Below are positions 1-44,225 of a stretch of 44,225 nt of DNA, piece after piece. Position 1 is the first letter of the stretch, and the number at the start of each line of letters is the position of its first letter. Both the position numbers and the translations under genes were made by a program. The DNA lies in the IMG/VR virus record IMGVR_UViG_2744054854_000007. One strand, written 5' to 3'. The notes below the pieces were generated by a model. The model did no database searches. It saw only the letters and a list, made by a program, of their open reading frames with translations, and was not told the origin of the DNA. The stretch is from a virus (lineage: Duplodnaviria > Heunggongvirae > Uroviricota > Caudoviricetes).

Positions 1-549
1 TCAGCTAGCTGGAAACTTTTTATACAGAGTTGAGAGCCCTACTCCATACGTTTTTGATACGCTTTGTCGTGATTCACCGGTTGCCATCCGCTCCCCCATT
101 TCCCGCCATTGCTCATCCGTGAACTTAGGCCTGCGACCACCAACTCGCCCTTTTGCCCTGGCTACGGCCAGCCCTGCTAAGGTACGTTCGCTATTAAGAT
201 CAGATTCATATTGTGCTGCGGAAAGGATGTTACGAAAGTTATAGCGGCCGCTGGCTGTTTTGAGATCCACGCCATCGGTAATACTGCGGAAGTTGATACC
301 CTTTTCCTGTAACTGCTGGAACATCAACAGCGCATGCAGAACGTTGCGGCCTATCCTGTCCAGCTTCCAGACCACCAGTTCATCCCCCGGCTGCATAGTG
401 GCGATGAGCCGTTTTAGAACCGGCCGATTCGATTTCCTCCCGCTGGCATGCTCTTCAAAAATTTTCTCACAACCCGCTGACTTGAGCGCCGTTAGTTGCA
501 ATTCAGTGTCCTGGTGGTTTGTTGATACTCGGGCATAACCGTAAATCAT
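1..549 (-). CDS. pin: Serine recombinase, DNA invertase of the Hin/Gin/Cin/Pin family
   Basis: Internal ATG at 549 of the 240-aa track ORF, preceded by GGAGA SD; product MIYGYARVST...VWKLDRIGRN...C-terminal HTH GVGLSTLYKKFP aligns by eye along its length with Hin; stop at 1-3. Confidence 0.9.
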   Translation of the reverse strand: MIYGYARVSTNHQDTELQLTALKSAGCEKIFEEHASGRKSNRPVLKRLIATMQPGDELVVWKLDRIGRNVLHALLMFQQLQEKGINFRSITDGVDLKTASGRYNFRNILSAAQYESDLNSERTLAGLAVARAKGRVGGRRPKFTDEQWREMGERMATGESRQSVSKTYGVGLSTLYKKFPAS

Positions 550-608
550 GGGATTTCTCCTGTTATGAAAACAGGAGAAACGGCGAAGCATCACCAGATT
601 TTTGATGG

Positions 609-634
609 TTATAAAAAAGGTTGGTTTGGGAGAA
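609..634. other. hix/gix-like recombination (crossover) site, left; core TT at 621-622
   Basis: TTATAAAAAAGG-TT-GGTTTGGGAGAA; outer half-site resembles hixL half TTATCAAAAACC (remembered consensus); inner half identical to inner half of right site. Confidence 0.7.
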
Positions 635-678
635 GGCTCTGCATTACCTGTTGGTGTGCCTGTTCCGTGGCCTTCAGC
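623..678. repeat. Inverted repeat (left copy) flanking the invertible tail-fibre segment
   Basis: About 56 bp reverse-complementary to 2729-2784 with one mismatch (T at 649 vs C); encodes the shared LGLGEGSALPVGVPVPWPSA block. Confidence 0.85.
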
Positions 679-1141
679 AACACCACCAACGGGATGGCTT
701 AAGTGCAACGGTGCACCGTTCACAGCATCCGAGTATCCAAAACTGGCACAGGCCTACCCGTCGCTTAAACTTCCAGATCTGCGCGGGGAGTTTATTCGTG
801 GATGGGATGACGGGCGAGGGATTGATGCAAGCCGCTCAATTATGAGTCAGCAGCAGGGTAGTTTGATGTCTATTTCTGTCTCAGCCAATACAAACGATGA
901 CAGAATTACTGTAATTCATGTCTATAACCCGCCGAGAGATTATGACGCTTTAATCAGCGGTGTAGGTATGGATTCAATGGCTGGTTATCATAAGGCATTT
1001 GATATCAGTAGTTTAGCATCCACTCTATCAACTCCAGACTTGACATCGCCTTTAGGTATGACTATCGCCGGACAGTTCGCTGTTGGCGGCGTGTCAAGAC
1101 CGCGCAACGTCGCATTTAACTACATCGTGAGGGCCGCATAA
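623..1141 (+). CDS. Alternative tail-fibre C-terminal segment (Sv'), not fused to the constant N-terminus in this orientation
   Basis: Track ORF 602-1141 begins with TTG/ATG inside the left recombination site; reading frame through the inverted repeat matches that of the active fibre; C-terminus RPRNVAFNYIVRAA conserved with active copy. Confidence 0.7.
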   Translation, partial: GLGEGSALPVGVPVPWPSATPPTGWLKCNGAPFTASEYPKLAQAYPSLKLPDLRGEFIRGWDDGRGIDASRSIMSQQQGSLMSISVSANTNDDRITVIHVYNPPRDYDALISGVGMDSMAGYHKAFDISSLASTLSTPDLTSPLGMTIAGQFAVGGVSRPRNVAFNYIVRAA

Positions 1142-1740
1142 TGGCGCAAGCTAAGCTAAATAGTAAATTTATCGCTACCGTGGCTGGGGATATCATCGTC
1201 TATAACTACAACGGTGAGACCCGTGAATATCAGTCCTCATCCGTTGAGTATCTTGCCGTAGGTGTTGGTATTCCAGCCTTATCCTGTATTGATGCGCCAG
1301 GAGAGCAAAAGGATGGTTTTGCCATTTGCCGTACATCAGATTTTAGCGCGTGGGAATATGTTCCCGATCATCGTGGTGAAACTATCTATAGCACCAAAAC
1401 TGGTGAAGCGTTTGTTGTCTCTTTGCCAGGTAACTACCCAAAAGAAACCACGACGCTGGCCCCTGCTACGCCATACGATACGTGGAACGGCAGCGAGTGG
1501 ATAACCGACACAAAAGAGAAACATGCTGCGGATGTGGTAAAGGCTGAACAGCAGAAAACCGCATTACTGGCGGAAGCGTCTGCAATCATCGCGCCATTGG
1601 CTGATGCTCAGGCTGGAGGCTACATCGACGATGCAGACGTGTCACGCCTGGCTGAGTGGCAACGGTACCGCTATAAACTGACTAAGGTTGATACCAGTAC
1701 CGCGCCAGACATTACTCTTCCACCGAAGCCGGAGGTTTAG
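1141..1740 (+). CDS. Tail-fibre assembly protein (alternative copy, Tfa')
   Basis: 199 aa, paralogous to the minus-strand copy (shared GETREY..SSSVEYLA.GVGIPALSCIDAPGE..GFAICRT..DTWNGSEW); start overlaps Sv' stop (TAATG). Confidence 0.8.
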   Translation: MAQAKLNSKFIATVAGDIIVYNYNGETREYQSSSVEYLAVGVGIPALSCIDAPGEQKDGFAICRTSDFSAWEYVPDHRGETIYSTKTGEAFVVSLPGNYPKETTTLAPATPYDTWNGSEWITDTKEKHAADVVKAEQQKTALLAEASAIIAPLADAQAGGYIDDADVSRLAEWQRYRYKLTKVDTSTAPDITLPPKPEV

Positions 1741-2323
1741 GCCATTTGATATTTGGTGCAGCGTCAGGGACGACAGCCTGCAATTCTTTTATGTAGGTCA
1801 GCCAGAGTATTAGGCTGGCCTTATCTTCATCACTGATAATCCCTAACTGTAGCTCCGTCTGCCACAGGCTGATCGTTGCATGTGCTTCAACTAAGAAAGC
1901 TGATTTTTGCTTTTCTGCAGCCTCTACGTCTGCGGTGTGTTGCTCGTCGATATTCGTAACCCACTCGCTGCCGTTCCACGTATCGTATGGCGTTAAAGGG
2001 GCTTGTGTCGTCGTATCTTTCGGATAATCACCCGGCTGGGAAATCGTGACTCGCTCACCTGTCTTCGTACTGTATACGGTTTCTCCGCGATGATCGGCGA
2101 GATACTCCCATGCGCTTAAGTCAAAGGTGCGACAAATGGCAAAGCCTTCTTTAACTTCTCCAGGAGCATCAATACATGATAAGGCTGGAATTCCTACACC
2201 TGCCGCCAAATACTCAACGGATGAAGAAAGATATTCACGGGTCTCACCATCGTAGTTAAACACCGTTATATCACCGGCCACTGTAGCAATATGCTCATTG
2301 TTTAATTTTGCCTTCGCCATCAT
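1712..2323 (-). CDS. Tail-fibre assembly protein (copy in expressed orientation)
   Basis: 203 aa; ATGA start/stop overlap with tail-fibre gene; converges on and overlaps the 3' end of the plus-strand paralog by 29 bp. Confidence 0.85.
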   Translation of the reverse strand: MMAKAKLNNEHIATVAGDITVFNYDGETREYLSSSVEYLAAGVGIPALSCIDAPGEVKEGFAICRTFDLSAWEYLADHRGETVYSTKTGERVTISQPGDYPKDTTTQAPLTPYDTWNGSEWVTNIDEQHTADVEAAEKQKSAFLVEAHATISLWQTELQLGIISDEDKASLILWLTYIKELQAVVPDAAPNIKWPKPPASVEE

Positions 2324-3069
2324 GCGGCCCTCACAATATAATTAAAGGCGATGTTACGTGGACGGTTTTCATTAGCTGTTGGCACGACACGAGAGGCGTC
2401 GAATCCAAGGTCATCGGTTTTGTCTATAGTAGTTGTGTTATTCGGCATTCTCGCTGATCGTGTTCCTGCATCGTAAAAAGCCCCTCTGATTGCATCAAAA
2501 GACATACCGATCCCGCCATCTGCGAATCCCTCAATATTTCTTATTGCATCCCCCTGTGAAGATAATAATTGTCGCCCGGCATCCACTCTACGTCCGTCAT
2601 CCCAGCCACGAATAAATTCACCGCGTAAATCAGGCAATTTATTTGTCGGGTAAGCCTTTGCCAGTTCCGGGAATTCTTCAGCAGAAAAAGCCGCACCATT
2701 GCATTTCAGCCAGCCTGTTGGCGGAGTGGCTGAAGGCCACGGAACAGGCACACCAACGGGTAATGCAGAGCCTTCTCCCAAACCAAGGTTTGTGAGAGCC
2801 GTAGAAATCGCCGCTGCACCATCTGATTTGATATCGGCAAATGGGTTTGCACGGCTCAGTGTGAGTTTTTGAATGGCTTTTAAAACCTGAGTCATATCGT
2901 TAATGTCGAGCGCCAATCCTGCTGACTCTACGATATGCGCTAACTCTTCCTGCATGGCATTAAACGCTGCTGCCCGCAGCCTCGTTGCGGCAATACCACC
3001 AGCAACACTTCCATCAGTATATTTGCCATCCTGCGTTGCAGTGGCTTCGACTTGCCCGATTCGGAGCAT
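2320..3069 (-). CDS. Tail fibre protein (constant N-terminus + variable C-terminus in current orientation)
   Basis: 249 aa; GAGGA SD before ATG 3069; N-terminal ~95 aa lie outside the invertible segment, C-terminus inside; short fibre like the e14 stf genes (remembered). Confidence 0.85.
   Translation of the reverse strand: MLRIGQVEATATQDGKYTDGSVAGGIAATRLRAAAFNAMQEELAHIVESAGLALDINDMTQVLKAIQKLTLSRANPFADIKSDGAAAISTALTNLGLGEGSALPVGVPVPWPSATPPTGWLKCNGAAFSAEEFPELAKAYPTNKLPDLRGEFIRGWDDGRRVDAGRQLLSSQGDAIRNIEGFADGGIGMSFDAIRGAFYDAGTRSARMPNNTTTIDKTDDLGFDASRVVPTANENRPRNIAFNYIVRAA
2729..2784. repeat. Inverted repeat (right copy) flanking the invertible segment
   Basis: Reverse complement of 623-678 with one mismatch. 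Confidence 0.85.
2773..2798. other. hix/gix-like recombination (crossover) site, right; core AA at 2785-2786
   Basis: TTCTCCCAAACC-AA-GGTTTGTGAGAG; about 19 of 26 positions match remembered hixL TTCTTGAAAACCAAGGTTTTTGATAA. Confidence 0.7.
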
Positions 3070-3120
3070 AGTTAATCCTCACTTAGTGTTAAGCGATAAA
3101 ATCAGAGGGGGAAATATCAG

Positions 3121-3714
3121 TTATGAATAATTGAAAATGATGTTCAGATGGGATGGGGCAATTTTGTTGATTGAACACTCCAGTTGTTTATTGCCCCACG
3201 ATGCGAGCGGATCTCCGCAGTAGGACGCGCCAGCAAGCGAATACTTGATCGTTGTTTGTGGCGCATTTATCCGCCAGGTAAATGGCCACTCGTCACCGTT
3301 AAGCGCATCACCGCATACTGACATGCCACTCATAGCGGGCCGGAACTGTGTGATAGTGATGGTATAACCAAGAGCTGCAGCCACCCGGATGTAATAATCG
3401 CGGTTCAGGCCGCCGGTGCTGATTAACTTTGCCACCACGGCGCGCTGGCGATCGCTGACGCCACCGGATTCACCAATCGCACAATCATCTGGTAACCCCA
3501 GAGAGCTTTCCCATTCTGACAACATTACCGTCGCTGTAGGGGGAAAAGCACCAGTAATCAGGCTTTGCGCATCGTTGTCAGAACGCTGAAACGCGCTGCC
3601 CAGTGCCCGTAATACCGCAGCCTGTACCGTTCTTTGCGACCGGGGCCACGCCCTGCCCGTCGGTAGCAGCGCACCAAGCGCACCGGCATAATCATTTTTT
3701 GAAAAGAGGCTCAT
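3121..3714 (-). CDS. Baseplate/tail protein, Mu gp48 (YmfQ, DUF2313)-like
   Basis: 197 aa; position immediately upstream of the tail fibre; family assigned from memory. Confidence 0.7.
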   Translation of the reverse strand: MSLFSKNDYAGALGALLPTGRAWPRSQRTVQAAVLRALGSAFQRSDNDAQSLITGAFPPTATVMLSEWESSLGLPDDCAIGESGGVSDRQRAVVAKLISTGGLNRDYYIRVAAALGYTITITQFRPAMSGMSVCGDALNGDEWPFTWRINAPQTTIKYSLAGASYCGDPLASWGNKQLECSINKIAPSHLNIIFNYS

Positions 3715-4853
3715 ACAAAATTCACCCCGCCAAGCACCGGAATTTCGCCAACAGCAAAGGTGATATTGGCCGTCGGAGAGTTAAGAATATAGCCCGTCGT
3801 GCCGCTAACACCGCCGATACTCCCGTTAATATCAGAGAGGTAAACTTTCCCGGAACCATCAGGGTTAGCTTCATCAAAAAACAGCGCCGTCAGCGCGTCT
3901 TTTATCCCCTGAACTGTGGTGCTGTCGGCATTTTTGATCCCAGAGATTTCAATATTGATGACTTTCTTGATCGGGGAACATACGAAAACAATGGCAGTGT
4001 CTGTCTGCTGCGGATAGATGTGGTCGGCGACAGCGAGCTGGTCTCCGGTGGCTTTAACAGCCCCCCAGTCCTCAAGTTGGGATATTCCGTCGGTACCGAC
4101 CGGAAACCCACCATTGTCATTCCGATCACACATGATATACACGCCAACGGTCCCGGCCCCGTTCAGACGCCGCTTTACCCACGCGCGGGTGACGCCCGAA
4201 ACCTCAAGCGCCCATTTTTTATAATCGGCGTCGCTTCCACCCTGAGGCGGATTCTGCCATGCCAGCAAGCCACGACTGCGAAAATCCTCTTCCGTTTCAA
4301 TATCGGCTCCGCCGGTCGCAGCGGACAGTAACGTTACCTGTGGATCCACGCCAGCAATATTCGCGTCCAGGGTCATTATGGTCCCGGCATCAGCGTTACC
4401 GCGCGCGCCTCCACCCGTTACATCACTGGTAATATCCGGCAGTATGGCCGTCACCGCGACGATACCAAATCCATCTGCCTGAATTTTAAGATCTGCATCC
4501 GTCCGGTACTGGTATCCGTCCCCGCGGTTAATGATCGAGCCAACAGGGATAATACAGTCAACACTGCCACTAGCCTGTACCGCAGGCGACTTCGCCGCTG
4601 CAGCTGGTTTTCTGAATACCTGCTTAAGGGCCATCCACCCGGCGAGATACTCATCGGTAGAGGTAAACGGGTTTGTCTGCAGGGCAATATAGTCAAGGTA
4701 GGCGTAATGCAGATGCCCCATCCCCGCATCCATGTCAGCCAGTACCTTCAGGTTCGCGAAGCGCAGGAGCGCACCAACATCCTCAAGCTCCGCCTGCATA
4801 AATTTCCGGTTTCCGTCGCGGAGTTCGCTCAGCGTCGGTCGTTTAAACGGCAT
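3711..4853 (-). CDS. Baseplate J-like protein (Mu gp47-like)
   Basis: Start taken at internal ATG 4853 (MPFKRPTLSEL), 1 nt after upstream stop; 380 aa; synteny in Mu-like baseplate cluster. Confidence 0.75.
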   Translation of the reverse strand: MPFKRPTLSELRDGNRKFMQAELEDVGALLRFANLKVLADMDAGMGHLHYAYLDYIALQTNPFTSTDEYLAGWMALKQVFRKPAAAAKSPAVQASGSVDCIIPVGSIINRGDGYQYRTDADLKIQADGFGIVAVTAILPDITSDVTGGGARGNADAGTIMTLDANIAGVDPQVTLLSAATGGADIETEEDFRSRGLLAWQNPPQGGSDADYKKWALEVSGVTRAWVKRRLNGAGTVGVYIMCDRNDNGGFPVGTDGISQLEDWGAVKATGDQLAVADHIYPQQTDTAIVFVCSPIKKVINIEISGIKNADSTTVQGIKDALTALFFDEANPDGSGKVYLSDINGSIGGVSGTTGYILNSPTANITFAVGEIPVLGGVNFV

Positions 4854-4854
4854 A

Positions 4855-5292
4855 TTAACGTTGCTCCCATATCCAGTAAAACCTGAATTCCTGCCAGTCC
4901 TTCCCCGGTGCCTGATAGCGGATAATGAGATTGAGCCGGTCAGGCAGGACGATCCTTGCAACAGGAATAACCTCGCTGACAACGCCATCAACCTTTAACC
5001 AGTTGAGCGCTTCACTCGAGTATTCCTCCGCTTTTTTTGCTACATCCGGGGTCAGTTTTTTCCGCCGTAGCAGCCACAGCCGGGATCCCAGTTGGGATTC
5101 CTCCCCGGAATCCCCCCACCAGCCGCGGCGATCGCTATCCTCATAATCATCGTCAGCGCGCGCCAGCCTGTCGGTAAACAGGCTGTCCAGTATTGCAGTC
5201 TGTAAATCGTTCCCCGTGGTGAGTTCACCCAGCCCTTTCTGCCAGTCAGCAAACATCTCATCCACATTCCAGAATGAAGCGATGTCACTCAT
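4855..5292 (-). CDS. Baseplate protein, Mu gp46-like
   Basis: 145 aa; synteny between gp45-like and J-like genes. Confidence 0.65.
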   Translation of the reverse strand: MSDIASFWNVDEMFADWQKGLGELTTGNDLQTAILDSLFTDRLARADDDYEDSDRRGWWGDSGEESQLGSRLWLLRRKKLTPDVAKKAEEYSSEALNWLKVDGVVSEVIPVARIVLPDRLNLIIRYQAPGKDWQEFRFYWIWEQR

Positions 5293-5873
5293 GTCACCTG
5301 ATCCTCTGTTTTTTGGCTGCGGATATTGTCATTGCCACTCTGGGCATTTTTAACCACATGATCATGGTCATTATGTGCATCCCGCAGCTCTTTCAGTGTT
5401 CGGGTATTGGTTTCACAGTTATCAACAATGTCACCCGTGCACCTCAGGATCGGGGTATTTGCAAGGATCCCCTGGCTGGCATTGATGGTCACGTTAGTGG
5501 CGTTATTGACCTCAACATTCTGGCCCTTTGCATCCAGGAAGATCCCCTTCTCCGTCAGGAGAATATTAAGGCCCCACTGGTTATACATGACCGTTTCGCC
5601 CGCTTTCAGGCCTGTATGACGGAACCCCTGATGGTTGGACGCAATTACCACCGCGCTGGAACGATCACCGCCAATAAAAGCCAGAACCACGTCAGTCCCT
5701 GACGGCAGGCCGGATGAAAAGCCAAATTCTGCCATCCGCGGAGCGCTGGCCACCTCCAGCGGAGTCTGGTACTGGATAGACTGCACCACCCCACCATCTT
5801 TCATAGCCGTGATCCGGCCAATCCCCAGCATGCCGGCGATCCTGGTCGCTGCATGTTTAAATAGTTGCTTCAT
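5289..5873 (-). CDS. Baseplate assembly/spike protein (Mu gp45-like, gpV family)
   Basis: 194 aa; ATGA overlap with neighbours; synteny. Confidence 0.65.
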   Translation of the reverse strand: MKQLFKHAATRIAGMLGIGRITAMKDGGVVQSIQYQTPLEVASAPRMAEFGFSSGLPSGTDVVLAFIGGDRSSAVVIASNHQGFRHTGLKAGETVMYNQWGLNILLTEKGIFLDAKGQNVEVNNATNVTINASQGILANTPILRCTGDIVDNCETNTRTLKELRDAHNDHDHVVKNAQSGNDNIRSQKTEDQVT

Positions 5874-6955
5874 GTATTGAATCCCGCCAGGTTCTGGTAG
5901 AAGGCATATGGCTGAACGGAGAATGCTTCAGGCGGCATCAGCGTCATGCGTGCATGGGTGCCGTAGTCATCGCGCATATAGGTGACTTCTGCCAGTAGCA
6001 ATTCAGTCTTCGGCAACCGTAAGGTGGGAAGATCAACGGGGATCAATGTGTTTGGTTCCCACAGTTTCCCGTCTTTATCCCGCCAGGAATCGATGGTTAC
6101 CGAGAGCTGTTTTGAACGTCCGTACCGCCGGTTCATTTCCCAGTCGATCGCACTTTGTGCCTGTTGAGTAGCCATCAGGGTACTTTCCACAATCGATATA
6201 TGTTTTCGGTACCGCATGCGGGCGGCCTCCGGATCTCTCGCCGTTGCCAGAGTCACAGCGTCATAGGCCGTATCAGGCGAATACCCTGCAATTGGAGAAA
6301 CGCTCATTGATACACCGACATAATCTGAAAACCTGTCAGCCATCGATTTGCGGTAGTATGCCTGCTCGACATTTACCCCTTCGGCTATCCCACTTGCCGC
6401 ACGACGTGTTCCCACCCGGGTCAGTAACAGGTTTCCATCGGGCTGATCGTAGTAAAGCAGAGCAGACCATCTGGCCACCCGATCGATGACTTCTTGCGGA
6501 GACTCACCCCAGTTCAGAGTGAACTGGGGTACCTTCACAAGTTCATCAACATCCGTGGTTACGGTGATGCCGTAGTAGGATGCCAGGCGAGAAGCAATTT
6601 CAAGCGCATTACTGGCATTGATGACGTTGTTAGGCCACTCGGCTGAGCAATCCACCAGGTCCTGACATTTGCTCCTGCCCGTGGCGCGGACCTCATGGCG
6701 GGAGCGCGATAGTGCGGGTTCCCAGTCATCAACATATCCCGTCAGTGTCAGATCATCTCCGATACGAACTTCACAAGACATTCCCTCTTCAACGAGTTGA
6801 CGATCTTCGTTGCCAGGGAAGTAATCCATTAGCCCAAGATCGAAATCAGAGGGAAAACGCTCAATACCCCGCGTTACCCGGACAGAATCCCACCCCTCGA
6901 TGATTTTGCCGTCGACCGTCAAAGAAACAACATCCAGATCGCTGTCTGCATTCAT
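5870..6955 (-). CDS. Baseplate hub protein (Mu gp44/P-like)
   Basis: 361 aa; ATGA overlap with upstream gene; synteny. Confidence 0.65.
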   Translation of the reverse strand: MNADSDLDVVSLTVDGKIIEGWDSVRVTRGIERFPSDFDLGLMDYFPGNEDRQLVEEGMSCEVRIGDDLTLTGYVDDWEPALSRSRHEVRATGRSKCQDLVDCSAEWPNNVINASNALEIASRLASYYGITVTTDVDELVKVPQFTLNWGESPQEVIDRVARWSALLYYDQPDGNLLLTRVGTRRAASGIAEGVNVEQAYYRKSMADRFSDYVGVSMSVSPIAGYSPDTAYDAVTLATARDPEAARMRYRKHISIVESTLMATQQAQSAIDWEMNRRYGRSKQLSVTIDSWRDKDGKLWEPNTLIPVDLPTLRLPKTELLLAEVTYMRDDYGTHARMTLMPPEAFSVQPYAFYQNLAGFNT

Positions 6956-8355
6956 TGCCTCAGTACCTTCATGGTTGTCGGCATAAACGCCGGATGCGGT
7001 ACGCGCGCTTCCTGTACCAGTTCATCTGCACGGGTGGCATCCTGGTATAATCGGTTTGCCAGCGTCAGCGCCGGAAGCGGCTGAGCGGTAGTAACCTGCA
7101 GAAGCTCGCTCAGACCAGAAGCACGCTCACTCATCGTAGAAAGGAATGCCGATCTGACGGCGAGAAGCGCGTTATACATATCATCGTCTGCGCGGTCTCC
7201 AGCCAGAACCAGCGCCGTATCAAGTTGCACAGAAACTCGTTGAGTTAACTCTTCTGCCTCGTCTGTACTGGCTGGTCTGGAGTCCGCAGCGGCACTGGTC
7301 ATGGCACCAGTACATAGCACAACAATCAGCGTGTTCATGGTCGCCGAAATCGCTTTGCTGCTGTCGGACTGCTGGTACTCCGTGCTGATTGAATTAGCCA
7401 GTTTTTCCAGCGCTGTGATTCGGTCATTAACGCTGCCGGCGCTGTTAAGAATTGCGTTTACCACGTCGGCGACGCCCTGGACAAACTCATCAGGTGTGTT
7501 GGAGCTGCTAAGCTGGCTCGACCTGTCGGTAACATTTTTCCGGTCCATTACCGACTGGGCTGTTACCTTGTCAGCCAGTGCTCTCTCATCATCCACATCA
7601 GCAACTGACGATTTGCCAGCAACAGCAGAGGAACTACCGCCCACAGAGCCTTTACTGTAACGTCCGTACCGGGTATTCCCGAACGTGGAGTTCAGGACAT
7701 TGCTGAGATTCGTGACCTGACTGATGGTGCTGTCAACCATGTTAGTCCAGAACGTGACCGTGCCTCTGATGGTGTTTATAGCCTGTGTGACACCGCGGAT
7801 TTCACTCTTAACTCTGGCAATCGTGCTCAGCACAGCAGTGCTGACCAGTTTCAGATAGTTGGTTTTCACCGTGGCGCCTGCAACGGTACTGCCCGTGACA
7901 GCAAACACTTTAAGCCCTGATTCAATTGCCATCAGGGTAAATTCAAATACTCGCCCGTTCTCCATCGAACCGGAAATACGCAAACCATTCTCAGGGATGG
8001 AAACCGTTAATTCGCCCAGTGTCGGATGGACAAGCGTACCGCTACCTTTTTGTTCACAGGCTTCAATCAGTGACTGGCGCTGCGTGATAGCATCGCCGCC
8101 GCCGTAAACCTGGCTGTTCTGGATCAAGAAACCGCGAATAACAAATCGCCGTGTTGCCCGCCCGATATCCTCTATCCAGGCTGTATCACGGTAGGGATAT
8201 TCATGTACCGCCTGGCGTCGGCCGTGGCTCCCTTCCTCAGCAACAATTGCAAATGGCACACCTCTGAATGAGCTGGGCCGTAACTGCCCCTGCCAGTCAT
8301 CGCTGGTATCTCCCCCCAAAAGAGAAGTTATTGCGTCCTGGATAATTGACGGCAT
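6952..8355 (-). CDS. DNA circularisation protein N-like (Mu gp43-like)
   Basis: ATG at 8355 with GGAGG SD (track ORF starts one codon earlier at GTG); N-terminal ...SSFRGVPFAIV... resembles Mu N N-terminus (memory). Confidence 0.7.
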   Translation of the reverse strand: MPSIIQDAITSLLGGDTSDDWQGQLRPSSFRGVPFAIVAEEGSHGRRQAVHEYPYRDTAWIEDIGRATRRFVIRGFLIQNSQVYGGGDAITQRQSLIEACEQKGSGTLVHPTLGELTVSIPENGLRISGSMENGRVFEFTLMAIESGLKVFAVTGSTVAGATVKTNYLKLVSTAVLSTIARVKSEIRGVTQAINTIRGTVTFWTNMVDSTISQVTNLSNVLNSTFGNTRYGRYSKGSVGGSSSAVAGKSSVADVDDERALADKVTAQSVMDRKNVTDRSSQLSSSNTPDEFVQGVADVVNAILNSAGSVNDRITALEKLANSISTEYQQSDSSKAISATMNTLIVVLCTGAMTSAAADSRPASTDEAEELTQRVSVQLDTALVLAGDRADDDMYNALLAVRSAFLSTMSERASGLSELLQVTTAQPLPALTLANRLYQDATRADELVQEARVPHPAFMPTTMKVLRQ

Positions 8356-8367
8356 CACGCCTCCGGA

Positions 8368-8396
8368 AATAAAAAAACCGCCATGTCGGCGGTTTA
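8368..8396 (-). terminator. Rho-independent terminator-like hairpin (minus strand)
   Basis: 7-bp GC-rich stem AACCGCC/GGCGGTT with 5-nt loop followed on the minus strand by TTTTTTTATTT; sits just upstream of the N-like gene SD. Confidence 0.55.
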
Positions 8397-8418
8397 CATA
8401 TGCACTGAAATGACTTAT

Positions 8419-8565
8419 CTATTTATCGCTGGATCCATTACGGTCAAGAGATTCGGCGATCCTGTAAAGATGCTCAGTCGCCTTGAATGAGTTCATTAGG
8501 AACTCATAAAGCACACGTAAAAGCAATGCACTTACCACCGATATCGTAATCGCCGTGAAATTCAT
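8419..8565 (-). CDS. Possible small hydrophobic peptide (48 aa), not in ORF track
   Basis: ATG..TAG ORF MNFTAITISVVSALLLRVLYEFL... in the 340-bp gap between tape measure and N-like gene; no clear SD noted; speculative. Confidence 0.25.
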   Translation of the reverse strand: MNFTAITISVVSALLLRVLYEFLMNSFKATEHLYRIAESLDRNGSSDK

Positions 8566-8698
8566 TGAGACAACAGAAAAAACGAGGAAAATGCCAATTA
8601 CCAGGTAAACAAGCGCAAAAACCTTTGGAGTCTAAATGGCTTTTGCTCCAAAAACTTTTTCATTCATAACTTCTTCCTTAACGAAATGACGACAGTGA

Positions 8699-17421: not shown

Positions 17422-19055
17422 TTTTCCTCCGGATCGGTAATGGTCTGGCTCGCAAACTGGTCAGCCTGTGCCCAGCTCGGAAGCGGTAATCCGCGTTTAA
17501 GACATGACTCAATTTCTCTCTGGCGCTGATCAAGCACTTCTTCCCAGTCTTCACCGACGTTTTCACCCACCTCAATCTCGAGGGTGGAAAGTCCGGCATC
17601 CAGACCAAGAATGGCGCCTTTTTTCTCTGCAACCGGATCCACCCAGCCGCGCCCTGGCCCCATCCAGCGCGCGCGAGAATACGCGGCTCTGGCGTCAACA
17701 AAATCAGGTGCGCCTGCGGGCAGGGGTAAATCCTCATTGTCGTGAACTTCTTCAACAAAGGCGGTGAGAATGGGCTGAGCGAAGCCGGTAGAAAAATCGT
17801 CCCGGCGGCGAGTCAGTGTTTTCCATGCCTCCAGCAACGAGGAGCGTGCAGAACTGTAGTTAACGTCAGACCAGTCCTGGGTGACCTGCTGTGGGGACAA
17901 CCCTGTTCCTGAAGAAAAATTACGGAGAACAGCAGATTCGAAGACTTCAAAATTGCTGTAGGGCCGCGCCGCGTTAACCGTCGTGATTTTCTCACCAGGA
18001 TAAAGAATGGGCATTCGGGCACCATTCTGAAGTGTCAGACGCCGATCGTTATGGAACTCAACACGCCCGTCCTGATAAGTGCCTAACTCCGACTCGTCAT
18101 AGGTCTCGCCCAGGGCAGACTGAACCATCGCAGGGTCATAGGGTGACTCAATGTAAGCGGCAAATATGGCATTAAGAATTGCTGCCTCAAGCTCACTCTG
18201 GTCATACTTCACCAGCATTTTCAGACGCTGAATAACCGGAGTCAGGATGCCGTTACCACGGTGCTGCGCGCCACGCTCATGATCAAAATCGTGAACCACA
18301 TGCGGGCGGCCCCAGTCAGTTTCACGCGGGATACGCTGCCACGTCATGGTTTTAGCCCCGCTCCACCAGTCACCGATATGGGCCTCCCTGATGTGGTAAG
18401 CAACCGGCGCACCGTCCGCATCAATTTCAACGCCACCACGGACATTTGGCATATCGAAATTCTGCTGAGGATTACTGAGGCGGTCAGGATCGACAATCTG
18501 TACCGTGGTGGCGTAACGCCCTCTTCCGGGACCAAGCCTGTCAGTTCTGTACTGGAGAATGGCCAGAGCATCCCCGTCAATAAGCTTGTGACGAAATCCC
18601 AGGCGTAACATCTGCGACACGGTGAGTTTTCGTTCAACATCACAATACCGGCCAGGATCGTTACTCCAGGTCCGCCAGTGCCCGTCCAGTGCTTTTCCGT
18701 ACTCTTCCGCCCAGGACGCATCAAACGCCTTGTTTCCGGTGATCATTCTGAGAACACGGTAATCGGGTTTCATGATGGGGCGGAAGTTGGCACCAACCGC
18801 ATTATCCAGCAGACGTGTGACCGCACCGTTTGCCCAGCCGTCATTACGGACCAGATCGCGTGCGCGGGACACGATGCGATCCCGGTAAATGTTAATTTCA
18901 TTGTCCGGGGACCACAGCGCGGGTTGCCAGTTCGCCAGTTGATCGCTGAAAGAGTCAGCTGCGTCATAAGGTACGCGGCTCCCCCCCACCAGCATAGAGG
19001 GACGCTGCTGTCGCAACGGCTGCCCATCAGAGCCCAGTATCTGTACTTTATTCAT
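17418..19055 (-). CDS. Portal protein (lambda gpB family)
   Basis: 545 aa; between gpW-like and protease genes as in lambda. Confidence 0.8.
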   Translation of the reverse strand: MNKVQILGSDGQPLRQQRPSMLVGGSRVPYDAADSFSDQLANWQPALWSPDNEINIYRDRIVSRARDLVRNDGWANGAVTRLLDNAVGANFRPIMKPDYRVLRMITGNKAFDASWAEEYGKALDGHWRTWSNDPGRYCDVERKLTVSQMLRLGFRHKLIDGDALAILQYRTDRLGPGRGRYATTVQIVDPDRLSNPQQNFDMPNVRGGVEIDADGAPVAYHIREAHIGDWWSGAKTMTWQRIPRETDWGRPHVVHDFDHERGAQHRGNGILTPVIQRLKMLVKYDQSELEAAILNAIFAAYIESPYDPAMVQSALGETYDESELGTYQDGRVEFHNDRRLTLQNGARMPILYPGEKITTVNAARPYSNFEVFESAVLRNFSSGTGLSPQQVTQDWSDVNYSSARSSLLEAWKTLTRRRDDFSTGFAQPILTAFVEEVHDNEDLPLPAGAPDFVDARAAYSRARWMGPGRGWVDPVAEKKGAILGLDAGLSTLEIEVGENVGEDWEEVLDQRQREIESCLKRGLPLPSWAQADQFASQTITDPEEK

Positions 19056-19318
19056 CAGAATCTAAACCTCGCTGGTTTCCGGGGACGAGAGATAATCCCC
19101 AGTTGCGCCTGCAGAAGTTGAATCAGGGCCAGCAGATCAGCCAGGGTGCTTTGCTGATAGGACACTGATCGCGTCCCGTCTCCCTGCGTATAGGAAAACG
19201 AAACACCGTGGCTCCCGGTTGCTAAATCAATGTACGCCTGCTGAGCTTTCGCAAGCGCATCCCTGAGCTGATCGTCAGTCATTGCGCCGGCAAGCAGGCT
19301 GGTGTTCCGGTTGAACAT
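19055..19318 (-). CDS. Head-tail joining protein gpW-like
   Basis: 87 aa; C-terminus ...LALIQLLQAQLGIISRPRKPARF resembles lambda W ...[21 protein letters not shown] (memory). Confidence 0.65.
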   Translation of the reverse strand: MFNRNTSLLAGAMTDDQLRDALAKAQQAYIDLATGSHGVSFSYTQGDGTRSVSYQQSTLADLLALIQLLQAQLGIISRPRKPARFRF

Positions 19319-19326
19319 GATTTTCC

Positions 19327-21450
19327 TTATTTCGGCAGGAGTTGCGATATTCGCTTACGTTTGACCGGCGCTGGTTCTTCAATAACCGCACCCGGCAGCT
19401 CGTAATTGATTTTTTCTTCCTGTCCAACTGGCGCTGGCAGGAACTTATCCGGATCGGCTTCGAGGTTGGCGGCCCGGACGTTGAGTTTTAACCCCATATG
19501 TTTGAGACCGCACAGCGCGGCATAGCTGTAAACGAGGCAGTCAAGCGCTTCGTTAGCTCGTCCTGGTATTGCTTCCCAGATACTGTACCGCTGCCCGGAA
19601 ATGACTTTGTAAACCAGTCGCTCCGCCAGCAGCTGATTGAAGTACCCGAGATCGCGATCGTCAGGAAAATGCATATAACCCGCAGCGGCGGCGCCAGGTT
19701 TGGGTGGCTCAAGATGCAGGCGACCGCGTATCACGTCTTTCGCTGAGTTAACCCCCAGAATGACAGGGCGGAAACTGGCTTTGCTTTTCGATGATGGTCG
19801 TTTGGTCGGCCAGACAGGATTGCGTTTACCTCCCTGTGCAGACTCCCCCTTAATTGCCCAGACACGACGGCCAAGACGCTCTTTGGCGAATTCGTATACC
19901 TTCTGCGTATGGTGGCCACCGGAGTCCATGCACGTTGCCATGATATTCAGGCCGCGCCCGTCACCACGTCGCCAGATCTGTTTCAGGTATGCATCCAGTC
20001 GCTTCCAGGGTTCTTCCGTCTCAAGGTCACCATAAATAACGTCATGCGCGACCGACCACGATTCTTCATCTCTCCCCCAGCCGGTGATCGTAATTTCGAA
20101 GCGATCGTCCTGGGTATCAACTCCAGCTGTTAACAATGCCACCCCGTCCGGAACGACGGCCGGAAATATTTCCCGGCGCGCCAGCAGAACATCAACAGGG
20201 AGCTGTTTCCCATGATTAGGTCGGTGCGGAAGCCCCATCTGGGTATTCCACCACGCCTGTTCCTTATCCGGATCGCCCTTCGCATCGATATATTTTTTCG
20301 CAATATCCGACGGCTTATCTTTTTGCCAGGGGCTGAAAAGCTTGGATGCCTGGTACCCCGCGTGGTGGTTATCGACTGCCTCCTTTCCACAGGAGGGGCA
20401 GATTGCGCGATAGACCGCATGCCGTTCCGACTCTGACCATTGCCAGACCTTTTCAACGCTGCCCTCGTCTGCCGCCCGCCAGGCAAGGTCATAATCCATC
20501 AGCGGTGAGTGCCGCTCCCCGCAGCACTCAAATGGGCGCGTCTGATGCCATCGAATAGTTTGCAGAGCTCTGAGGCGCTGTCCTTCGGACCAGCCACTAC
20601 CACAGCATTCGCAATAGAGCATCGCCGATTTAGTCAGGTGTTTATCTCCCTCTTTCGGCCACTGAACGTGTTTGAAAAAGTCGGGGAACTGGCGGTGGCC
20701 ACAGTGCGGGCAAACCACAGATGCCCGGCGCTGATCGGAGTCGGCGTAGCTGTCAGCAATGCGGCTCTCATCCTCCACCGTCGGCGAACAGGCGCGTACA
20801 GACAGCCAGGTCAGGCCAAATGTCGCTGTACGCTCTTCGGCCAGCGCAATTGGATCGCCTTCGCGGGTTATCGGGTACTTGTCCACTTCATCCGCCAGCA
20901 GGACACGAATCGGACGACGCGCAAGGTTATCAGGGCTACCAGCACCCGCCAGCGCCAGAAATCCGCCAGTGAACGCCTTGTAAAGAATGGTTTCTTTCGA
21001 GCTTTTCTGTTTCGAATCACCGATGATTTTACGCAGTACCGGCGTCACCCTTACCAGCGGGCTAATACGCTCTTTCGAAAACTGTTCAGCGGCTTCTTCT
21101 TTCGGCTGCAGCAGCAGTATCGGACAAGGATCGAGGTGGGCAAAATAGCCAAAAAGGTTTTCCAGCAGTGCTGTCTTCATCAACTGGGTACAGCACATTA
21201 CAGTGATGATATGAACCCCGGACTCCGTCGCGGCAAGCATCGGTCCGCGGGCAATTTCTACCGTCGATGTTTCCCAGTTTCCCGAAGTGCTCCCAGCCTC
21301 TTTTGCCAGCTTACGATAGTCATCTGCCCACTGCGGCACACTGATACGCGGCGGGGGTGTCCAGCCTTTGCGGACGCTTAATTCAAGACGCTCAATCTTC
21401 TGCCGGGTTAAACTCTGGCTCTCCGAGGGCTGAGATGTGTTTGTGGACAT
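19327..21450 (-). CDS. Terminase large subunit (lambda gpA family)
   Basis: About 707 aa from ATG 21450 (track starts at TTG 21456); by-eye resemblance to lambda A through the central region (e.g. ...VCPHCGHRQF... vs ACPHCGEEQY); overlaps Nu1-like 3' end as lambda Nu1/A do. Confidence 0.85.
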   Translation of the reverse strand: MSTNTSQPSESQSLTRQKIERLELSVRKGWTPPPRISVPQWADDYRKLAKEAGSTSGNWETSTVEIARGPMLAATESGVHIITVMCCTQLMKTALLENLFGYFAHLDPCPILLLQPKEEAAEQFSKERISPLVRVTPVLRKIIGDSKQKSSKETILYKAFTGGFLALAGAGSPDNLARRPIRVLLADEVDKYPITREGDPIALAEERTATFGLTWLSVRACSPTVEDESRIADSYADSDQRRASVVCPHCGHRQFPDFFKHVQWPKEGDKHLTKSAMLYCECCGSGWSEGQRLRALQTIRWHQTRPFECCGERHSPLMDYDLAWRAADEGSVEKVWQWSESERHAVYRAICPSCGKEAVDNHHAGYQASKLFSPWQKDKPSDIAKKYIDAKGDPDKEQAWWNTQMGLPHRPNHGKQLPVDVLLARREIFPAVVPDGVALLTAGVDTQDDRFEITITGWGRDEESWSVAHDVIYGDLETEEPWKRLDAYLKQIWRRGDGRGLNIMATCMDSGGHHTQKVYEFAKERLGRRVWAIKGESAQGGKRNPVWPTKRPSSKSKASFRPVILGVNSAKDVIRGRLHLEPPKPGAAAAGYMHFPDDRDLGYFNQLLAERLVYKVISGQRYSIWEAIPGRANEALDCLVYSYAALCGLKHMGLKLNVRAANLEADPDKFLPAPVGQEEKINYELPGAVIEEPAPVKRKRISQLLPK

Positions 21451-21961
21451 GTTCAATCAGCACCTCTGTCATCCTGTCCGCCGGTACATCCAGATCAGCA
21501 GCCATTAGCGGCGCCACCCTGGACGGCCAGTTAAGCCAGGCATCACGCTGTTGGCGAAAGGCGTTGAATAAAACCTCCTCGGCTGCTGTCAGCTCAATAA
21601 GCTGGCCGCTGTCTTTTTCATACTGCAGCTTTGCCTGCAGGGCCATGTAATTCTCGCGGATACGTCCCGCTTCCTCTCTCGAAAGATCTGCCCCTTCAGT
21701 GAGCATTATCTGGCGGACAGTTTTATTGATTTCATCACCGTCATCATCGTTATCGCTAACGACGGGAGTTTTCTTTTTCTTCGCGTTCGAGGCGCGCGGG
21801 TCTTTGCCATCGCGGTTTTTCTTCAATGCCGCATCGCTGGCCTCTACGTCAATCAGGTCTCCGTCCATCACAATGAAGCGCCCGGCTTTAATCCACCGAC
21901 CAATTGTTTTGCGATCCACACCTGAATGTTGTGCGTACTGACTCTGGTTCATCGTGGTCAT
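21392..21961 (-). CDS. Terminase small subunit (Nu1-like, N-terminal winged HTH)
   Basis: 189 aa; N-terminal QYAQHSGVDRKTIGRWIKAG HTH resembles Nu1 N-terminus; position directly downstream of the cos-like repeat array. Confidence 0.65.
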   Translation of the reverse strand: MTTMNQSQYAQHSGVDRKTIGRWIKAGRFIVMDGDLIDVEASDAALKKNRDGKDPRASNAKKKKTPVVSDNDDDGDEINKTVRQIMLTEGADLSREEAGRIRENYMALQAKLQYEKDSGQLIELTAAEEVLFNAFRQQRDAWLNWPSRVAPLMAADLDVPADRMTEVLIEHVHKHISALGEPEFNPAED

Positions 21962-22108
21962 GGGACATCACCTGGGACATTTTCTGGGGTGGGACATTCG
22001 CCTGGGACATTTTTGCCATGTCCCACCAGAATGTCCCACTGGAATAAACTGGAATAGCCAGAGCTGGCGAGGTGTCCGTAATGATCGCCAGAGGTGGGAC
22101 ATGGGACA
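21961..22108. repeat. cosB-like array of TGGGACAT / ATGTCCCA octamers (candidate terminase small-subunit binding sites)
   Basis: Four direct copies at about 21961, 21973, 21990, 22003; two inverted at about 22018 and 22031; two more direct at about 22095 and 22102; abuts Nu1-like start. Confidence 0.6.
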
Positions 22109-22251
22109 CAAATCTGAAAGTTGTAGCTAGGAAAACACCGCGGCGCGCAATGCCCGTACCTTACAAAAGTCTCAGGAAGGACCCATTTTTTTATTGGCTT
22201 CGACCATTCGCTCCGACTATGATTATTCCTATTCAATACAAGGAGAATGTA

Positions 22252-22755
22252 ATGGGTAACAATATAATCAAAATAACTTTCGTAGCCGCAGTGCTGGCAT
22301 CACCAATTGCTCATGCCCAGTGGGTAACTAATACTGAAGATGACCTTTTCTCTGGTGGTAAGAAAGCAATGATGCTTGGCGAGGTTTCATCCGACAATGG
22401 CGCCATTGTGTTTGACTGCACTAAAGAAAAGCTATCGGCGGCATACGTTGAAATGGATAAAAGCACCGAATCACTATCAGAGGTACCAATGGACCTGATA
22501 ATGAAGGTCGACGGGAATACCGCAGTGAAGCTCGATGCTACCCTTTCAAGACGTAATGTTCAGAGCCTCCAGATTCAATCGGATGACGCGGACCAACTAA
22601 AAACAGTGCTTAAGCAGCTTCAGGGGGCGAAATCCAAAGTGTTAGTTGGTGTGCAAACAAAGGATGGCGGAAACCAGCATTCCATGTCAGCCAATGTTTC
22701 TGGATCGACAACTGCAGTAAACAGCTTCATAAAAGCTTGCGAAATTAACTTATAA
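22252..22755 (+). CDS. Secreted protein of unknown function (Sec signal peptide), candidate moron
   Basis: ATG 22252 with AAGGAG SD; MGNNIIKITFVAAVLASPIAHA/QW signal-like N-terminus; opposite strand to the flanking late genes. Confidence 0.6.
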   Translation: MGNNIIKITFVAAVLASPIAHAQWVTNTEDDLFSGGKKAMMLGEVSSDNGAIVFDCTKEKLSAAYVEMDKSTESLSEVPMDLIMKVDGNTAVKLDATLSRRNVQSLQIQSDDADQLKTVLKQLQGAKSKVLVGVQTKDGGNQHSMSANVSGSTTAVNSFIKACEINL

Positions 22756-22765
22756 GTTACTGCTT

Positions 22766-23404
22766 TTATTTTGCCGTCCTGATGGCTTCTGCTATCGCCT
22801 GATTTAAAGCAGACGGTAGCAGTGCGTTCGCCATGGTACGGGCCCTATCCATATACCCCAGCACTGGAGTCACAGGTAGCGCATCACCAAACCGGATCAA
22901 AAGCTTTGGAGAACGCTGTTTGCGTTTCGGTCTTCGCGTCCCGTTAGCGGAACGTTTGGCCCGTCGCTTCTTAGCTTTCATCGGCTTCTTACGCTGCCAG
23001 ACAGCGTTAACGCCATCAACCTCACCTACGAATACATTTTCCTTTGCTTTAAGCTGTGAGAGCTTATTACGCGGCATGTTGCCGTATTTGTTTAGCTTGA
23101 CGTTCTTGGGGTTCAATAGCGCTTGGCTATTGAGCTTATGCTCTCCACCTAACTCGAATGGTTCCAGATAACCAGCCGCGGTATCGCGGACAAAAACCTT
23201 TGCAGTCAGGTTGTTCTTCCTTGCCGCCACCGAACCAACTGATTTAACGGTAAACGGTGTCGGGCTCTCCAGATGTCGTTCGAACGCTGTTTTCTGTGCC
23301 GTTTCTATTTGACGAACAACTTTTGTCATAGCTAGTGCTGTAGCATATGGCACCTGCTTTTGTACCTTCTTTAATTGCTGAGAAAGGTCTTTGAGTGTTG
23401 CCAT
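22766..23404 (-). CDS. Hypothetical protein with highly basic Lys/Arg-rich segment
   Basis: Internal ATG 23404 (MATLKDLSQQLKK); 212 aa; ...KKPMKAKKRRAKRSANGTRRPKRKQRSPK... tract. Confidence 0.5.
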   Translation of the reverse strand: MATLKDLSQQLKKVQKQVPYATALAMTKVVRQIETAQKTAFERHLESPTPFTVKSVGSVAARKNNLTAKVFVRDTAAGYLEPFELGGEHKLNSQALLNPKNVKLNKYGNMPRNKLSQLKAKENVFVGEVDGVNAVWQRKKPMKAKKRRAKRSANGTRRPKRKQRSPKLLIRFGDALPVTPVLGYMDRARTMANALLPSALNQAIAEAIRTAK

Positions 23405-23425
23405 AAACGCTCCAGTGTACTGACA

Positions 23426-23449
23426 TAAAAAAACCGCCCGGAGGCGGTG
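23426..23449 (-). terminator. Rho-independent terminator (minus strand)
   Basis: CCGCC-cgga-GGCGG hairpin followed on the minus strand by a T7 run; 3' of acidic-protein gene. Confidence 0.6.
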
Positions 23450-23465
23450 CATTATGCTTATCGTT

Positions 23466-23708
23466 CTATTCTTGCTCCGAATCCGGGTCATCAAAAACAT
23501 TAATAGATAAGTAAACACACTCACCTATTTCCCATCCTTTCTTGCTAAGAATATCTTCAGGGGTAGTATCGGGAACATAGAAATAGTACTCATATACCAT
23601 ATCGCCTGAATGCCCTGTATTCTCCTCAAGGTCTTCAGGTGATAGAGGTATGGAATCCAACTCATCGTCAGTGAGTTCTAATTCAGTAGCAAGCGCTGAT
23701 TGTGACAT
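23466..23708 (-). CDS. Very acidic small protein (80 aa), unknown function
   Basis: ATG 23708 with AGGAGG SD; about 22 Asp/Glu vs 2 Lys; flanked by terminator-like hairpins on both sides and a ~230-bp non-coding leader. Confidence 0.55.
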   Translation of the reverse strand: MSQSALATELELTDDELDSIPLSPEDLEENTGHSGDMVYEYYFYVPDTTPEDILSKKGWEIGECVYLSINVFDDPDSEQE

Positions 23709-23913
23709 ATGACCTCCTGTGTGAACTAACCTCAAGCTAACCCACGCAACAATTTAATTCAACATCATGTTTTGTAAAGGATTTCTGACGAGTCCGTCAA
23801 TTTGCATTATCGCAGGCACTCAGTGAATGCTTTCTGTAATGCAGTTAGTCGAGTAGCAATACAGCATGCCTCTCAACCACGGGATTGGATATAACCCAGT
23901 GAATGTATTATCG

Positions 23914-23940
23914 ATGAAAAAAGGCCGCCTAAGCGACCTT
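23914..23940 (-). terminator. Rho-independent terminator (minus strand)
   Basis: 8-bp stem (one G-U) with 4-nt loop then T6 on the minus strand, directly after the stop of 23947-24198. Confidence 0.55.
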
Positions 23941-23946
23941 TTGCTT

Positions 23947-24198
23947 TTATCTTGACCTGATGATTTTTTCTATAGCTAAATGGACACGTTGATAATCATC
24001 AGTCCCAACGGGATATGAAGGGCTTCTTCTTCCGGCCACTTCGCCGTTGTAAACCATCTGAACTTTGATTACCTCAACATTTTCACCATCCCAGATTTCA
24101 GTTCCACGAGAAACTTTGTAATGCGTGTTACTTGGGTGTGGTTTAGATGCTGTCACTAACTCTACAGAGTCTTCGATGGGGAAATATGTTTTTGCCAT
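23947..24198 (-). CDS. Hypothetical protein (83 aa)
   Basis: ATG 24198 with AAGGT SD; follows spanin genes. Confidence 0.45.
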   Translation of the reverse strand: MAKTYFPIEDSVELVTASKPHPSNTHYKVSRGTEIWDGENVEVIKVQMVYNGEVAGRRSPSYPVGTDDYQRVHLAIEKIIRSR

Positions 24199-24260
24199 AA
24201 TGTTACCTTTGGTTTCCTATGGTATTCCTTTGGAATCCTATAGAAAGGATAACGGGTACT

Positions 24261-24512
24261 TCATGGCTTGTCCACAAATTTTAGAGTGCTCGTCTTTACC
24301 TTTTTGGGATTACAGTTCACCTTCCATGCTTTGTTATGCACTAGGATGTCGCGCTTCGTCTGCTTATCCATAACGGCAATATCGTGGTCAGTAAGATAGA
24401 TGGGCTTTACCCAATCACAGGCGGTATCAACGACTACCGGGGCGGGTCCAGTTGTTGCGCAGCTCACGATCAACATCGTCGCCAAGCATATGGTTAACAC
24501 TCTGCTGTACAT
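24261..24512 (-). CDS. Putative outer-membrane spanin lipoprotein (o-spanin, Rz1-like arrangement)
   Basis: Lipobox-like IVSC near N-terminus; start overlaps the 3' 85 nt of the preceding gene in another frame. Confidence 0.5.
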   Translation of the reverse strand: MYSRVLTICLATMLIVSCATTGPAPVVVDTACDWVKPIYLTDHDIAVMDKQTKRDILVHNKAWKVNCNPKKVKTSTLKFVDKP

Positions 24513-24702
24513 TGCTGGCCTCTTTCGTTGTTTCTACCCGGCGTTCAGCAACAGCTTCAGTAGCTGTTGCACGTTCTTCAGTGCGTTGCTGGTCCGCTTT
24601 TGTCTCAGCGATGTTAGTACCGCGCGATTTACCCAGACCAAAAGCACCTGCAATTGCAGCCAGCACAGCAACAGCCAGGCCGATAATCATTTCAAGTCCC
24701 AT
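24427..24702 (-). CDS. Putative inner-membrane spanin (i-spanin, Rz-like)
   Basis: Internal ATG 24702; N-terminal TM helix MGLEMIIGLAVAVLAAIAGAFGLG then charged helical region; immediately after endolysin. Confidence 0.5.
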   Translation of the reverse strand: MGLEMIIGLAVAVLAAIAGAFGLGKSRGTNIAETKADQQRTEERATATEAVAERRVETTKEASNVQQSVNHMLGDDVDRELRNNWTRPGSR

Positions 24703-24709
24703 AGCGACC

Positions 24710-25327
24710 TCATACCAGTGCGGCTTTTGCTTTGGCGTAGCGTGCACGACGGTCGTTAATGCCGTTCTGTCCACCATTGATGATCTGGGTGATGCGAACC
24801 AGATCGCCGGAATAGCTCAGGCATCCGCTGGTGGCGTAGAACCATGCAGCTGAACGTGCCGCGTTGATATCCTTTTCCAGCAACTCAGGATTACTGACTA
24901 AATCCAGTTTTAATCCCGTTCCGCAGCGGCGGTAATTATCAAGACCGGTAATCTGAATCAGCCCACGGCCACGATATTTCCACCCATCGCCTGATGCTTT
25001 GTTACCGAGGCGATTGCTGTACACCAGATTTGCAATGGCTGGCTGATTGGCTACGTGCCCTTTTTCTTTGTCACGCCCAAGCATATATGCCTGATAGTTC
25101 GTAATGCGGCGTCCAAATGTGGTCAGCAGAGCGGCTGGGGTGTAGTTGAAGCTCTCCACCAGCGCAGAGAATCCCGCTGATTCATGTCCTGACTGAGCAA
25201 TAAACATTGCCTGGTCTTCAGGCTTAACAATGCCGAACTCTTTCATTGCCGCGTCAATGTGCGGAAACCAGCGCGTAGCTAACCCGGCGCTTACACCAGC
25301 CGCCTGTTGAAATTGTGATTGGTTCAT
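24710..25327 (-). CDS. Endolysin, glycoside hydrolase family 19 (chitinase-like)
   Basis: 205 aa with ...QSGHESAGF... and ...YRGRGLIQITG... motifs typical of GH19 lysozymes (memory). Confidence 0.8.
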   Translation of the reverse strand: MNQSQFQQAAGVSAGLATRWFPHIDAAMKEFGIVKPEDQAMFIAQSGHESAGFSALVESFNYTPAALLTTFGRRITNYQAYMLGRDKEKGHVANQPAIANLVYSNRLGNKASGDGWKYRGRGLIQITGLDNYRRCGTGLKLDLVSNPELLEKDINAARSAAWFYATSGCLSYSGDLVRITQIINGGQNGINDRRARYAKAKAALV

Positions 25328-25608
25328 TAATGCCTCAGCGTATCAACGAGACGCGCCACATTCCCACGAGCCCATAACACGGCAGCGCAAATAAGAAGGT
25401 TTACGATGACCACCATCCAGTGTGACTCCTGGTAGAGGCCGAACAGATATCGGAATGGAACGCTGGCATAAACCAGCACAACGAAGTACGCCAGCAATGA
25501 TATAGCGGGGCGATGTCTTGCCCCTTCACGCTGGTAGAACATCAGGACAAGGACGATGACCGCACAAATACCTGCATTCACCATCGCTGACGGATCACTT
25601 GTTACCAT
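25327..25608 (-). CDS. Small membrane protein (holin partner/antiholin candidate)
   Basis: ATG 25608 with GGAGGAGGGG SD; hydrophobic segments; between holin and endolysin. Confidence 0.5.
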   Translation of the reverse strand: MVTSDPSAMVNAGICAVIVLVLMFYQREGARHRPAISLLAYFVVLVYASVPFRYLFGLYQESHWMVVIVNLLICAAVLWARGNVARLVDTLRH

Positions 25609-25990
25609 TGCTGGCCCCTCCTCCACGGAATCGCGAAAGAATACTGAACAGGCTTCCCAAATCCTGACTGTTGAAAAATGTGAGCACTTTGATTGTCATC
25701 GCCGCCACTACAACAGCACCAAGTGCGTCTAATGGTCTGTCACTATACCCGGTAGCCTGTGACAGCTTTGAACCCACCAGTCCAGCGGCAAGAACGCCAA
25801 CAATGAATGACGTCATGAAGTAAGCAATCAATCGTACTCGTGTGATATTTGCCGCTGTCGCTACATAAAATACTGCACCAGCGAATGCGCCAAATACCAC
25901 GCCATAATCAATACCGGTTGCAAGACCAAATACGCTGGCTCCCATCAGGCCACCAGCCGCGACCGTAGTGCCAGAAACAGGATCGGACAT
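25595..25990 (-). CDS. Putative holin (multi-TM membrane protein)
   Basis: 131 aa, Gly/Ala-rich hydrophobic helices; first gene of lysis cassette. Confidence 0.5.
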   Translation of the reverse strand: MSDPVSGTTVAAGGLMGASVFGLATGIDYGVVFGAFAGAVFYVATAANITRVRLIAYFMTSFIVGVLAAGLVGSKLSQATGYSDRPLDALGAVVVAAMTIKVLTFFNSQDLGSLFSILSRFRGGGASNGNK

Positions 25991-26033
25991 TAAGCCCCCT
26001 CTTATTGCTGTGAGTCCTCTCAGGAATGAGGGG

Positions 26034-26062
26034 AATAAAAAAGGCCACCCGAAGGTGGCCTT
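26034..26062 (-). terminator. Rho-independent terminator (minus strand)
   Basis: AAGGCCACC-cgaa-GGTGGCCTT hairpin followed on the minus strand by TTTTTTATT; 3' of the peptidase cargo gene. Confidence 0.6.
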
Positions 26063-26084
26063 ATGTGATTCGAGGATATATCGT

Positions 26085-26984
26085 TTAGCGAATATTCCAC
26101 ATCATCGTGCTGCCATTATGATTTTCAATAATTTTCGCAGCAGGACTCGTACCAAATGAATGCATGTAGCAATGATGTATAGTCAGCACAAGATCCTGCA
26201 GAGTTTGGTCGCTCTCCAGCTCCATAATGTTCAAACCAATGCTTTGCGCTTTATCCAGATGAATATGTCTAGCATGCGCATAGGTTGTATGATGATTGTT
26301 TAGCTCATCACAAATTCGCTTAGCCTTATCTTGAGCGTTAGCATGACCTGCAAACATACCAGTACACAGCCATTTTTGTACTATTTCATTAGCCCAAACA
26401 ATAGCCTTTTCACATTCACCAATGAGAGTCGGGTTTAGCTTTTGAAGAGTAAATTGCCACCATTGGATCGCTGCAGCATTTTCAGAAATCTCTTTCTTAG
26501 CTCGCTCATACTCTTCTATGATCGCATGAGATGATAAACCACCAAGCTGCGGATCAATTGGCCCCAAATTTGACTGTTTGCCCAATACAATCTGTTCGGC
26601 ACAGCAAGCCAACATGGTCCCACAACTCATTGAGATCATAGGAACAATTGCCCGGATATTGGTCCCAAATTTTGAACGAAGATAATGACCAATAGATTCC
26701 AATGCTGCAATATCTCCCCCTGGGGTATGAAGCAAGATATCCAGCCCTAATGACGTGTCTAAGCCGTTAATGGCTGACATAAGACCATTTTTATCGTCAT
26801 CTGACATTTGTATTAAATGCTGCAACCCAGGCCCCCCCTTCTGGAGGAAGCCTGAGTAATATGAAATTACGTTTCGGCCTGTATGCTTCGACAACTCTCG
26901 TAAGTACTTGTGGCGAACCTCATCCGCTGGTGTACGTTGAGCAATAGTACCCATCTCGCCCAACACGTCTATCCAATTTGGCAT
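26085..26984 (-). CDS. ClpP/S49-fold serine peptidase-like cargo protein (second, non-morphogenetic)
   Basis: 299 aa; ...LDILLHTPGGDIAA... motif of S49/SDH-type peptidases (memory); visibly AT-richer than backbone; 12 nt downstream of a co-directional small ORF. Confidence 0.55.
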   Translation of the reverse strand: MPNWIDVLGEMGTIAQRTPADEVRHKYLRELSKHTGRNVISYYSGFLQKGGPGLQHLIQMSDDDKNGLMSAINGLDTSLGLDILLHTPGGDIAALESIGHYLRSKFGTNIRAIVPMISMSCGTMLACCAEQIVLGKQSNLGPIDPQLGGLSSHAIIEEYERAKKEISENAAAIQWWQFTLQKLNPTLIGECEKAIVWANEIVQKWLCTGMFAGHANAQDKAKRICDELNNHHTTYAHARHIHLDKAQSIGLNIMELESDQTLQDLVLTIHHCYMHSFGTSPAAKIIENHNGSTMMWNIR

Positions 26985-26996
26985 GTTCTTCTTTTA

Positions 26997-27197
26997 TCAA
27001 TATGAGTACAGTTGATGAGATTGTTGCTCTACAGCTTCAACTGAACTTACAGTGCTGTAGGAGTATAGAACACCACTACGTATAGCCTGGTCGTCTTGCT
27101 GAGCAAGAACGCGCATAGCATAGTGTTGTACAGATTCACCTTTATGGAGTTCCTCTGATTTAATACCTACTTTTTCGTAAAATTCTGCAGCGCCCAT
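26997..27197 (-). CDS. Small protein (66 aa) co-transcribed with cargo peptidase
   Basis: ATG 27197 with GAGGGA SD; no recognisable motif. Confidence 0.45.
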   Translation of the reverse strand: MGAAEFYEKVGIKSEELHKGESVQHYAMRVLAQQDDQAIRSGVLYSYSTVSSVEAVEQQSHQLYSY

Positions 27198-27463
27198 GAT
27201 TTTGTCCCTCGTTATAGCTACATCTAGCTCAAAAACAAAACAACAAACACAAGATGTAGTGATTTACGGTCTTTAAATACACGAAAAGCCTCAAAACGAG
27301 GCTTTAAAAGAGTCTTTTTGATAAAGAACTAAACAGACTATAGCGAGTCAATTACAGATTTGACAAGTAAAAAAGGGATTAAAAGCTCATAAAAACGGCT
27401 TTTTTGGATTATTCATCATCTTTTTTGATGCACGTAACAATCCAAATATAAAAACAAAGTTTC

Positions 27464-27490
27464 GACAAAAAACCCGCTCGATGGCGGGTT
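27464..27490 (-). terminator. Rho-independent terminator (minus strand), tR'-like, just downstream of Q-like gene
   Basis: AACCCGC/GCGGGTT 7-bp stem followed on the minus strand by T6. Confidence 0.6.
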
Positions 27491-27555
27491 CTTAATTCTT
27501 TGTCGACCTACGAAGCTATGGCGACGATATCAGATTTACATGAAATATATGCGTT

Positions 27556-28245
27556 TCAATCCAGTTTTGCAAGACTTGAGTCTAAATTTGTCGCCTTTTG
27601 TTGTGAACGTGATCGCGTAACCTGCAATAAAGCCCCGCTATCCAGTCGCAGGAAGATGCTGCGCATCTCAACCCAGCGGTCAGTAAAGGTCTCTGACCAG
27701 TTTTTTGGCGTTACGCCAACCAGCGACGCCAGCGCCTGATATTCGTACATCTCACGCCCTGCCAGCTCTGCTTTCACGTCCTGAGCCGCGAGCCAGACAA
27801 GCTTCTTCAGGCGCTCCATCGTTTTGCCGGCCACCTTCTTCGCGCCGAGCTGCTCCCGGAACTCTGCCCACGCCCATTGAGTGATTTCCACCTGATAGCA
27901 CCAGCGCACGTTCTCGCTATAGTTCCATAGCAGCCACGCTTTCTGGTGTTCTTCGAGTGACATCAGTGCGCGGCGCCACGATGCGCTGGAGTATTCAACC
28001 GGCTGCACCAGGGGAATATGCGAACCCTTGGCATGCGACTGCTTGCCCGGTATTGGCGGGTTATCCAGCGTAATCATTTCCCCGGTCACTTCATCCAGCA
28101 CTCGAGGCTTTTTACGTTTAAACGTTCCCGTATCGAACTGCGCGTTTTCAAGCCACGCCATCAACTGCCCTTTCGTCGCACCACTTAAATCGGCGGTGGC
28201 CACCATCAACTGCTGGCGCACGTATTCGAGAAATTGAGTATTCAT
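27556..28245 (-). CDS. Putative late-gene antiterminator (Q-like)
   Basis: 229 aa; position between nin/RusA region and lysis genes with a terminator about 65 nt downstream; family from memory only. Confidence 0.45.
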   Translation of the reverse strand: MNTQFLEYVRQQLMVATADLSGATKGQLMAWLENAQFDTGTFKRKKPRVLDEVTGEMITLDNPPIPGKQSHAKGSHIPLVQPVEYSSASWRRALMSLEEHQKAWLLWNYSENVRWCYQVEITQWAWAEFREQLGAKKVAGKTMERLKKLVWLAAQDVKAELAGREMYEYQALASLVGVTPKNWSETFTDRWVEMRSIFLRLDSGALLQVTRSRSQQKATNLDSSLAKLD

Positions 28246-28375
28246 ACTGCACCGCCTATGGTTTTGATGTAGTTCTTCAGTATCCGGTAGTCCGTTAGCA
28301 CAGAGCCGGGAAAGTGGTATAAGCGAAGCCGCTGCCAGCGAACGCGGAGGTGATCGGAAAAACAGGATTCAAATG

Positions 28376-28738
28376 TCATACGGCCTCCAGCCCGGTGATT
28401 GTCAGTTCCAGCTTTCCACCTTTGGTAACGGGCATCTTCACAACGCGATAATCAACGACCTGAGCATCGTCCAGCCAGAAACCTGCTTTGGTGAGTGCGT
28501 CAAAAGCGGCCTTTTGCAGATTATCCAGGTCACGGCGACGGCGATCCGGCATGTGGCACTCAATGCGGATTTTCACAGGCATAGCCAGACCGATATCCAG
28601 CATTGCGTTTTTAATGATTCGGGCGACGTTATCGCGGTATGCCTGCCCTTCTGCGCTGATGTGCGTGCGCCCGCGATTATGGCGGTAGTAGCGGTTATTG
28701 CTCGGCGGCCAGGGCAATGTGATGTTGTAAGTATTCAC
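28376..28738 (-). CDS. rusA: Holliday-junction resolvase RusA
   Basis: GTG start at 28738 with GAGGGGG SD; product (V)[25 protein letters not shown]...[14 protein letters not shown] nearly identical to remembered E. coli RusA. Confidence 0.85.
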
Positions 28739-29025
28739 GCCTTGATTACCCCCTCTTTCAGCCAGATAACCTGCGTTCTCGCCATACCTTCCAGCGCGCA
28801 TTCTTTAGCATACTCAGCATCGACAAAATGTGTACGGCGGTCGATCTCGTCGTGACAGGCAGAGCATGCAATGGTGGCAATCAGATCAGGCGGTTTGATT
28901 CCGGTGCCACATAACCCGGCCAGGCGAATGTGCGCCAGTACAGACGTTTCCGGGTTACCGTTGCAGACGCCGGGAATTCGAACCTGACAATCACGACCAC
29001 GAGCCTCTTTGCGTAAATTTGCCAT
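28735..29025 (-). CDS. ybcO: YbcO-like nin-region protein (DUF1364)
   Basis: Internal ATG 29025; [35 protein letters not shown]... closely resembles remembered DLP12 YbcO. Confidence 0.7.
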
Positions 29026-29027
29026 GC

Positions 29028-29234
29028 TCACCCCCACGCCTTGCTTTGCCATACCCGGCTCGGGCGAGGCGCGTTATCGCCTTCCGGCAATTGCGCGCTG
29101 ACGGTCCAGGTGATGTTGTCGCGATTCAGGCTGCGCTCTGTCTTTACACCGCGCGCCCGGTATTTCTCCACCAGCTCGTCGGCCTGATCGGTTGTGCATT
29201 CGTGATGGTGGAACCAGGAATATTTCATCGCCAT
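29028..29234 (-). CDS. Hypothetical small nin-region protein
   Basis: Internal ATG 29234 overlapping upstream stop; 68 aa. Confidence 0.4.
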   Translation of the reverse strand: MAMKYSWFHHHECTTDQADELVEKYRARGVKTERSLNRDNITWTVSAQLPEGDNAPRPSRVWQSKAWG

Positions 29235-29836
29235 CACCCCGCAAAGCTCATGAGCTGCGATGCGGCGTTTTCCGCTTCTCGCTGAGTCTTGAATGCCCGG
29301 GACAATACCCAGCGCCACAGAACATCGAGCGCGGCTTTGTACAGTTGCTGGAACTCGGTTTCGTCCATGTTAGCGAAGGCAATACTGCGGGGATGTTTGC
29401 GAAGTGTTCCGTCAGGAAGCTGAATAGCGTCATAGTGACCAGACTCGACAATTACCCAGGCACGGTACGCGTCAAAGGATTTACACAGGCTGATCCCATT
29501 GGTAATTCGGCGACTGGCTACCTGCTCCAGATACCGCTCGGCAGCATCCAGAAGTGCACCTTCGTTTCCACCAAATGCCGCGAGGAATTTAGCGTACCCG
29601 GTCACCAATTTTCGTTCGTTGGAAGAGATCGCCCCTCCAGTGGGTTCCCAATATTCAAACCCGAGATTCAGGAGCGCAAAGAAACGGCGATGGAATGCGG
29701 GATTCCTCACCTGCCGGAACTCGGCCACCAGCACGGCGCCGAGTTTGATTTTTGATTGCAGAATATCGCTGGTCTCCGGCGTCGCGGGGATCAGGATTCC
29801 TGAGGACTGCTTGATGAGTTGTAGTTCGTGCGCCAT
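29234..29836 (-). CDS. Nin-region protein of unknown function (DUF1367-like)
   Basis: Internal ATG 29836 (MAHELQLIKQ); 200 aa; family from memory. Confidence 0.5.
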   Translation of the reverse strand: MAHELQLIKQSSGILIPATPETSDILQSKIKLGAVLVAEFRQVRNPAFHRRFFALLNLGFEYWEPTGGAISSNERKLVTGYAKFLAAFGGNEGALLDAAERYLEQVASRRITNGISLCKSFDAYRAWVIVESGHYDAIQLPDGTLRKHPRSIAFANMDETEFQQLYKAALDVLWRWVLSRAFKTQREAENAASQLMSFAG

Positions 29837-29936
29837 GGTTCCCCCGTGGCGCATCAAGTTGTCAGTTGTTCAGGCTGACACTGACATTATGTACAGCTGA
29901 TAATGGAAAATCAAATGTTGCTTTTAGCTGAACTGA

Positions 29937-30188
29937 TTAATATTTGTAGCGGTTTTCAGGAAGAAATGCGTATTCGTAAGTGAAGTTGAACGCCTCACTT
30001 TCAGTGTTAAATCGGCGCTCGGTGATATCACTCCAGTGTCCCCTGAAATACTTCTGAGCCCCCCACTTTCCCTCGAATGGGAATACAGCATACGCACCGA
30101 CATACCGGTTATCAGCATGCGGATCTGGATATGACTCGCGTTCTGCCAGAACGTAAAACTTGATGCCGCTTACAATGAGGCAGCCCAT
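29937..30188 (-). CDS. Hypothetical protein
   Basis: ATG 30188 overlapping upstream stop (TGATG). Confidence 0.4.
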   Translation of the reverse strand: MGCLIVSGIKFYVLAERESYPDPHADNRYVGAYAVFPFEGKWGAQKYFRGHWSDITERRFNTESEAFNFTYEYAFLPENRYKY

Positions 30189-30445
30189 CACTTCTTCTCG
30201 TTCTGCGCGGCCATATCCAGGTATCGCGGGTCGGATGATTTCGGTAGAGTCAGGCTTTGCTCTCGGTAGTAACGAACTCGCTCCATGAAGTATTCACGCA
30301 GATGATCTGGCTGCTCACGAGCTACCTGCTCAGCGATAACCGGCATGTTCAGGCGCTCTTTGTACGCTACGCCACTGGCAGCCAGGTCCACGTTAGCCTT
30401 GTCCTGCTCTTCTTTCGATTTTTCTGCGATATTAAAATGTGACAT
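30188..30445 (-). CDS. Hypothetical protein
   Basis: 85 aa; translationally coupled to neighbours. Confidence 0.4.
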
Positions 30446-30627
30446 TAATCTGCTGTTCTCCCTCTTTTTTTCCTCGTTTCGTAAGGAGACCTGTAACCAT
30501 CTACAGGGGCCACATCATCAGCCTCAAAGCGCTTAGCGTTTGCTATATCGGATTGAAGCCAGTGTTTTTTATATCGCTTCCTCGCCGCTTTGTATTTTTC
30601 GGCAGGTGTCATTTCTTCGTTTGACAT
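30445..30627 (-). CDS. Hypothetical small basic protein
   Basis: Internal ATG 30627 abutting terminator hairpin; start uncertain. Confidence 0.3.
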
Positions 30628-30655
30628 AAAAAATCCCCTTGAGTTATGGAGGGGA
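30628..30655 (-). terminator. Rho-independent terminator (minus strand)
   Basis: ATCCCCT/AGGGGAT stem, 9-nt loop, then T6 on the minus strand; about 120 nt 3' of secreted-protein gene. Confidence 0.5.
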
Positions 30656-30782
30656 TTATAGGTCAGGCCGCGATTTGTTTCGACTGGCATAGTTCCGGCA
30701 GGTTAGCCCTCACCAGTGCTACAGCGAACGGGGGCACAGCCAAAAATAAAAACCGCCTAACCTGGTTGAAATTCGTTCTATT

Positions 30783-31124
30783 TTATTTGCAGGTAAATTG
30801 CACTACATCACCCTGAGACATTTGAAAGAATCGGTAATCACCATCTCCACGTCTTTGTATAATATTGCCCTCTTTAGTCGCACCAGATGGGTATGTCTTT
30901 CCTTCCGGTTTTTCTGGCCTAATCTTGCTTGTGGTGTAAGAAATGGTCCCAAAGTTAACTGTTATTGAATTTCCGATGTCAGTTATATTTGCCTTTACTT
31001 CGCCGGATTTTACTTCATTTGAGGTCATACTCCTTGCTATTCCAGAGCATACATATTCCTTTGCTTCAACGGCATGGGGCATAAGAAAGCCAATTCCTAA
31101 CAACGTGATCGCCAAATATTTCAC
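30783..31124 (-). CDS. Small secreted protein (113 aa), candidate moron
   Basis: GTG 31124 seven nt after AAGGAG; VKYLAITLLGIGFLMPHAVEA/KE signal-like N-terminus; two Cys in mature part; AT-rich by eye. Confidence 0.5.
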   Translation of the reverse strand: MKYLAITLLGIGFLMPHAVEAKEYVCSGIARSMTSNEVKSGEVKANITDIGNSITVNFGTISYTTSKIRPEKPEGKTYPSGATKEGNIIQRRGDGDYRFFQMSQGDVVQFTCK

Positions 31125-31286
31125 TTTATCTTCTCCTTGATGAGTCCCCCTCGATACTTTGGGAGGGATTATACAAAAGAAAAGTGTGGTCATGGCTATT
31201 TTTGGTAATGTTATTCGATGATAATTCACTTTATTTTTTAAATCATAATGCTATATTTCTTTCACCCCTTGCTTGCAAGGTACAAC

Positions 31287-31378
31287 GGAGGGTTGGCCGA
31301 GTGGTTGATGGCACCTCACTGATAATGAGGCGTACGGGCTATAAACCCGTACCGCGGGTTCGAACCCCGCACCCTATT
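31287..31378 (+). tRNA. tRNA-like gene, class-II architecture, Ile-type anticodon loop CUGAUAA (GAU); possibly degenerate
   Basis: Hand-folded: D-arm GCC-GAGTGGTTGAT-GGC; anticodon arm CCTCA-CTGATAA-TGAGG; 23-nt variable hairpin; T-arm GCGGG-TTCGAAC-CCCGC; acceptor has one G:A mismatch and no encoded CCA; followed by a terminator. Confidence 0.4.
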
Positions 31379-31381
31379 TAA

Positions 31382-31414
31382 GGGGTCGACAAATGTCGGC
31401 CCCTTCTTCGTTTT
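31382..31414 (+). terminator. Rho-independent terminator (plus strand) after tRNA-like gene
   Basis: 9-bp stem GGGGTCGAC/GTCGGCCCC (one G-U), loop AAAT, then TTCTTCGTTTT. Confidence 0.6.
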
Positions 31415-31600
31415 ATACATCAAATTTGGCTCTACCCGCACCGCATTCCTACCTGCTAAAACTTCATCAATCACCTGCCATTGCGTAGCCGAGATTACCG
31501 CCGTCGCTTTGTGCTGCTGCTTTTATGAGTATTTCCTGTATCTCGTGCAGACGATCGAGTGATACAGGACCGTTCACCGGGTGGTTGTTAATTGTCATGG

Positions 31601-32078
31601 TTAGTCCTTCACAAAGATAATCCAATGGGTTTTGTCGTTCTTCCCAGTACGCTGACCAATTGCAGGTTTCACGTCAGTAAGAGCTAAAATCTGGCTAACC
31701 GGGATCTGCGTTTCGTTCCATTTGAAAATAAGCACGCCGCGCGGCCACAGCACCCGAAACGCTTCTTTGAAACCGGCGCGTAAGTCAGAGCGCCACGTTT
31801 TTTTTGTTCAGTCGCCCGTATTTTTTACCCATCCAGGCAGACTGGCCCACGCGCTCGAGGTGCGGCGGGTCAAACACCACAACCGGAAAAGAAGAATCAG
31901 CGAACGGCAGTGAACGAAAGTCTGAAATCAGGTCTGGACTGATAACCAGGCGGCGACCGTCGCACAGTTCGTGCTCTTCGGCGCGAATATCAGTGAACAC
32001 GGCGCGGGTGTCCTGCTTGTTGAACCAGAACATGCGGGAGCCGCAGCACATATCAAGAATCGTCGTGTTGTCGGTCAT
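31601..32078 (-). pseudogene. Dam-like DNA methyltransferase interrupted by a frameshift at an A8 homopolymer
   Basis: N-terminal frame MTDNTTILDMCCGSRMFWFNKQ...VVVFDPPHLE stops 4 codons after the A8 run (31798-31805); the shifted frame continues ...TWRSDLRAGFKEAFRVLWPRGVLIFKWNE... to TAA at about 31601; removing one A restores a ~159-aa ORF. Confidence 0.5.
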
Positions 32079-32386
32079 ACTGATGCTCTCCCGTAAAACG
32101 CCAGTACACGCTGCATAGCCGGACTTGTGCGGCATACGGATGTGACCATGTTTTTTCTCACTTTCGATTTGAGTTGCTTGATATTCTGCTCGCCACCGGG
32201 CTGAAGCGAATAGACCGGGCGATGCGGCTCGCCAGTGCGGATTACTACCGTTTTGCGTACTAGGTGAAGCAGCAGGTTGTGTGCCTTCTTGCAGTCGCAT
32301 CCCAGCAGGCTCTGAACCTGACGAGGGGTTATGGTCTGGTTAACCCGAAGGAAATCGACGATTGCCCACAGTGATTTGCTTGCCAT
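32075..32386 (-). CDS. Hypothetical protein (103 aa)
   Basis: ATG 32386; stop overlaps methyltransferase ATG (ATGA). Confidence 0.45.
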   Translation of the reverse strand: MASKSLWAIVDFLRVNQTITPRQVQSLLGCDCKKAHNLLLHLVRKTVVIRTGEPHRPVYSLQPGGEQNIKQLKSKVRKNMVTSVCRTSPAMQRVLAFYGRASV

Positions 32387-32404
32387 AGTGATTTGCCCTC
32401 GAAG

Positions 32405-33154
32405 TTATTTAACGATCCGGAGATGGCTAACGTTCTTGCGATAGCTGCCCCAGTCAAAGTTCACCCACATTCCGCCATCCATCTGGAGACGGTCGATAAC
32501 CCGCGCACCCAACGCCACGAGAAGCTCGTCGTGGTTCAGGTTTGTCAGGATCCCCACCGGACGCATCGACGACAGGCGACGGTCGATAACCTGATTCAGA
32601 ATGACTTTCTCGCCGTTACTTCCACGCTGAATACCGACTTCATCCAGCACCAGCAGATCGACTTTGCAGAGGTCATCCAGCAATGCGGCCTCTGACTGAC
32701 CACCGTCGTAGCACTCGCGAACGCGTAGCATCAGGTCAGGGATAGTGACGACCAGCACGCTATGCCCGCCAGAAAGCAAATGATTTCCGATTGCTGCAGC
32801 GAGATGGTTTTTCCCGGTACCAGGGCCACCGCTAAACACGAAGCTCGCGAACCCAGCACCGAAATTCTGTGCGTAGCTCTTTGCCATCGTGAAGGCTTTG
32901 CGCTGCCCTTCCCCGGATACATGGTAATTCTCGAAAGTGCAGCTGCGGTGCAGGCTTTGAATTCCTGAGCGACCGAAAATTTTCTCTGTCCGGGCTTTCT
33001 GATTCAGCCTGTCCAGTTCTTCACACCGCTTCAGGCCTTCTTCCCTCTGCCATGCCAGCAGCTCTTCCGCGCTGGTGAACTTCGGCTGAACTCCTGGCGG
33101 AATGAGTTTCTTCAGGCGCTCAAGAGCGCTGCCAGAATTAACAATGTTTTTCAC
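32405..33154 (-). CDS. DnaC-like replicative helicase loader (AAA+ ATPase)
   Basis: 249 aa; Walker A GGPGTGKNHLAAA and Walker B LLVLDEVG; GTG start with AGGGGG SD two nt after the O-like stop. Confidence 0.85.
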   Translation of the reverse strand: MKNIVNSGSALERLKKLIPPGVQPKFTSAEELLAWQREEGLKRCEELDRLNQKARTEKIFGRSGIQSLHRSCTFENYHVSGEGQRKAFTMAKSYAQNFGAGFASFVFSGGPGTGKNHLAAAIGNHLLSGGHSVLVVTIPDLMLRVRECYDGGQSEAALLDDLCKVDLLVLDEVGIQRGSNGEKVILNQVIDRRLSSMRPVGILTNLNHDELLVALGARVIDRLQMDGGMWVNFDWGSYRKNVSHLRIVK

Positions 33155-33156
33155 CG

Positions 33157-34104
33157 TTACCCCCTGAACCCGGTCGGGATGGTTTTATCTGGCTCAGAAA
33201 TTCGGTTGGGATCTCGCTGTCCAACATGGACGGTCCTTTGGCCGTGACCACGCGATTGCAACAGACTGTTGGCAAAGGTCTGCTCCCAAGCCAACTGGTG
33301 TTTAACCTTGCCGTCAGGTATCCAGTAATCACGGAATTGCTGGAGCTCTTCAGCGGTGTAACCTGGCTCAGTGCCGACGTTCTTACCCCAGAGCGCAGCC
33401 TGACGCACGAAGTCTGGAGACGGGGTCCATGAGTCAGTGATCGGAAATTTACCCAATGGGCCAAAATCCAGACCGGGCCCAAAATCCTCGTTCTGAGGTT
33501 TGGGAGGGATAGCTGGCAGAGGTGGGTGATTTCCAGAAATATCATCCCCAGAATGACTTCCGCCCGCGCGTTCTCTCTCTGGGTTTAGATCTTCTCTTCT
33601 CTTCTCTTCTCTGTGGTTACGCGTTACGTTATTAGTAACGTTACTCGTTACGTTACTTTCCTGGAGTTTTTTCCGTTCACGAAACTCCTTCTGGCGCTGC
33701 GCATTTGTCTTGGCCGTAGCTGAGCGCATATCACCTGACGTATTGTATTCATTGAAGTTTGGAAGAATGACGCAGTTATTCTCCGCATCATAAATGGCCC
33801 AGCCTACGGTTGATAATGCAGCCCCAAAACCGGGTACTCCGACAATATCATCGATATCAGACAGGTCTGCATTTTCAAATACACCGTTACGCGAGTGTTC
33901 ATTTGCCGCAGACCAAAACGTTACTAGTAACGACACCGTAACGTTACGGGTTACGTTACGCGTTACAACGTCTGATAACGTGGTGTTATGCGAAAGTGTG
34001 AACATTTTTCCCACCTCCGGTGAACGCTCCAGTATTCGCGCAATTCCGTTCACCTTCGGGCTGGTGACCAGTGATGTACGCATCTTTATCCAGTCTCCGG
34101 CCAT
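33157..34104 (-). CDS. Replication initiator/replisome organiser (lambda O-like) with embedded iteron-like repeats
   Basis: ATG 34104 with AGGAGG SD; repeated NVT codons encoded by GTTAC repeats; position upstream of DnaC-like gene. Confidence 0.65.
   Translation of the reverse strand: MAGDWIKMRTSLVTSPKVNGIARILERSPEVGKMFTLSHNTTLSDVVTRNVTRNVTVSLLVTFWSAANEHSRNGVFENADLSDIDDIVGVPGFGAALSTVGWAIYDAENNCVILPNFNEYNTSGDMRSATAKTNAQRQKEFRERKKLQESNVTSNVTNNVTRNHREEKRREDLNPERERAGGSHSGDDISGNHPPLPAIPPKPQNEDFGPGLDFGPLGKFPITDSWTPSPDFVRQAALWGKNVGTEPGYTAEELQQFRDYWIPDGKVKHQLAWEQTFANSLLQSRGHGQRTVHVGQRDPNRISEPDKTIPTGFRG
33613..33660. repeat. Iteron-like GTTAC(G) repeat cluster A (candidate ori) inside O-like gene
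   Basis: About five direct GTTAC units plus inverted TAGTAAC within 48 bp; preceded by (CTTCT)x4 microsatellite at about 33591-33612. Confidence 0.5.
33917..33970. repeat. Iteron-like GTTAC/GTAAC repeat cluster B inside O-like gene
   Basis: GTTACTAGTAAC and CGTAACGTTACG palindromes plus direct GTTACG units. Confidence 0.5.
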
Positions 34105-34271
34105 TAAGTCCTCCTGAAGAATAATTAAGGGAAGATTTATCCAGTCGCGGTCCGACACGCTGGCAAAACAATTTGTTGTTAGGCATACTTACCCCGCAAT
34201 GATTTCGCAATGAATTGCACCAGAAAGCCGTTGGTGTTCGCGCACCGCGGCTTTCGCCATTTTTGAACCGG

Positions 34272-34811
34272 TCATATAGCCCCCAGCATCATCTGCACCA
34301 TCTCCATCAGCGGCCCGGTTAAGCCAGGGTCAACGCGGTACATCTCCACGATCCCCTCGCTCAACTCTTTCAGCTTCTGATGACGTGGAGCATCCATCGC
34401 GACGGCTATCTTCGCTTCGCTGGTTTCTTTCTCCATACGCGCCAGACGAGCCATAACGTTGTCTTCTGGTAGCAGACGGTTGCGGTACTTGAGCGGCAGA
34501 ACAGCAAGAATTGCCGGAGTCAGCTGGCGGACGTTCTCGCGGTATCTTTCACTGTTGAAATGGTTGTCCAGGAAGCGGAAAAGCTTCTGACGCTGTCGGC
34601 TGAGGTCATCAGGGAAAGTGATCTCGTCTCCCCCTTGCGCCTGGTACTCTTCGATGATCAGAGCAGAAACGACATCCTGACCATCTACACCCGCCCATGA
34701 GCGAACGGCATCACGAATATCTTCATGGCTAGGTCCCTTGCACGCTTGAGCACGATTTATCACCGCCTGCTGCGGCGATCCTGTATCCTGGTAAAACGTA
34801 AGTGATTGCAT
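34272..34811 (-). CDS. Putative CII-like lysogeny regulator
   Basis: 179 aa; position between cro-like and O-like genes; family uncertain. Confidence 0.35.
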   Translation of the reverse strand: MQSLTFYQDTGSPQQAVINRAQACKGPSHEDIRDAVRSWAGVDGQDVVSALIIEEYQAQGGDEITFPDDLSRQRQKLFRFLDNHFNSERYRENVRQLTPAILAVLPLKYRNRLLPEDNVMARLARMEKETSEAKIAVAMDAPRHQKLKELSEGIVEMYRVDPGLTGPLMEMVQMMLGAI

Positions 34812-34842
34812 AGTGCAGTCCCTTGATGGTTAGCGCCGCCGG

Positions 34843-35073
34843 TCAGGCGGCTGAATGTGGATGCGGAAACAATTCAGGAAGGTCGGGACGGAATTCATGA
34901 GCTTGAATCTGTCCTTCGCTTGCCTTTACCAAAACAGGAACATGGATCGGGGAGATTTGTTTTTTCCCATTTAACCAGTCACAGACCGTGGATTGGGCCT
35001 TACCACATCGCTTCGCTAGCTCTTTCTGACTACCGGCGATTGCAATCGCTTTTTCTACAGCAGGGTTTTTCAT
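34843..35073 (-). CDS. Cro-like HTH regulator
   Basis: Internal ATG 35073; HTH GSQKELAKRCGKAQSTVCDWLNG; divergent from the CI-like gene across operator palindromes. Confidence 0.65.
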   Translation of the reverse strand: MKNPAVEKAIAIAGSQKELAKRCGKAQSTVCDWLNGKKQISPIHVPVLVKASEGQIQAHEFRPDLPELFPHPHSAA

Positions 35074-35109
35074 AATCGCTCCTTCTATCAATTTAGGTTG
35101 ATTATGTTT

Positions 35110-35169
35110 ATCGCTTTAACGAATGTCAATCGCCTATGCGATTTTTTGCTTATTAATCGCTGTGGCGAT
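35110..35169. promoter_or_regulatory. Operator region: three ATCGC-N4/5-GCGAT-type sites between cro-like and cI-like genes
   Basis: Palindromes ATCGCctatGCGAT (about 35129-35142) and ATCGCtgtgGCGAT (about 35156-35169) plus imperfect ATCGCtttaaCGAAT (about 35110-35124). Confidence 0.6.
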
Positions 35170-35202
35170 AATATTTATGAAGGTTATTAGGGGGTATCTT
35201 TA

Positions 35203-35886
35203 ATGAGTTTTTCTGAGCGATTAGATCGCGCAATGAATGAGGCGGGTTATACACAGGGCAAGCTAGCTAAGGCAGTTGGCATGGCACAGTCAAGTGTTAA
35301 CAAGCTGCTAAATGGTGCATCAAGCTCAAGAAAAACGGTCGAGATAGCTTCTGTTCTCAATGTTCGCCCTGAATGGCTTTCCACGGGATCCGGACCGATG
35401 CGTAACGATGGCCAGCTACCGCCTCCCATTACCGCGACAAAAAAAGACTCAAACATATTCAGAGTTGACGTACTTGACCTGACATTTAGCGCGGGGCCAG
35501 GTTCTTTCATGATTTCTGAGTTTGTTGAGGTTCTACACGCCATTGAGTTCACAACCGAACACGCTCGTTCACTCTTCGGAAATCGTTCTCAGGAAGACGT
35601 AAAAGTAATGACGGTCGATGGCGACAGCATGTGTCCAACTATACAGTCTGGTGACAGATTGTTTTTCGATATTTCTGTAAGAAACTTCAAGGTCGACGGT
35701 GTTTATGCGTTCGTTTTCGGACAACATTTCCATGTGAAGCGCTTGCAGATGCAGGGCGATAGGTTGGCAGTTTTGTCTGATAACTCAGCTTATGAGAAGT
35801 GGTACATTAACGAAGGTAATCAGGATCAACTCTACGTAATGGGTAAGGCATTGATTCATGAATCAATAAAGTATAACCGATTGTAA
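35203..35886 (+). CDS. CI-like repressor (HTH + S24 LexA-type autopeptidase domain)
   Basis: 227 aa; N-terminal HTH QGKLAKAVGMAQSSVNKLLNG; C-terminal GDSM Ser and downstream Lys in the S24-type arrangement. Confidence 0.85.
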   Translation: MSFSERLDRAMNEAGYTQGKLAKAVGMAQSSVNKLLNGASSSRKTVEIASVLNVRPEWLSTGSGPMRNDGQLPPPITATKKDSNIFRVDVLDLTFSAGPGSFMISEFVEVLHAIEFTTEHARSLFGNRSQEDVKVMTVDGDSMCPTIQSGDRLFFDISVRNFKVDGVYAFVFGQHFHVKRLQMQGDRLAVLSDNSAYEKWYINEGNQDQLYVMGKALIHESIKYNRL

Positions 35887-35930
35887 AACTGTACTTTTTA
35901 TCTACTTTGGCCCAGAAAAGGATCATAATT

Positions 35931-36293
35931 ATGAAATCGGAATTATTTCATAGTGAAGCAAACTCCGAGATTATCACAGCGGATGAGTTCATTGATTTCA
36001 TAAATTCATTCAAAAAACCAATAACTTGCCAAATCTGCGGGAACCAGTCATGGTCTGTAGTTGGTGCCTTTGATCTTGATGTAGAAGAAAATCAGCCAAA
36101 ACATCATGTGATCGAAACACTTAGTTATGCACAATACAAACCTGATACTGATAGTGCTGTGACATATCCTGGCGGTATGCCACTATTTCGAATCACGTGT
36201 GATCACTGCGCACATGTACTGCTTTTTTCTTATAAAAAAGCCAGGACACTGATTAATAAAAGAAAAGAAGATCAAGGAGAGGATGGGAAGTGA
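35931..36293 (+). CDS. Zn-ribbon-like small protein, cargo gene 1 downstream of cI
   Basis: ATG 35931 (track ORF begins at TTG 35907); CQICG...CDHCAH cysteine pairs; AT-rich by eye. Confidence 0.5.
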   Translation: MKSELFHSEANSEIITADEFIDFINSFKKPITCQICGNQSWSVVGAFDLDVEENQPKHHVIETLSYAQYKPDTDSAVTYPGGMPLFRITCDHCAHVLLFSYKKARTLINKRKEDQGEDGK

Positions 36294-36922
36294 TGGGCCC
36301 ATCTCTCAAAGCTGTCCCAGACTGCGGTTCTGGCATTGATAAAGATGACCTGTACCCCAATGTTCAAAACAGACTACGCGTCGATAAAGAAGAAATGTAT
36401 ACTAACTTTATCAAATCAACAGATGAAGCTAATGAAACTGATGGGGGAAATGAAATGTCATCAGTTAGCCGTGAAGAAATGCAAGCACTTCTAGCTGCCA
36501 ATAAGGCGGAGATGGAGTCCATTGCATCTTCGATTAGAGCTGAAATGGCTTTGTCACGCGAGAATATGAACGTTCAGCTGGCATCGCTCAATTCATCTAT
36601 TAGCTCTATTTCTTCTAAAATTGAAGGGAAAATGGATAGCGTTGATGGGGATGTAAAAGCCATCAATGGCAAATTCGAAGGTATACAAGGGCAAATTACA
36701 GGAATAAACACTGCGATTGGCGGTATTCAATCAGGTATTTCCACTAGGCTTGCTATTTTTGGCGTTATCATTGCGGTTGTCGTTGCATTACCTAGTCTTG
36801 TTTCTGCCTTGAAGAGTGATCCGCCCGTAGTTCAACCAGTAGCGCAGCAACCTGTTATCATCCAATTACCTCAAGAACCAACTACTCCACGAGTACTTCA
36901 CCAACAGGAAAAATCAAAGTAA
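36293..36922 (+). CDS. Coiled-coil protein with C-terminal transmembrane anchor, cargo gene 2
   Basis: ATG 36293 overlapping upstream TGA; heptad-like Ser/Ile/Glu-rich region; hydrophobic LAIFGVIIAVVVALPSLVSAL near C-terminus then Pro/Gln-rich tail. Confidence 0.5.
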   Translation: MGPSLKAVPDCGSGIDKDDLYPNVQNRLRVDKEEMYTNFIKSTDEANETDGGNEMSSVSREEMQALLAANKAEMESIASSIRAEMALSRENMNVQLASLNSSISSISSKIEGKMDSVDGDVKAINGKFEGIQGQITGINTAIGGIQSGISTRLAIFGVIIAVVVALPSLVSALKSDPPVVQPVAQQPVIIQLPQEPTTPRVLHQQEKSK

Positions 36923-36945
36923 ACCGGCATTATGCCGGTTTTCAT
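36921..36945 (+). terminator. Terminator-like hairpin (plus strand) after cargo gene 2
   Basis: AACCGGC-attat-GCCGGTT then TTTCATATT; U-tract imperfect. Confidence 0.45.
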
Positions 36946-37482
36946 ATTCCTTTTCTCACCATAGCAGTGACATCCCACAACACTCCTTTGTGAATCACAT
37001 TTCCAACCGCGCGACGCTTAGTCTCCAAGCTATCTACTATCGCATCTCGACTTATCACCACACCGTTGATTATCTACTCGACAACTGCACCGCCAATCTC
37101 GCCAGCCATGAAAGCAGCGCGATCTTCCAGCAGCTCATCACGTGACATATCCATTCCTAAACCCATATCAATATCCCCGCCTGGTGTTTTTTTGAGCATA
37201 TCACGCATCTCATACAAAAATAAATCACTTTATAAATCAAATAAAAATCGGCAAAATCACAATATTATCGTTTAAGCGATTGATAAAATAAATCGCCTTA
37301 GCTATCATCACCCCATCGAGAAACACTAAGCGCATCAAGTTCAAACGTTCCGCTGGCCTGGCGACAAGGGCAAAGCACAGAGTGAGCTTCGCGGTGGTGA
37401 ACTGCAGAGTTAAAACGCTCAACTGTGAAGATCAGCACCACGGCGCCACCAGCGAAGTTCACTCAGAAAACTGGAGAACATC

Positions 37483-37689
37483 ATGGTTCATCAGCACTAC
37501 GGTACACAGACGGTAAACCGCGGCGCAGTTCAGCCGGGGATGCTCGTCAAACACAAAGACTCAACCTGGACGGCATCAGCTAACGCTCGCGGACGTTTGT
37601 ATCTGCATCGCGGCGTAGAAATGACTTACACCAAGGATTTGCTGGTTGAAGTTTATCTGAACGGTCTGGGGCATGGACTCAGCCACTAG
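37483..37689 (+). CDS. Hypothetical early protein (68 aa)
   Basis: ATG 37483 with GGAG SD; first gene of plus-strand early operon. Confidence 0.4.
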   Translation: MVHQHYGTQTVNRGAVQPGMLVKHKDSTWTASANARGRLYLHRGVEMTYTKDLLVEVYLNGLGHGLSH

Positions 37690-37700
37690 CGGAGGATGTC

Positions 37701-37862
37701 ATGTTAGACAAGAAATGCGGATATTGCGGCAAGCCGGTTAAAACGGAGGAAGTAATCAAGAGCACCCTTCTCTATCGCAACGGCTCACAGCTGGCGCGCA
37801 AAGAAAAAGAGTATTGCTCCAAACGTTGCGCTTCGCACGACCAGATGGCTCACGAAGGCTAA
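37701..37862 (+). CDS. Small Cys4 zinc-ribbon protein (53 aa), not in ORF track
   Basis: ATG 37701 six nt after GGAGG; CGYCGK...CSKRCA cysteine pairs; stop TAA 37860-37862. Confidence 0.45.
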   Translation: MLDKKCGYCGKPVKTEEVIKSTLLYRNGSQLARKEKEYCSKRCASHDQMAHEG

Positions 37863-38001
37863 CGTAAAACCCGCGCAAGGCGGGATCTACGTCCGGTGGT
37901 ACCGACCAAAGTTACACCGGAAACAACATTAAAACCAAAGTTAACCCAATGGGCGCTATCAATGGTCCGGGGATTCTAACACCCAAAAATGAGGATCTCA
38001 C

Positions 38002-41000
38002 ATGGAATTCTTTAATGTGGTTAAAGCCACTCAGAAATCCGGAAAGCAAGATGCAGTGGTCTGGTTCACTGCTAAAACCGAGGCTCGCGCCAATCTGATG
38101 CTGGATGTTGCGCTGGAAGATGCAGGTATCGAAACAGGTCGGGGTAAGGACTACGCCAAACCGATTCGCACTGATTTCCCAGTTGTCGACGGCCTGCCGA
38201 AAGAAGGTGAAGTTGATTTTACCTGGTGTGATCGCTACGAGCTTCAGGACGATGGGCGCACCTGGCTGCCAAAAGCCGCTGGTGTGTCTACTGGTTCCGT
38301 TTACGCCCCCTCCACACCTACTCCGACCGTAATCGTTGAAGATGCGACTGCGTCCGAAATTGTCCCGGTTGAAAACCGTACTCCAGCGGTCCGCTTTGCC
38401 GTCCATCTGATGAACGATAAATACCAAACCCACGTCACTAAAGAGCAGCAGTTGGCTGCCAGCGAAATGTCACTGGATGAAGGCAATACATATCTCCATA
38501 GCCTGCTTGTGGCAAGGAACGATGTGCCCGCGACCGCCAAACTCAGCCTGAATGCTGAGTGGAAAATGATTCGGGCGGTTAAGGACATTTTCACACCAGA
38601 CGAAGAGCACGAACCAAGATTGATCGCTGCATTCATGTCTGACTGGGTGAACACCGATGCCGGTGACCGCAATCAACTGGTAGAAGACTGGCGCAGTGGT
38701 AAGTTGCAGTTGCTCAAAACTGAAACCAGCAACGCTGCTGACGTTACAACGGGTCAAGATCTCACTGTTGAGGACGGTATCCAGACCGACGAGAACGGCC
38801 GGGCAGAAGGTGGCGTCGTTGATGGTGAAGTCGATACCGAAGAGCAATCCCAGCAGACACAGCAACCGAACCTGATCGTTGTTGCCACCCTGCCATTCCG
38901 CCAGCGCGTACTGGCTCAGTTCATCGGTGATGGTGAATATCTCTATCACATCGACGCAGGGCAGAAAAATGAGATTGTCCGCCTTGAGATGGACACCGAT
39001 GACGCGTACGTCCAGAACCTGCTGCTGGCAGCTGAGAATGTGGAAGCATTCAAAAAAGCCATTGAGCACGATATTCATAAAGTCGTGAATGCCGTTAAGA
39101 AAGTCTTCCCTGTCGATGGAAAAATCCCTGAACTCGCAACCTTAATCCAGTTTTTGAAATTGTGGTTCGCTACAGATCACATCGACCGCGGTATCCTCGT
39201 TCGCGAATGGGCCGCCGGTAATCGCATCAGTAGTGTGCAGCGTACTGATTCCGGCACTAATGCCGACGGCGGTTACGTCACTGACCGTGGACCTGACGCA
39301 CACCACACACTGGACACTCTCGATTTAGAGATTGCGTGTGCCCTTCTGCCTATGGACTTCAACCACTTCGAGATCCCGGGCAGCATTCTTCGTCGCGCTA
39401 AAGAAATCGTGACCAAAAAAGAAGAACCATGGAAATCATGGAGCAACATCCTGCGCAATCAGCCAGGTGTTCTGGGTGTTAACCGCACGGCTATTTTTAA
39501 CCTGGTACGTATCGCACCGGAAAATATTCATTTAACTCCTGTCGCTCACCTGGAATTTGTTAACCAGACCATGACAGCCGCGTTCAATTCCGCGGTCGAG
39601 TTATTGCCGTTGCATGAGGCTGAACCCGCAGCACAGGAAATTCCCCAACCTGAAGGTAAGGAGTCTCCGCGCAAATCCTTCTGCACTCACGAAGAGAACC
39701 TGCAACGCGTGCGTGAAGAAGGAGCACGCCGCCGCGCAGAGGAAGCGGCAGCACAACCGCAGAAAGTCGAACAAGAACTGGTTAAAAATGTCGGCAACGG
39801 AATATTCGACGTTACGGCTTTGCTGCAGAACTCAGCAACTCATGGCACGAAAAAGGCTACGGAGACCACCAGCAATGTGCAGGTTCAAGAAACTGTCAGT
39901 GATGAAAAACAAGCTGGTGATGAAGTACAGCCAGGCGAAAGCAGTCTGGAGTCTGGTGAAGAGTCAGATACCAGCCAGAAGGACGATGTAAACCAGAATA
40001 CGGATTCTGTCGCCAAAAATAGCGATTCTGTAAGCCAAACCGAACCAGTTGCAGCACAAACCGAGCCAGAAGCGCAATCTGACGAACCAGCTGTTGTTTA
40101 TCCCGCTTATTTCGAGCCAGGCCGCTATGAAGGGCTGCCAAACGAGGTTTACCACGCCGCCAACGGCATCAGCTCAACCCAGGTGAAAGATGCGCGCGTT
40201 TCGCTGATGTACTTCAATGCGCGCCACGTAGAGAAAACCATCGTCAAAGAGCGCTCAGCGGTGCTGGACATGGGCAACTTGGTGCATGCGCTGGCGTTGC
40301 AGCCTGAACTACTGGACGCAGAATTCAGCGTTGAACCGGTGATCCCTGAAGGCGCATTCACAACGGCCGCGACCCTGCGCGCCTTTATCGATGAGCACAA
40401 TGCCAGCCTGCCGGCGCTGCTGTCTGCCGACGACATCAAGGTGTTACTGGAAGAGTACAACGCCACCCTGCCGCCGCAGGTTCCGCTTGGCGCTAACCTG
40501 GAAGAAACGGCACAGAACTATATGGCGCTGCCAGCTGACTTCCAGCGTATTGATGGTGACCAGAAGCAGACGGCGACGGCAATGAAGGCATGCATTAAAG
40601 AGTACAACGCCACCCTGCCGCCGCCGGTTAAAACCAGCGGCAGCCGTGACGCGCTGCTGGAGCAGTTGGCAATCATCAACCCTGACCTTGTGGCTCAGGA
40701 AGCACAGAAACCGGCACCACTGAAAGTGTCCGGTACCAAAGCAGACATGATCCAGGCCGTGAAGGCAGTCAAACCAGATGCCGTATTTGCCGACGAACTG
40801 CTGGATGCCTGGCGCGATAACCCGGAAGGAAAAGTGCTGGTCACCCGCCAGCAGCTGAGCACCGCGCTGAATATTCAAAAAGCGCTTCTGGCACACCCGA
40901 CCGCCGGCATGCTGCTGACCCACCCTAGCCGAGCCGTTGAGGTGAGCTACTTTGGTTTTGACGAGGAGACGGGCTTGGAAGTTCGTGTGCGCCCTGACCT

Positions 41001-41391
41001 TGAGATCGACCTGGATGGCGTGCGTATAGGTGCAGACCTGAAAACCATCAGCATGTGGAATGTTAAGCAGGAAAGCCTGCGCGCCAGGCTACACCGGGAA
41101 ATTATTGAACGTGATTATCACCTGAGCGCGGCTATGTACTGCGAAACCGCAGCGCTGGATCAGTTCTTCTGGATTTTCGTCAACAAAGACGAGAACTACC
41201 ACTGGATCGCCATCATCGAGGCATCCGCTGAACTACTGGAGCTGGGTATGCTCGAGTACCGCAAAGCGATGCGCAATATCGCAACCGGATTCGACACAGG
41301 TGAATGGCCAGCGCCAATCACTGCTGACTACACCGACGAACTGAACGACTTCGACCTGCGCCGCCTTGAAGCGCTGCGTACTCAGGCATAA
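38002..41391 (+). CDS. RecE-like exonuclease VIII (large N-terminal extension, C-terminal nuclease domain)
   Basis: 1129 aa; ATG 38002 with GAGGA SD; C-terminal region reminiscent of RecE; immediately upstream of annealase gene. Confidence 0.65.
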   Translation: MEFFNVVKATQKSGKQDAVVWFTAKTEARANLMLDVALEDAGIETGRGKDYAKPIRTDFPVVDGLPKEGEVDFTWCDRYELQDDGRTWLPKAAGVSTGSVYAPSTPTPTVIVEDATASEIVPVENRTPAVRFAVHLMNDKYQTHVTKEQQLAASEMSLDEGNTYLHSLLVARNDVPATAKLSLNAEWKMIRAVKDIFTPDEEHEPRLIAAFMSDWVNTDAGDRNQLVEDWRSGKLQLLKTETSNAADVTTGQDLTVEDGIQTDENGRAEGGVVDGEVDTEEQSQQTQQPNLIVVATLPFRQRVLAQFIGDGEYLYHIDAGQKNEIVRLEMDTDDAYVQNLLLAAENVEAFKKAIEHDIHKVVNAVKKVFPVDGKIPELATLIQFLKLWFATDHIDRGILVREWAAGNRISSVQRTDSGTNADGGYVTDRGPDAHHTLDTLDLEIACALLPMDFNHFEIPGSILRRAKEIVTKKEEPWKSWSNILRNQPGVLGVNRTAIFNLVRIAPENIHLTPVAHLEFVNQTMTAAFNSAVELLPLHEAEPAAQEIPQPEGKESPRKSFCTHEENLQRVREEGARRRAEEAAAQPQKVEQELVKNVGNGIFDVTALLQNSATHGTKKATETTSNVQVQETVSDEKQAGDEVQPGESSLESGEESDTSQKDDVNQNTDSVAKNSDSVSQTEPVAAQTEPEAQSDEPAVVYPAYFEPGRYEGLPNEVYHAANGISSTQVKDARVSLMYFNARHVEKTIVKERSAVLDMGNLVHALALQPELLDAEFSVEPVIPEGAFTTAATLRAFIDEHNASLPALLSADDIKVLLEEYNATLPPQVPLGANLEETAQNYMALPADFQRIDGDQKQTATAMKACIKEYNATLPPPVKTSGSRDALLEQLAIINPDLVAQEAQKPAPLKVSGTKADMIQAVKAVKPDAVFADELLDAWRDNPEGKVLVTRQQLSTALNIQKALLAHPTAGMLLTHPSRAVEVSYFGFDEETGLEVRVRPDLEIDLDGVRIGADLKTISMWNVKQESLRARLHREIIERDYHLSAAMYCETAALDQFFWIFVNKDENYHWIAIIEASAELLELGMLEYRKAMRNIATGFDTGEWPAPITADYTDELNDFDLRRLEALRTQA

Positions 41392-41396
41392 GGGGA

Positions 41397-42515
41397 ATGA
41401 TGATGGAAAACACGAATATCGTAACCGCTGAACAGCAGACTCCAAACACGATCTCAGCCAGCAATGCCATTTTCAACGTGCAGGCTTTAACCCAGCTTCA
41501 GTCTGTCGCCGGGTTGATGGCACAGGCAGCCGTAACGGTGCCTGAGCACCTCCGCGGCAATCCGGCAGACTGCATGGCCATCATCATGCAGGCGATGCAG
41601 TGGGGTATGAACCCTTACGCCGTGGCGCAAAAGACGCACCTGGTTAACGGTGTCCTGGGATACGAAGCGCAACTGGTTAATGCGGTGATCTCCAGCTCAA
41701 ACGCCATCGTTGGCCGCTTTCACTATGAGTACGAGGGCGACAGGTCGAAATGTGCCAGCAGCCGCGAGATAACCGTTAAAAAGCCTGCGAAAGGTGGCGG
41801 GACGTACGACAAGAAAGAAATGGTACGCGGTTGGGAAAGTGCTGATGAACAAGGACTGTCGGTACGGGTAGGTGCCGTTATTCGCGGTGAAAGTGATATC
41901 ACCTGGGGAGAGCCTGTTTTCCTCTCCAGCGTAATCACACGTAATTCTCCACTTTGGGTATCAAACCCGAAACAGCAGATCGCTTATCTGGCACTCAAAT
42001 ACTGGGCGCGCCTATATTGCCCTGCAGTTGTTCTTGGTGTGTACACCCCTGATGAGATTGAACAGCGCACAGAAAAAGAGATCAACCCAACGCCGCAACG
42101 CGTTAGCCTGGCTGATATCTCAGGTGACACCGTCACAACCACGCAAAGCGCACAGGAATCGTCGGTAAATGTCGACTCTCTTGCCGATGATTTCCGCGAA
42201 CGCATCGAATCTGCTCAGGACGTGGATAGCGCCAAATCGCTGCGTGCCGACATTGAAACGGCGAAAGCTACGCTGGGATCCGCACTATTCACCGAGCTGA
42301 AAAACAAAGCCGTAAAGCGTTATTACCTAGTGGATGCACGCAACAAGGTTGAGGAGGCTATTAAATCCCTGCCCCAGCCCGACGAGCCGCATGCAGCCGA
42401 ACGGTTCGCTGAAGCCGAGCGCATGCTTGCATCTTCAAAGCGTCACTTAGGCGATGAACTGCACGATCAATTCAGCATCACCCTGGCGGATATGAAACCG
42501 GAATACGTGGCCTGA
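41397..42515 (+). CDS. Single-strand annealing protein (Red-beta/RecT superfamily)
   Basis: 372 aa; by-eye similarity to lambda Bet in two blocks (...AIIMQAMQWGMNPY... and ...NPKQQIAYLALKYWARL...). Confidence 0.75.
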   Translation: MMMENTNIVTAEQQTPNTISASNAIFNVQALTQLQSVAGLMAQAAVTVPEHLRGNPADCMAIIMQAMQWGMNPYAVAQKTHLVNGVLGYEAQLVNAVISSSNAIVGRFHYEYEGDRSKCASSREITVKKPAKGGGTYDKKEMVRGWESADEQGLSVRVGAVIRGESDITWGEPVFLSSVITRNSPLWVSNPKQQIAYLALKYWARLYCPAVVLGVYTPDEIEQRTEKEINPTPQRVSLADISGDTVTTTQSAQESSVNVDSLADDFRERIESAQDVDSAKSLRADIETAKATLGSALFTELKNKAVKRYYLVDARNKVEEAIKSLPQPDEPHAAERFAEAERMLASSKRHLGDELHDQFSITLADMKPEYVA

Positions 42516-42553
42516 CGAGACCGGGAGGGGTAACCCTCCCTCAAGGAGATTAT

Positions 42554-42796
42554 ATGCGACTGATCAATCGAGGAAGTAAGCAATCACCTTTAGCTCGCCA
42601 AGCATGCGACATCGCGCTGGCAGCTCACTTGCAAACATATGGCGACTATGGGCGAAGCAAGATGAAAGAGACTTATACGGTGAAGGTTGAAGGCGTGAAA
42701 GTCTGGGTGGAGGTGGTGAACCGAAAGGCGAGCTACGTGGCCACAGCGATGACCGGCATGCGCCGTCTCCGCTCCCTGCCCGGGCAGGTTGGTTGA
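42554..42796 (+). CDS. Hypothetical protein (80 aa)
   Basis: ATG 42554 with AAGGAG SD. Confidence 0.45.
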   Translation: MRLINRGSKQSPLARQACDIALAAHLQTYGDYGRSKMKETYTVKVEGVKVWVEVVNRKASYVATAMTGMRRLRSLPGQVG

Positions 42797-42837
42797 AAAA
42801 GATTTTGAATGGCCCGAACGGGCAACTGGAGAGAGCT

Positions 42838-43035
42838 ATGGATGATATTTTGGTAACGTCAGACCTGACCAGTCGCTACAAAATTTCACGCAAAACCCTT
42901 TGGTCATGGCAAAGTGCAGACACAATGCCTCGGGGCTTCGTATGCCCGTTCCCACCCCCTGACTGGCCCGGCAACCCTAACCGCTGGCGCTCTGAGTCAA
43001 TCAAAGAGTGGGAGGATAAAAAGAAGATAAATTAA
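42838..43035 (+). CDS. xis: Excisionase/AlpA-like small DNA-binding protein
   Basis: ATG 42838 with GGAGAG SD (track ORF starts at upstream TTG); ...[22 protein letters not shown]... HTH; stop overlaps integrase stop. Confidence 0.55.
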
Positions 43036-44225
43036 CTGAAGGGCTCTCCGATGATCTCTTCAAGATGGCTCTGCCAAACGCGGAGCCAGTGTTTCTGATC
43101 ATCGATATAGTCATGAAGGTTGTAATGCGCCATAACCCCCACCATCTGATGCCCGAGCAGCTTTTCAATTACGTGCGGCGGGCAACCTAACTCAGAGAGA
43201 TTTGTGGCTATCGTCCGCCTCATATCATGAAGCGACCACTCTGCCATACCTATTCCATTCCAAATAGAACGGGCGTAATTGGATGCCACAGGTGAATGAA
43301 CGGGCGAATCTTTGATCCCGCCATCAATTTTACGTTGTGAAGTCACCAGGTGATTGGTGTTTATTTTCTTGAGGTGATTTCTGACCAGGTTAACGGCGGC
43401 GTCTGAGAGTCCCCTTCTAATATGTACCCGAGTTTTATAACTGCCCGCAGGCACGACCCACTCATTATCATCCAATCGAAACCATGATCTCTCACTAAGT
43501 CGAATCTCAGCCGTACGGCATCCGGTAAGCATAATAAATTTCACCAGGAAAACGGACTCTATCGACATATGGCTTTTCAACCACTGATAGATTTTGCGCA
43601 GATCGTCATCGTCCATCCTGCGAGTTCTCTTTTTAGGCTTTTGCCCGACATCAGATGGCAGTAATCCCTCGAGTGGGTTTGAGGCGATCACACTTCTGTT
43701 AACGCAGAACCTAAACGCCCGTTTGCACAGCGAAAGCATGTAATGAGCCATCACCCTGCTTTCTATAGAATCGAAGACGTTGATCCAGTGCATTTTCGCT
43801 GTGTTATCGACTTTGACATTCTTCATCGGTTCGGCGATATGTTTCTCAAACACCTGGCGATAGTAATCGACTTTAACTAGCCCGTTAGCGATACAGTGCC
43901 TTTCAATCCAGTAATTGAACGCTTCGGCAACGGACATCGCTTCCTGTCGGGTCTGCTTATCCAGCTTCACCTGCTCTCGCGGATCCAGTCCCTCAGTTAA
44001 CCAGTTTCTGAATTGTTGGCGACGCTCTCTTGCCTGGGTGATACTCATTGCAGGATAATCACCAACATTGAGTTTTACCGCTTTACCGGCCCAGCGATAC
44101 CGATAGAAAAATGATATTTTTCCGGCCTGGCTGATTCTGGCGTTGAGCCCGTGCGAATCAGAAATAATCTCGATATCATCTCTTTTCTTGCCGAGCGCCT
44201 TCCTGAGCTTTGTGTCGGTGATCAT
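43032..44225 (-). CDS. int: Tyrosine recombinase (phage integrase); start coincides with window edge, may be truncated
   Basis: 397 aa; N-terminal arm-binding-like ...[10 protein letters not shown]...; C-terminal ...LHDMRRT... and ...HYNLHDY... catalytic-region motifs. Confidence 0.85.

Follow-up and report, generated by a model that had tools for sequence, protein, structure and literature searches.

The closest described relatives of the virion genes analyzed in this work are found in Citrobacter phage phiNP (OR565852) and Serratia phage vB_SspM_BZS1 (MT843275, hereafter BZS1), both experimentally shown to be temperate myoviruses (PMC6456863 and PMC7556043, respectively). Their genomes, of about 45 kb each, follow the lambdoid order; phiNP integrates at ssrA (PMC6456863), BZS1 has its own attP, and both lack an annotated invertase or invertible fibre cassette; what follows their fibre genes instead is acetyltransferase or toxin-antitoxin cargo. 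The phages of the phi80 group (mEp237, HK225, and phi80) are siphoviruses, in which the virion block is a lambda/N15-type non-contractile tail module. Phage Mu possesses an invertible fibre/chaperone cassette with an adjoining Din-family invertase. A lambdoid early region combined with a Mu-type contractile tail is known from SfV, SfI, and the Escherichia coli K-12 element e14, which was placed with these two phages (PMC3636060) and is integrated in icd (PMC6379469).

At one edge of the DNA analyzed here (44,225 nt, about 44 kb; the whole stretch is referred to as the window) is the stop codon of a Pin invertase gene, and at the other the start codon of an integrase gene. The interval, as mapped in Table 1, contains one complete set of modules, namely lambdoid early genes, genes for lysis, cos, a head of the lambda type, a contractile tail of the Mu type, and a Pin switch that is intact. 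Every module is present in exactly one copy, and the order (int-xis-recombination-cI-cro-cII-replication-nin-Q-lysis-packaging-head-tail) is the canonical lambdoid one, with a CI of the S24 type bearing SOS-cleavable features. The only pseudogenes seen are two accessory ones, i.e., a frameshifted methyltransferase gene (31601-32078) and a small ORF (36942-37148). Gene content, homologies, and site structure are direct observations; in our reading, the window very likely represents what is essentially the entire integrated genome of a single temperate phage, a lambdoid myovirus assembled from three known module pools. The initial annotation had described the prophage as mosaic and apparently intact, with head and regulation of the lambda type, a tail of the Mu type, and a Pin switch, and had listed complete head, tail, lysis, replication, and recombination modules; the former agrees with one consistent gene map, and the latter are borne out module by module.

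Table 1. Features of the window, with strand and basis of assignment (aa, amino acid identity;., not strand-specific or mixed).
Feature	Position	Strand	Basis
pin, Pin-type serine DNA invertase, 182 aa	1-549	-	Pfam Resolvase + HTH_7
Silent alternative C-terminal part of tail fibre	602-1141	+	50% aa to e14 StfE
Left crossover site (pix-type), TTATAAAAAAGG-TT-GGTTTGGGAGAA	611-636	.	inverted copy of right site
tfa', alternative tail fibre assembly chaperone	1141-1740	+	56% aa to e14 TfaE; inside invertible segment
tfa, tail fibre assembly chaperone, expressed orientation	1712-2323	-	Pfam Caudo_TAP; 56% aa to e14 TfaE
Short tail fibre, 249 aa	2320-3069	-	Pfam Collar
Right crossover site, within short tail fibre gene	2773-2798	.	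site sequence
Mu-type baseplate: gp48/YmfQ, gp47/J, gp46, gp45, gp44, gp43 homologues	3121-8355	-	collinear tblastn matches
YmfQ/Mu gp48	3121-3714	-	Pfam Phage_Mu_Gp48
J/gp47	3711-4853	-	tblastn
Tape measure, tail chaperone, tube, sheath, DUF2635 (Mu gp38-like) protein	8699-13120	-	homology, PHROG
Neck/head-tail connector proteins, three genes	13124-14410	-	Hc1 phrog_82, phrog_6774, phrog_24496
Lambda-type head and packaging: E-type capsid, decoration, scaffold-like, S49 protease, portal, gpW, TerL (gpA type), TerS	14412-21961	-	Pfam, PHROG
cos region	21961-22153	-	12-nt GCATTGCGCGCC at 22142-22153; seven ATGTCCCA repeats at 21961-22102
Slot between lysis genes and cos: 167-aa and 212-aa proteins, two small ORFs	22252-24198	.	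PHROGs only
Secreted 167-aa protein	22252-22755	+	signal peptide read from sequence
212-aa protein, conserved in phiNP and BZS1	22766-23404	-	74% (phiNP) and 70% (BZS1) aa
Lysis cassette: two holins, GH19 endolysin, Rz and Rz1 spanins	24261-25990	-	phrog_198, 217, 1026, 1275; RefSeq names on 99.9% identical copy
Moron between Q and lysis genes: SDH-type Clp-fold serine protease, 66-aa ORF	26085-27197	-	PF01972, E=2e-21
Short structured leader RNA, isrJ-like, after Q	27468-27540	-	Rfam RF01393, 58.7 bits
Antiterminator Q	27556-28245	-	RefSeq name on near-identical copy
nin-type region: YlcG, RusA, YbcO, DUF1367, theta-like, Ren-like proteins, frameshifted methyltransferase, small ORFs	28242-32386	-	homology, annotation names
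Class II (serine-type) tRNA-like gene, GAU anticodon	31287-31378	+	ARAGORN; Rfam tRNA 46.4 bits with alignment
Replication genes: DnaT-domain initiator with iteron-like repeats, DnaC-like ATPase	32405-34104	-	PF17948; RefSeq names
Immunity switch: cII-like/YdaT (-), cro-like (-), S24 CI repressor (+)	34272-35886	.	Peptidase_S24 + HTH_3; phrog_163
Operators ATCGCnnnnGCGAT	35129-35142 and 35156-35169	.	repeats in cro/cI region
S24 CI-like repressor	35203-35886	+	S24 + HTH domains
Two-gene cassette 3' of cI, rexAB position: 120-aa CxxC...CxxC protein, 209-aa coiled-coil protein with C-terminal membrane segment	35931-36922	+	phrog_4293, phrog_5820
Leftward early and integration genes: kil, ydaE, recE, recT, DUF4060, xis, int	37483-44225	.	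100% aa to mEp237, RecE 89%
xis	42838-43035		
int	43032-44225	-	arm-binding + Phage_integrase domains

The virion block, from cos/terminase to baseplate, constitutes one of the three pools and is of the phiNP and BZS1 type. All of its 24 genes were matched in order in phiNP (33-93% amino acid identity), and the block is also collinear with that of BZS1 (34-92% where a counterpart exists), in which the fibre and its chaperone have no counterpart; the similarity to both phages spans the whole block from TerS to the baseplate and includes a conserved gene upstream of cos. The immunity, replication, and recombination genes of phiNP and BZS1, by contrast, are unrelated to those of the window. In terms of classical phages, the block is a lambda-type packaging and head part (Nu1/A/W/B/C/D/E analogues, 12-nt cohesive ends) joined to a Mu-type contractile tail, and the similarities to lambda and Mu (28-39%) occur in the expected order. 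The head and packaging genes encode Phage_cap_E, GpA_ATPase, and GpA_nuclease domains (the latter two in TerL), and the analogues of the gpA-type terminase, gpW, portal B, protease C, decoration protein, and capsid E are arranged as in lambda; their products exhibit 28-38% identity with lambda E, C, B, and A, and 65-92% with the phiNP and BZS1 counterparts, barring TerL. The three neck proteins are 58-73% identical to those of phiNP. In the tail, the sheath shares 37% identity with Mu gpL, 41% with its SfV counterpart, 72% with that of phiNP, and 64% with that of BZS1, while the tape measure and the gp43 homologue match phrog_2276 and phrog_184, respectively. The baseplate proteins are 51-80% identical to those of phiNP (tblastn). 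Collinear homologues of Mu gp38, L, gp43, gp44, and gp46-gp48 were recognized; for gp48, gp47, gp46, gp44, and gp43 the identity to Mu was 30-39% (tblastn), and the gp45 homologue gave no tblastn match to Mu. In contrast to Mu, the window is devoid of transposition genes, its head, packaging, regulation, and integration modules are lambdoid, and its fibre is 249 aa long (504 aa for Mu S).

The 12-nt cos sequence GCATTGCGCGCC is identical to the cohesive end of BZS1, which was experimentally predicted (PMC7556043). It should be stressed that, despite this identity, the terminase subunits are divergent (TerL and TerS are 48% and 33% identical to those of phiNP, and 49% and 34% identical to those of BZS1), so the packaging specificity is not proven.

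Another pool comprises the integration, recombination, nin, and pin segments, which are those of phi80-group lambdoid phages. Window positions 1-635, 28261-29873, 34215-34727, and 37343-44225 show 92-99.6% nucleotide identity with mEp237; within the group as a whole, pin, the attP-side sequences, int, xis, DUF4060, recT, recE, kil, ydaE, the cII-like gene, and part of the nin region reach 92-100%. Int, Xis, RecT, and Pin are identical in sequence to the mEp237 proteins, int-xis is 99.4-99.9% identical to that of phi80 at the nucleotide level, and the proteins of the nin part (28242-29836) are 89-100% identical to those of mEp237. This identity ends at about 632-635 and at about 28260, and the immunity and replication genes differ from those of the phi80 group. 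As the integration segment is of the phi80 group, the element would use the phi80 integrase and the phi80 attachment site, which lies between yciI and kch. An att core of the phi80 type (17 bp, AGAACACTTTCTTAAAT), common to the element and the group together with the chromosomal site, flanks on both sides a 99.9% identical copy located between yciI and kch in strain 2018-10-1CC. The cores lie just outside the window; in this nearest genome, 119 bp separate pin from yciI, and int is about 190 bp away from the att core.

The remaining pool is the Pin (Din-family) invertase cassette at the tail end. Pin is 55% identical to e14 PinE and 51% to Mu Gin, and the YARVST motif with its serine is present at the N-terminus. 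As in the Din family, a Resolvase + HTH_7 recombinase gene adjoins a segment delimited by two inverted 26-bp crossover sites (the inverted-repeat arms are 600-828 and 2579-2807), and the fibre is exchanged in frame: simulated inversion fused 602-1141 to the constant 95-aa N-terminus, which yielded a 267-aa fibre replacing the 249-aa one. The left crossover site is exactly where the phi80-group identity stops. The Pin switch looks intact and in working order, and Pin may flip the 2.2-kb segment, exchanging the C-terminal receptor-binding part of the short fibre together with its chaperone, which would switch the host range.

The CI sequence carries an Ala-Gly cleavage site, a GDSM serine, and a downstream lysine. 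Lysogeny would be kept by this presumably SOS-cleavable S24 repressor, together with a cro gene transcribed divergently and with operators that are repeated, and late genes would be switched on by Q. The order of CI, Cro, cII-like, Q, nin, lysis, and head genes is that of lambda, and both possess cohesive ends; the window differs from lambda in its contractile tail, in RecE/RecT replacing Exo/Bet, and in DnaT- and DnaC-type replication genes, with tandem repeats at 33626-33657 and 33937-33966 in the initiator region. No N-type antiterminator was identified among the named genes of the window map.

As judged from its sequence, the element is probably active, i.e., predicted to be inducible, to form particles, and to invert its fibre segment. 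The alternative that it is a recently inactivated cryptic prophage, which looks complete yet cannot excise, replicate, or assemble, seems unlikely. The two accessory pseudogenes would fit it, as would the absence of an exact match to this genome among described phages, and in the sister copy of strain 2018-10-1CC the left crossover site is broken and foreign DNA has replaced the invertible segment, which indicates that decay and rearrangement occur in this prophage family. In the window, however, both crossover sites, cos, the operators, and the catalytic residues of the repressor are intact, and all 24 virion genes match those of functional phages over their full length. Moreover, among 5426 complete E. 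coli genomes, 28 contain 80% or more of the structural half, and the virion block is 98-99.6% identical at the nucleotide level in genomes of Kluyvera georgiana, K. sichuanensis, and Citrobacter youngae; such near-identity in three other genera argues for recent intergenus transfer and implies recent mobility of the virion modules.

Returning to the mosaic, probably active phage genome as the preferred reading, its relation to e14 was considered, since the initial annotation had termed it e14-like and had proposed it as a source of information on e14 ancestry and cargo slots. The landmarks named there (pin, short stf/tfa, ymfQ, a J-like baseplate gene, and a CI-like repressor gene) are all present. 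DNA alignment and tblastn searches of e14 proteins against the window (E<=0.01) showed that DNA similarity is confined to positions 359-2847 (pin and the fibre cassette; 69-95%, with 94.6% over 205 nt of the fibre gene), and that 7 of 63 window proteins have e14 matches, all within one 4.8-kb block, J-YmfQ-Stf-Tfa-Tfa'-Stf'-Pin, at 31-60% identity. The order and orientation of this block are those of e14, the fibre and chaperone are 50-60% identical to StfE/TfaE, and the conserved crossover half-site TTCTCCCAAACC is identical to that in both e14 sites; together with the shared lambdoid early region and Mu-type tail, this would favour placing the element within the e14 lineage, as an intact representative from which the state of e14 prior to decay, and its cargo slots, could be read. 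That reading is already largely refuted and is very improbable. Among the baseplate proteins, only J (31%) and YmfQ (35%) match e14, no better than they match Mu (30-31%) or SfV (32-35%), and the order of genes from J-YmfQ to Pin has its equivalent in Mu. The e14 integrase (IntE), excisionase, repressor, Cro, ymfL/M, and terminase and portal remnants gave no match in the window at the above threshold. The terminase, portal, and capsid of the window are of the lambda A/B/E type, unrelated to those of e14/SfV: its terminase and portal have no match in SfV or e14, and the SfV-type e14 terminase remnant has none in the window or lambda. The traits of the e14/SfV lineage, namely an IntE-type integrase with integration in icd, an SfV-type repressor and Cro, and SfV-type virion genes at high identity, were not found; an invertible fibre segment under the control of Pin is present at the tail end, and since Mu has this trait too, it is not lineage-specific. 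Conversely, e14 and SfV proteins are 89-100% identical (cI (YmfK) 100%, cro (YmfT) 98%, terminase (aaaE) 96%, J (jayE) 97%, and YmfQ 98%), so that close intact relatives of e14, the SfV-type phages, are already known, and the places where e14 carries its cargo, beside int and past pin, are without an annotated gene in the closest genome. With synteny to e14 beyond generic modules essentially absent, and with a different attachment site (that of phi80), the specific e14-like identity was rejected, and the suggested use for e14 ancestry or cargo slots falls with it. The element is an ordinary mosaic prophage of E. coli, made up of phage modules that were known before, and its kinship with e14 is no more than distant.

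That the window joins two adjacent or nested prophages, or is an assembly chimera, is hardly credible: the nearest relative does change abruptly at about 635 and about 28260, and a partial second integrase gene adjoins pin in strain 2018-10-1CC, but the modules are present once each in canonical order (no second att pair or duplicated essential module was seen inside the element), a single att core pair flanks the element in a closed genome, the arrangement recurs in independent complete genomes, and the 44 kb correspond to the size of phiNP and BZS1. The single mosaic genome favoured here is covered by no phage record in the collection over more than about a third of either window half, so its exact module combination appears to be undescribed as a phage.

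The accessory genes occupy the usual lambdoid slots. No known defence genes were recognized, since 10 cargo proteins compared with PADLOC gave no significant match (the sole hit, at E=0.007, was to a type I specificity subunit). The proteins of the slot between the lysis genes and cos (22252-24198) have no Pfam, NCBIfam, or PADLOC family above threshold, and Ren-like and Kil proteins are present among the window genes. The Clp-fold protease moron, without a PADLOC match, has homologues (35-43% identity) in Shewanella, Porphyromonas, and Gordonia phages. The cassette downstream of cI, likewise without a PADLOC match and uncharacterized, is found at the equivalent place in HK542 as well as in prophages of Yersinia and Klebsiella. 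Finally, the serine-type tRNA-like gene bears an isoleucine anticodon, its nearest phage matches being tRNA-Ser genes, and it is followed at its 3' end by its own terminator-like hairpin (31380-31405).

The features named in the initial annotation were all found in the window, and its description as a mosaic, apparently intact prophage with a lambda-type head, a Mu-type tail and a Pin switch was confirmed, since the landmarks and modules are all present and only two ORFs, both accessory, are disrupted (a methyltransferase gene and a small ORF, see the table). The pin/fibre cassette is followed by genes for the YmfQ/Mu gp48 and then the J/gp47 proteins, and the tail genes further include homologues of Mu gp46, gp45, gp44 and gp43, as well as those encoding a tape measure protein, a chaperone, tube and sheath proteins and a gp38-like DUF2635 protein. 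The head and packaging genes encode TerS, a gpA-type TerL, gpW, a portal protein, an S49 protease, a scaffold-like protein, a decoration protein and an E-type capsid protein; lysis is represented by two holins, a GH19 endolysin and Rz/Rz1. The early region comprises Q, nin genes, DnaT- and DnaC-type replication genes with iteron-like repeats, a cII-like gene, cro, an S24 CI repressor gene, kil, recE/recT, xis and int. The repressor carries an Ala-Gly site, a GDSM serine and a lysine downstream, and the cI-cro intergenic region contains two perfect ATCGCnnnnGCGAT palindromes together with a third, partial copy.

Coordinates of the features of the element discussed in the text (positions in the window)
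Feature	Position	Strand	Remarks
pin	1-549	-	serine invertase gene; the window starts at its stop codon
Silent fibre C-terminus	602-1141		within the invertible segment
Left crossover site	611-636		inverted relative to the right site
Second chaperone	1141-1740		within the invertible segment
Expressed chaperone	1712-2323
Short fibre, expressed	2320-3069
Right crossover site	2773-2798
Spacer	8356-8698		343 bp, between tape-measure and gp43 genes
ORF in the spacer	8419-8565	-	48 aa, hydrophobic segment
TerL/TerS region	19327-21961
cos region	21961-22153		contains the cos 12-mer and, between it and the TerS start, seven ATGTCCCA repeats
cos 12-mer	22142-22153		GCATTGCGCGCC, upstream of TerS
Secreted protein in the lysis-cos slot	22252-22755	+	secreted 167-aa protein, opposite strand, adjoins cos; the slot also holds small ORFs
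Q-holin slot	26085-27197	-	SDH-type Clp-fold serine protease and 66-aa ORF
isrJ match	27468-27540	-	Rfam
Nin-proximal slot			theta-like protein, secreted 113-aa protein, frameshifted methyltransferase, tRNA-like gene
Secreted protein	30783-31124	-	small, N-terminal signal peptide
tRNA-like gene	31287-31378	+	antisense to the surrounding early genes
Terminator-like hairpin	31380-31405		follows the tRNA-like gene
Methyltransferase gene	31601-32078	-	SAM-dependent, frameshifted
cI-linked cassette	35931-36922	+	two genes downstream of cI, rexAB position
First gene of the cassette		+	120-aa CxxC...CxxC protein, zinc-ribbon-like
Second gene of the cassette		+	209-aa coiled-coil protein, glycine-rich C-terminal membrane segment
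Small ORF	36942-37148	-	internal stop
int	43032-44225	-	tyrosine integrase gene; the window ends at its start codon

As pin and int flank attP in phages of the phi80 group, the window represents a prophage cut just inside both of its ends. Its nearest copy among complete genomes, in E. coli 2018-10-1CC (99.93% identity over window positions 2593-44225 and 100% over 1-627), is located between yciI and kch and is bordered at either end by the 17-bp phi80-type att core AGAACACTTTCTTAAAT in direct repeat, and related elements occupy the same yciI/kch site in strains EC529 and PCP06171. A tandem-prophage or assembly-chimera reading was dismissed, since the element has a single set of modules and a single att pair.

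As regards relatives of the individual modules, the pin, int, xis, recT, recE, kil and cII-like genes and part of the nin region are 92-100% identical to those of the phi80-group lambdoid siphoviruses mEp237, HK225 and phi80. For the virion block, no close DNA match was found among approximately 50,700 phage records; comparison of the proteins shows gene-for-gene collinearity with the Citrobacter phage phiNP (OR565852) and the Serratia phage vB_SspM_BZS1 (BZS1; MT843275), both of which have been characterised experimentally and are temperate and contractile-tailed (PMC6456863 and PMC7556043, respectively). The identities to phiNP amount to 84% for the portal, 89% for the capsid, 93% for the tube, 72% for the sheath and 51-80% for the baseplate proteins, and those to BZS1 to 92% (capsid), 81% (portal) and 64% (sheath). 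The spacer between the tape-measure and gp43 genes is missing in both EC529 and phiNP. Among sister prophages, blocks are swapped in the usual lambdoid manner; this applies to what the invertible segment contains, to lysis and Q, to the replication and nin-proximal genes, to the immunity region and to portions of recE. The element is an ordinary mosaic of modules that are already known. Its modest value lies in being a clean case of module exchange between phi80-like siphoviruses and phiNP/BZS1-like myoviruses, with one of the junctions placed exactly at a site-specific recombination site.

This site belongs to the Pin switch. The half-site TTCTCCCAAACC and the central dinucleotide are common to both crossover sites, and inversion performed in silico between the site centres places the alternative C-terminus in frame behind the constant first 95 residues of the fibre, giving a fibre of 267 instead of 249 residues, which is then followed by the other chaperone. 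The mechanism is the same as that of the G-segment of Mu and the P-segment of e14, and inversion of the fibre segment probably operates in this element too. HK225 is 99.7% identical over window positions 1-632, and the near-identity to the phi80 group stops at approximately 632-635, within the left crossover site (its second end lies at approximately 28260), while sister prophages with >99% identity in the remaining sequence are completely different between the two sites; therefore, the crossover sites coincide with boundaries of module exchange. In 2018-10-1CC (locus L001, 2039-5800, corresponding to window positions 628-2592), a 3.1-kb stretch takes the place of the invertible segment; it contains a partial integrase gene, a DinI gene, a capsid gene fragment, an acyltransferase gene and a different fibre tip and chaperone, and the rest of the prophage is 99.9% identical. 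The breakpoint lies within the left crossover site, after GGTTT, therefore one intact site is left and this copy should be locked.

The cohesive end of BZS1 has exactly the 12-nt sequence of the window cos, even though identity to the BZS1 counterparts reaches only 49% for TerL and 34% for TerS; the other head proteins show 47-92% identity.

Among 5426 complete E. coli genomes, 28 contain 80% or more of the structural half, and relatives of the portal protein occur in many genera of Enterobacterales. The virion block (window positions ~7.4-23.8 kb) shows 98-99.6% DNA identity to sequences of Kluyvera georgiana, K. sichuanensis and Citrobacter youngae (L016, L053 and L059), which implies recent spread between genera and argues that phages with this virion module are mobile now or were so very recently. 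Given this cross-genus near-identity and the intact genes and sites, the most likely reading is that the element is an active phage, whose virion genes have probably moved among Escherichia, Kluyvera and Citrobacter.

The initial annotation had also called the element e14-like and regarded it as possibly useful for understanding the ancestry and the cargo slots of this E. coli K-12 element. Nucleotide alignment to e14 and SfV recovered only the fibre and pin cassette (for e14, positions 359-2847, 69-95% identity), and a protein-level comparison came next. An e14 partner was found for only seven of the 63 window proteins: Pin (55% identity), fibre parts (50-60%), chaperones (56%), YmfQ (35%) and J (31%), and the last two are about as close to their counterparts in SfV (J 32%, YmfQ 35%) and Mu (30% and 31%). 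The e14 integrase, excisionase, repressor, Cro, YmfL/M and terminase and portal remnants have no match in the window sequence; the e14 head remnants aaaE, ymfR and beeE, expected from their names to correspond to the lambda-type terminase, gpW and portal of the window, gave none, and aaaE belongs with the SfV-type terminase. Moreover, the order J-YmfQ-fibre-chaperone-inverted copies-invertase is also that of Mu. With similarity so limited, synteny with e14 beyond generic phage modules is thus essentially absent and the e14-like label does not hold. One specific link is left, the crossover half-site, which is identical in both elements. The integration site of e14 is in icd (PMC6379469), whereas the window element uses the phi80 site. 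Neither is the element of use for e14 ancestry or cargo slots, as the core genes are not shared and the cargo positions of e14 hold no annotated genes here. The kinship of e14 with SfV and SfI has already been published (PMC3636060) and agrees with our comparison, in which e14 proteins were 89-100% identical to those of SfV (cI 100%, cro 98%, terminase 96%, J 97%, YmfQ 98%). Because SfV-type phages already explain e14 ancestry, the element is of little importance for e14; its specific tie is weak and adds nothing beyond these phages.

All accessory genes occupy ordinary lambdoid slots, of which the Q-holin slot is the position of Shiga-toxin genes in other lambdoid phages. Homologues of the SDH-type protease found there (35-43% aa identity) are scattered in Shewanella Mu-like, Porphyromonas and Gordonia phages. 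Two small proteins, encoded at 22252-22755 and 30783-31124, each begin with a clear signal peptide and could not be assigned to any family. Known defence models matched none of the cargo proteins, so the presumed defence cargo was not confirmed; searches of PADLOC, Pfam and NCBIfam returned nothing but the domain of the SDH protease and weak coiled-coil background (a MakE-like match with E=1.8e-4, and Baculo_PEP_C below the cutoff).

The 209-aa protein of the cI-linked cassette belongs to a family restricted to Enterobacterales and has no Pfam, NCBIfam or PADLOC assignment. Its homologues lie directly after an unrelated S24 repressor gene in the Escherichia phage HK542 and in both prophages inspected, one from Yersinia and one from Klebsiella, and the immunity region of HK244 (also Escherichia) holds a further one. 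The small upstream partner is not conserved between loci, therefore "two-gene system" is a positional statement only. The AlphaFold2 model is a single long helix (pLDDT 59, pTM 0.24), too poor for a fold search. We tentatively consider a rather unlikely possibility that the cassette is a lysogen-expressed, RexAB-like exclusion or abortive-infection system, in which the conserved, tail-anchored membrane protein would act as the effector and the variable small partner as the sensor; this Rex-like role is offered as a hypothesis. The uncharacterised cargo as a whole constitutes a candidate set for exclusion-function screening.

The tRNA-like gene belongs to class II: its variable arm is 21 nt long, its D arm is serine-like, and the phage sequences that match it best are tRNA-Ser genes. 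A single substitution separates its GAU (Ile) anticodon from the Ser anticodon GCU. Pair 2:71 is a G.A mismatch, the discriminator base is U, and CCA is not encoded. Of 5426 complete E. coli genomes, only 11 contain a copy with 100% identity. The gene encodes either a pseudo-tRNA in decay or a mis-sense tRNA, and a functional recoding tRNA is an even less likely reading than the Rex-like role of the cassette. At a permissive threshold, Rfam yielded nothing in the window besides this gene and an isrJ-like leader (58.7 bits), the latter located directly 3' of the Q gene, which is the expected place of the lambdoid late-promoter leader and terminator.

What the first reader, a model, noticed from the sequence alone, without database searches (positions are those of the whole stretch)
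609..2798. Complete Pin/Hin-type invertible tail-fibre switch with identifiable crossover sites and two alternative fibre C-termini plus cognate assembly proteins
Seen in sequence: 26-bp sites at 609-634 and 2773-2798 in inverted orientation with identical inner halves and identical 2-bp cores; about 56-bp inverted repeats with one mismatch; inside are mirror-image pairs (variable fibre C-terminus plus Tfa) converging and overlapping at 1712-1740; the invertase gene lies just outside. The constant fibre N-terminus (2787-3069) is currently fused to the minus-strand variable part; inversion would fuse it in frame to the plus-strand alternative (623-1141). Both variable parts keep a conserved C-terminal ...RPRN(I/V)AFNYIVRAA. 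Established: Hin-hix, Gin-gix, Pin-pix host-range switches; the sites are close to the remembered hixL consensus. Both halves of the switch look intact.
Basis: partly seen in the sequence, partly recalled or inferred. Interest (0 to 1): 0.6.

Follow-up and report, generated by a model that had tools for sequence, protein, structure and literature searches.

The report
Working invertible phage tail-fibre switch
This is a real, intact flip-flop DNA switch at the end of an E. coli prophage that swaps the receptor-binding tip of the tail fibre; both orientations of this element are found in public genomes, and it is an ordinary member of the well-known Mu G / e14 P family apart from an unusual invertase lineage.

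Summary
Two 26-bp crossover sites (609-634, 2773-2798) lie in inverted orientation, with identical inner halves and identical 2-bp cores. They bound a 2,166-bp cassette holding two convergent tip-plus-Tfa pairs, and a 182-aa serine invertase gene lies just outside. Simulated inversion gives an in-frame 267-aa fibre.

That predicted protein exists residue for residue in four public E. coli assemblies. Two of their contigs are colinear with the simulated inverted window over 7 kb (99.4% identity, no gaps), so the element does flip, core to core. The 16-nt crossover sequence is identical to the experimentally verified e14 P-segment repeat.

The window is a whole e14-like hybrid prophage: lambdoid early region and head, Mu-like tail. 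The kind is well known, so novelty is low.

First, the invertase belongs to an uncharacterised "PinL-type" lineage, 52-55% identical to Gin/Cin/PinE. It lacks the residues through which Hin contacts Fis and the enhancer, and it carries a conserved leader hairpin over its ribosome-binding site. Second, the cassette is a portable module: it is 99.8% identical in a P2-like prophage, while identical backbones carry other cassettes.

Whether this invertase needs Fis is unresolved.

The parts
1..549 (-). Serine DNA invertase gene (182 aa), 'PinL-type' lineage. It has the catalytic Ser9 in the YARVST motif, the GGRRPK minor-groove arm and the STLYKKFPA recognition helix.
   Evidence: Pfam Resolvase 3.6e-39 plus HTH_7 1.5e-09. 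Gin PDB 3UJ3 E = 1.4e-56 over residues 1-181 with no gaps. 52-55% identical to Gin/Cin/PinE and 100% to the mEp237 invertase.
553..595 (-). Invertase leader with two adjacent hairpins: 595-582 (5 bp, terminator-like) and 581-553 (12 bp). The second sequesters the Shine-Dalgarno AGGAGA (561-556), 7 nt upstream of the ATG (549-547).
   Evidence: MFE z-score -4.9 to -5.0 with 0 of 200 shuffles as stable. Conserved in 9 sequences from 7 genera with one compensatory pair. Absent from the pinE, gin and P2-like leaders. No Rfam match.
609..634 (.). Left (invertase-proximal) 26-bp crossover site TTATAAAAAAGG|TT|GGTTTGGGAGAA, with core at 621-622.
   Evidence: The outer half is fixed and the inner half travels with the cassette across 18 related loci. 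The breakpoint of the natural flip falls at 621.
621..2786 (.). Invertible cassette, 2,166 bp from core to core, bounded by 58-bp inverted repeats (621-678 and 2729-2786, one mismatch).
   Evidence: It lies on the opposite strand at 99.6-99.9% identity in L033 and L034, between colinear flanks. It is 99.8% identical in a P2-like prophage.
623..1141 (+). Currently silent alternative fibre tip (Sv'), a Collar domain plus C-terminal knob. An in-frame ATG at 605, outside the cassette, makes a 178-aa ORF.
   Evidence: Pfam Collar 2.8e-15. In-frame fusion on simulated inversion. The same tip is the expressed end of a 522-aa P2-type fibre in L001.
1141..1740 (+). Tail-fibre assembly protein (Tfa') cognate to the silent tip, 199 aa.
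   Evidence: Pfam Caudo_TAP 6.5e-28, profile positions 1-131 of 131.
1712..2323 (-). Tail-fibre assembly protein (Tfa) cognate to the expressed tip, 203 aa. It converges on Tfa' and overlaps it by 29 nt.
   Evidence: Pfam Caudo_TAP 2.8e-29. ORF list.
2320..2786 (-). Currently expressed variable tip (Sv), which is the C-terminal 155 aa of the 249-aa fibre.
   Evidence: The exact 249-aa protein is in NCBI as WP_187703282.1.
2773..2798 (.). Right 26-bp crossover site TTCTCCCAAACC|AA|GGTTTGTGAGAG inside the fibre gene, with core at 2785-2786. It encodes the ...NLGLGEG... junction.
   Evidence: It matches the e14 site in stfP at 24 of 26 positions.
2787..3069 (-). Constant N-terminal part of the fibre (Sc, 94 aa), presumed to be the baseplate-attachment domain.
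   Evidence: 48% identical to the N-terminus of e14 StfP up to the same GLGEG motif. Found joined to dozens of different tips in public proteins.
3121..3714 (-). YmfQ / Mu gp48-like baseplate wedge protein. It is the first gene of the Mu-like baseplate block that continues to 6955, and it is included here as context.
   Evidence: Pfam Phage_Mu_Gp48 1.2e-32. Downstream come Baseplate_J, GP46, Mu_Gp45 and GpP-like.

Best explanation
This is a functional two-state, e14-P-segment / Mu-G-segment type host-range switch at the tail-fibre end of an intact hybrid prophage (lambdoid early region and head, Mu-like contractile tail).

The proposed mechanism runs as follows:
1. The late tail operon reads on the minus strand through the constant 94-aa fibre N-terminus (2787-3069) into whichever tip lies behind the right-hand site. 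It then reads into that tip's own assembly protein.
2. A serine invertase binds the two 26-bp sites as dimers. It cuts both at the 2-bp AA/TT cores (621-622 and 2785-2786), rotates and religates.
3. This turns the 2,166-bp cassette around. The fibre then ends in the other tip (249-aa form to 267-aa form), followed by the other Tfa.
4. A lysogen population therefore releases particles with two receptor specificities.

The enzyme is most likely the adjacent 182-aa invertase. Co-resident Pin-family invertases could also act, because the site equals the e14 site. Expression of the invertase appears to be throttled by a conserved leader hairpin that buries its ribosome-binding site.

What is shown: the anatomy, the in-frame fusion, the existence of both orientations of this element with breakpoints at the cores, and the flip of a sister cassette whose repeats are too short for homologous recombination.

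What is inferred: which enzyme acts, the switching rate, the host-range consequence, the role of the hairpin, and whether Fis is needed.
For: - Anatomy and in-frame fusion.
- Chance: the inner half plus core occurs twice, against 0 expected.
- The crossover 16-mer is identical to the verified e14 repeat (PMC12529663). e14 has the same gene order.
- The predicted 267-aa post-inversion fibre exists exactly in NCBI, under four accessions on four contigs.
- L033 and L034 are colinear with the simulated inverted window 1-7000 at 99.36% and 99.41% with no gaps. Block 621-2786 is reversed relative to the window. They sit at the same chromosomal site, next to yciI.
- The sister loci L021 and L023 have 100% identical flanks and an invertase protein identical to the window's. 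Their cassette is 99.1% identical but flipped, with breakpoints at the core and only about 7 bp of inverted repeat.
- The invertase is intact: catalytic residues are invariant, and the protein is identical to the window's in 16 of 18 related loci, with one substitution in each of the other two.
- Seven divergent lineage members from other genera all sit beside the same kind of cassette, with the proximal site at a fixed distance from the ATG.
Against: - Nothing shows that the adjacent invertase, rather than a co-resident Pin enzyme, catalysed the observed flips. PinE, PinQ and PinR all invert e14 in K-12 (PMC12529663).
- Among complete E. coli genomes, the three with this exact cassette at this locus all have the window's orientation. 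The flipped state was found only in draft assemblies.
- No read-level evidence of mixed orientation within one culture was available.
- The invertase lacks the residues through which Hin contacts Fis and the enhancer. No convincing pair of Fis sites was found in its 5' region. Its activation mechanism is therefore not established.
- The host-range effect of the two tips is untested.
Confidence: 0.88

Rival explanations
1. The segment flips, but the adjacent invertase is not the responsible enzyme. On this view inversion is carried out in trans by other Pin-family invertases in the same cell (PinE, PinQ, PinR or P2-like prophage invertases), and the local gene is inactive or has another role.
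For: The crossover sequence is identical to the e14 site, which several Pin enzymes invert. The identical cassette is served by a PinE-like invertase in a P2-like prophage. The local invertase lacks the classical Fis-contact residues.
Against: The invertase ORF is intact with all catalytic and DNA-recognition residues. It is strongly conserved: identical to the window's protein in 16 of 18 related loci. Across seven genera it is always found next to such a cassette, with its own conserved outer half-site at a fixed distance. That pattern is not expected of a dead gene.
Confidence: 0.08
2. The two orientations arise from RecA-dependent homologous recombination between the 58-bp inverted repeats, not from site-specific recombination.
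For: The repeats in this particular cassette are unusually long, at 58 bp with one mismatch.
Against: A sister cassette with only about 7 bp of inverted repeat, in the same backbone and with the same invertase, has flipped exactly at the 2-bp core. Most related cassettes have only about 19 bp of repeat. The sites have the half-site, core, half-site anatomy of hix/gix/pix sites.
Confidence: 0.02
3. The switch is frozen. The two orientations are old inherited alleles and the element no longer inverts at a meaningful rate.
For: All three complete genomes with this cassette share one orientation. The leader hairpin may keep invertase expression very low.
Against: The flipped and unflipped copies differ by only about 0.6% over 7 kb, and by 3-9 mismatches within the cassette. 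The flip is therefore recent relative to sequence divergence. A second cassette has flipped between 100%-identical flanks.
Confidence: 0.05
4. In the lysogen the switch serves the host rather than the phage, or as well as the phage. A fibre-tip protein made from the prophage would block receptors and exclude other phages, as reported for e14 StfE2.
For: PMC12529663 reports that inversion of the e14 P segment creates StfE2, which blocks T2 adsorption. Here an in-frame ATG at 605, outside the cassette, gives a 'headless tip' ORF in either orientation.
Against: Unlike e14, this prophage looks complete, with a full head, tail, lysis, replication and integrase set, so the ordinary virion function is available. 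No promoter or ribosome-binding site was evident for the 605 ORF. Nothing here tests exclusion.
Confidence: 0.1

Closest known systems
e14 P segment and PinE of E. coli K-12 (ymfQ-stfP-tfaP-tfaE-stfE-pinE)
   Same: - Same gene order, with the invertase co-directional with the tail genes.
- Same short-fibre design. The constant N-terminal domain is 48% identical, and the crossover falls in the same NLGLGEG motif.
- The inner half-sites and core are identical. The e14 site in stfP matches the window's right site at 24 of 26 positions.
- The verified e14 crossover 16-mer equals window 621-636.
   Different: - e14 is a defective remnant, whereas this prophage looks complete.
- The tips and Tfa genes are different sequences.
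- The invertase is only 55% identical to PinE and belongs to another lineage, which lacks the Fis-contact residues that PinE keeps.
- The invertase-proximal outer half-site differs: CCTTTTTTATAA here against CGTTTATGAAAA in e14.
- The pinE leader has no hairpin over the ribosome-binding site.
Phage Mu G segment / Gin and phage P1 C segment / Cin
   Same: - Same logic: a constant fibre N-terminus outside the segment, two alternative C-termini each with its own assembly gene inside, and a serine invertase next door.
- The invertase is homologous over its full length (Gin PDB 3UJ3, E = 1.4e-56).
- The sites have the same 12-2-12 anatomy.
   Different: - The Mu and P1 fibres are long, and the Mu G segment is about 3 kb.
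- The Mu gix cores are TC/GA rather than AA/TT.
- In P1 the site overlaps the 3' end of cin.
- Gin and Cin are 52% identical to this enzyme and keep Q150/R153/L154 and K/R50, which this enzyme lacks.
Salmonella Hin / hix flagellar phase switch
   Same: Serine invertase chemistry and 26-bp sites with an AA core. The hix sequences are recalled from memory and were not fetched. It is the reference system for the Fis/enhancer invertasome (PMC3798978).
   Different: Hin flips a promoter, not a coding cassette. The residues Hin uses to contact Fis (Q151, R154, L155), the basic helix-B residue at 51, and the dimer-locking Phe105 and Met109 are E, E, R, A, N and I in this enzyme.
pinL of phage phi80 and the invertases of mEp237, HK225 and mEpX1 (lambdoid siphophages)
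   Same: Essentially the same invertase: 100% aa identity to mEp237 and about 96% nt identity to phi80 pinL. The same leader palindrome is annotated only as 'IR3' in phi80. The same left site is present.
   Different: In those phages only a remnant follows the site. In phi80 it is a 190-nt 'internal fragment, phage tail collar domain protein (pseudogene)'. They therefore carry the enzyme without a working cassette, whereas this window has the complete switch.
P2-like prophage fibre switch in E. coli PigCaeca_2 (locus L001)
   Same: The cassette itself is 99.8% identical over 621-2795, with the same inner half-sites and cores.
   Different: It is attached to a 522-aa P2 gpH-type constant part and served by a PinE-like invertase that is 54% identical to this one. 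In that record the cassette sits in the opposite state, with the window's silent tip expressed.

Membership tests
Small serine recombinases, DNA-invertase (Hin/Gin/Cin/Pin) family | A protein of about 180-190 aa with an N-terminal resolvase catalytic domain and a C-terminal HTH_7 DNA-binding domain | tested here: met
   Pfam PF00239 at 3.6e-39 (residues 2-135) and PF02796 at 1.5e-09 (residues 138-181).
Small serine recombinases, DNA-invertase (Hin/Gin/Cin/Pin) family | Catalytic serine in the Y-x-R-V-S-T motif, together with the conserved Arg/Asp/Arg set and the essential Phe88 and Phe106 equivalents (Hin numbering) | tested here: met
   Y5, R7, S9, D64, R65, R68, F87, F105, E121 and R122 are invariant in alignments A1 and A2. 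The roles of Phe88 and Phe106 are taken from PMC4513852.
Small serine recombinases, DNA-invertase (Hin/Gin/Cin/Pin) family | Closer in sequence to known invertases than to resolvases | tested here: met
   Gin (3UJ3) scores E = 1.4e-56 and 194 bits over residues 1-181 without gaps. Gamma-delta resolvase scores E = 4e-25. Identity to Gin, Cin and PinE is 52-55%.
Small serine recombinases, DNA-invertase (Hin/Gin/Cin/Pin) family | Two 26-bp sites (12-bp half, 2-bp core, 12-bp half) in inverted orientation with identical cores, one of them next to the invertase gene | tested here: met
   The inner halves are identical to the e14 pix sites, and the core is AA/TT.
Small serine recombinases, DNA-invertase (Hin/Gin/Cin/Pin) family | The segment is actually found in both orientations, with breakpoints at the cores | tested here: met
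   L033 and L034 compared with the window. L021 compared with L023. The exact 267-aa fusion protein is in NCBI.
Small serine recombinases, DNA-invertase (Hin/Gin/Cin/Pin) family | Fis/enhancer contact residues: Hin Gln151, Arg154 and Leu155 in DBD helix 1, and basic residues at Hin 47, 48 and 51 in helix B. PMC3798978 describes these as 'uniquely conserved among DNA invertases'. | tested here: not met
   The window has E150, E153 and R154, where Gin, Cin, PinE and the P2-like enzyme all have Q, R and L. It has A50, where they have K or R. K46 and R47 are kept. Across 14 lineage members helix 1 is hypervariable and position 50 is A, S, T, G or V.
Small serine recombinases, DNA-invertase (Hin/Gin/Cin/Pin) family | A recombinational enhancer, with two Fis sites about 47-48 bp apart, lying about 100 bp from a site within the 5' part of the invertase gene | tested here: inconclusive
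   Geometry is taken from PMC3798978. In gin and cin a candidate pair lies at +30 and +78. At nt 71-85 the four classical genes keep G...C at positions -7 and +7, although codon 29 encodes Q, L, L or R. The window has C...A, and G at -7 is absent in all 8 lineage genes. The proximal 15-mer is largely kept but is forced by the catalytic motif. The positions of the Fis sites in gin and cin could not be checked against a primary source. The synonymous-site test lacked power.
Small serine recombinases, DNA-invertase (Hin/Gin/Cin/Pin) family | Inversion depends on Fis and on negative supercoiling | not testable with these tools
   This needs in vivo assays in fis mutants or in vitro assays.
Phage tail-fibre host-range inversion switches (Mu G, P1 C, e14 P, p15B Min type) | The crossover site lies inside the fibre gene, so that a constant N-terminus is joined in frame to either of two alternative C-termini | tested here: met
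   Simulated inversion gives 249-aa and 267-aa fibres that share residues 1-125. Both proteins exist in public data.
Phage tail-fibre host-range inversion switches (Mu G, P1 C, e14 P, p15B Min type) | Each alternative tip is followed by its own tail-fibre assembly gene inside the segment | tested here: met
   There are two full-length Caudo_TAP proteins, one behind each tip.
Phage tail-fibre host-range inversion switches (Mu G, P1 C, e14 P, p15B Min type) | The switch lies at the distal end of a tail or baseplate gene block of a phage or prophage | tested here: met
   Mu gp44-48-like baseplate genes lie immediately upstream. The full prophage gene set is in the ECCWS199 annotation.
Phage tail-fibre host-range inversion switches (Mu G, P1 C, e14 P, p15B Min type) | The two orientations give particles with different host range | not testable with these tools
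   This needs plating of phage from orientation-locked lysogens.

The most novel reading that the evidence does not exclude
The invertase belongs to a distinct, uncharacterised lineage of enterobacterial phage DNA invertases ('PinL-type', at least 79% identical across E. coli, Citrobacter, Klebsiella, Salmonella, Serratia, Morganella and Yokenella). The most novel reading is that this lineage does not use the classical Fis/enhancer invertasome and is controlled in another way.

The lineage shows these features:
- It has lost the Arg-Leu dyad and the Gln through which Hin contacts Fis.
- It has lost the third basic helix-B residue that touches the enhancer.
- It carries Asn at the position where Hin F105N gives Fis-independent inversion.

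In place of enhancer control, a conserved leader hairpin buries the ribosome-binding site and would keep a potentially genotoxic, less tightly gated enzyme at very low levels.
Probability: 0.3. Interest if true: 0.55.

Novelty: new member of a known kind. Interest (0 to 1): 0.3.

Why it matters
The switch itself is textbook biology, and near-identical copies already sit in RefSeq under generic names, so the main result is a clean confirmation. It has three modest points of value.

- It gives a complete, apparently inducible relative of the defective e14 element. In such a phage the host-range consequences of P-type inversion could be measured directly.
- It shows how freely the cassette moves. 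The same 2.2-kb module occurs in a Mu-like-tailed prophage and in a P2-like prophage, served by invertases only 54% identical. Identical backbones carry at least ten different cassettes between fixed outer half-sites.
- The invertase lineage is widespread yet unstudied, and it lacks the published hallmarks of Fis/enhancer control. A naturally enhancer-independent invertase with a defined 26-bp site would interest people who study serine recombinase regulation and people who build recombinase tools.

Tried and rejected
- **Flipped form in complete genomes.** I searched for the simulated flipped locus in complete E. coli genomes and found none. Only three complete genomes carry this cassette at this locus, so the result says little.
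- **Mis-specified query.** I queried the wrong end of locus L010, the tape-measure region. The search was wasted for its purpose, but it showed that about 33 complete genomes carry the backbone.
- **L010 cassette as a commoner test case.** It is not present intact in any complete genome, because the cassettes are too mosaic for single-query orientation counts.
- **Strain AW1.7, assembled twice.** This is not a flip. The fibre is truncated at the site and the cassette is missing.
- **Exact junction patterns in viral contigs.** Neither the current nor the flipped junction is present, so the test is uninformative.
- **Look-up of the flipped fibre's contigs.** A search with the constant part returned only contig-end fragments. 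A search with the 267-aa protein itself solved the problem.
- **Crude Fis-motif scan.** It does not discriminate, so I did not rely on it.
- **Synonymous-site conservation as an enhancer test.** The first sequence set was 99-100% identical. With divergent genes, both lineages are constrained only around codons 1-10, so the test has no power.
- **Primary source for the Fis-site coordinates in the hin enhancer.** The paper is not held.
- **Rfam search of the leader.** No match.
- **Homologous recombination as the mechanism.** Rejected because of the 7-bp-repeat flip.


Full report
**1. The observation**

- Window 609-634 reads TTATAAAAAAGG|TT|GGTTTGGGAGAA. Window 2773-2798 reads TTCTCCCAAACC|AA|GGTTTGTGAGAG. 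Reverse-complementing one site shows identical inner 12-mers and identical 2-bp cores.
- The inverted repeat extends inward from the cores for 58 bp (621-678 against 2729-2786), with one mismatch at 649.
- The 14-nt inner half plus core occurs exactly twice in the 44,225-bp window, and none is expected by chance.
- A scan for hix-like 26-mers with an AA/TT core in 1-3300 finds only these two sites. This is therefore a simple two-state switch and not a multi-site shufflon.
- The ORFs are as stated:
  - an invertase at 1-549 (-), with Resolvase and HTH_7 domains
  - a silent tip at 623-1141 (+), with a Collar domain
  - Tfa' at 1141-1740 (+)
  - Tfa at 1712-2323 (-), overlapping Tfa' by 29 nt
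  - a 249-aa fibre at 2320-3069 (-)
- Inverting 621-2786 in silico yields an in-frame 267-aa fibre that shares residues 1-125 with the present one.

**2. The setting**

- Immediately beyond the fibre lie Mu gp48/YmfQ, Baseplate_J, GP46, gp45 and gp44/GpP homologues.
- The window runs from the invertase stop codon to the integrase start codon.
- ECCWS199 carries the prophage between yciI and kch. It is 99% identical to the window over the switch and baseplate block (1-8394) and 97.5% over the tail and head region. The early region is mosaic or unmatched. Its RefSeq annotation shows:
  - a lambdoid early region (Q-like antiterminator, O/P replication genes, RusA, RecE/RecT, integrase)
  - a lambda-like head module
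  - a Mu-like contractile tail
- From memory, this matches the organisation described for phage SfV and for e14. That resemblance was not tested here.
- e14 in K-12 has the same gene order at its end: ymfQ, stfP, tfaP, tfaE, stfE, pinE.
- The constant part of e14's fibre is 48% identical to the window's, up to the same NLGLGEG junction.

**3. Does it flip?**

- Among complete E. coli genomes, three carry this exact arrangement. All three are in the window's orientation, and none is flipped.
- The predicted post-inversion 267-aa fibre is present, residue for residue, in the protein collection. It has four NCBI accessions on four contigs.
- Two of those contigs were retrieved as L033 and L034:
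  - They align colinearly with the simulated inverted window over positions 1-7000, at 99.36% and 99.41% identity without gaps.
  - Against the window as it stands, exactly 621-2786 lies on the opposite strand at 99.6-99.9% identity.
  - They sit at the same chromosomal site, with yciI next to the invertase.
- So both states of this exact element exist, and the breakpoints are the two cores.

Independent support comes from 18 related loci that share the invertase and the constant fibre part.

- The outer half-sites are fixed in all of them, while the inner half-sites travel with whatever cassette is present.
- Two of them, L021 and L023, have 100% identical flanks and an invertase protein identical to the window's. 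Their cassette is 99.1% identical but inverted.
- In that pair the inverted repeat is only about 7 bp, and an unusual inner half-site (GGATTAACCAAC) has moved from one end to the other. Homologous recombination cannot explain this, whereas site-specific exchange at the core can.

Finally, the crossover 16-mer TTGGTTTGGGAGAAGG is identical to the repeat at which the e14 P segment was shown experimentally to invert (PMC12529663).

**4. Mechanism**

The best-supported account is the classical one, and section 3 above shows the inversion step.

1. Late transcription on the minus strand reads through the constant 94-aa N-terminus into the tip behind the right-hand site, and then into that tip's Tfa.
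2. The other tip and Tfa face the wrong way and have no upstream fibre start.
3. Serine-recombinase exchange at the AA/TT cores turns the cassette around and swaps both the tip and its chaperone.

The evidence that both tips are functional is indirect but reasonable.

- Both tip ORFs and both Tfa ORFs are full length.
- Both fusion proteins occur in nature.
- The currently silent tip is the expressed C-terminus of a 522-aa P2 gpH-type fibre in strain PigCaeca_2.

The effect on host range is inferred from the Mu, P1 and e14 precedents. It was not tested.

**5. The invertase**

By sequence it is clearly a DNA invertase.

- It aligns over its full length with Gin without gaps (PDB 3UJ3, E = 1.4e-56), far better than with the resolvases.
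- The catalytic residues, the GGRRPK arm and the STLYKKFPA recognition helix are all conserved.

It is nevertheless only 52-55% identical to Gin, Cin, PinE and the P2-like prophage invertase.

- It is 100% identical in protein to the invertase of phage mEp237, and about 96% identical in DNA to phi80 pinL. In phi80 only a remnant of a cassette follows the site.
- The lineage is well populated across Enterobacterales, with members at least 79% identical.
- Seven divergent members from Salmonella, Serratia, Morganella, Yokenella, Citrobacter and Klebsiella all sit next to a convergent tip/Tfa cassette that follows baseplate genes.
- In six of the seven, a recognisable proximal site lies with its centre about 73 nt from the ATG, with an AA core and an outer half close to CCTTTTTTATAA. 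The second Citrobacter locus (L040) has only a degenerate version there.

**6. The Fis-enhancer check**

McLean et al. (PMC3798978) make several relevant statements.

- The hin enhancer is a 65-bp element about 100 bp from a hix site.
- It has two Fis sites 47 bp apart.
- Hin Arg154 and Leu155 contact Fis, and those contacts are required for inversion by wild-type Hin.
- Residues 47, 48 and 51 are always basic in the DNA invertases they aligned.

In my alignments the picture is as follows.

- Gin, Cin, PinE and the P2-like enzyme all have Q, R and L, and K or R at the position equivalent to Hin 51.
- The window's enzyme has E150, E153, R154 and A50.
- Across 14 members of its lineage, DBD helix 1 is hypervariable, although the catalytic domain is almost invariant. 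Position 50 is never basic.

In helix E the lineage reads GRYNFRNILSAAQYES, where the classical enzymes read GRFFFHVMGALAEMER.

- The Hin Phe105 and Met109 equivalents, which lock the inactive dimer, are Asn and Ile here.
- Chang and Johnson (PMC4513852) report that Hin F105N gives faster, Fis-independent inversion and strong SOS induction.
- The essential Phe106 and Phe88 equivalents are kept.

At the DNA level the evidence is weaker.

- gin and cin have a candidate pair of Fis-like 15-mers centred at +30 and +78, the right distance from the site.
- At nt 71-85 the four classical genes keep G at -7 and C at +7, even though codon 29 encodes Q, L, L or R. This looks like a DNA-level constraint.
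- The window has C and A at those positions, and G at -7 is missing in all eight lineage genes examined.
- I could not verify the Fis-site coordinates against a primary source.
- My motif scan is crude, and a synonymous-site test had no power.

My conclusion is that the protein-level hallmarks of Fis/enhancer control are not met, and the DNA-level test is inconclusive. This does not weaken the claim that the switch works like a Pin/Gin switch. It does weaken the claim that the enzyme is regulated like Hin.

**7. A conserved leader**

Between the left site and the ATG, the invertase mRNA can form two adjacent hairpins.

- The first is at window 595-582. The second is at 581-553 and buries the Shine-Dalgarno AGGAGA.
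- The fold is far more stable than shuffled controls, with z about -5 and 0 of 200 shuffles as stable.
- It is conserved in nine sequences from seven genera, while the spacer beside it varies. The only variable pair in the long stem changes U-A to C-G, which is compensatory.
- The pinE, gin and P2-like leaders show nothing comparable, with z-scores of 0.03, -0.23 and -1.21.
- Rfam has no match. phi80 annotates the stem only as 'IR3'.
- It may limit translation of the invertase. A perfect DNA palindrome acting as an operator is an alternative that I cannot exclude.

**8. Modularity**

- The cassette (621-2795) is 99.8% identical in a P2-like prophage. There it is joined to a long gpH-type constant part and served by a PinE-like invertase with the e14-type outer half-site.
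- Conversely, contigs L008 and L010 are 100% identical to the window from 2772 to 5000 but carry a different cassette.
- Eighteen backbone-sharing loci show cassettes of about a dozen different lengths between the same outer half-sites.
- The constant part is found joined to dozens of different tips in public proteins.
- Exchange of whole cassettes at the conserved sites is the simplest reading. This agrees with older work on Min/Cin/Gin tail-fibre mosaics, which I recall but did not check here.

**9. Verdict**

- The thing is a new member of a thoroughly known kind. Near-identical copies are already in RefSeq under generic product names.
- Interest is therefore low to moderate.
- The most novel reading not excluded is that this invertase lineage works without the classical Fis/enhancer control and is instead held in check by its leader hairpin. 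I put this at about 0.3.

Noticed in passing
window 553-595 (minus strand); also L035-L041 upstream of the invertase ATG: The leader of the invertase gene has two conserved adjacent hairpins, and the longer one covers the Shine-Dalgarno. The z-score is about -5. It is conserved in 7 genera with one compensatory pair, is absent from the pinE, gin and P2-like leaders, and has no Rfam match. It could be an RNA translational brake or a DNA palindrome operator.
   Followed up: partly
L001 (E. coli PigCaeca_2, NZ_CP038857.1) 5001-7175, compared with window 621-2795: The same 2.2-kb cassette, 99.8% identical, sits in a P2-like prophage. There it is fused to a 522-aa gpH-type fibre and served by a PinE-like invertase only 54% identical to the window's. 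Homology starts and ends at the crossover sites.
   Followed up: partly
L008, L010 and L013-L026, compared with window 1-620 and 2772-5000: Backbones up to 100% identical to the window carry many different cassettes (1,552 to 2,166 bp) between invariant outer half-sites. The inner half-sites always travel with the cassette.
   Followed up: partly
L021 (E. coli 1368KP) and L023 (E. coli 2022CK-00450): These sister loci have 100% identical flanks and the same cassette in opposite orientations. One inner half-site is the non-canonical GGATTAACCAAC, so the inverted repeat is only about 7 bp, yet the flip is exact at the core.
   Followed up: yes
window 605-1141 (+): An in-frame ATG at 605, 16 nt outside the cassette, makes a 178-aa 'headless tip' ORF that PGAP annotates as a phage tail protein. 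After inversion the equivalent ORF would be 160 aa. This parallels e14 stfE/StfE2, which was reported to block T2 adsorption (PMC12529663). No ribosome-binding site or promoter is evident.
   Followed up: no
L003 (phage phi80, JX871397.1) 3031-3817; also mEp237 and HK225: Lambdoid siphophages carry this same invertase, its leader palindrome ('IR3') and the left site. Only a 190-nt fragment of a tail-collar domain follows, so this is a stranded invertase without a cassette.
   Followed up: partly
L031 and L032 (E. coli AW1.7, two assemblies): The fibre gene is truncated right at the crossover site. The cassette and invertase are replaced by unrelated DNA (IntS integrase, GDSL lipase). This may be the scar of an aberrant recombination at the site.
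   Followed up: no
window 31287-31378 (+): A tRNA-Ile (anticodon GAT) of 92 nt, unusually long for a tRNA-Ile, lies in the prophage early region. ARAGORN and Rfam both call it.
   Followed up: no
window 27468-27540 (-): A full-length match to the Rfam isrJ Hfq-binding sRNA family, at 58.7 bits against a gathering score of 37.
   Followed up: no
proteins P0138-P0216: A search with the constant part of the fibre returned almost only 'partial' proteins at contig ends. Draft assemblies often break inside this gene, as expected if sequenced cultures hold both orientations. It may also be an artefact of how candidates are chosen.
   Followed up: no
L033 8236-8784: In one of the flipped-state contigs, a second 182-aa resolvase-like gene lies beyond yciI, outside the prophage.
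   Followed up: no
L020 (Z22-6), L027 (L6-21) and L040 (Citrobacter): Some relatives have decayed switches. L020 has a truncated fibre and a shortened cassette gene set. L027 lacks the standard left-site sequence. L040 has a degenerate invertase-proximal site.
   Followed up: no

What the first reader, a model, noticed from the sequence alone, without database searches (positions are those of the whole stretch)
21961..22250. cos-proximal array of eight TGGGACAT/ATGTCCCA octamers abutting the Nu1-like start; candidate cosB, with possible cosN beyond
Seen in sequence: four direct octamers spaced 12-17 bp, two inverted copies, then two more direct copies, all within about 150 bp immediately upstream of the small-terminase gene (the first repeat overlaps its SD/start region). 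Established: in lambda, cosB with repeated Nu1-binding R elements lies between cosN and Nu1. Inference: these are small-terminase binding sites, with copy number and mixed orientation unlike lambda's three R sites. The GC-rich ACCGCGGCGCGCAATGCCCG at about 22136-22155 is a weak cosN candidate. The repeats also generate two spurious track ORFs.
Basis: partly seen in the sequence, partly recalled or inferred. Interest (0 to 1): 0.5.

Follow-up and report, generated by a model that had tools for sequence, protein, structure and literature searches.

The report
Eight-repeat packaging signal beside phage cos
The eight ATGTCCCA repeats are almost certainly the docking sites (cosB) where this E. coli prophage's small terminase binds next to the DNA-cutting site; this is a new recognition sequence and layout for a well-known lambda-type packaging signal.

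Summary
Seven exact TGGGACAT/ATGTCCCA octamers and one variant (TGGGACAC) lie at 21961-22109. These are the only exact copies in the 44 kb window.

The genes read on the minus strand. The 12-mer GCATTGCGCGCC (22153..22142) is identical to the virion cohesive end determined for Serratia phage BZS1. It is conserved in at least 100 viral contigs and 27 Enterobacterales species. A lambda-type cosQ (GGGTCCT) lies 31 nt upstream of the nick.

Across relatives with the same cosN, the repeat sequence changes together with the N-terminal helix-turn-helix of the small terminase, in at least five classes. Natural domain mosaics show that the repeat follows the N-domain, not the C-domain.

The first repeat always starts at +46 to +48 from the end. 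The layout (2 direct, 2 inverted, 4 direct; start codon at +193) mirrors lambda R3/R2/R1 (+53, +114, +155; Nu1 at +191).

The differences from lambda are eight short sites, no IHF consensus, a different cohesive end, and a TerS that Pfam does not recognise.

A satellite-like E. coli island carries the same cos and array without a terminase.

TerS binding and this prophage's own ends are inferred, not shown. Verdict: a new variant of a known kind, of moderate interest.

The parts
22175..22184 (-). cosQ-like element GGGTCCTTCC. Its core, GGGTCCT, is at 22184..22178 and starts 31 nt upstream of the top-strand nick.
   Evidence: Lambda has GGGTCCT starting 30 nt before its nick. The element is conserved in nearly all loci that share this cosN. 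Feiss describes a 7-bp cosQ that is highly conserved among lambda-like phages (PMC4669245). The heptamer's identity as lambda cosQ is from my own knowledge plus its position.
22142..22153 (-). cosN cohesive-end sequence GCATTGCGCGCC, a predicted 12-nt 5' overhang. The inferred nicks lie between 22154/22153 (minus strand) and 22142/22141 (plus strand).
   Evidence: Identical to the annotated cosL of Serratia phage BZS1, which was determined from virion reads and PCR (PMC7556043). The 17-mer GGGCATTGCGCGCCGCG is present in at least 120 viral contigs.
22110..22141 (-). Conserved spacer between cosN and the first repeat, GCGGTGTTTTCCTAGCTACAACTTTCAGATTT. It occupies the position of lambda I2.
   Evidence: The segment from cosQ to +45 aligns with lambda: 56 of 93 columns identical, score 48 versus 13 +/- 7 for shuffles. 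It is largely invariant among 29 distinct relatives.
22095..22109 (-). cosN-proximal tandem pair GTGTCCCATGTCCCA, at +45 to +59 from the end. It is the positional equivalent of lambda R3.
   Evidence: In every specificity class the first repeat starts at +46 to +48. The lambda R3 core is at +53, and R3 spans bp 50-65 (PMC9026076).
22039..22094 (-). 56-bp spacer. It holds an invariant GATC (22083-22086) and two TATTCCAG direct repeats (22039-22057). No IHF consensus is present.
   Evidence: Alignment of 29 distinct sequences. A search for WATCAANNNNTTR with up to 1 mismatch has no hit in 21961-22200.
22018..22038 (+). Two inverted copies that read ATGTCCCA on the + strand, at 22018-22025 and 22031-22038 (+116 to +136). 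They are the positional equivalent of lambda R2, which is also inverted.
   Evidence: The lambda R2 core GGAAACG is at +114.
21961..22010 (-). Four direct copies of ATGTCCCA (+144 to +193). They form two copies of a roughly 30-bp unit, AAAATGTCCCAGGyGA(A)TGTCCCA. The last copy overlaps the TerS ATG. This is the lambda R1 position.
   Evidence: (family D2, spacing 30). Octamer columns are invariant in 56 of 62 cases versus 50 of 119 for the other cosB columns (Fisher p 5.6e-11).
21392..21961 (-). Small terminase (TerS), 189 aa. It has an N-terminal winged-HTH domain (about aa 1-50), a disordered linker and a helical C-terminal domain.
   Evidence: phrog_57, E 3.8e-36. Profile comparison (hhalign) to lambda Nu1 residues 2-33 gives 79% probability. 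In the AlphaFold2 model the N-domain has per-residue confidence (pLDDT) of about 80, and Foldseek finds Xis, BldC and gpNu1-type folds. No Pfam family matches.
19327..21456 (-). Large terminase (TerL) of the gpA family, the presumed cosN nickase and packaging motor.
   Evidence: Pfam GpA_ATPase E 2.2e-64 and GpA_nuclease E 2.1e-78.

Best explanation
The region 21961-22184, read on the minus strand, is the complete cos site of a temperate E. coli phage. It has lambda-type head and packaging genes and, by my reading of the ORF map, a contractile tail. The order is cosQ (GGGTCCT), then cosN (12-nt cohesive end GCATTGCGCGCC), then cosB. The eight ATGTCCCA octamers are cosB: the sites recognised by the N-terminal winged helix-turn-helix of the small terminase encoded immediately downstream. 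Inferred mechanism: TerS subunits bind the pair nearest cosN (+45 to +59) and the cluster near the gene (two inverted plus four direct copies, +116 to +193). They probably bring the two clusters together across the 56-bp spacer. This anchors the gpA-type TerL on cosN, 33 bp from the first site. TerL nicks both strands 12 nt apart, and the cosB-bearing end is packaged first, towards lower window coordinates. Packaging ends at the next cos, using cosQ and cosN. Shown here are the sequence anatomy, the identity of cosN to an experimentally determined end in a relative, the covariation of repeat and TerS N-domain, and the positional conservation. Inferred are physical TerS binding, stoichiometry, DNA bending, and the ends of this prophage's own virion DNA.
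For: (a) The cosN 12-mer is identical to the BZS1 cohesive end. (b) cosQ and the cosN flanks are homologous to lambda at the same spacing, while the cosB part is not. (c) In 66 distinct cos regions from viral contigs, the repeat motif tracks the TerS HTH class. The counts are 25/25 B-class with TGTCCCA, 24/25 A-class with GGTAACA, 8/8 C-class with GTTCGCA, 3/3 D-class with GTCCGCA and 1/1 E-class. An independent set of 27 species genomes gave the same result. (d) Natural domain swaps exist. L016, L026 and L062 share the window's N-domain (64-70% identity) but not its C-domain (17-18%), and they keep TGTCCCA. L104 and L051 share the C-domain (78-79%) but have an A-type N-domain, and they carry GGTAACA. 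(e) The first repeat starts at +46 to +48 in every class, and the order direct/inverted/direct and the positions parallel lambda R3/R2/R1. In lambda the cosN-cosB spacing is critical (PMC9026076). (f) Among 29 distinct B-type sequences, octamer columns are invariant far more often than spacer columns. (g) A satellite-like island keeps cosQ, cosN and a TGTCCCA array but has no terminase gene, as expected for a cis-acting packaging signal. (h) TerS is a phrog_57 small terminase with a wHTH-type N-domain. TerL is of the gpA family.
Against: There is no biochemical or genetic evidence for TerS binding in this or any B-type phage. No sequenced phage in the phage collection has this TerS type; the best hit is 33% identical. 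The virion ends come from a relative with a different cosB. TerS matches no Pfam family, and its similarity to lambda Nu1 is weak: BLASTP E 0.043, profile comparison 79% probability, all Foldseek E-values above 0.1. No IHF consensus lies between the two clusters, so the lambda bending mechanism cannot simply be transferred. TerS and the repeats are adjacent, so part of the covariation could reflect linkage. The domain mosaics and the satellite argue against linkage as the whole explanation.
Confidence: 0.85

Rival explanations
1. The octamers are mainly a regulatory operator. TerS or another protein would bind them to control transcription into the terminase gene or its translation, since the last copy overlaps the ribosome-binding site and start codon. 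They would not be a packaging recognition site.
For: The last octamer overlaps the ATG, and an AGGTG Shine-Dalgarno-like sequence lies between copies 7 and 8. In short-form relatives the third GGTAACA copy also overlaps the ribosome-binding site.
Against: No sigma-70-like promoter lies on the terminase strand within the array. The array keeps a fixed distance to cosN in all classes. The satellite-like island keeps the array next to cosN with no TerS gene to regulate. Autoregulation could still be a secondary role.
Confidence: 0.06
2. The repeats bind a protein other than TerS, such as a host nucleoid protein or another phage DNA-binding protein. Their association with TerS would then reflect only genetic linkage.
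For: Binding has not been measured. The repeats and the TerS N-domain coding region are adjacent and would be co-inherited.
Against: The motif follows the TerS N-domain across recombinants whose C-domains differ. At least five motif classes match five HTH classes in two independent data sets. A host factor would not change specificity between phages of the same hosts; A-type and B-type cos sites both occur in E. coli.
Confidence: 0.05
3. The phage packages by a headful (pac) mechanism, and the repeat array is a pac-type recognition region without a defined cohesive end.
For: Multi-repeat TerS binding regions are typical of some pac phages (my own knowledge). The ends of this prophage were not mapped.
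Against: TerL belongs to the gpA (lambda) family and is followed by gpW and a lambda-type portal. The exact 12-mer cohesive end of BZS1, the lambda-like cosN flanks and a cosQ are all present at lambda spacing.
Confidence: 0.02
4. The repeats are non-functional products of slippage or recombination in an intergenic region.
For: One relative (L069) carries an inversion between the inverted copies, which shows that the repeats do recombine.
Against: The octamers are conserved while the spacers diverge (56/62 versus 50/119 invariant columns). The same layout occurs in Kluyvera, Raoultella, Citrobacter, Salmonella and E. coli. Chance is excluded.
Confidence: 0.01

Closest known systems
Phage lambda cos (cosQ-cosN-cosB, with R3-I1-R2-R1) and its terminase gpNu1/gpA
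   Same: The order cosQ-cosN-cosB-terS-terL is the same. GGGTCCT lies about 30 nt before the nick, the end is a 12-nt 5' overhang, and the cosN flanks are similar. The first TerS site is at about +50, the middle site is inverted, and the start codon is at about +191-193. TerL is of the gpA family, with gpW and a lambda-type portal. TerS has a wHTH N-domain.
   Different: There are eight 8-bp sites (2+2+4) rather than three 16-bp R sites, and the site sequence is unrelated. No IHF consensus is present. The cohesive end is identical to lambda's at only 5 of 12 positions. TerS is not a Pfam Phage_Nu1 member. By my reading of the ORF map (tail genes were not searched against families), the tail module is contractile rather than lambda-like.
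Serratia phage vB_SspM_BZS1 and Citrobacter phage phiNP cos region
   Same: The 12-nt cohesive end is identical, and cosQ and the cosN flanks are conserved. TerS is homologous at about 33% identity. The first repeat is at +48 and the last repeat overlaps the ribosome-binding site.
   Different: Their repeat is GGTAACA, with 3 copies upstream (61 nt from cosN to ATG) and 4-7 further copies inside the TerS linker-coding region. The window has TGTCCCA, with all 8 copies upstream and none inside the gene.
Lambda versus 21 packaging specificity, and the N15 ('simple' cosB with rR2 inside the TerS gene) versus Monarch ('complex') dichotomy described by the Feiss laboratory (PMC4669245)
   Same: cosN and cosQ are shared while cosB and the TerS recognition helix are exchangeable. 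[quoted passage not shown]
   Different: This is a different cohesive-end family. At least five or six specificity classes exist rather than two or three. The in-gene copies are numerous (4-7) rather than a single rR2. None of this has been tested genetically.
BldC- and Xis-type small MerR-like wHTH proteins that bind arrays of direct repeats head to tail
   Same: These are the best structural neighbours of the TerS N-domain model (Pukovnik Xis, BldC, RacA, gpNu1 DNA-binding domain). They suggest a mode of cooperative binding to closely spaced direct repeats.
   Different: This is a fold-level resemblance only, with Foldseek E-values above 0.1. These proteins are transcription or recombination factors, not terminases.
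Satellite piracy of helper cos sites: P4 with P2, SaPIbov5, and the Rpp-encoding E. coli phage-inducible chromosomal islands (PICIs) (PMC6739421, PMC9026076)
   Same: An integrase/primase island in E. coli 2015C-4136CT1 carries cosQ-cosN at one end and no terminase.
   Different: The described Rpp-encoding islands lack a helper-like cosB and redirect TerS with Rpp. This island carries a helper-type TGTCCCA array and no Rpp-sized ORF after cos. Whether it is mobilised has not been tested.

Membership tests
Lambda-type cos site (cosQ-cosN-cosB) | Defined cohesive ends are generated at cosN (12-nt 5' overhang). | not testable with these tools
   The ends of this prophage's virion DNA cannot be mapped here. 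Indirect support: the 12-mer at 22153..22142 is identical to the cohesive end determined for BZS1.
Lambda-type cos site (cosQ-cosN-cosB) | A cosQ heptamer (GGGTCCT) lies about 30 nt upstream of the nick. | tested here: met
   GGGTCCT is at 22184..22178, 31 nt before the nick. In lambda it is 30 nt before the nick. It is conserved across relatives.
Lambda-type cos site (cosQ-cosN-cosB) | Repeated TerS recognition elements lie between cosN and terS, with the first at about +50 and a middle element in inverted orientation. | tested here: met
   Copies are at +46 and +53 (direct), +116 and +129 (inverted), and +145, +158, +175 and +187 (direct). The lambda cores are at +53, +114 (inverted) and +155.
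Lambda-type cos site (cosQ-cosN-cosB) | An IHF site (I1) lies between the R3 and R2 equivalents. | tested here: not met
   WATCAANNNNTTR with up to 1 mismatch has no hit in 21961-22200. This is a weak test, because IHF sites are degenerate.
Lambda-type cos site (cosQ-cosN-cosB) | The large terminase is of the gpA family, with lambda-type gpW and portal downstream. | tested here: met
   Pfam GpA_ATPase, GpA_nuclease, gpW and Phage_portal_2 all match.
Lambda-type cos site (cosQ-cosN-cosB) | TerS physically binds the repeats. | not testable with these tools
   Only comparative evidence is available: motif/HTH covariation.
[quoted passage not shown] | The 12-nt end closely matches GGGCGGCGACCT. 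| tested here: not met
   GCATTGCGCGCC matches GGGCGGCGACCT at 5 of 12 positions.
gpNu1 family of small terminases | Sequence membership (Pfam Phage_Nu1). | tested here: not met
   No Pfam family matches at E <= 0.01. BLASTP against lambda Nu1 gives E 0.043 over 31 residues. The protein belongs to phrog_57 instead.
gpNu1 family of small terminases | An N-terminal winged-HTH DNA-binding domain of the MerR/Nu1 type. | tested here: inconclusive
   Profile comparison (hhalign) gives 79% probability to Nu1 residues 2-33. A profile search of PDB sequences finds RppC and a TerS DNA-binding domain at E 0.05-0.09. In the AlphaFold2 model the N-domain has pLDDT of about 80 with a strand-helix-helix-wing-helix order. 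Foldseek finds 1j9i (gpNu1 DNA-binding domain) at probability 0.85 and target-normalised TM-score 0.56, but E is about 1.
BZS1/phiNP-type cos family (cohesive end GCATTGCGCGCC) | Identical cosN 12-mer, conserved flanks and a homologous TerS. | tested here: met
BZS1/phiNP-type cos family (cohesive end GCATTGCGCGCC) | The same cosB specificity (GGTAACA repeats). | tested here: not met
   The window has TGTCCCA and no GGTAACA copies in cosB.

The most novel reading that the evidence does not exclude
The array and the TerS N-domain form an exchangeable specificity cassette within a large, previously undescribed cos family of Enterobacterales and beyond. The family has an invariant cosN (GCATTGCGCGCC) and a lambda-type cosQ. 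At least six repeat/HTH specificities have been swapped onto a fixed scaffold: first site at +46-48, then inverted copies, then direct copies. The scaffold exists in two topologies: all sites upstream of terS, or the TerS DNA-binding-domain coding region sitting inside the array, with the sites written into the TerS linker as GNK, ANS or VRT peptide repeats. The eight sites would template a defined higher-order TerS assembly without IHF. One possibility is one wHTH per site in a tetramer of TerL1:TerS2 protomers, a stoichiometry I recall for lambda. Dedicated satellites would copy the array to be packaged.
Probability: 0.3. Interest if true: 0.65.

Novelty: new variant of a known kind. Interest (0 to 1): 0.45.

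Why it matters
Three reasons:

- It assigns a function to an unannotated 230-bp region and to a gene that RefSeq calls "hypothetical protein" in about 1% of complete E. coli genomes and in many other Enterobacterales.
- It provides a natural series of swaps between recognition domain and repeat, in at least five specificities and two array topologies on one conserved cosQ-cosN core. That is the kind of material that the lambda/21/N15 genetics had to build by hand. It could be used to work out how small terminases read DNA and how many sites an initiation complex needs when no IHF site is present.
- A defined cos with a simple 8-bp recognition word would be practical for cosmid or transduction tools, for predicting which prophages can package which satellites, and for setting genome starts in assemblies of this phage group.

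Tried and rejected
- Nucleotide searches of the phage collection with the 1.5-kb region found nothing in near or distant mode. Relatives were reached only by protein search and then by the cosN word.
- Pfam gave no family for TerS. A single-sequence search of solved structures gave only spurious low-complexity hits to RecA fusion constructs.
- An IHF site between the clusters was sought and not found.
- A promoter on the terminase strand inside the array was sought and not found. The only sigma-70-like site belongs to the opposite-strand neighbour gene.
- Rfam gave nothing: one microRNA hit far below threshold, over the inverted octamers.
- An iteron or replication-origin reading was considered and dropped. 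I did not test it separately. The array sits at a fixed distance from cosN in the packaging module, and its sequence tracks the TerS N-domain.
- I considered using contig termini at cosN as evidence for virion ends. I dropped this because the 17-mer used as the query spans the nick, so it cannot match contigs that end there.
- The full-length AlphaFold2 model is poor outside the N-domain (pTM 0.27), so nothing was concluded about the oligomerisation domain.

Full report
**1. Observation**

The window holds seven exact copies of TGGGACAT/ATGTCCCA. All lie between 21961 and 22102. Shuffles of the whole window give 1.39 copies on average, and none of 100 shuffles reached seven. An eighth, one-mismatch copy (TGGGACAC, 22102-22109) overlaps the seventh by one base. 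Seven copies within 150 bp has a chance probability of about 1e-20.

**2. Context**

The relevant genes are on the minus strand:

| Gene | Coordinates | Evidence |
|---|---|---|
| Small terminase (TerS) | 21392-21961 | phrog_57, E 3.8e-36; no Pfam family |
| Large terminase (TerL), gpA family | 19327-21456 | GpA_ATPase 2.2e-64, GpA_nuclease 2.1e-78 |
| gpW | 19055-19318 | Pfam gpW |
| Lambda-type portal | 17418-19055 | Pfam Phage_portal_2 |
| S49 protease | 16555-17421 | Pfam Peptidase_S49 |

The element is an E. coli prophage. The 1.5-kb region matches 59 of 5,426 complete E. coli genomes, at 99% identity or more in 34 of them. The cos region alone matches 63 genomes, including strain HS. RefSeq annotates the TerS as "hypothetical protein" and places no gene in the 290-bp gap.

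**3. cosN and cosQ**

No phage record resembles the region at the DNA level. By protein, the nearest are Serratia phage vB_SspM_BZS1 and Citrobacter phage phiNP, at about 33% TerS identity.

- The BZS1 record starts with an annotated 12-nt left cohesive end, GCATTGCGCGCC, 62 nt before its TerS start.
- That end was obtained with PhageTerm on virion reads and confirmed by PCR and sequencing across the prophage junction (PMC7556043).
- The window's minus strand reads exactly GCATTGCGCGCC at 22153..22142, within a conserved GGGCATTGCGCGCCGCG.
- Thirty-one nt upstream of the nick lies GGGTCCTTCC (22184..22175). Lambda has GGGTCCTTTCC starting 30 nt before its nick.
- The segment from cosQ to +45 aligns with lambda (56 of 93 columns identical; score 48 versus 13 +/- 7 for shuffles). 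The cosB segment does not (24 versus 19 +/- 9).
- The cohesive end itself matches lambda's at only 5 of 12 positions.

**4. The octamers as TerS sites: comparative evidence**

The 17-mer around cosN occurs in at least 120 viral contigs. A stricter word combining cosQ and cosN occurs in 27 species-representative genomes. Twenty-six are Enterobacterales; the remaining record is titled Vagococcus sp. WN89Y. From the viral contigs I extracted 66 distinct cosN-to-terS regions. The repeated 7-mer in each depends strictly on the TerS N-terminal HTH:

| TerS HTH class | Repeat | Regions matching |
|---|---|---|
| B: [DN]RKT[IV]xRW[IM]K | TGTCCCA | 25/25 |
| A: S[RK]KTVTxWK | GGTAACA | 24/25 |
| C: SDTLVR[RK]A | GTTCGCA | 8/8 |
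| D: DEKQVRR | GTCCGCA | 3/3 |
| E: one further class | GTGTGAA | 1/1 |

The genome set replicates this. It adds a class with GTGTCAA and a helix that differs from the GTGTGAA class.

Linkage alone does not explain the pattern, because TerS proteins are mosaics:

- L016, L026 and L062 share the window's N-domain (64-70% identity) but have an unrelated C-domain (17-18%). They carry TGTCCCA.
- L104 and L051 share its C-domain (78-79%) but have an A-type N-domain. They carry GGTAACA.

Among 29 distinct B-type sequences, octamer columns are invariant in 56 of 62 cases. Other cosB columns are invariant in 50 of 119 (Fisher p 5.6e-11). The sequences are related, so this p-value overstates independence.

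**5. Architecture**

[quoted passage not shown] Copies are listed by the start of the 7-mer TGTCCCA; the octamer begins one base earlier for direct copies.

| | First group | Middle group (inverted) | Last group | Start codon |
|---|---|---|---|---|
| Window | +46, +53 | +116, +129 | +145, +158, +175, +187 | +193 |
| Lambda CGTTTCC cores | +53 (R3) | +114 (R2) | +155 (R1) | +191 |

The array is thus an expanded version of the lambda "complex" cosB in position and orientation, not a departure from it.

- In every specificity class the first copy starts at +46 to +48. This fits the known sensitivity of lambda to cosN-cosB spacing (PMC9026076).
- The four proximal copies are two copies of a roughly 30-bp unit (family D2).
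- Unlike lambda, no IHF consensus lies in the 56-bp spacer. The spacer instead holds an invariant GATC and two TATTCCAG repeats of unknown role.

**6. Two topologies in the family**

- Long forms (179-269 nt from cosN to ATG) have 6-9 copies upstream and 0-1 in the gene.
- Short forms (42-62 nt) have 1-3 copies upstream and 4-7 copies inside the TerS gene at about +216 to +320. That stretch encodes the linker after the DNA-binding domain. These copies again run inverted first, then direct.

This parallels the complex (lambda, Monarch) versus simple (N15, with rR2 inside the TerS gene) dichotomy described by Feiss and colleagues (PMC4669245), but with many in-gene copies. The window is a long form.

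**7. The protein**

The TerS profile matches lambda Nu1 residues 2-33 at 79% probability in a profile comparison. It weakly matches RppC and a TerS DNA-binding domain among solved structures (E 0.05-0.09). An AlphaFold2 model has an N-domain with per-residue confidence (pLDDT) of about 80. Its order is strand, helix, helix, wing, helix, followed by a disordered linker and a helical C-domain. Foldseek places the N-domain with Xis, BldC, RacA and the gpNu1 DNA-binding domain (1j9i: probability 0.85, target-normalised TM-score 0.56). All E-values are above 0.1. The fold is consistent with a Nu1-like wHTH, but family membership is not established.

**8. Alternatives**

- No terminase-strand promoter lies in the array. 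The one sigma-70-like site (22194-22223, + strand) serves the opposite-strand gene 22252-22755.
- No RNA family matches.
- A regulatory role for the copy overlapping the ribosome-binding site and start codon is possible as an addition. It cannot be the main role, given the fixed distance to cosN and the satellite described next.

**9. A satellite-like island**

In E. coli 2015C-4136CT1, a roughly 16-kb island lies between rcnR and thiM. It encodes an integrase, a primase, an Icd-like protein, SSB and PerC-type regulators, and no capsid or terminase genes. It ends with GGGTCCTTCC, a cohesive-end-like GCATTGCGCGAG, and ten TGTCCCA-type copies from +47 to +215. No TerS-sized ORF lies in the next 1.85 kb. 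This is what a cis-acting packaging signal copied by a satellite would look like. It differs from the Rpp-encoding islands, which lack a helper-type cosB (PMC9026076). Mobilisation has not been tested.

**10. Verdict**

It is a lambda-type cos site with:

- a new recognition word (ATGTCCCA);
- eight short sites in a 2+2+4 layout;
- no recognisable IHF site;
- a non-lambda cohesive end;
- a TerS outside the Pfam Nu1 family.

It belongs to a broad family with exchangeable specificities. TerS binding, stoichiometry and this prophage's own ends remain inferred.

Noticed in passing
window 22194-22755 (+ strand): A 167-aa protein with a signal peptide (phrog_19473, function unknown) is encoded at 22252-22755. 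It has its own AAGGAG ribosome-binding site and a TTGGCT-18-TATGAT promoter at 22194-22223. It is transcribed away from cos and sits between the upstream gene (22766-23524, minus strand) and cosQ. BZS1 and phiNP lack it, and their cosQ follows the homologous upstream gene directly. It looks like a moron (an independently transcribed accessory gene) inserted at the genome end.
   Followed up: partly
L001/L002/L008 (A type), L014/L048/L119 (C type), L100/L120 (D type): about +216 to +320 from the cohesive end: In short-form relatives, 4-7 copies of the phage's own cosB motif lie inside the TerS gene, in the linker after the DNA-binding domain. They translate into peptide repeats: GGTAACA gives GNK, GCGAACA gives ANS or ANT, and GTTCGCA or GTCCGCA gives VRT. 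The DNA signal seems to dictate the linker sequence of the protein that reads it.
   Followed up: partly
L069 (IMG/VR contig), equivalent to window 21997-22031: One relative carries an exact inversion of the 35-bp segment between the outer inverted octamers (TTCTGGTGGGACATGGCAAAAATGTCCCAGGCGAA becomes its reverse complement). This leaves the order and orientation of the octamers unchanged. It is evidence of recombination between the inverted copies.
   Followed up: no
L127 2501-2760 and L128 (E. coli 2015C-4136CT1, NZ_CP027550.1, about 1,658,000-1,673,600): An island with integrase, primase, Icd-like, SSB and PerC genes lies between rcnR and thiM. It ends in cosQ, GCATTGCGCGAG and ten TGTCCCA-type repeats, with no terminase or capsid genes. 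It is a candidate satellite that copies the B-type cosB rather than encoding an Rpp-like redirector.
   Followed up: partly
window 22039-22094: The spacer between the two octamer clusters holds a GATC (22083-22086) that is invariant in 29 distinct relatives. It also holds two TATTCCAG direct repeats 10 bp apart (22039-22057) that are conserved only in the TGTCCCA class. Their role is unknown. A Dam site or a second factor's site are possibilities.
   Followed up: no
window 21392-21961 and its homologues P0001-P0120: This small-terminase family has no Pfam domain. Sources name it 'hypothetical protein' in nearly all cases, across Enterobacter, Klebsiella, Raoultella, Citrobacter, Yersinia, Serratia and other genera. 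Only PHROGs (phrog_57) identifies it.
   Followed up: yes
L137, L138, L151 versus L046, L148: Two related TerS classes differ in the recognition helix (GMSRQALYxWE versus SRRAFYNWES). Their repeats differ by one base (GTGTCAA versus GTGTGAA). This is a possible minimal specificity switch.
   Followed up: no
L131 and L134 (Xenorhabdus vietnamensis): An A-type cos has both a long upstream array (7 GGTAACA copies) and 5 in-gene copies, 12 in all. It may be an intermediate between the long and short topologies.
   Followed up: no
L129 (record titled Vagococcus sp. WN89Y): A cos and TerS with the same octamer positions as the window's (TerS about 89% identical) sit on a 226-kb contig labelled as a Firmicute. 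All other carriers are Enterobacterales, so the record is probably mislabelled or contaminated.
   Followed up: no

What the first reader, a model, noticed from the sequence alone, without database searches (positions are those of the whole stretch)
22252..22755. Secreted 167-aa protein encoded on the opposite strand just beyond the cos region
Seen in sequence: strong SD, classical Sec signal (MGNNIIKITFVAAVLASPIAHA then QW), and orientation opposite to both flanking late operons (converges on 22766-23404). Its location at the packaging end of the genome and its anti-sense orientation suggest an accessory gene rather than a structural one. Function unknown.
Basis: seen in the sequence. Interest (0 to 1): 0.4.

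Follow-up and report, generated by a model that had tools for sequence, protein, structure and literature searches.

The report
Prophage add-on gene for periplasmic protein
A small optional gene cassette wedged next to the DNA-packaging site of an E. coli prophage encodes an exported protein of unknown function. It is an ordinary kind of phage "moron", but the protein family has no name in any of the family libraries searched and several different phages have captured it.

Summary
Window 22252-22755 (+) is a real 167-aa gene with an AAGGAG Shine-Dalgarno 6 nt upstream. It has a conserved Sec-type signal peptide (AHA|QW) and lies antisense to all neighbouring late genes.

The window is an E. 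coli lambdoid-type prophage with a Mu-like tail. The gene sits in a 580-bp, low-GC cassette (22186-22765). That cassette is precisely absent from about a third of E. coli prophages whose small-terminase/cos segment is at least 99% identical. This is the classic anatomy of a moron.

Homologues (dN/dS about 0.06-0.09) occupy other accessory slots:
- the last gene after mom in Mu-like prophages;
- beside the tape-measure gene;
- after tail-fibre genes;
- a few non-phage chromosomal sites.

Best reading: a prophage accessory gene for a soluble, probably disulfide-stabilised periplasmic protein that binds an envelope component. Blocking entry of other phages is my favoured but untested role. It is a new member of a known kind and of modest interest.

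The parts
22252..22755 (+). Coding sequence, 167 aa plus stop (= RefSeq WP_001472855.1, 'hypothetical protein')
   Evidence: PHROG 19473 matches full length. dN/dS 0.06-0.09 against homologues.
22252..22317 (+). Sec-type signal peptide, residues 1-22, with predicted cleavage AHA|QW
   Evidence: Sequence rules: n-region K7, hydrophobic core, A-x-A motif. It is the only hydrophobic stretch. The layout is conserved in alignment A1 and seen in sampled members of the wider set. pLDDT is below 50 for residues 1-20. There is no Cys lipobox and no twin-arginine motif.
22318..22752 (+). Mature 145-aa domain (15.5 kDa, pI 4.9): nine strands and two helices, IalB/MotY-N-like fold, with conserved C56 and C163
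22240..22245 (+). Shine-Dalgarno AAGGAG, 6 nt before the ATG
   Evidence: Read directly from the sequence.
22194..22223 (+). Candidate sigma-70 promoter inside the cassette (TTGGCT, 18 nt, TATGAT)
   Evidence: One site was found against 2.2 expected, so it is not above chance. The TATGAT is kept in sibling alleles, but the -35 is not. The same scan found no + strand promoter-like site in four other alleles. Weak evidence.
22186..22765 (+). The moron cassette: the segment present here and replaced by about 25 bp (with a hairpin) in prophages lacking the gene
   Evidence: Alignment of the window with NCTC9040, HS and MIN9. Cassette GC is 43%, against 51% for the window and 55% for TerL. The cassette is in 22 (+1 divergent) of 5426 E. 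coli genomes, while the TerS/cos segment is in 63.
21961..22109 (.). Cluster of TGGGACAT repeats (7 exact, 1 near, both orientations) between the TerS start and the cassette; probable TerS binding sites of the cos region
   Evidence: Every exact copy in the 44-kb window lies here. The repeats are also present in prophages without the ORF. The function is inferred.
22142..22185 (.). Conserved block forming the left border of the cassette slot
   Evidence: The invariant core GGCGCGCAATGCC...GGAAGGACCCA is kept in loci with different terminases and in loci without the ORF. Its role is unexplained.
22766..23404 (-). Convergent neighbour (212 aa, PHROG 1924 'minor tail protein'), last gene of the late-strand block before cos; not part of the cassette
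   Evidence: It is present with or without the ORF.
21392..21961 (-). Small terminase subunit (context)
   Evidence: PHROG 57, E 3.8e-36.

Best explanation
**What it is.** The gene is a moron: a self-contained accessory cassette of 580 bp with low GC. It lies in the gap between the cos/terminase end and the last gene of the lysis-side late block of a lambdoid-type E. coli prophage, antisense to late transcription.

**The product.** The protein is exported by Sec and its 22-residue signal peptide is cleaved. The 145-aa mature protein folds in the periplasm into an IalB/MotY-N-like beta-rich domain. A C56-C163 disulfide probably stabilises it.

**Inferred steps.**
- It is transcribed on its own in the lysogen. 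The late transcript is antisense to it, so late transcription cannot express it.
- It acts by docking onto an envelope component, not by catalysis.

**Favoured role.** My favoured specific role is protection of the lysogen against entry of other phages, or of other agents that cross the envelope. I put this at roughly 0.3-0.35. General envelope fitness is nearly as likely.

**Origin.** The phage copies probably derive from a chromosomal periplasmic protein family, as HK97 gp15 derives from YebO.
For: **Shown here**
- Real gene under purifying selection, with a strong Shine-Dalgarno and a conserved signal peptide and two conserved Cys.
- Clean presence/absence among near-identical prophages.
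- GC of 43% against 51-55% for the surroundings.
- Intrinsic terminators directly after the stop in sibling alleles.
- The same gene sits in at least five other accessory slots:
  - the last gene, 183 bp from the right end of Mu-like prophages, after com/mom;
  - between TerS and the spanin/endolysin genes of a phage with an unrelated terminase;
  - between the tape-measure and DNA-circularisation genes;
  - directly upstream of a tape-measure gene, beside a Doc-toxin moron, which is the HK97 gp15 slot;
  - after a tail-fibre assembly gene.
- Stand-alone chromosomal members exist.
- The antisense position relative to a Q-dependent late block follows from the annotation.

**From the literature**
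- Morons are defined by exactly these features, and several encode envelope proteins that exclude phages (PMC3594210).
- MotY-N and the IalB-domain protein RgsG are periplasmic proteins of envelope machines. For MotY-N, docking onto its partners is shown.
Against: - No expression data exist.
- The promoter-like site is no better than chance, and the scan found none in four other alleles.
- The window's own allele has no terminator hairpin.
- There is no match to any PADLOC defence model or to any named family.
- No homologue occurs in 50,697 deposited phage genomes.
- The molecular function of IalB itself is unknown, so the fold does not specify a mechanism.
- Chromosomal housekeeping-like homologues suggest a general envelope role rather than anti-phage activity.
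- Known exclusion proteins are mostly membrane proteins or lipoproteins, not soluble periplasmic ones.
Confidence: 0.55

Rival explanations
1. It is a lysogenic-conversion factor for host fitness or virulence, not for phage exclusion. In this reading the periplasmic protein alters envelope properties such as stress tolerance, serum resistance or adhesion/invasion. The models are lambda Bor and Lom, or Bartonella IalB.
For: It shares the moron anatomy of the best explanation. Its position and antisense orientation match lambda bor, between the lysis genes and cos (own knowledge). Its best structural match is IalB, an invasion-associated protein. Stand-alone chromosomal homologues suggest a cell-physiology role. 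Bor and Lom are recognised morons of this type.
Against: Carriers come from river water, seawater, frogs, poultry and hospital isolates, and include Kluyvera, Citrobacter, Edaphovirga, Serratia plymuthica and Pantoea from onion. There is no link to a pathotype or an animal host. The protein is not a lipoprotein or an outer-membrane protein, unlike Bor and Lom. How IalB works is unknown.
Confidence: 0.25
2. It serves the phage's own lytic cycle. Examples would be a periplasmic modulator of lysis timing or peptidoglycan degradation, or an early-expressed protein from the first-injected genome end that conditions the envelope after infection.
For: In several phage types it lies next to the lysis cassette and at the extreme end of the packaged genome: the cos end here, and 183 bp from the Mu right end. 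In some phages it is co-oriented with tail genes and could ride the late transcript. T4-like lytic phages (KP15, RB16, VH7D) encode proteins with a similar predicted fold, TM about 0.5.
Confidence: 0.12
3. It is a conserved part of the packaging or structural module, or else a spurious ORF.
For: It lies close to TerS and cos. The neighbouring gene carries a PHROG 'minor tail protein' label.
Against: It is absent from relatives with the same TerS, cos repeats and neighbour. It has a signal peptide. It occurs in unrelated genome slots. Purifying selection excludes a chance ORF.
Confidence: 0.03

Closest known systems
Phage morons encoding envelope proteins: lambda Bor, HK97 gp15, phi80/N15 Cor
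   Same: - An optional cassette absent from close relatives, with deviant GC and a terminator in sibling alleles.
- An envelope-targeted product.
- Lambda bor occupies the same slot (between the lysis genes and cos) in the same antisense orientation (own knowledge).
- Some homologues sit in the HK97 gp15 slot, upstream of the tape-measure gene.
- A likely bacterial origin, as with gp15 and YebO.
   Different: - No sequence or fold relation to any of them.
- Bor and Cor are lipoproteins and gp15 is an inner-membrane protein. This one is predicted to be a soluble periplasmic protein with no lipobox or membrane anchor.
- Expression from the prophage and any phenotype are untested.
IalB, invasion-associated locus B (Pfam PF06776; PDB 3dtd, Bartonella henselae)
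   Same: - Similar size (3dtd chain of 142 residues).
- A subset of the family (RgsG) is periplasmic.
- One member of the present family gives a sub-threshold PF06776 hit in the matching half of the domain.
   Different: - 13% identity.
- The window protein and 118 relatives do not reach the Pfam model.
- Profile searches of PDB sequences do not find 3dtd.
- In the papers read, IalB homologues are described from Bartonella and other Hyphomicrobiales/Rhizobiales, and IalB is reported at the inner membrane.
- Its mechanism is unknown, so the likeness gives a location, not a function.
MotY N-terminal domain (Vibrio T ring; PDB 8z5n chain A, identity as MotY inferred from chain length)
   Different: 10% identity. 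MotY carries an extra OmpA-like C-terminal domain (own knowledge). Nothing links the prophage protein to flagella.
PHROG 19473
   Same: The protein is a full-length member: E 1.6e-99, positions 1-167 of 167.
   Different: The PHROG carries no function, so membership adds only that the family was already seen in (pro)phage genomes.

Membership tests
Moron (Juhala et al. 2000; definition as quoted in PMC3594210) | Extra DNA present in one phage but absent from otherwise closely related phages | tested here: met
   A 580-bp cassette (22186-22765) is replaced by about 25 bp in NCTC9040 and HS prophages that have the same flanks. It is in 22 of 34 E. coli genomes with a TerS/cos segment at least 99% identical.
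Moron | Base composition differs from the surrounding genes | tested here: met
   Cassette GC is 43.4% and ORF GC3 is 44.6%. TerL is 55.4% (GC3 58%) and the window is 51%.
Moron | Own promoter and own terminator (an independent transcription unit) | tested here: inconclusive
   There is one sigma-70-like site at 22194-22223, but it is not above chance, and the scan found no + strand site in four other alleles. Terminator hairpins follow the stop in sibling alleles but not in this window.
Moron | Expressed from the repressed prophage | not testable with these tools
   This needs RNA-seq or 5'-RACE of a lysogen. It is only inferred, from the antisense orientation to the late genes.
Sec-exported protein with a cleavable (SPase I) signal peptide | Basic n-region, hydrophobic core of 7-15 residues, small residues at -3 and -1, no Cys lipobox, no RR motif | tested here: met
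   The layout is MGNNIIK / ITFVAAVLASPI / AHA|QW. It is the only hydrophobic segment and the layout is conserved. Residues 1-20 are unstructured in the model. This is a rule-based call; SignalP was not available.
IalB family (Pfam PF06776) | Score at or above the Pfam gathering threshold (22.1 bits) | tested here: not met
   The window protein gives no hit. None of 118 relatives hit at E up to 0.1. One multi-domain relative, P0066, scores 18.7 bits, E 0.002.
IalB family (Pfam PF06776) | IalB-like three-dimensional fold | tested here: met
   [not shown]
Phage lipoprotein exclusion or conversion factors (Bor, Cor, Llp type) | Lipobox with Cys at +1 of the mature protein | tested here: not met
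   There is no Cys before residue 56, and the cleavage motif is AHA|Q.
Known anti-phage defence proteins (PADLOC-DB 2.0) | Significant match to a PADLOC model | tested here: not met
   The only hit is a chance-level one, E 0.007 (13.4 bits), to a Type I specificity subunit.
Packaging or structural module of this phage type | Conserved in all relatives that share the module | tested here: not met
   The gene is absent from relatives with an identical TerS protein, WP_000210383.1.

The most novel reading that the evidence does not exclude
The protein may found a new class of soluble periplasmic 'gatekeeper' proteins with an IalB/MotY-N fold. Temperate phages of Enterobacterales would have captured it repeatedly from a chromosomal envelope-protein family and parked it at the last-packaged (first-injected) genome end or in tail-gene moron slots. 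It would block genome entry of competing phages by docking onto an envelope machine or onto the incoming tail. This would also give the first molecular handle on what the IalB fold does.
Probability: 0.2. Interest if true: 0.6.

Novelty: new member of a known kind. Interest (0 to 1): 0.3.

Why it matters
Morons are a main route by which prophages change their hosts, and most remain uncharacterised.

- **Family size and annotation.** This one belongs to a family of about 270 sequence clusters (at 50% identity). None of 118 members tested matches a Pfam model, and none of the members looked up carries an informative name.
- **Repeated capture.** The gene has been captured in at least five different phage genome slots, which argues for a selectable function.
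- **Structure.** The predicted structure is confident, so the family is easy to test.
- **Possible pay-off.** A phenotype such as phage exclusion, colicin tolerance or envelope fitness would annotate hundreds of 'hypothetical' proteins. It might also illuminate the long-unexplained IalB fold.

If no phenotype appears, it is simply one more hypothetical prophage cargo gene.

Tried and rejected
**Searches that found nothing useful**
- Megablast and tblastn against 50,697 deposited phage genomes gave no match. The gene is known only from prophages and metagenomes.
- Pfam, NCBIfam and PADLOC gave only chance-level hits.
- PDB sequence searches with two profiles and with P0066 gave only spurious hits to de novo designed proteins and the like.
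- Rfam on 21800-23000 gave nothing.
- A literature search for the accession, the PHROG and 'IalB-like' found nothing relevant.

- The AFDB50 library was not available.
- The search for related loci with the broad alignments A3 and A4 failed, because no stretch was conserved enough.
- The second homologue search, with A3, added only 3 new proteins.
- The listing of cluster members gave almost no names.

**Ideas considered and dropped**
- Lipoprotein: there is no lipobox.
- The longer ORF starting at GTG 22072 or ATG 22219: neither has a Shine-Dalgarno, and homologues do not conserve the extension.
- A chance ORF: excluded by dN/dS.
- Promoter conservation was looked for and not convincingly found.

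Full report
**1. The observation**

Window 22252-22755 (+) is an open reading frame of 167 codons ending in TAA. AAGGAG lies at 22240-22245, 6 nt before the ATG.

The product begins MGNNIIKITFVAAVLASPIAHA|QW. This gives a basic n-region, a 12-residue hydrophobic core and an A-x-A cleavage motif. The core is the only hydrophobic segment in the protein. There is no cysteine before residue 56, so it is not a lipoprotein, and there is no twin-arginine motif.

A longer reading from GTG 22072 or ATG 22219 is possible on paper. It lacks a ribosome-binding site, and homologues in other genomic contexts begin at the position of 22252.

All neighbouring genes are on the other strand: TerL 19327-21456, TerS 21392-21961 and the 212-aa gene 22766-23404. 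The stop codons of the ORF and of 22766-23404 are 10 nt apart.

The gene is not a chance ORF:
- It is annotated in RefSeq as WP_001472855.1.
- It matches PHROG 19473 over all 167 positions, E 1.6e-99.
- Against homologues, dN/dS is 0.06-0.09 with saturated synonymous sites.

**2. Where the window comes from**

The segment is 100% identical to a chromosomal prophage of E. coli 2018-10-1CC and several other isolates. The annotation of that locus shows:
- a lambdoid regulatory region (LexA-family repressor, Q antiterminator, RusA, RecE/RecT, integrase);
- a lysis cassette (two holins, a GH19 endolysin, spanin-like ORFs);
- lambda-type head genes (GpA terminase, gpW, portal, S49 protease, decoration and major capsid proteins);
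- a Mu-like contractile tail.

Everything from Q through lysis, cos, head and tail runs on the - strand. The ORF is therefore antisense to what is most likely a single lambda-style late transcription unit, not wedged between two operons. This is an inference from gene order.

Between the TerS start and the ORF lie seven exact copies of TGGGACAT, at 21961-22102. They are the only exact copies in the 44 kb.

**3. Presence and absence**

A search of 5,426 complete E. coli genomes found relatives of the TerS/cos segment in 63 genomes, 34 of them at 99% identity or more. The cassette is in only 22 of these, plus one divergent allele in strain MIN9.

I aligned the window with prophages of NCTC9040 and HS. 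NCTC9040 encodes the identical TerS protein, WP_000210383.1. Both carry the TGGGACAT repeats and a homologue of the 22766 gene, though in HS that gene is an annotated partial pseudogene. The alignment shows a clean indel:
- The sequences agree up to ...CTCAGGAAGGACCCA (window 22185).
- They agree again from the stop codon of the 22766 gene.
- In between, the window has 580 bp (22186-22765), and the others have about 25 bp containing a short hairpin.

The cassette has 43% GC. The window has 51% and the terminase genes have 53-55%.

Sibling alleles carry a hairpin-plus-T-run terminator between the ORF stop and the convergent gene. Examples are GGGGAAgtaaTTCCCC in L043 and strong terminators in L063 and L065. 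The window's own allele has lost it.

A sigma-70-like site (TTGGCT, 18 nt, TATGAT; 22194-22223) lies inside the cassette. It is no better than chance. Only its -10 element is kept in sibling alleles. The scan found no + strand promoter-like site in four other alleles.

By the published definition of a moron (extra DNA, deviant GC, own promoter and terminator, prophage expression; PMC3594210), two criteria are met, one is inconclusive and one cannot be tested here.

**4. The gene travels**

In IMG/VR, 59 viral contigs encode a relative. Most have it in the same slot, TerS <- cos -> ORF <- p22766. Other homologues occupy other classic accessory positions:
- **(a) Mu-like prophages.** A 63%-identical E. 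coli allele, listed in 215 blocks of the contig collection, is the last gene after com/mom. It lies 183 bp from a Mu-type right end (...GTTTTTCGTGCGCCGCCTCA), beyond which five loci diverge into different host genes.
- **(b) A phage with an unrelated terminase.** The gene lies between TerS and the spanin/endolysin genes, followed only by a remnant of the p22766 3' end.
- **(c) A Dryocola prophage.** It lies between the tape-measure and DNA-circularisation genes, co-oriented with them.
- **(d) L066 and L067.** It lies just upstream of the tape-measure gene: directly in L066, with one small ORF between in L067. Doc-toxin and membrane-protein morons sit alongside. This is the slot of the founding moron, HK97 gene 15.
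- **(e) Edaphovirga.** It follows a tail-fibre assembly gene.

L041 has TerL and TerS 99-100% identical to the window's, yet its ORF is only 81% identical, with dS of about 1.5. The right side of cos, comprising the ORF and p22766, is therefore exchanged as a mosaic module.

Identical or 99% identical copies occur in Kluyvera sichuanensis and Citrobacter youngae. Only 4 of 185,579 species-representative genomes carry a close relative. Only two plasmids do, both Pantoea megaplasmids. No deposited phage genome has it.

**5. The wider family**

A profile search of 1.84 billion representative proteins found 269 clusters at E up to 1e-3, and 127 at E up to 1e-10.
- Most are about 165 aa. Diverse members sampled show the same layout: a signal peptide, an invariant Trp two residues after the cleavage site, an invariant Cys (C56), a second Cys (C163, in at least 90%) and a C-terminal GST-x-A-x3-F-x2-A-C motif.
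- A few proteins carry the domain in tandem or fused to other regions.
- None of 118 members matches a Pfam family, and almost none has a name.
- Some members are chromosomal, have no phage genes nearby and share no common neighbour. These are Leminorella, Ewingella, a gene between recA and alaS and a gene next to dxs.

The phage copies therefore look like captures from a bacterial periplasmic protein family, as described for HK97 gp15 and YebO.

**6. Structure**

AlphaFold2 with the 26-sequence alignment gave mean pLDDT 86.2 and pTM 0.79. Only residues 1-20 scored below 50. The mature part has nine strands and two helices.

The next hit aligns only 63 residues. Foldseek against the PDB found nothing credible. 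Foldseek against viral models found uncharacterised proteins of T4-like phages KP15, RB16 and VH7D at TM of about 0.5. One relative (P0066) gives a sub-threshold Pfam IalB hit (18.7 bits, cut-off 22.1) in the corresponding C-terminal half of the domain.

I therefore call the fold IalB/MotY-N-like but do not file the protein in Pfam IalB.

The literature gives no molecular function for IalB. The IalB-domain protein RgsG is periplasmic and sits at the growth pole of Sinorhizobium together with Tol-Pal partners. MotY-N works by docking between FlgI, FlgT and MotX. The fold thus points to a periplasmic location, and, going by MotY-N, to docking rather than catalysis. It does not say what is bound.

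**7. How it most likely works**

Shown:
- It is an optional cassette.
- It is a real, constrained gene.
- It has a signal peptide, no membrane anchor and no lipobox.
- It has a confident periplasmic-type fold.

Inferred:
- It is exported by Sec and cleaved after A22.
- A C56-C163 disulfide forms.
- It is transcribed independently in the lysogen, because late transcription is antisense here.
- It acts by binding an envelope component.

Among specific roles I favour protection against entry of other phages, at about 0.3-0.35. This is the most frequent documented job of envelope-directed morons. The gene also sits in slots used by known exclusion genes. General envelope fitness or virulence in the Bor, Lom or IalB style is close behind, at about 0.25. 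The broad environmental and plant-associated distribution argues against a mammal-specific role. A role in the phage's own lytic cycle gets about 0.12. A structural or packaging role is excluded by the presence/absence data.

**8. Comparison with the known, and verdict**

By position and orientation the closest analogue is lambda bor, which lies between the lysis genes and cos, is antisense and is expressed in the lysogen (own knowledge). By fold the closest are IalB and MotY-N. By family it is PHROG 19473, of unknown function.

It is a new member of a known kind: a prophage moron for an envelope protein. It is not a new kind of system.

Interest is modest, at 0.3. The finding is ordinary in category, but the family is sizeable, has no name in the libraries searched, has been captured repeatedly by phages and is easy to test.

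Noticed in passing
window 21961-22109: There are seven exact TGGGACAT copies plus one near copy: four direct, two inverted and a tandem pair. They are the only exact copies in the 44-kb window, and they lie between the TerS start codon and the cassette. They are probably small-terminase binding sites (cosB-like). Prophages that lack the ORF keep them.
   Followed up: partly
window 22142-22185: The block GGCGCGCAATGCC...GGAAGGACCCA forms the left border of the moron slot. Its core is invariant even in loci with unrelated or very divergent terminases (L049, L053, L046) and in loci without the ORF. There is no Rfam match, and the RNA fold is not significant (z -1.6). It could be cosN or a recombination joint; this is unresolved.
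   Followed up: partly
window 22756-22765, compared with L043 5520-5535 and L004: The window's allele has lost the bidirectional hairpin terminator that separates the ORF from the convergent 22766 gene in most sibling alleles. Only 10 nt remain between the two stop codons.
   Followed up: partly
L005 6505-6570 and L048-L052 about 5529-5640: Copies of the gene in other phage types are followed by a short remnant resembling the 3' end of the 22766-type gene. In L048-L052 this is a tblastn fragment of about 30 aa. In the Mu-like locus it is the motif ctgctatcgc. This suggests the cassette moved together with a piece of its neighbour.
   Followed up: no
window 22766-23404 (-): This 212-aa gene is labelled 'minor tail protein' by PHROG 1924, yet it sits between the lysis cassette and cos, far from the tail genes. 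It has no Pfam or NCBIfam match. The label looks doubtful.
   Followed up: no
window 31287-31378 (+): An unusually long (92-nt) tRNA-Ile (anticodon GAT) lies inside the prophage early region, on the strand opposite to the surrounding genes.
   Followed up: no
window 26085-26984 (-) and about 30188-30445 (-): According to the RefSeq annotation of the identical locus, the prophage carries other cargo: an SDH-family Clp-fold serine proteinase just upstream of the holins, a DNA polymerase III theta homologue, and a frameshifted SAM-dependent methyltransferase.
   Followed up: no
L041 compared with the window: The two prophages have TerL and TerS 99-100% identical. Their ORFs and 22766-type genes are both only 81% identical, and for the ORF synonymous sites are saturated. 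There is a sharp mosaic boundary at cos.
   Followed up: partly

What the first reader, a model, noticed from the sequence alone, without database searches (positions are those of the whole stretch)
23426..23946. Stand-alone transcription unit encoding a very acidic 80-aa protein: candidate DNA-mimic anti-defence factor
Seen in sequence: ORF 23466-23708 with a strong AGGAGG SD, about 22 acidic vs 2 basic residues, Tyr-rich core (VYEYYFYVP), a ~230-bp non-coding leader, and terminator hairpins on both sides (23914-23940 upstream, 23426-23449 downstream). Established: small, highly acidic phage proteins such as Ocr and ArdA-type proteins often act as DNA mimics against restriction or other nucleic-acid-sensing defences. 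Inference only: this may be an anti-restriction or anti-defence moron; the neighbouring unknown genes (22766-23404 basic protein; 23947-24198) may be related accessory genes.
Basis: inference. Interest (0 to 1): 0.5.

Follow-up and report, generated by a model that had tools for sequence, protein, structure and literature searches.

The report
Mobile acidic-protein moron in prophage
A self-contained mini-gene (own control site, promoter and terminator) in an E. coli lambda-like prophage encodes an extremely acidic 80-residue protein from an unnamed family carried by phages and plasmids; it is a reasonable but untested candidate for a protein that blocks bacterial immunity.

Summary
ORF 23466-23708 (- strand) has an AGGAGG ribosome-binding site, 22 acidic against 2 basic residues, and stable terminator hairpins on both sides. 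It is a constrained gene (dN/dS 0.06-0.24).

The "230-bp leader" is mostly not a leader. It holds the upstream gene's terminator, then a conserved 16-bp palindrome (TTGAC-N6-GTCA) and a sigma-70-like promoter. The predicted 5' UTR is about 20-45 nt.

The roughly 370-420 bp cassette recurs in otherwise different temperate phages, nearly always between the lysis genes and terminase. Related genes follow zot in a filamentous prophage and occur on Vibrio, Photobacterium and Enterobacter plasmids.

The family has about 60 clusters at 50% identity (phrog_31861; no Pfam, NCBIfam or PADLOC match). It has a confident compact alpha/beta model with no structural relative, so nothing links it to Ocr or ArdA.

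The same domain is the N-terminal module of some RiboL-PSP-type HEPN proteins, which ties it to conflict systems.

An anti-defence role, as a protein or nucleic-acid decoy, is the best guess (about 0.4). DNA mimicry specifically is untested.

The palindrome matches the RutR box (14/14 in Yersinia copies, 10/14 here). That is a lead only.

The parts
23466..23708 (-). Coding sequence of the 80-aa, very acidic protein (WP_016245909.1; member of phrog_31861)
   Evidence: ORF listed. Composition. PHROG match E = 1.2e-25. Annotated as a hypothetical protein in E. coli RefSeq records. dN/dS 0.06-0.24. AF2 model with pLDDT 81.
23713..23718 (-). Shine-Dalgarno AGGAGG, 4 nt upstream of the ATG
   Evidence: Read directly from the sequence. 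Invariant in all four aligned cassettes.
23734..23762 (-). Predicted sigma-70 promoter: -35 TTGAAT (23762-23757), 17-nt spacer, -10 TAGCTT (23739-23734). It reads TTGACT-17-TATCTT in L009 and L010, and TTGACT-17-TAGCTT in E. coli KFu022.
   Evidence: Alignment and scan. Conserved position and spacing while synonymous sites of the ORF are near saturation. Consensus prediction only; the start site is not mapped.
23751..23778 (-). Alternative or overlapping promoter-like site: TTTACA, 16 nt, TAAATT
   Evidence: Scanner hit, 9 of 12. TTTACA also occurs downstream of the palindrome in the Yersinia and L031 cassettes. Which of the two sites is used is not known.
23785..23800 (-). 16-bp palindromic candidate operator, TTGACGGACTCGTCAG (TTGAC-N6-GTCA core)
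   Evidence: It is the only match in the 44-kb window. The motif lies 83-94 nt upstream of the ATG in 5-6 sequence-distinct cassettes and nowhere else in 352 kb of fetched loci. It matches the RutR consensus TTGACCAnnTGGTCAA at 10 of 14 positions (PMC2475637).
23803..23842 (-). 5' end of the mobile cassette: segment with nested inverted repeats (TGCATTA...GCATTC-ACT-GAGTGC...TAATGCA)
   Evidence: Shared with the Ewingella prophage L004 and E. coli KFu022 L022, whose upstream genes differ. Absent from L009 and L010. Hairpins predicted. Function unknown.
23426..23448 (-). Intrinsic terminator of the cassette (ACCGCC-TCCG-GGCGGT plus T7); also the 3' mosaic boundary
   Evidence: Scanner hit. Fold -16.5 kcal/mol, z = -4.4. 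Conserved in L009 and L010. Similarity of E. coli prophages H9-H20 begins at window 23447 or 23404 (query position 853 or 896).
23915..23942 (-). Intrinsic terminator of the upstream 83-aa gene. It insulates the cassette from upstream transcription that is not antiterminated. It is context, not part of the mobile cassette.
   Evidence: Fold -14.5 kcal/mol, z = -4.2. Not shared with KFu022, where a different gene precedes the cassette.

Best explanation
The locus is a horizontally mobile moron cassette of about 370-420 bp. It consists of a palindromic operator, a sigma-70-type promoter, a strong ribosome-binding site, an 80-codon ORF and an intrinsic terminator. It sits in the accessory slot between the Rz/Rz1 lysis genes and the small terminase of a lambda/Rac-like E. 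coli prophage.

Expression. Host RNA polymerase can transcribe it on its own, both in the lysogen and immediately after DNA entry. Q-antiterminated late transcription should also read through it. Expression is probably modulated by a dimeric host regulator bound to the TTGAC-N6-GTCAA site; RutR, a TetR-family regulator, is the best lead.

Product. The protein is a compact, cytoplasmic, extremely acidic alpha/beta protein. It belongs to an uncharacterised family found on temperate phages, filamentous prophages and plasmids.

Most likely mechanism (inferred, not shown). The protein acts stoichiometrically as a binding decoy or inhibitor. It would offer a conserved aromatic/GxSGEM hairpin and a polyanionic surface to a host or rival nucleic-acid-targeting immunity protein, and so protect the mobile element (anti-defence). 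The same domain serves as the N-terminal regulatory or sensor module of RiboL-PSP-type HEPN RNase-like effectors. A concrete version is therefore that the free domain mimics or competes with that module, or occupies a nucleic-acid-binding cleft.

What is shown: the gene, its constraint, the cassette anatomy, its mobility, its restriction to mobile elements, and the domain fusions.

What is inferred: promoter use, the identity of the regulator, and the whole biochemical function.
For: Anatomy and mobility.
- Terminators.
- The promoter and palindrome are conserved with the gene in four different phage backgrounds, while flanking genes differ.
- Breakpoints in related E. coli prophages coincide with the cassette edges.
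- GC is 0.41 against 0.51 for the window.

A real, selected gene.
- dN/dS is 0.06-0.24.
- The family profile finds 60 clusters at 50% identity.
- The exact protein occurs on 751 contigs.

Restricted to mobile elements.
- It lies at the lysis-terminase junction in at least 10 backgrounds, twice on the opposite strand.
- It follows zot in a CTX-like filamentous prophage.
- It is found on 12 plasmids, 9 conjugative and 3 mobilizable. In one it is the only accessory gene of a 5-kb mobilizable plasmid. In another it sits in a co-directional array of small ORFs about 4 kb from mobH.

Link to conflict systems.
- The domain is fused N-terminally to a PF18735 RiboL-PSP HEPN domain in P0020, P0028, P0040, P0057 and P0084-P0090.
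- Relatives of that HEPN domain carry other N-terminal modules instead: PF18870, PF18871 or HNH.

Acidity belongs to the family (pI about 4 in nearly all members) and is concentrated at residues 14-30 and 73-80.

No conserved neighbouring partner gene was found. This fits a factor that acts in trans.
Against: - There is no functional evidence of any kind. No family member has a name or a publication.
- There is no sequence or fold similarity to any known anti-defence protein or DNA mimic.
- A constitutive moron promoter with flanking terminators is the classic signature of lysogen-expressed host-benefit or exclusion genes, which favours the defence rival.
- The HEPN fusions seem to come mostly from other, AT-rich (probably marine) bacteria. 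No such fusion was shown in E. coli, so the proposed target may be absent from this host.
- The predicted promoter is only a consensus match. The window's -35 (TTGAAT) and -10 (TAGCTT) are both imperfect, and the scanner does not find more promoter-like sites in the region than in shuffles (5 found against 6.0 expected).
- The shape and surface of the model could not be examined.
Confidence: 0.4

Rival explanations
1. It is a lysogenic-conversion or superinfection-exclusion factor. The prophage expresses the acidic protein from its own promoter, and the protein protects the lysogen. It would sequester or mis-target a DNA- or RNA-binding protein of incoming phages or plasmids, or sense them, as the same domain may do in the HEPN fusions.
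For: - The moron architecture, an own promoter between two terminators inside the otherwise silent late region, is what lysogen-expressed genes such as lambda bor or HK97 gp15 show (own knowledge).
- It has the opposite orientation to the late operon in L016 and L030.
- It occupies the cargo position after zot in a filamentous prophage, where ctxAB-type conversion genes sit.
- The domain is used by HEPN effectors that look like single-gene abortive-infection proteins.
Against: - The protein has no enzymatic or membrane domain that could itself exclude a phage.
- It is also the only accessory gene on a 5-kb mobilizable plasmid and occurs on conjugative plasmids. There, a benefit to the element during entry is easier to explain than protection of the host.
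- There is no PADLOC match.
Confidence: 0.22
2. It is a regulatory decoy. The protein binds a transcription factor, a nucleoid protein (H-NS-like) or RNA polymerase and so adjusts phage or host gene expression, in the manner of an anti-repressor or anti-silencer. It would not be involved in immunity.
For: - The N-terminal two helices carry an HTH-like "LAxxLGLTxEEL" pattern with acidic residues in place of basic ones (the resemblance is by eye only).
- Some members are fused behind HTH, ribbon-helix-helix-like or zinc-ribbon modules.
- Family genes often sit next to Rha/Ant-type regulatory genes.
- One member lies divergent from a CI-like HTH gene.
- The cassette has a conserved operator.
Against: - There is no significant HTH or regulator family hit for the window protein.
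- The window cassette has no Rha/Ant neighbour.
- The HEPN fusions are hard to explain by a purely regulatory role.
Confidence: 0.15
3. It is a partner of the adjacent, very basic 212-aa protein (22766-23404), acting as its chaperone, inhibitor or charge-neutralising escort.
For: - The most acidic and the most basic ORFs of the window are neighbours.
- The same pair, acidic gene then phrog_1924 homologue, is seen in a Yersinia prophage whose acidic protein is only 51% identical (L028).
Against: - A strong terminator separates the two genes.
- Of 29 matching E. coli prophages, 22 keep the basic gene without the acidic gene.
- Most family members (L004, L009, L010, L015, L024, L031, L016, L017 and the plasmids) have no such neighbour.
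- The basic gene tracks the terminase module, not the cassette.
Confidence: 0.05
4. It is a virion or morphogenesis protein of the late operon, for example a scaffold-like or decoration protein.
For: It lies within the late transcription unit, downstream of Q and the lysis genes.
Against: - It is absent from closely related prophages that have the same head and terminase genes.
- It is present in filamentous prophages and plasmids.
- It is sometimes on the opposite strand.
- The PHROG family has no structural annotation.
Confidence: 0.02

Closest known systems
Phage morons (lambda bor, HK97 gp15; concept of Juhala/Hendrix; own knowledge)
   Same: A single extra gene with its own promoter and terminator. 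Its base composition is atypical. It is present or absent among otherwise similar phages. It is inserted between two late-gene blocks.
   Different: The product is a cytoplasmic polyanionic protein, not a membrane or lipoprotein exclusion factor. The cassette also carries a conserved palindromic operator, and the family extends to plasmids and filamentous phages.
Ocr (T7 gp0.3) and ArdA DNA-mimic anti-restriction proteins
   Same: Small size, very low pI, carriage on mobile elements, and expression by host RNA polymerase independently of phage regulators.
   Different: There is no sequence match (Pfam) and no fold match. The predicted fold is a compact 3-helix, 3-strand alpha/beta domain with a conserved aromatic hairpin, not an elongated helical dimer. 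DNA mimicry was not tested.
T4 Dmd, a phage antitoxin-like inhibitor of the HEPN toxins RnlA and LsoA (own knowledge)
   Same: A small phage protein with no cognate neighbour that could act in trans on a HEPN RNase. It serves here as the model for how a free acidic domain could neutralise RiboL-PSP HEPN effectors.
   Different: There is no homology. Dmd is an early gene of a lytic phage. No interaction with any HEPN protein has been shown for this family.
N-terminal modules of RiboL-PSP HEPN proteins (PF18870 HEPN_RES_NTD1, PF18871 HEPN_Toprim_N)
   Same: They occupy the same position, about 80-100 aa N-terminal to a PF18735 HEPN domain, in proteins of the same size class.
   Different: They are different, unrelated sequence families. 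Only the acidic domain is also widespread as a free-standing gene on phages and plasmids.
RutR box of E. coli (TTGACCAnnTGGTCAA; PMC2475637, PMC2952853)
   Same: A 16-bp palindrome with the same outer arms. The key positions 4 and 13 are conserved in every cassette. The match is 14/14 in the Yersinia cassettes, 13/14 in L029 and 12/14 in L010.
   Different: The window's site matches only 10/14. It carries the symmetric +-3 C.G to G.C change that lowered RutR affinity 12.7-fold in vitro. Binding has not been tested, and another TetR-type regulator is equally possible.

Membership tests
phrog_31861 (PHROGs v4, function unknown) | Significant full-length match to the family HMM | tested here: met
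   E = 1.2e-25, 90.4 bits, residues 4-79 on profile positions 5-80 of 83.
Phage moron | Intrinsic terminator directly downstream of the gene | tested here: met
   23448-23426: scanner hit and fold at -16.5 kcal/mol, z = -4.4. Conserved in L009 and L010.
Phage moron | Own promoter directly upstream | tested here: inconclusive
   A -35/-10 pair with 17-nt spacing is conserved in four backgrounds. It is only a consensus match. Promoter-like sites are no more frequent in the region than in shuffles. No transcript data are available.
Phage moron | Present or absent among otherwise related phages, with atypical base composition | tested here: met
   Only 8 of 29 matching E. coli prophages carry the gene, and the breakpoints lie at the cassette edges. 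GC is 0.41 against 0.51.
Ocr (Pfam Ocr family) / ArdA DNA mimics | Sequence match to the family profile | tested here: not met
   No Pfam family at E <= 0.1 for the window protein. None of 46 family members hits Ocr or ArdA at E <= 5.
Ocr / ArdA DNA mimics | Fold similarity to solved DNA-mimic structures | tested here: not met
Ocr / ArdA DNA mimics | Elongated surface with carboxylates arrayed like DNA phosphates; binding to R-M enzymes | not testable with these tools
Only the secondary structure (H-H-E-E-H-E) and the acidity profile are known.
RiboL-PSP HEPN effector (PF18735) | Presence of the HEPN domain with the Rx4H motif | tested here: not met
   The window protein is 80 aa and consists of the N-terminal module only. 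The HEPN domain is present only in the fusion relatives P0020, P0028, P0040 and P0057.
N-terminal module of the acidic-domain-HEPN fusions | Significant profile match between the free protein family and the N-terminus of the fusions | tested here: met
   P0020 1.9e-13, P0028 3.8e-11, P0040 1.6e-8, P0057 4.9e-5, over profile positions 4-76. The motif is shared in the alignment.
MazE/AbrB-type antitoxin (PF04014) | Profile match or swapped-hairpin fold | tested here: not met
Known anti-phage defence proteins (PADLOC-DB v2) | Match to any defence-system model | tested here: not met
   0 families for the window protein, and nothing significant for the fusions.
RutR regulon | RutR box TTGACCAnnTGGTCAA with consensus at positions 4 and 13 | tested here: inconclusive
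   The window site matches 10/14 with positions 4 and 13 kept. It also has the +-3 G.C/C.G change that weakens binding 12.7-fold. Related cassettes match 11-14/14. Binding has not been measured.
Curated anti-defence collections (dbAPIS, AntiDefenseFinder) | Match to a curated anti-defence HMM | not tested
   These libraries are not among the tools.

The most novel reading that the evidence does not exclude
The family is a new class of inhibitor carried by mobile elements. It would disarm RiboL-PSP-type HEPN abortive-infection RNases, and perhaps other nucleic-acid-targeting defences, by mimicking their own acidic N-terminal regulatory domain. It would spread as a plug-in cassette whose expression is wired to a host metabolite-sensing TetR regulator, the uracil sensor RutR.
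Probability: 0.12. Interest if true: 0.8.

Novelty: new member of a known kind. Interest (0 to 1): 0.45.

Why it matters
If the protein is an anti-defence factor, it would add a family with a new fold that is shared by lambdoid phages, filamentous phages and plasmids of Enterobacterales and Vibrionaceae. Its link to HEPN effectors would point directly to a testable target.

The cassette is also a clean example of a minimal mobile transcription unit that carries its own operator. If RutR or a similar host regulator binds there, a phage accessory gene would be tied to host pyrimidine status.

Even if the function turns out otherwise, the work defines an unannotated protein family. It has about 60 clusters at 50% identity, and the exact protein occurs on 751 contigs. 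It merits a Pfam-type entry.

Tried and rejected
- Megablast of the locus and tblastn of the protein against 50,697 phage genomes gave no match.
- Pfam, NCBIfam and PADLOC gave nothing for the protein. A Pfam scan of all 46 family members gave only scattered single hits. KTSC at E = 0.031 and MazE at E = 0.24, each in 1 of 46 members, were rejected as chance.
- Riboswitch or structured-leader idea: no Rfam hit at E <= 1, and the 247-nt region folds only marginally better than shuffles (z = -1.85). Rejected.
- PDB sequence profiles for the family and for the fusions gave nothing significant.
- The palindrome as a terminator: rejected, because no T-run follows it on the coding strand.
- The palindrome as merely a second -35 hexamer: a matching -10 is not conserved in the Yersinia cassettes, so an operator is preferred.
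- Partnership with the basic neighbour: rejected on co-occurrence.
- A conserved toxin partner next to the HTH, RHH or Zn-ribbon fusions, or next to the HEPN fusions: none found.
- Big_2-repeat surface proteins that hit the profile (P0048, P0054, P0055, P0064, P0065) look like summed weak repeat matches and were set aside.
- The search for related loci with the broad alignment failed because it lacked a conserved stretch.
- Literature searches by accession and by theme found nothing on this family.
Full report
**Observation.**
- The - strand ORF 23466-23708 encodes 80 residues, MSQSALATELELTDDELDSIPLSPEDLEENTGHSGDMVYEYYFYVPDTTPEDILSKKGWEIGECVYLSINVFDDPDSEQE.
- It has 22 Asp+Glu, 2 Lys, no Arg and a pI of about 4.
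- It is the most acidic of 62 non-overlapping ORFs in the window by a wide margin.
- AGGAGG lies 4 nt before the ATG.
The downstream one (23448-23433 plus T7) was picked up by the terminator scan. The two fold at -16.5 and -14.5 kcal/mol, with z-scores of -4.4 and -4.2 against shuffles.

**Genomic setting.**
- The window is 100% identical over this locus to a chromosomal prophage of E. coli 2018-10-1CC and five other complete genomes.
- The RefSeq annotation and my scans give this order on the - strand: Q antiterminator, SDH-type protease, two holins, GH19 endolysin, Rz/Rz1, an 83-aa ORF, the acidic ORF, a 212-aa basic ORF, a 167-aa secreted-type ORF on the + strand, TerS, TerL, gpW, portal.
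- Elsewhere the window has a CI-type repressor, YdaT, RecE/RecT and an integrase.
- It is therefore a lambda/Rac-like temperate phage. The gene sits in the accessory slot between the lysis and packaging genes.

**The "leader" is a promoter region and the unit is a mobile cassette.**
- I aligned the locus with three homologous loci whose flanking genes differ: an Ewingella prophage (L004) and two IMG/VR contigs (L009, L010).
- All four conserve about 110 nt upstream of the ATG. The elements are a palindrome TTGACG-N4-CGTCA(A), an invariant AAAACA, a -35 (TTGAAT here, TTGACT elsewhere), a 17-nt spacer (19 in L004), a -10 (TAGCTT/TATCTT) and the AGGAGG.
- Over the same comparisons the ORF's synonymous sites are nearly saturated (pS 0.67-0.86), while dN/dS is 0.06-0.24. 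Both the protein and the upstream elements are therefore under selection.
- In related E. coli prophages, similarity to the window starts at 23447 (three genomes) or at 23404, the start of the basic gene. The first point is the cassette terminator. There the 83-aa gene and the acidic gene are replaced by an unrelated 99-aa gene.
- In strain KFu022 an identical acidic gene follows a different lysis cassette and a different upstream gene, with similarity starting at 23842.
- GC is 0.41 against 0.51 for the window.
- The 238-nt gap is thus the upstream gene's terminator, about 70 nt of spacer, and then the cassette's own control region. The predicted 5' UTR is only about 20-45 nt.
- No Rfam family matches. 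The region is not unusually structured.
- "Stand-alone transcription unit" and "moron" are well supported. The promoter itself remains a consensus prediction.

**A conserved operator.**
- TTGAC-N6-GTCA occurs once in the 44-kb window.
- In 352 kb of fetched loci it occurs only 83-94 nt upstream of family genes. There are 5-6 distinct sequence variants, and they include cassettes whose proteins are only 33-51% identical to this one: Yersinia TTGACCAATTGGTCAA, L029 TTGACTAATTGGTCAA and L031 TTGACTCATGAGTCAA.
- The cassette encodes nothing else, and the protein is far too acidic to bind DNA. The binding factor should therefore be a host protein (inference).
- The motif matches the published RutR box TTGACCAnnTGGTCAA (PMC2475637): 14/14 in Yersinia, 13/14 in L029, 12/14 in L010, 11/14 in L004 and L009, and 10/14 in the window and L031. 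The critical positions 4 and 13 are always kept. Genuine in vivo RutR sites match 9-13/14.
- The window-type sites carry the symmetric +-3 G.C change, which lowered RutR affinity 12.7-fold in vitro (PMC2952853). I treat RutR as a lead, not a finding.

**The protein family.**
- Close homologues are few: 8 clusters, in E. coli, Kluyvera and Ewingella.
- A profile search of 1.8 billion representatives finds 60 clusters at E <= 1e-3, 22 of them at E <= 1e-10.
- The family consensus is LAxxLxLTxEELxxxxL...GSSGEMxYxYYFxVPxxTPxxILxKKGWxVG...FD.
- Acidity is a family trait. It is concentrated at residues 14-30 and in the C-terminal tail. The GxSGEM loop, the YxYYF strand, VP, W59 and G62 are the conserved core.
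- AlphaFold2 with a 46-sequence alignment gives pLDDT 81, with the order H3-9, H14-19, E28-31, E38-44, H51-57, E64-68.
- No source gives any member a name. I found no paper on it.

**Where the family lives.**
- Lysis-terminase junction of otherwise different temperate phages: the window, L004, L009/L010, Yersinia L015 and L028, L024, L025 and L031. In Salinicola L016 and in L030 it sits at the same junction on the opposite strand.
- One member directly follows zot at the cargo end of a CTX-like filamentous prophage. A second paralogue lies 3 kb away, near an integrase.
- A Zn-ribbon-plus-acidic-domain form of about 128 aa is found on 12 plasmids of Vibrio, Photobacterium and Enterobacter.
  - Nine are conjugative and three mobilizable.
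  - In a 5-kb ColKP3-type mobilizable plasmid it is the only accessory gene.
  - In pVPS91 it lies in a long co-directional array of small ORFs about 4 kb from mobH.
- No conserved neighbour accompanies it anywhere.

**Domain fusions.**
- In P0020, P0028, P0040, P0057 and P0084-P0090 the acidic domain is the N-terminus of 260-277-aa proteins.
- Their C-terminal domain carries RHDIVHRNG (an Rx4H motif) and belongs to PF18735, HEPN_RiboL-PSP. That assignment is sub-threshold for single sequences but is precomputed as a Pfam hit for several relatives.
- Relatives of this HEPN domain carry other N-terminal modules in the same place: PF18870, PF18871 or HNH.
- The fusions look like single-gene units without a conserved partner.
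- Other members are preceded by an HTH (P0038), by an RHH-like segment with an Mrr-type nuclease gene downstream (P0021), or by a zinc ribbon.
- These fusions are the only functional handle. They place the domain in conflict-system proteins, as a regulatory, sensor or binding module.

**Interpretation.**
- Shown: a constrained gene for a compact polyanionic protein. It is packaged as a self-sufficient, horizontally mobile cassette with a conserved operator. It is carried only by mobile elements of several kinds, and it is homologous to a swappable N-terminal module of HEPN effectors.
- Inferred, best guess (about 0.4): a stoichiometric decoy or inhibitor that benefits the element by blocking a nucleic-acid-targeting immunity protein. 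One concrete version is trans-mimicry of the HEPN effectors' own N-terminal module, analogous in logic to T4 Dmd acting on RnlA/LsoA (own knowledge). Sharing of the family between phages, filamentous phages and small mobilizable plasmids favours a benefit to the element itself.
- Further inference from lambda biology: in lambda-like cos phages the end next to the lysis genes enters the cell first. A host-RNAP promoter there would then give very early expression.
- Main rival (about 0.22): a lysogen-expressed exclusion or conversion factor, which is what moron architecture classically signals.
- Other rivals: a regulatory decoy (about 0.15), a partner of the basic neighbour (about 0.05, contradicted by co-occurrence) and a structural role (about 0.02).
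- The specific "DNA mimic like Ocr or ArdA" claim is neither supported nor excluded. There is no homology or fold similarity, and I could not inspect the model's surface.

**Novelty and score.**
- As a kind of thing, a phage moron encoding a small acidic accessory protein, it is familiar.
- The protein family itself is unannotated and has no detectable structural relative.
- The operator-bearing cassette and the HEPN fusion link are new details.
- I rate it a new member of a known kind, with interest 0.45. It is a solid, testable lead rather than a surprise.

Noticed in passing
window 22766-23404 (-): The 212-aa ORF is the most basic in the window (43 K+R, pI 10.9). It matches phrog_1924, "minor tail protein", at E = 2.6e-60 but has no Pfam hit. 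Its homologues sit just upstream of TerS, or as the last gene at the genome end of Rhodobacter and Dinoroseobacter phages. It is conserved in E. coli prophages that lack the acidic gene. Its position next to the packaging genes makes the "tail" label doubtful.
   Followed up: partly
window 23947-24198 (-): This 83-aa ORF has its own strong terminator, GC 0.41, and no Pfam or PHROG match. In other E. coli prophages it is replaced by unrelated genes of 99 aa or 114 aa. It is probably a second, independent moron in the same slot.
   Followed up: partly
window 22252-22755 (+): This 167-aa ORF has a signal-peptide-like N-terminus and lies opposite to the late operon. It matches phrog_19473 (unknown function, E = 4.6e-99). 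It is probably another lysogen-expressed cargo gene.
   Followed up: no
window 26085-26984 (-), terminator-like site 26062-26041: A ClpP-like SDH-type serine protease gene (PF01972, E = 2e-21) lies between the Q antiterminator and the holins, in a low-GC stretch, and a strong terminator-like hairpin follows it. This is an unusual occupant of that position.
   Followed up: no
window 23803-23842 (-): A nested inverted repeat (TGCATTA...GCATTC-ACT-GAGTGC...TAATGCA) lies at the 5' edge of the cassette. It is shared with the Ewingella and KFu022 copies but not with L009 or L010. Its function is unknown.
   Followed up: partly
L017:5001-5261 and L017:8255-8509: A gammaproteobacterial genome carries two paralogues of the family within 3.3 kb. 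One directly follows zot of a CTX-like filamentous prophage. The other lies next to an integrase gene.
   Followed up: partly
L037:2773-3156; L038:7773-8162: The plasmid form of the family is a six-cysteine zinc ribbon fused to the acidic domain. It is the only accessory gene of a 5-kb ColKP3-type mobilizable Enterobacter plasmid. It also lies in a long array of small ORFs near mobH on Vibrio MOBH conjugative plasmids, which is possibly a leading region.
   Followed up: partly
L035:2021-2659 and 2795-3679: One family member carries an N-terminal ribbon-helix-helix-like segment. It sits immediately upstream of an Mrr_cat restriction-type nuclease gene and next to a resolvase gene.
   Followed up: no
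proteins P0048, P0054, P0055, P0064, P0065: Large Big_2-type repeat surface proteins reach E = 1e-7 to 6e-4 against the family profile through many weak repeats. This is probably spurious, but the resemblance of "GTTGxYTAxAxYSDG" to the GSSGEMxYxYYF hairpin was not examined.
   Followed up: no
L031:5801-5835 against window 23426-23448: Nearly the same terminator sequence (GCCGCCTCCGGGCGGTTTTTTTATGTC) that ends the window cassette lies upstream of the family gene in L031. Such terminators may mark recombination joints in this accessory slot.
   Followed up: no

What the first reader, a model, noticed from the sequence alone, without database searches (positions are those of the whole stretch)
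26034..27490. Terminator-bounded two-gene cargo between Q terminator and holin: small protein plus a second ClpP/S49-fold serine peptidase
Seen in sequence: a 66-aa ORF (26997-27197) and a 299-aa ORF (26085-26984) on the minus strand, 12 nt apart, each with an SD, sit in a stretch that looks clearly AT-richer than the phage backbone. It is flanked by a strong hairpin plus T-run just after the Q-like gene (27464-27490) and another just before the holin (26034-26062), and preceded by about 260 bp of AT-rich non-coding DNA. The large protein carries an LLHTPGGD motif typical of ClpP-fold S49/SDH-type peptidases. Established: the phage already has its own S49 prohead protease in the head module, and the Q-to-lysis interval is a classical site for lysogenic-conversion and defence cargo in lambdoid phages. 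Inference: this is horizontally acquired cargo, possibly a two-component abortive-infection or host-modifying module in which the small protein regulates or is a substrate of the peptidase. I do not recognise it as a named defence system.
Basis: partly seen in the sequence, partly recalled or inferred. Interest (0 to 1): 0.75.

Follow-up and report, generated by a model that had tools for sequence, protein, structure and literature searches.

The report
Prophage cargo: small protein plus SDH protease
Between the late-gene activator Q and the lysis genes, this E. coli prophage carries a self-contained two-gene cassette, a 66-residue protein plus a ClpP-fold "SDH" serine protease. The same pair travels together on phages and other mobile DNA across many bacterial phyla, has the make-up of a named candidate anti-phage system (FS_HP_SDH_sah), and its mechanism is unknown.

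Summary
Two co-oriented ORFs (66 aa at 26997-27197, 299 aa at 26085-26984, minus strand) lie in an AT-rich block (GC 0.41 against 0.51) that ends in a strong terminator.

One correction: the hairpin after Q is Q's own target terminator tR'. It ends an isrJ-like short RNA and is not a cassette boundary.

The large protein is a PF01972 SDH-type ClpP-fold protease with conserved Ser120, Asp144 and several His. It is unrelated in sequence to the phage's own S49 head protease.

New here: the small protein belongs to a fast-evolving family found directly upstream of this protease in almost every locus examined. These include Proteobacteria, Planctomycetota, Desulfobacterota, and Porphyromonas and Gordonia phages. 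The pair occupies typical accessory slots: after Q, after Mor/C, after cI, beside integrase, and beside TA/Fic genes. A sibling prophage with 99% identical Q lacks it.

The architecture matches DefenseFinder's "FS_HP_SDH_sah". The name was verified in a paper. Its origin in a PICI study, and the equivalence of SDH_sah with PF01972, come from my memory. PADLOC has no model for either protein.

The cassette is best read as a new prophage-borne member of that poorly understood defence family. Moderate interest.

The parts
27544..27572 (-). PR'-like late promoter (TTGCAA-17-TATATT) overlapping the 3' end of Q. This is context, not part of the cassette.
   Evidence: Consensus scan, 9 of 12 matches. 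It lies immediately 5' of the isrJ-family RNA match. The function is inferred by analogy with lambda PR'.
27464..27540 (-). Short isrJ-like RNA that ends in the tR' hairpin (27471-27490) and its T run. This is the terminator that Q-modified polymerase reads through. It marks the point after which sibling prophages diverge.
   Evidence: Rfam RF01393 isrJ, 58.7 bits (threshold 37), E 1.4e-9, full-length match at 27468-27540. Hairpin found. The ET881 prophage is 99.2% identical up to about 27467 and then differs. The hairpin is also kept after Q in Nissle.
26021..27411 (-). Extent of the mobile cassette, defined as the block shared at about 80% identity with the Nissle 1917 prophage.
   Evidence: The megablast match covers query positions 122-1512 of window 25900-27600. 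Annotated context.
27337..27366 (-). Cassette promoter-like site, TTGTCA-18-TATAGT.
   Evidence: Best site in the scan, 10 of 12 matches. Both hexamers are invariant in Nissle while the flanks diverge. A CTATAGT-type -10 at the same place in the E. coli 120899 cassette. No transcript data.
27276..27305 (-). Leader hairpin AAAGCCTCG-TTT-TGAGGCTTT followed by a T-rich run. It looks like a terminator or attenuator.
   Evidence: An equivalent hairpin lies 86-93 nt upstream of the small ORF's ATG in 7 cassettes scanned (E. coli x4, Klebsiella, Shewanella prophage, Aeromonas), with 5 different stem sequences. In an eighth, Shewanella phage MuM16-1, it lies 87 nt upstream once the small ORF's start is re-read at a later Met.
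27248..27261 (-). Box A, CACTACATCTTGTG, an imperfect palindrome about 63 nt upstream of the ATG.
   Evidence: Conserved column block in the alignment of 8 leaders. The same motif lies upstream of the Methylomonas cassette. Function unknown.
27216..27229 (-). Box B, AGCTAGATGTAGCT, palindromic at 12 of 14 positions, about 32 nt upstream of the ATG. It is complementary to part of box A (CTACATCT / AGATGTAG).
   Evidence: In the E. coli 120899 cassette the two boxes have different sequences but stay complementary (ACATATAGT / ACTATATGT).
26997..27197 (-). 66-aa partner protein ('HP'). It is acidic (pI 5.1), with the motif VLYSYST around the near-invariant Tyr47 and a C-terminal LYSY.
   Evidence: ORF. 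phrog_25714, E 6.7e-30. No Pfam, NCBIfam or PADLOC match. Family of 45 clusters at 50% identity, mostly 56-79 aa. dN/dS 0.11 against the Nissle copy. Located upstream of the protease across phyla.
26085..26984 (-). 299-aa SDH-type ClpP-fold serine protease. Candidate catalytic residues are Ser120, Asp144 and one of His237/240/270/271 (full-length numbering).
   Evidence: PF01972, E 2.2e-21, 76.6 bits (cut-off 31.3). phrog_11747, E 9e-127. Conserved residues. AF2 model pLDDT 89.4, pTM 0.86. Fold matches: ClpP and giant-virus SDH proteinases. dN/dS 0.023 against Nissle.
26033..26062 (-). Intrinsic terminator of the cassette, AAGGCCACC-TTCG-GGTGGCCTT plus T6. It should insulate the lysis genes in the lysogen and must be read through by Q-modified polymerase.
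   Evidence: Conserved in Nissle with one compensatory pair change.

Best explanation
This is a self-contained accessory ('moron') operon inserted in the late operon of a lambdoid prophage, just downstream of Q's terminator tR'. It encodes a two-protein module: a small, fast-evolving partner protein and a strongly conserved SDH-type ClpP-fold serine protease. The module is most likely an anti-phage or inter-element conflict system of the type DefenseFinder lists as FS_HP_SDH_sah.

**Shown**
- The gene pair is real and under purifying selection.
- The protease keeps its conserved Ser, Asp and His residues.
- The pair is inherited as a unit across many phyla and sits in accessory slots of phages and other mobile elements.
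- It is dispensable for the phage, because a sibling prophage lacks it.
- It carries its own leader and terminator.

**Inferred**
- In the lysogen the operon is transcribed at a low level from its own promoter through a leader attenuator, and its 3' terminator keeps the lysis genes silent.
- During lytic growth, Q-modified polymerase reads through all three terminators.
- The protease is the effector.
- The small protein is its cognate protein-level partner, either a pseudo-substrate inhibitor or a cleavable substrate. The near-invariant Tyr-Ser/Thr motif would be the contact or cleavage site.
- Infection by another phage would release or redirect the protease onto a phage or host target and abort or block that infection.
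For: **Anatomy and composition:**

**Placement in the late operon:** isrJ-like RNA / tR'.

**Optional cargo**
- Nissle copy after Q.
- ET881 empty site.
- 80 of 5426 E. coli genomes carry a homolog, in three different late-operon slots.

**The pair is conserved**
- The small ORF is seen directly upstream in 11 of 17 loci by eye.
- An HMM detects it directly upstream of, or overlapping, the protease start in L003, L006-L011, L014, L018-L022 and L024-L028.
- It is also found in L029, L031 and L032 and in L037, L038, L040 and L041.
- Starting from three small proteins always led to an adjacent MPNW... protease.

**Accessory or defence-like slots**
- After cI in a Shewanella prophage.
- After Mor/C in Mu-like phages.
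- Beside an integrase.
- Beside YafQ and Fic genes.
- Beside HicAB in Porphyromonas phages.
- In Gordonia phage BeeGee.

**Protease is likely active:** invariant S120, K136, H86, H237, H240, H270 and H271, and conserved D144 (invariant in A4; one Asn exception in A3); confident ClpP/SDH fold.

**Selection:** dN/dS 0.023 (protease) and 0.11 (small protein). The small protein's dN is five times higher.

[quoted passage not shown] This fits the Porphyromonas phage hits found here.
Against: - No experiment or transcript data were available, so a defence function is not shown for this copy.
- The link to FS_HP_SDH_sah rests partly on my memory. I recall that SDH_sah was Pfam's former short name for PF01972, and that the system comes from Fillol-Salom et al. 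2022 (Cell 185:3248). That paper is not in the library. DefenseFinder's profiles could not be run.
- PADLOC-DB v2 has no hit for either protein or for six homologs.
- In Alphaproteobacteria, Planctomycetota and others the neighbours are mostly housekeeping genes, so the link to mobile elements is not universal.
- A fusion AF2 model gave only low confidence for the small protein (pLDDT 51-69) and no usable interface.
- The position in the late operon also allows a role in the phage's own lytic cycle.
Confidence: 0.6

Rival explanations
1. Toxin-antitoxin-like addiction module. The protease would be toxic when free, and the small, labile partner would neutralise it. The pair would stabilise the prophage or island rather than defend against phages.
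For: - Small gene first, larger gene second, with a 4-12 nt gap or overlapping starts.
- The partner evolves much faster than the enzyme.
- Palindromic boxes lie upstream.
- The pair occurs as an isolated two-gene island among housekeeping genes and next to other TA genes.
Against: - The small protein has no recognisable DNA-binding or antitoxin domain.
- Its pI ranges from 4.4 to 10 across the family.
- I know of no established type II toxin that is a ClpP-fold protease (own knowledge).
- TA and abortive-infection roles are not mutually exclusive, so this rival overlaps with the main explanation.
Confidence: 0.15
2. Phage-beneficial lytic function. The pair would be expressed by Q read-through late in infection, and the protease would degrade a host defence or housekeeping protein (counter-defence or takeover), or exclude superinfecting phages.
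For: - In E. coli, Aeromonas and Shewanella Mu-like phages the cassette sits inside the late operon, after Q or after Mor/C and before lysis or packaging genes.
- It is carried by isolated phages.
Against: - It has its own promoter-like site, leader and terminator.
- It lies directly after cI in a Shewanella prophage, a lysogen-expressed slot.
- It lies at prophage ends facing outward.
- Some chromosomal contexts have no phage genes.
Confidence: 0.15
3. Second morphogenetic or lysis component, for example an auxiliary prohead or scaffold protease of this phage lineage.
For: ClpP-fold proteases are common head-maturation enzymes. There are weak PHROG hits to head maturation proteases (E 0.008-0.05).
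Against: - The phage has a complete lambda-type head module with its own S49 protease.
- The two proteases share no significant similarity (E 0.16).
- A sibling prophage lacks the cassette.
- The pair occurs in non-phage contexts.
Confidence: 0.02

Closest known systems
FS_HP_SDH_sah (DefenseFinder system; from memory, described in E. coli/Klebsiella phage-inducible chromosomal islands by Fillol-Salom et al. 2022, Cell 185:3248)
   Same: Two genes: a small hypothetical protein plus a PF01972 (SDH) protease, carried on a phage-related mobile element of Enterobacteria. The model name was verified.
   Different: - Here the pair is on a lambdoid prophage in the Q-to-holin slot, not on a PICI.
- Sequence relatedness to the reference system could not be measured.
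- To my knowledge the mechanism of the reference system is not established either.
NfeD / stomatin operon pairs (archaeal PH1510 protease and PH1511 stomatin)
   Same: A ClpP-fold serine protease encoded next to a partner that is its substrate (own knowledge). PH1510 is among the nearest solved sequences (E 3e-4), and there is a weak NfeD1b_N Pfam signal.
   Different: - The NfeD1b_N score is below Pfam's cut-off (22.3 against 40).
- No Pfam family is detected on the small partner, so there is no SPFH partner, and the small proteins read here show no obvious hydrophobic segment.
- The conserved-residue pattern is Ser-Asp-His, not the Ser-Lys dyad.
Lit protease of prophage e14 (activated by the T4 Gol peptide)
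   Same: A prophage-encoded protease that acts as an abortive-infection effector (own knowledge).
   Different: Lit is a single-gene zinc metalloprotease with a known target (EF-Tu). Here there is a serine protease of a different fold, an obligatory small partner and no known target.
CalpL-CalpT-CalpS (type III CRISPR-associated Lon-like protease cascade)
   Same: The concept of a protease whose operon partner is a small cleavable regulator (own knowledge).
   Different: There is no SAVED or other sensor domain, no sigma / anti-sigma pair and no CRISPR linkage. This is an analogy only.
Classical morons of lambdoid late operons (stx in 933W, bor in lambda) and rexAB after cI
   Same: An insertion with its own promoter and terminator between conserved late genes, with deviant composition. 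The same pair occupies the rexAB-like slot in a Shewanella prophage.
   Different: The gene content is unrelated.

Membership tests
Pfam PF01972 SDH-type ClpP-like serine proteinase | Scores above Pfam's gathering threshold over most of the domain | tested here: met
   76.6 bits against a cut-off of 31.3; residues 22-253 match profile positions 35-244 of 286.
Pfam PF01972 SDH-type ClpP-like serine proteinase | ClpP-like fold | tested here: met
   AF2 pLDDT 89.4, pTM 0.86. Foldseek best PDB hits are ClpP and SppA (E 2e-4). Best viral hits are annotated SDH proteinases of giant viruses, E 1e-9, TMq 0.6.
Pfam PF01972 SDH-type ClpP-like serine proteinase | Catalytic Ser, Asp and His in that order along the chain (family description recalled from Pfam) | tested here: inconclusive
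   Ser120 (MSCGT) is invariant in 37- and 40-sequence alignments. Asp144 (GPIDPQ) is invariant in the 40-sequence set and has one Asn exception in the 37-sequence set. His237, 240, 270 and 271 are invariant and lie downstream.
NCBIfam NF047768 Clp_like_SDH (equivalog) | Scores above the curated cut-off | tested here: not met
   91.3 bits against a cut-off of 250. The protein belongs to a divergent clade of the SDH superfamily. RefSeq nevertheless names it 'SDH family Clp fold serine proteinase'.
DefenseFinder FS_HP_SDH_sah | A gene that encodes an SDH_sah (PF01972) protein | tested here: met
   PF01972 hit. That 'SDH_sah' is Pfam's former short name for PF01972 comes from memory. The existence of the model name was verified.
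DefenseFinder FS_HP_SDH_sah | An adjacent co-oriented small 'HP' gene | tested here: met
   A 66-aa ORF lies 12 nt upstream, and the family is linked to the protease across phyla. Homology to DefenseFinder's HP profile was not tested.
DefenseFinder FS_HP_SDH_sah | Both proteins pass DefenseFinder's own profile HMMs and co-localisation rule | not testable with these tools
   The DefenseFinder models are not available here. PADLOC-DB v2 has no model for either protein.
DefenseFinder FS_HP_SDH_sah | Confers resistance to phages when expressed | not testable with these tools
   Requires experiment. The original paper is not in the library.
Moron (accessory transcription unit in a phage operon) | Absent from closely related phages at the same site | tested here: met
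   The ET881 prophage is 99.2% identical through Q, PR' and tR', and the next gene is a holin 282 nt after Q.
Moron (accessory transcription unit in a phage operon) | Own terminator and deviant base composition | tested here: met
   Terminator at 26041-26062. GC 0.41 against 0.51.
Moron (accessory transcription unit in a phage operon) | Own promoter | tested here: inconclusive
   TTGTCA-18-TATAGT is conserved between cassettes, but there are no transcript data. A hairpin between this site and the genes leaves the true start site uncertain.
Type II toxin-antitoxin | Small upstream gene tightly coupled to a larger downstream gene | tested here: met
   Gaps of 4-12 nt, or overlaps (by 8 or 26 nt where read).
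Type II toxin-antitoxin | Antitoxin with a recognisable DNA-binding domain | tested here: not met
   No Pfam family matched more than one of the 43 small-protein members, and none better than E 0.01. No PDB relative. pI ranges from 4.4 to 10.
Phage head-maturation protease (S49 / gpC type) | Located in the head module and related to S49 prohead proteases | tested here: not met
   It lies between Q and the holin. The phage's own S49 protease is at 16555-17421. BLASTP between the two gives E 0.16. NCBIfam Clp_rel_HeadMat scores 16.8 against a cut-off of 120.

The most novel reading that the evidence does not exclude
The pair could be a protease-substrate switch rather than a simple enzyme with a chaperone.

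- The small protein would be cleaved, or held as a pseudo-substrate, at the near-invariant Tyr-Ser/Thr motif. That motif is duplicated as a C-terminal LYSY in the enterobacterial, Aeromonas and Shewanella branch.
- Cleavage or release would be the signal that arms the system.
- The conserved leader (a terminator at a fixed 86-93 nt from the ATG plus two palindromic boxes) would be a dedicated regulatory device that tunes or triggers expression.

Together with the cross-phylum spread, which reaches Actinobacteria and Bacteroidota phages, and the structural kinship with giant-virus SDH proteinases, this would define an ancient, virus-associated proteolytic immune module with a mechanism not yet described for any defence system.
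Probability: 0.2. Interest if true: 0.7.

Novelty: new member of a known kind. Interest (0 to 1): 0.42.

Why it matters
If the reading is right, this is a natural prophage-borne copy of a defence family for which, to my knowledge, no mechanism, trigger or target is known. A close copy is also present in the probiotic strain Nissle 1917.

This analysis adds several things that make the family experimentally tractable:
- a definition of the small partner family and its conserved Tyr motif;
- evidence that the two genes are inherited together from Proteobacteria to Actinobacteria and Bacteroidota phages;
- a list of invariant protease residues to mutate;
- a conserved regulatory leader.

It also shows that the partner gene is often left unannotated in public records. 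That would make automated detection of the two-gene system fail.

Tried and rejected
1. **Complex prediction.** The tool takes single chains only, so I tried a fusion of the small protein and the protease with an unpaired alignment. The job ran, but the small-protein part had pLDDT 51-69 and no coordinates or PAE are accessible, so nothing could be concluded.
3. **Literature.**
   - Ten searches found no paper on PF01972/SDH proteases in phage defence.
   - The only relevant find was one DefenseFinder survey that names the model.
   - One search was wasted on a too-permissive term.
   - The Fillol-Salom Cell paper and the DefenseFinder supplements are not in the library.
4. **Small protein as a DNA-binding autorepressor of the palindromic boxes.** I considered this and downgraded it. 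The protein has no DNA-binding domain and its charge is very variable.
5. **RiPP-like or signalling-peptide precursor with a maturation protease.** Rejected because no modifying enzyme, exporter or signal peptide is present in any context.
6. **Recent duplicate of the head protease.** Rejected.
7. **Formal covariation count on the leader hairpin.** Not run, because MAFFT placed the 5' arm one column off in some rows. The evidence is the per-sequence hairpin scan.
8. **In-frame arrangement of the two ORFs** (TGA TAA plus three codons). I considered it as a possible read-through fusion, but the frame relation is not kept in other loci.
9. **Pfam census of 112 neighbouring ORFs in 13 distant loci.** It showed mostly housekeeping genes, so universal linkage to mobile elements is not supported.
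Full report
**1. What is in the sequence**

On the minus strand the order is as follows:
- Q, 27556-28245 (PF06323, E 1e-101);
- a 66-aa ORF, 26997-27197;
- a 299-aa ORF, 26085-26984;
- a holin, 25595-25990 (PF16931).

The two ORFs are 12 nt apart. The small ORF is preceded by GAGGG. The region from 26001 to 27500 has GC 0.37-0.45 against 0.51-0.55 in the flanks. Computed exactly, the cassette is 0.412, the 266-nt leader 0.316 and the window 0.510. GC3 is 0.284 for the small ORF and 0.400 for the protease, against a mean of 0.522 (sd 0.083) for 44 long ORFs.

Strong hairpin-plus-T-run sites lie at 26062-26041 and 27471-27490. A third lies inside the leader at 27305-27285. The phage has a lambda-type head module with its own S49 protease at 16555-17421. 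That protease shows no significant similarity to the cargo protease (E 0.16).

**2. Correction on the upstream hairpin**

Rfam places a full-length isrJ-family RNA (RF01393, 58.7 bits, threshold 37) at 27468-27540. It ends in the 27471-27490 hairpin. A promoter-like site, TTGCAA-17-TATATT, at 27572-27544 overlaps the end of Q. By analogy with lambda PR', its short 6S transcript and tR' (established knowledge), this is the short transcript on which Q acts.

The cassette therefore lies inside the late operon. Q-modified polymerase has to read through tR', the leader hairpin and the cassette terminator to reach the holin. In the lysogen the cassette terminator would keep the lysis genes silent. 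This last point is inference.

**3. It is optional cargo**

- The block 26021-27411 recurs at about 80% identity directly after Q in a different lambdoid prophage of E. coli Nissle 1917. There it is followed by another small gene, a DNA methyltransferase and then the holin.
- Seven complete genomes carry the exact window version.
- With more sensitive search, 80 of 5426 complete E. coli genomes carry a homolog, in three arrangements: Q-cassette-holin, Q-cassette-methylase-lysis, and lysis-cassette-terminase.
- A sibling prophage in strain ET881 is 99.2% identical through Q, PR' and tR' up to about 27467. It then continues with a different holin only 282 nt after Q, with no cargo.

**4. The protease**

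Family and fold:
- It matches PF01972, the SDH-type ClpP-like proteinase, at 76.6 bits against a cut-off of 31.3.
- It matches phrog_11747, of unknown function.
- It falls below the NCBIfam equivalog cut-off, 91 against 250, so it belongs to a divergent clade.
- The family is very large. More than 7800 database proteins scored E <= 0.001. Full-length identity is 50-58% in Pseudomonas, Methylomonas, Shewanella and Desulfosporosinus and 40-49% in Alphaproteobacteria, Planctomycetota, Acidobacteriota and Verrucomicrobiota.
- An AlphaFold model is confident (pLDDT 89.4, pTM 0.86). It matches ClpP and SppA in the PDB and, better, the annotated 'serine dehydrogenase proteinases' of giant viruses (E 1e-9, TMq 0.6).
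- No close relative has a solved structure.

Conserved residues, from alignments of 37 and 40 homologs, in full-length numbering:
- invariant His86 (LLHTPGG), Ser120 (MSCGT), Lys136, His237, His240, His270, His271, Glu287 and Asn288;
- Asp144 (GPIDPQ) invariant in the 40-sequence set, with a single Asn exception in the 37-sequence set.

The alignment tables list these one lower, because I cut Met1 by mistake.

**5. The small protein and the linkage of the two genes**

A single-sequence search found only four clusters, and no Pfam, NCBIfam or PADLOC model matches. However, inspecting the DNA upstream of distant protease homologs showed a 53-69-aa ORF on the same strand in 11 of 17 loci.

A profile built from these ORFs retrieved 36 proteins. 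Searched exhaustively, it retrieved 45 clusters at 50% identity, nearly all 56-79 aa. The consensus is GFxxLGL...Y.gAe.FA..FKKCSIL.....V.YSssS followed by a variable tail. One Tyr is near-invariant (Tyr47 here, in VLYSYST). The enterobacterial, Aeromonas and Shewanella branch also ends in LYSY/LYTY.

With the profile, a homolog is detected directly upstream of, or overlapping, the protease start in these loci:
- L003, L006-L011, L014, L018-L022 and L024-L028;
- L029, L031 and L032;
- L037, L038, L040 and L041.

It is visible by eye in L005, L015, L023, in Gordonia phage BeeGee (which ends VRYSTSATR) and in a Porphyromonas phage. Only L004 showed nothing.

Going the other way, three small proteins chosen from the profile search each sit just upstream of a gene that starts MPNW....

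Between the window and Nissle copies:
- the protease is 94% identical (dN 0.039, dN/dS 0.023);
- the small protein is 73% identical (dN 0.188, dN/dS 0.11).

Across E. coli and Klebsiella variants the figures are 63-84% for the protease against 33-55% for the small protein. Both are real genes under purifying selection, and the partner evolves several times faster.

**6. Where the pair lives**

Besides the Q-to-lysis slot, the contexts are:
- between Mor/C and the lysis genes in an Aeromonas Mu-like prophage, with a TIR gene nearby, and in Shewanella phage MuM16-1;
- directly downstream of, and co-oriented with, the cI-type repressor of a Shewanella prophage, the slot that rexAB occupies in lambda;
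- at a prophage end beside the integrase in Pseudomonas simiae;
- at the end of an integrative element in Methylomonas;
- after a GH25 lysis cassette next to host miaB/mutS-like genes;
- beside HicAB inside the structural module of Porphyromonas gingivalis phages;
- after the tail genes of Gordonia phage BeeGee;
- next to YafQ and Fic genes in a metagenomic chromosome.

In 13 loci from Alphaproteobacteria, Planctomycetota and other groups, the neighbours are mostly housekeeping genes with only occasional phage or defence domains. The pair therefore also exists as a tiny stand-alone island.

**7. A conserved leader**

The promoter-like TTGTCA-18-TATAGT (27366-27337) and the hairpin at 27305-27285 are nearly invariant between the window and Nissle, while the surrounding DNA diverges.

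Seven cassettes scanned (four E. coli types, Klebsiella, a Shewanella prophage and an Aeromonas Mu-like prophage) each have a G+C-rich hairpin plus a T run 86-93 nt upstream of the small ORF's ATG. An eighth, Shewanella phage MuM16-1, fits at 87 nt once its small ORF is read from a later Met than the annotated start. The hairpins have five different stem sequences:
- GCCTC/GAGGC;
- CCTCC/GGAGG;
- GAGCTCC/GGGGCTC;
- CCCCG/CGGGG;
- CCCCGC/GCGGGG.

Downstream of the hairpin, two copies of an imperfect palindrome (roughly CACnACATnTnGTG) sit at about -63 and -32 from the ATG. In the window these are 27248-27261 and 27216-27229. The same box lies upstream of the Methylomonas cassette.

I could not decide whether the hairpin is a 5'-UTR attenuator or the end of a separate short RNA. 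I also could not decide whether the boxes are operators, promoter elements or an RNA stem. The small protein is an unlikely DNA binder, because no domain is detected and its pI varies from 4.4 to 10.

**8. Comparison with what is known**

PADLOC-DB v2 has no model for either protein or for six homologs. Searches for the Pfam accession, for 'serine dehydrogenase proteinase' and for S49 in a defence context found nothing relevant.

[quoted passage not shown] This agrees with the Porphyromonas phage hits found here.

From memory, and not verified here:
- SDH_sah was Pfam's former short name for PF01972;
- 'HP' stands for hypothetical protein;
- 'FS' stands for Fillol-Salom et al. 2022 (Cell 185:3248), who tested accessory genes of E. 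coli and Klebsiella phage-inducible chromosomal islands for anti-phage activity.

That paper is not in the library. The gene content and architecture of the window cassette match this system. Membership by DefenseFinder's own profiles, and the phenotype, could not be tested.

**9. Most likely mechanism**

Shown:
- a two-gene unit that is inherited together;
- a protease with conserved catalytic-type residues;
- its own regulatory leader and terminator;
- dispensability for the phage;
- placement in accessory and defence-type slots.

Inferred:
- low-level expression in the lysogen;
- the protease as effector;
- the small protein as its protein-level partner, either a pseudo-substrate inhibitor or a cleavable substrate at the Tyr-Ser/Thr motif. 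A precedent exists in the ClpP-fold NfeD proteases, which cleave their operon partner stomatin;
- activation on infection, leading to proteolysis of a phage or host target.

I give 0.6 to 'conflict or defence module of the HP+SDH type' and much less, about 0.2, to the specific partner-as-substrate switch. The rivals are a TA-like addiction module (0.15), a lytic-cycle function for the phage (0.15) and a morphogenetic role (0.02).

**10. Verdict**

The cassette is not an unnamed novelty. It is best filed as a new prophage-borne member of a listed but mechanistically unexplored defence family.

What this analysis adds is the definition of the partner family, its cross-phylum linkage to the protease, the invariant residues, the conserved leader, and the observation that the partner gene is often unannotated. 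Interest is moderate.

Noticed in passing
window 35203-36922 (+): A cI-like repressor (HTH_3 + Peptidase_S24, 35203-35886) is followed on the same strand by two low-GC ORFs: 35907-36293 (128 aa, GC 0.38) and 36290-36922 (210 aa, GC 0.43). Neither has a convincing Pfam or PADLOC match. This is the rexAB-like slot, so they are a second candidate cargo pair in the same prophage.
   Followed up: partly
window 27464-27572 (-): An isrJ-family short RNA (RF01393) starts at a promoter that overlaps the end of Q and ends at the hairpin after Q. This fits a PR'-tR' unit, and suggests the Salmonella 'sRNA' family isrJ corresponds to the Q-regulated leader transcript of lambdoid prophages.
   Followed up: partly
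window 30783-31229 (-) and 22072-22755 (+): Two further low-GC ORFs without Pfam matches: 148 aa at GC 0.40, and 227 aa at GC 0.45. The second is on the opposite strand, between the lysis and terminase genes. They are possible additional morons.
   Followed up: no
L040:8797-8994; L034 about 3822-3995; NZ_AP021894 copy of the window: The small partner gene is not annotated in several public records: E. coli 120899-type prophages, Gordonia phage BeeGee upstream of gp31, and some exact copies of this cassette. Annotation-based tools that need both genes would miss the system there.
   Followed up: yes
model of window 26085-26981 (-) against BFVD: The best viral structural matches of the protease model are multiple 'serine dehydrogenase proteinase' paralogs of giant viruses (Marseillevirus, Mimivirus, Klosneuvirus, Hyperionvirus), ahead of phage ClpP-like or prohead proteases.
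   Followed up: no
window 26985-26999 (-): The small ORF and the protease ORF are in the same reading frame, separated only by TGA TAA AAG AAG AAC. The frame relation is not conserved in other loci (for example L024), so it is probably coincidental.
   Followed up: partly
L023:5784-7034: In the Aeromonas Mu-like prophage, a TIR_2-domain gene and a 127-aa partner lie on the opposite strand between gemA and mor, just upstream of the HP+SDH pair. This gives two putative defence cargos side by side.
   Followed up: no
L002:10821-11924 / L042:423-1526: The same protein (WP_016236995.1) in the early region of this prophage lineage is named 'helix-turn-helix domain-containing protein' in one RefSeq record and 'ImmA/IrrE family metallo-endopeptidase' in another.
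   Followed up: no
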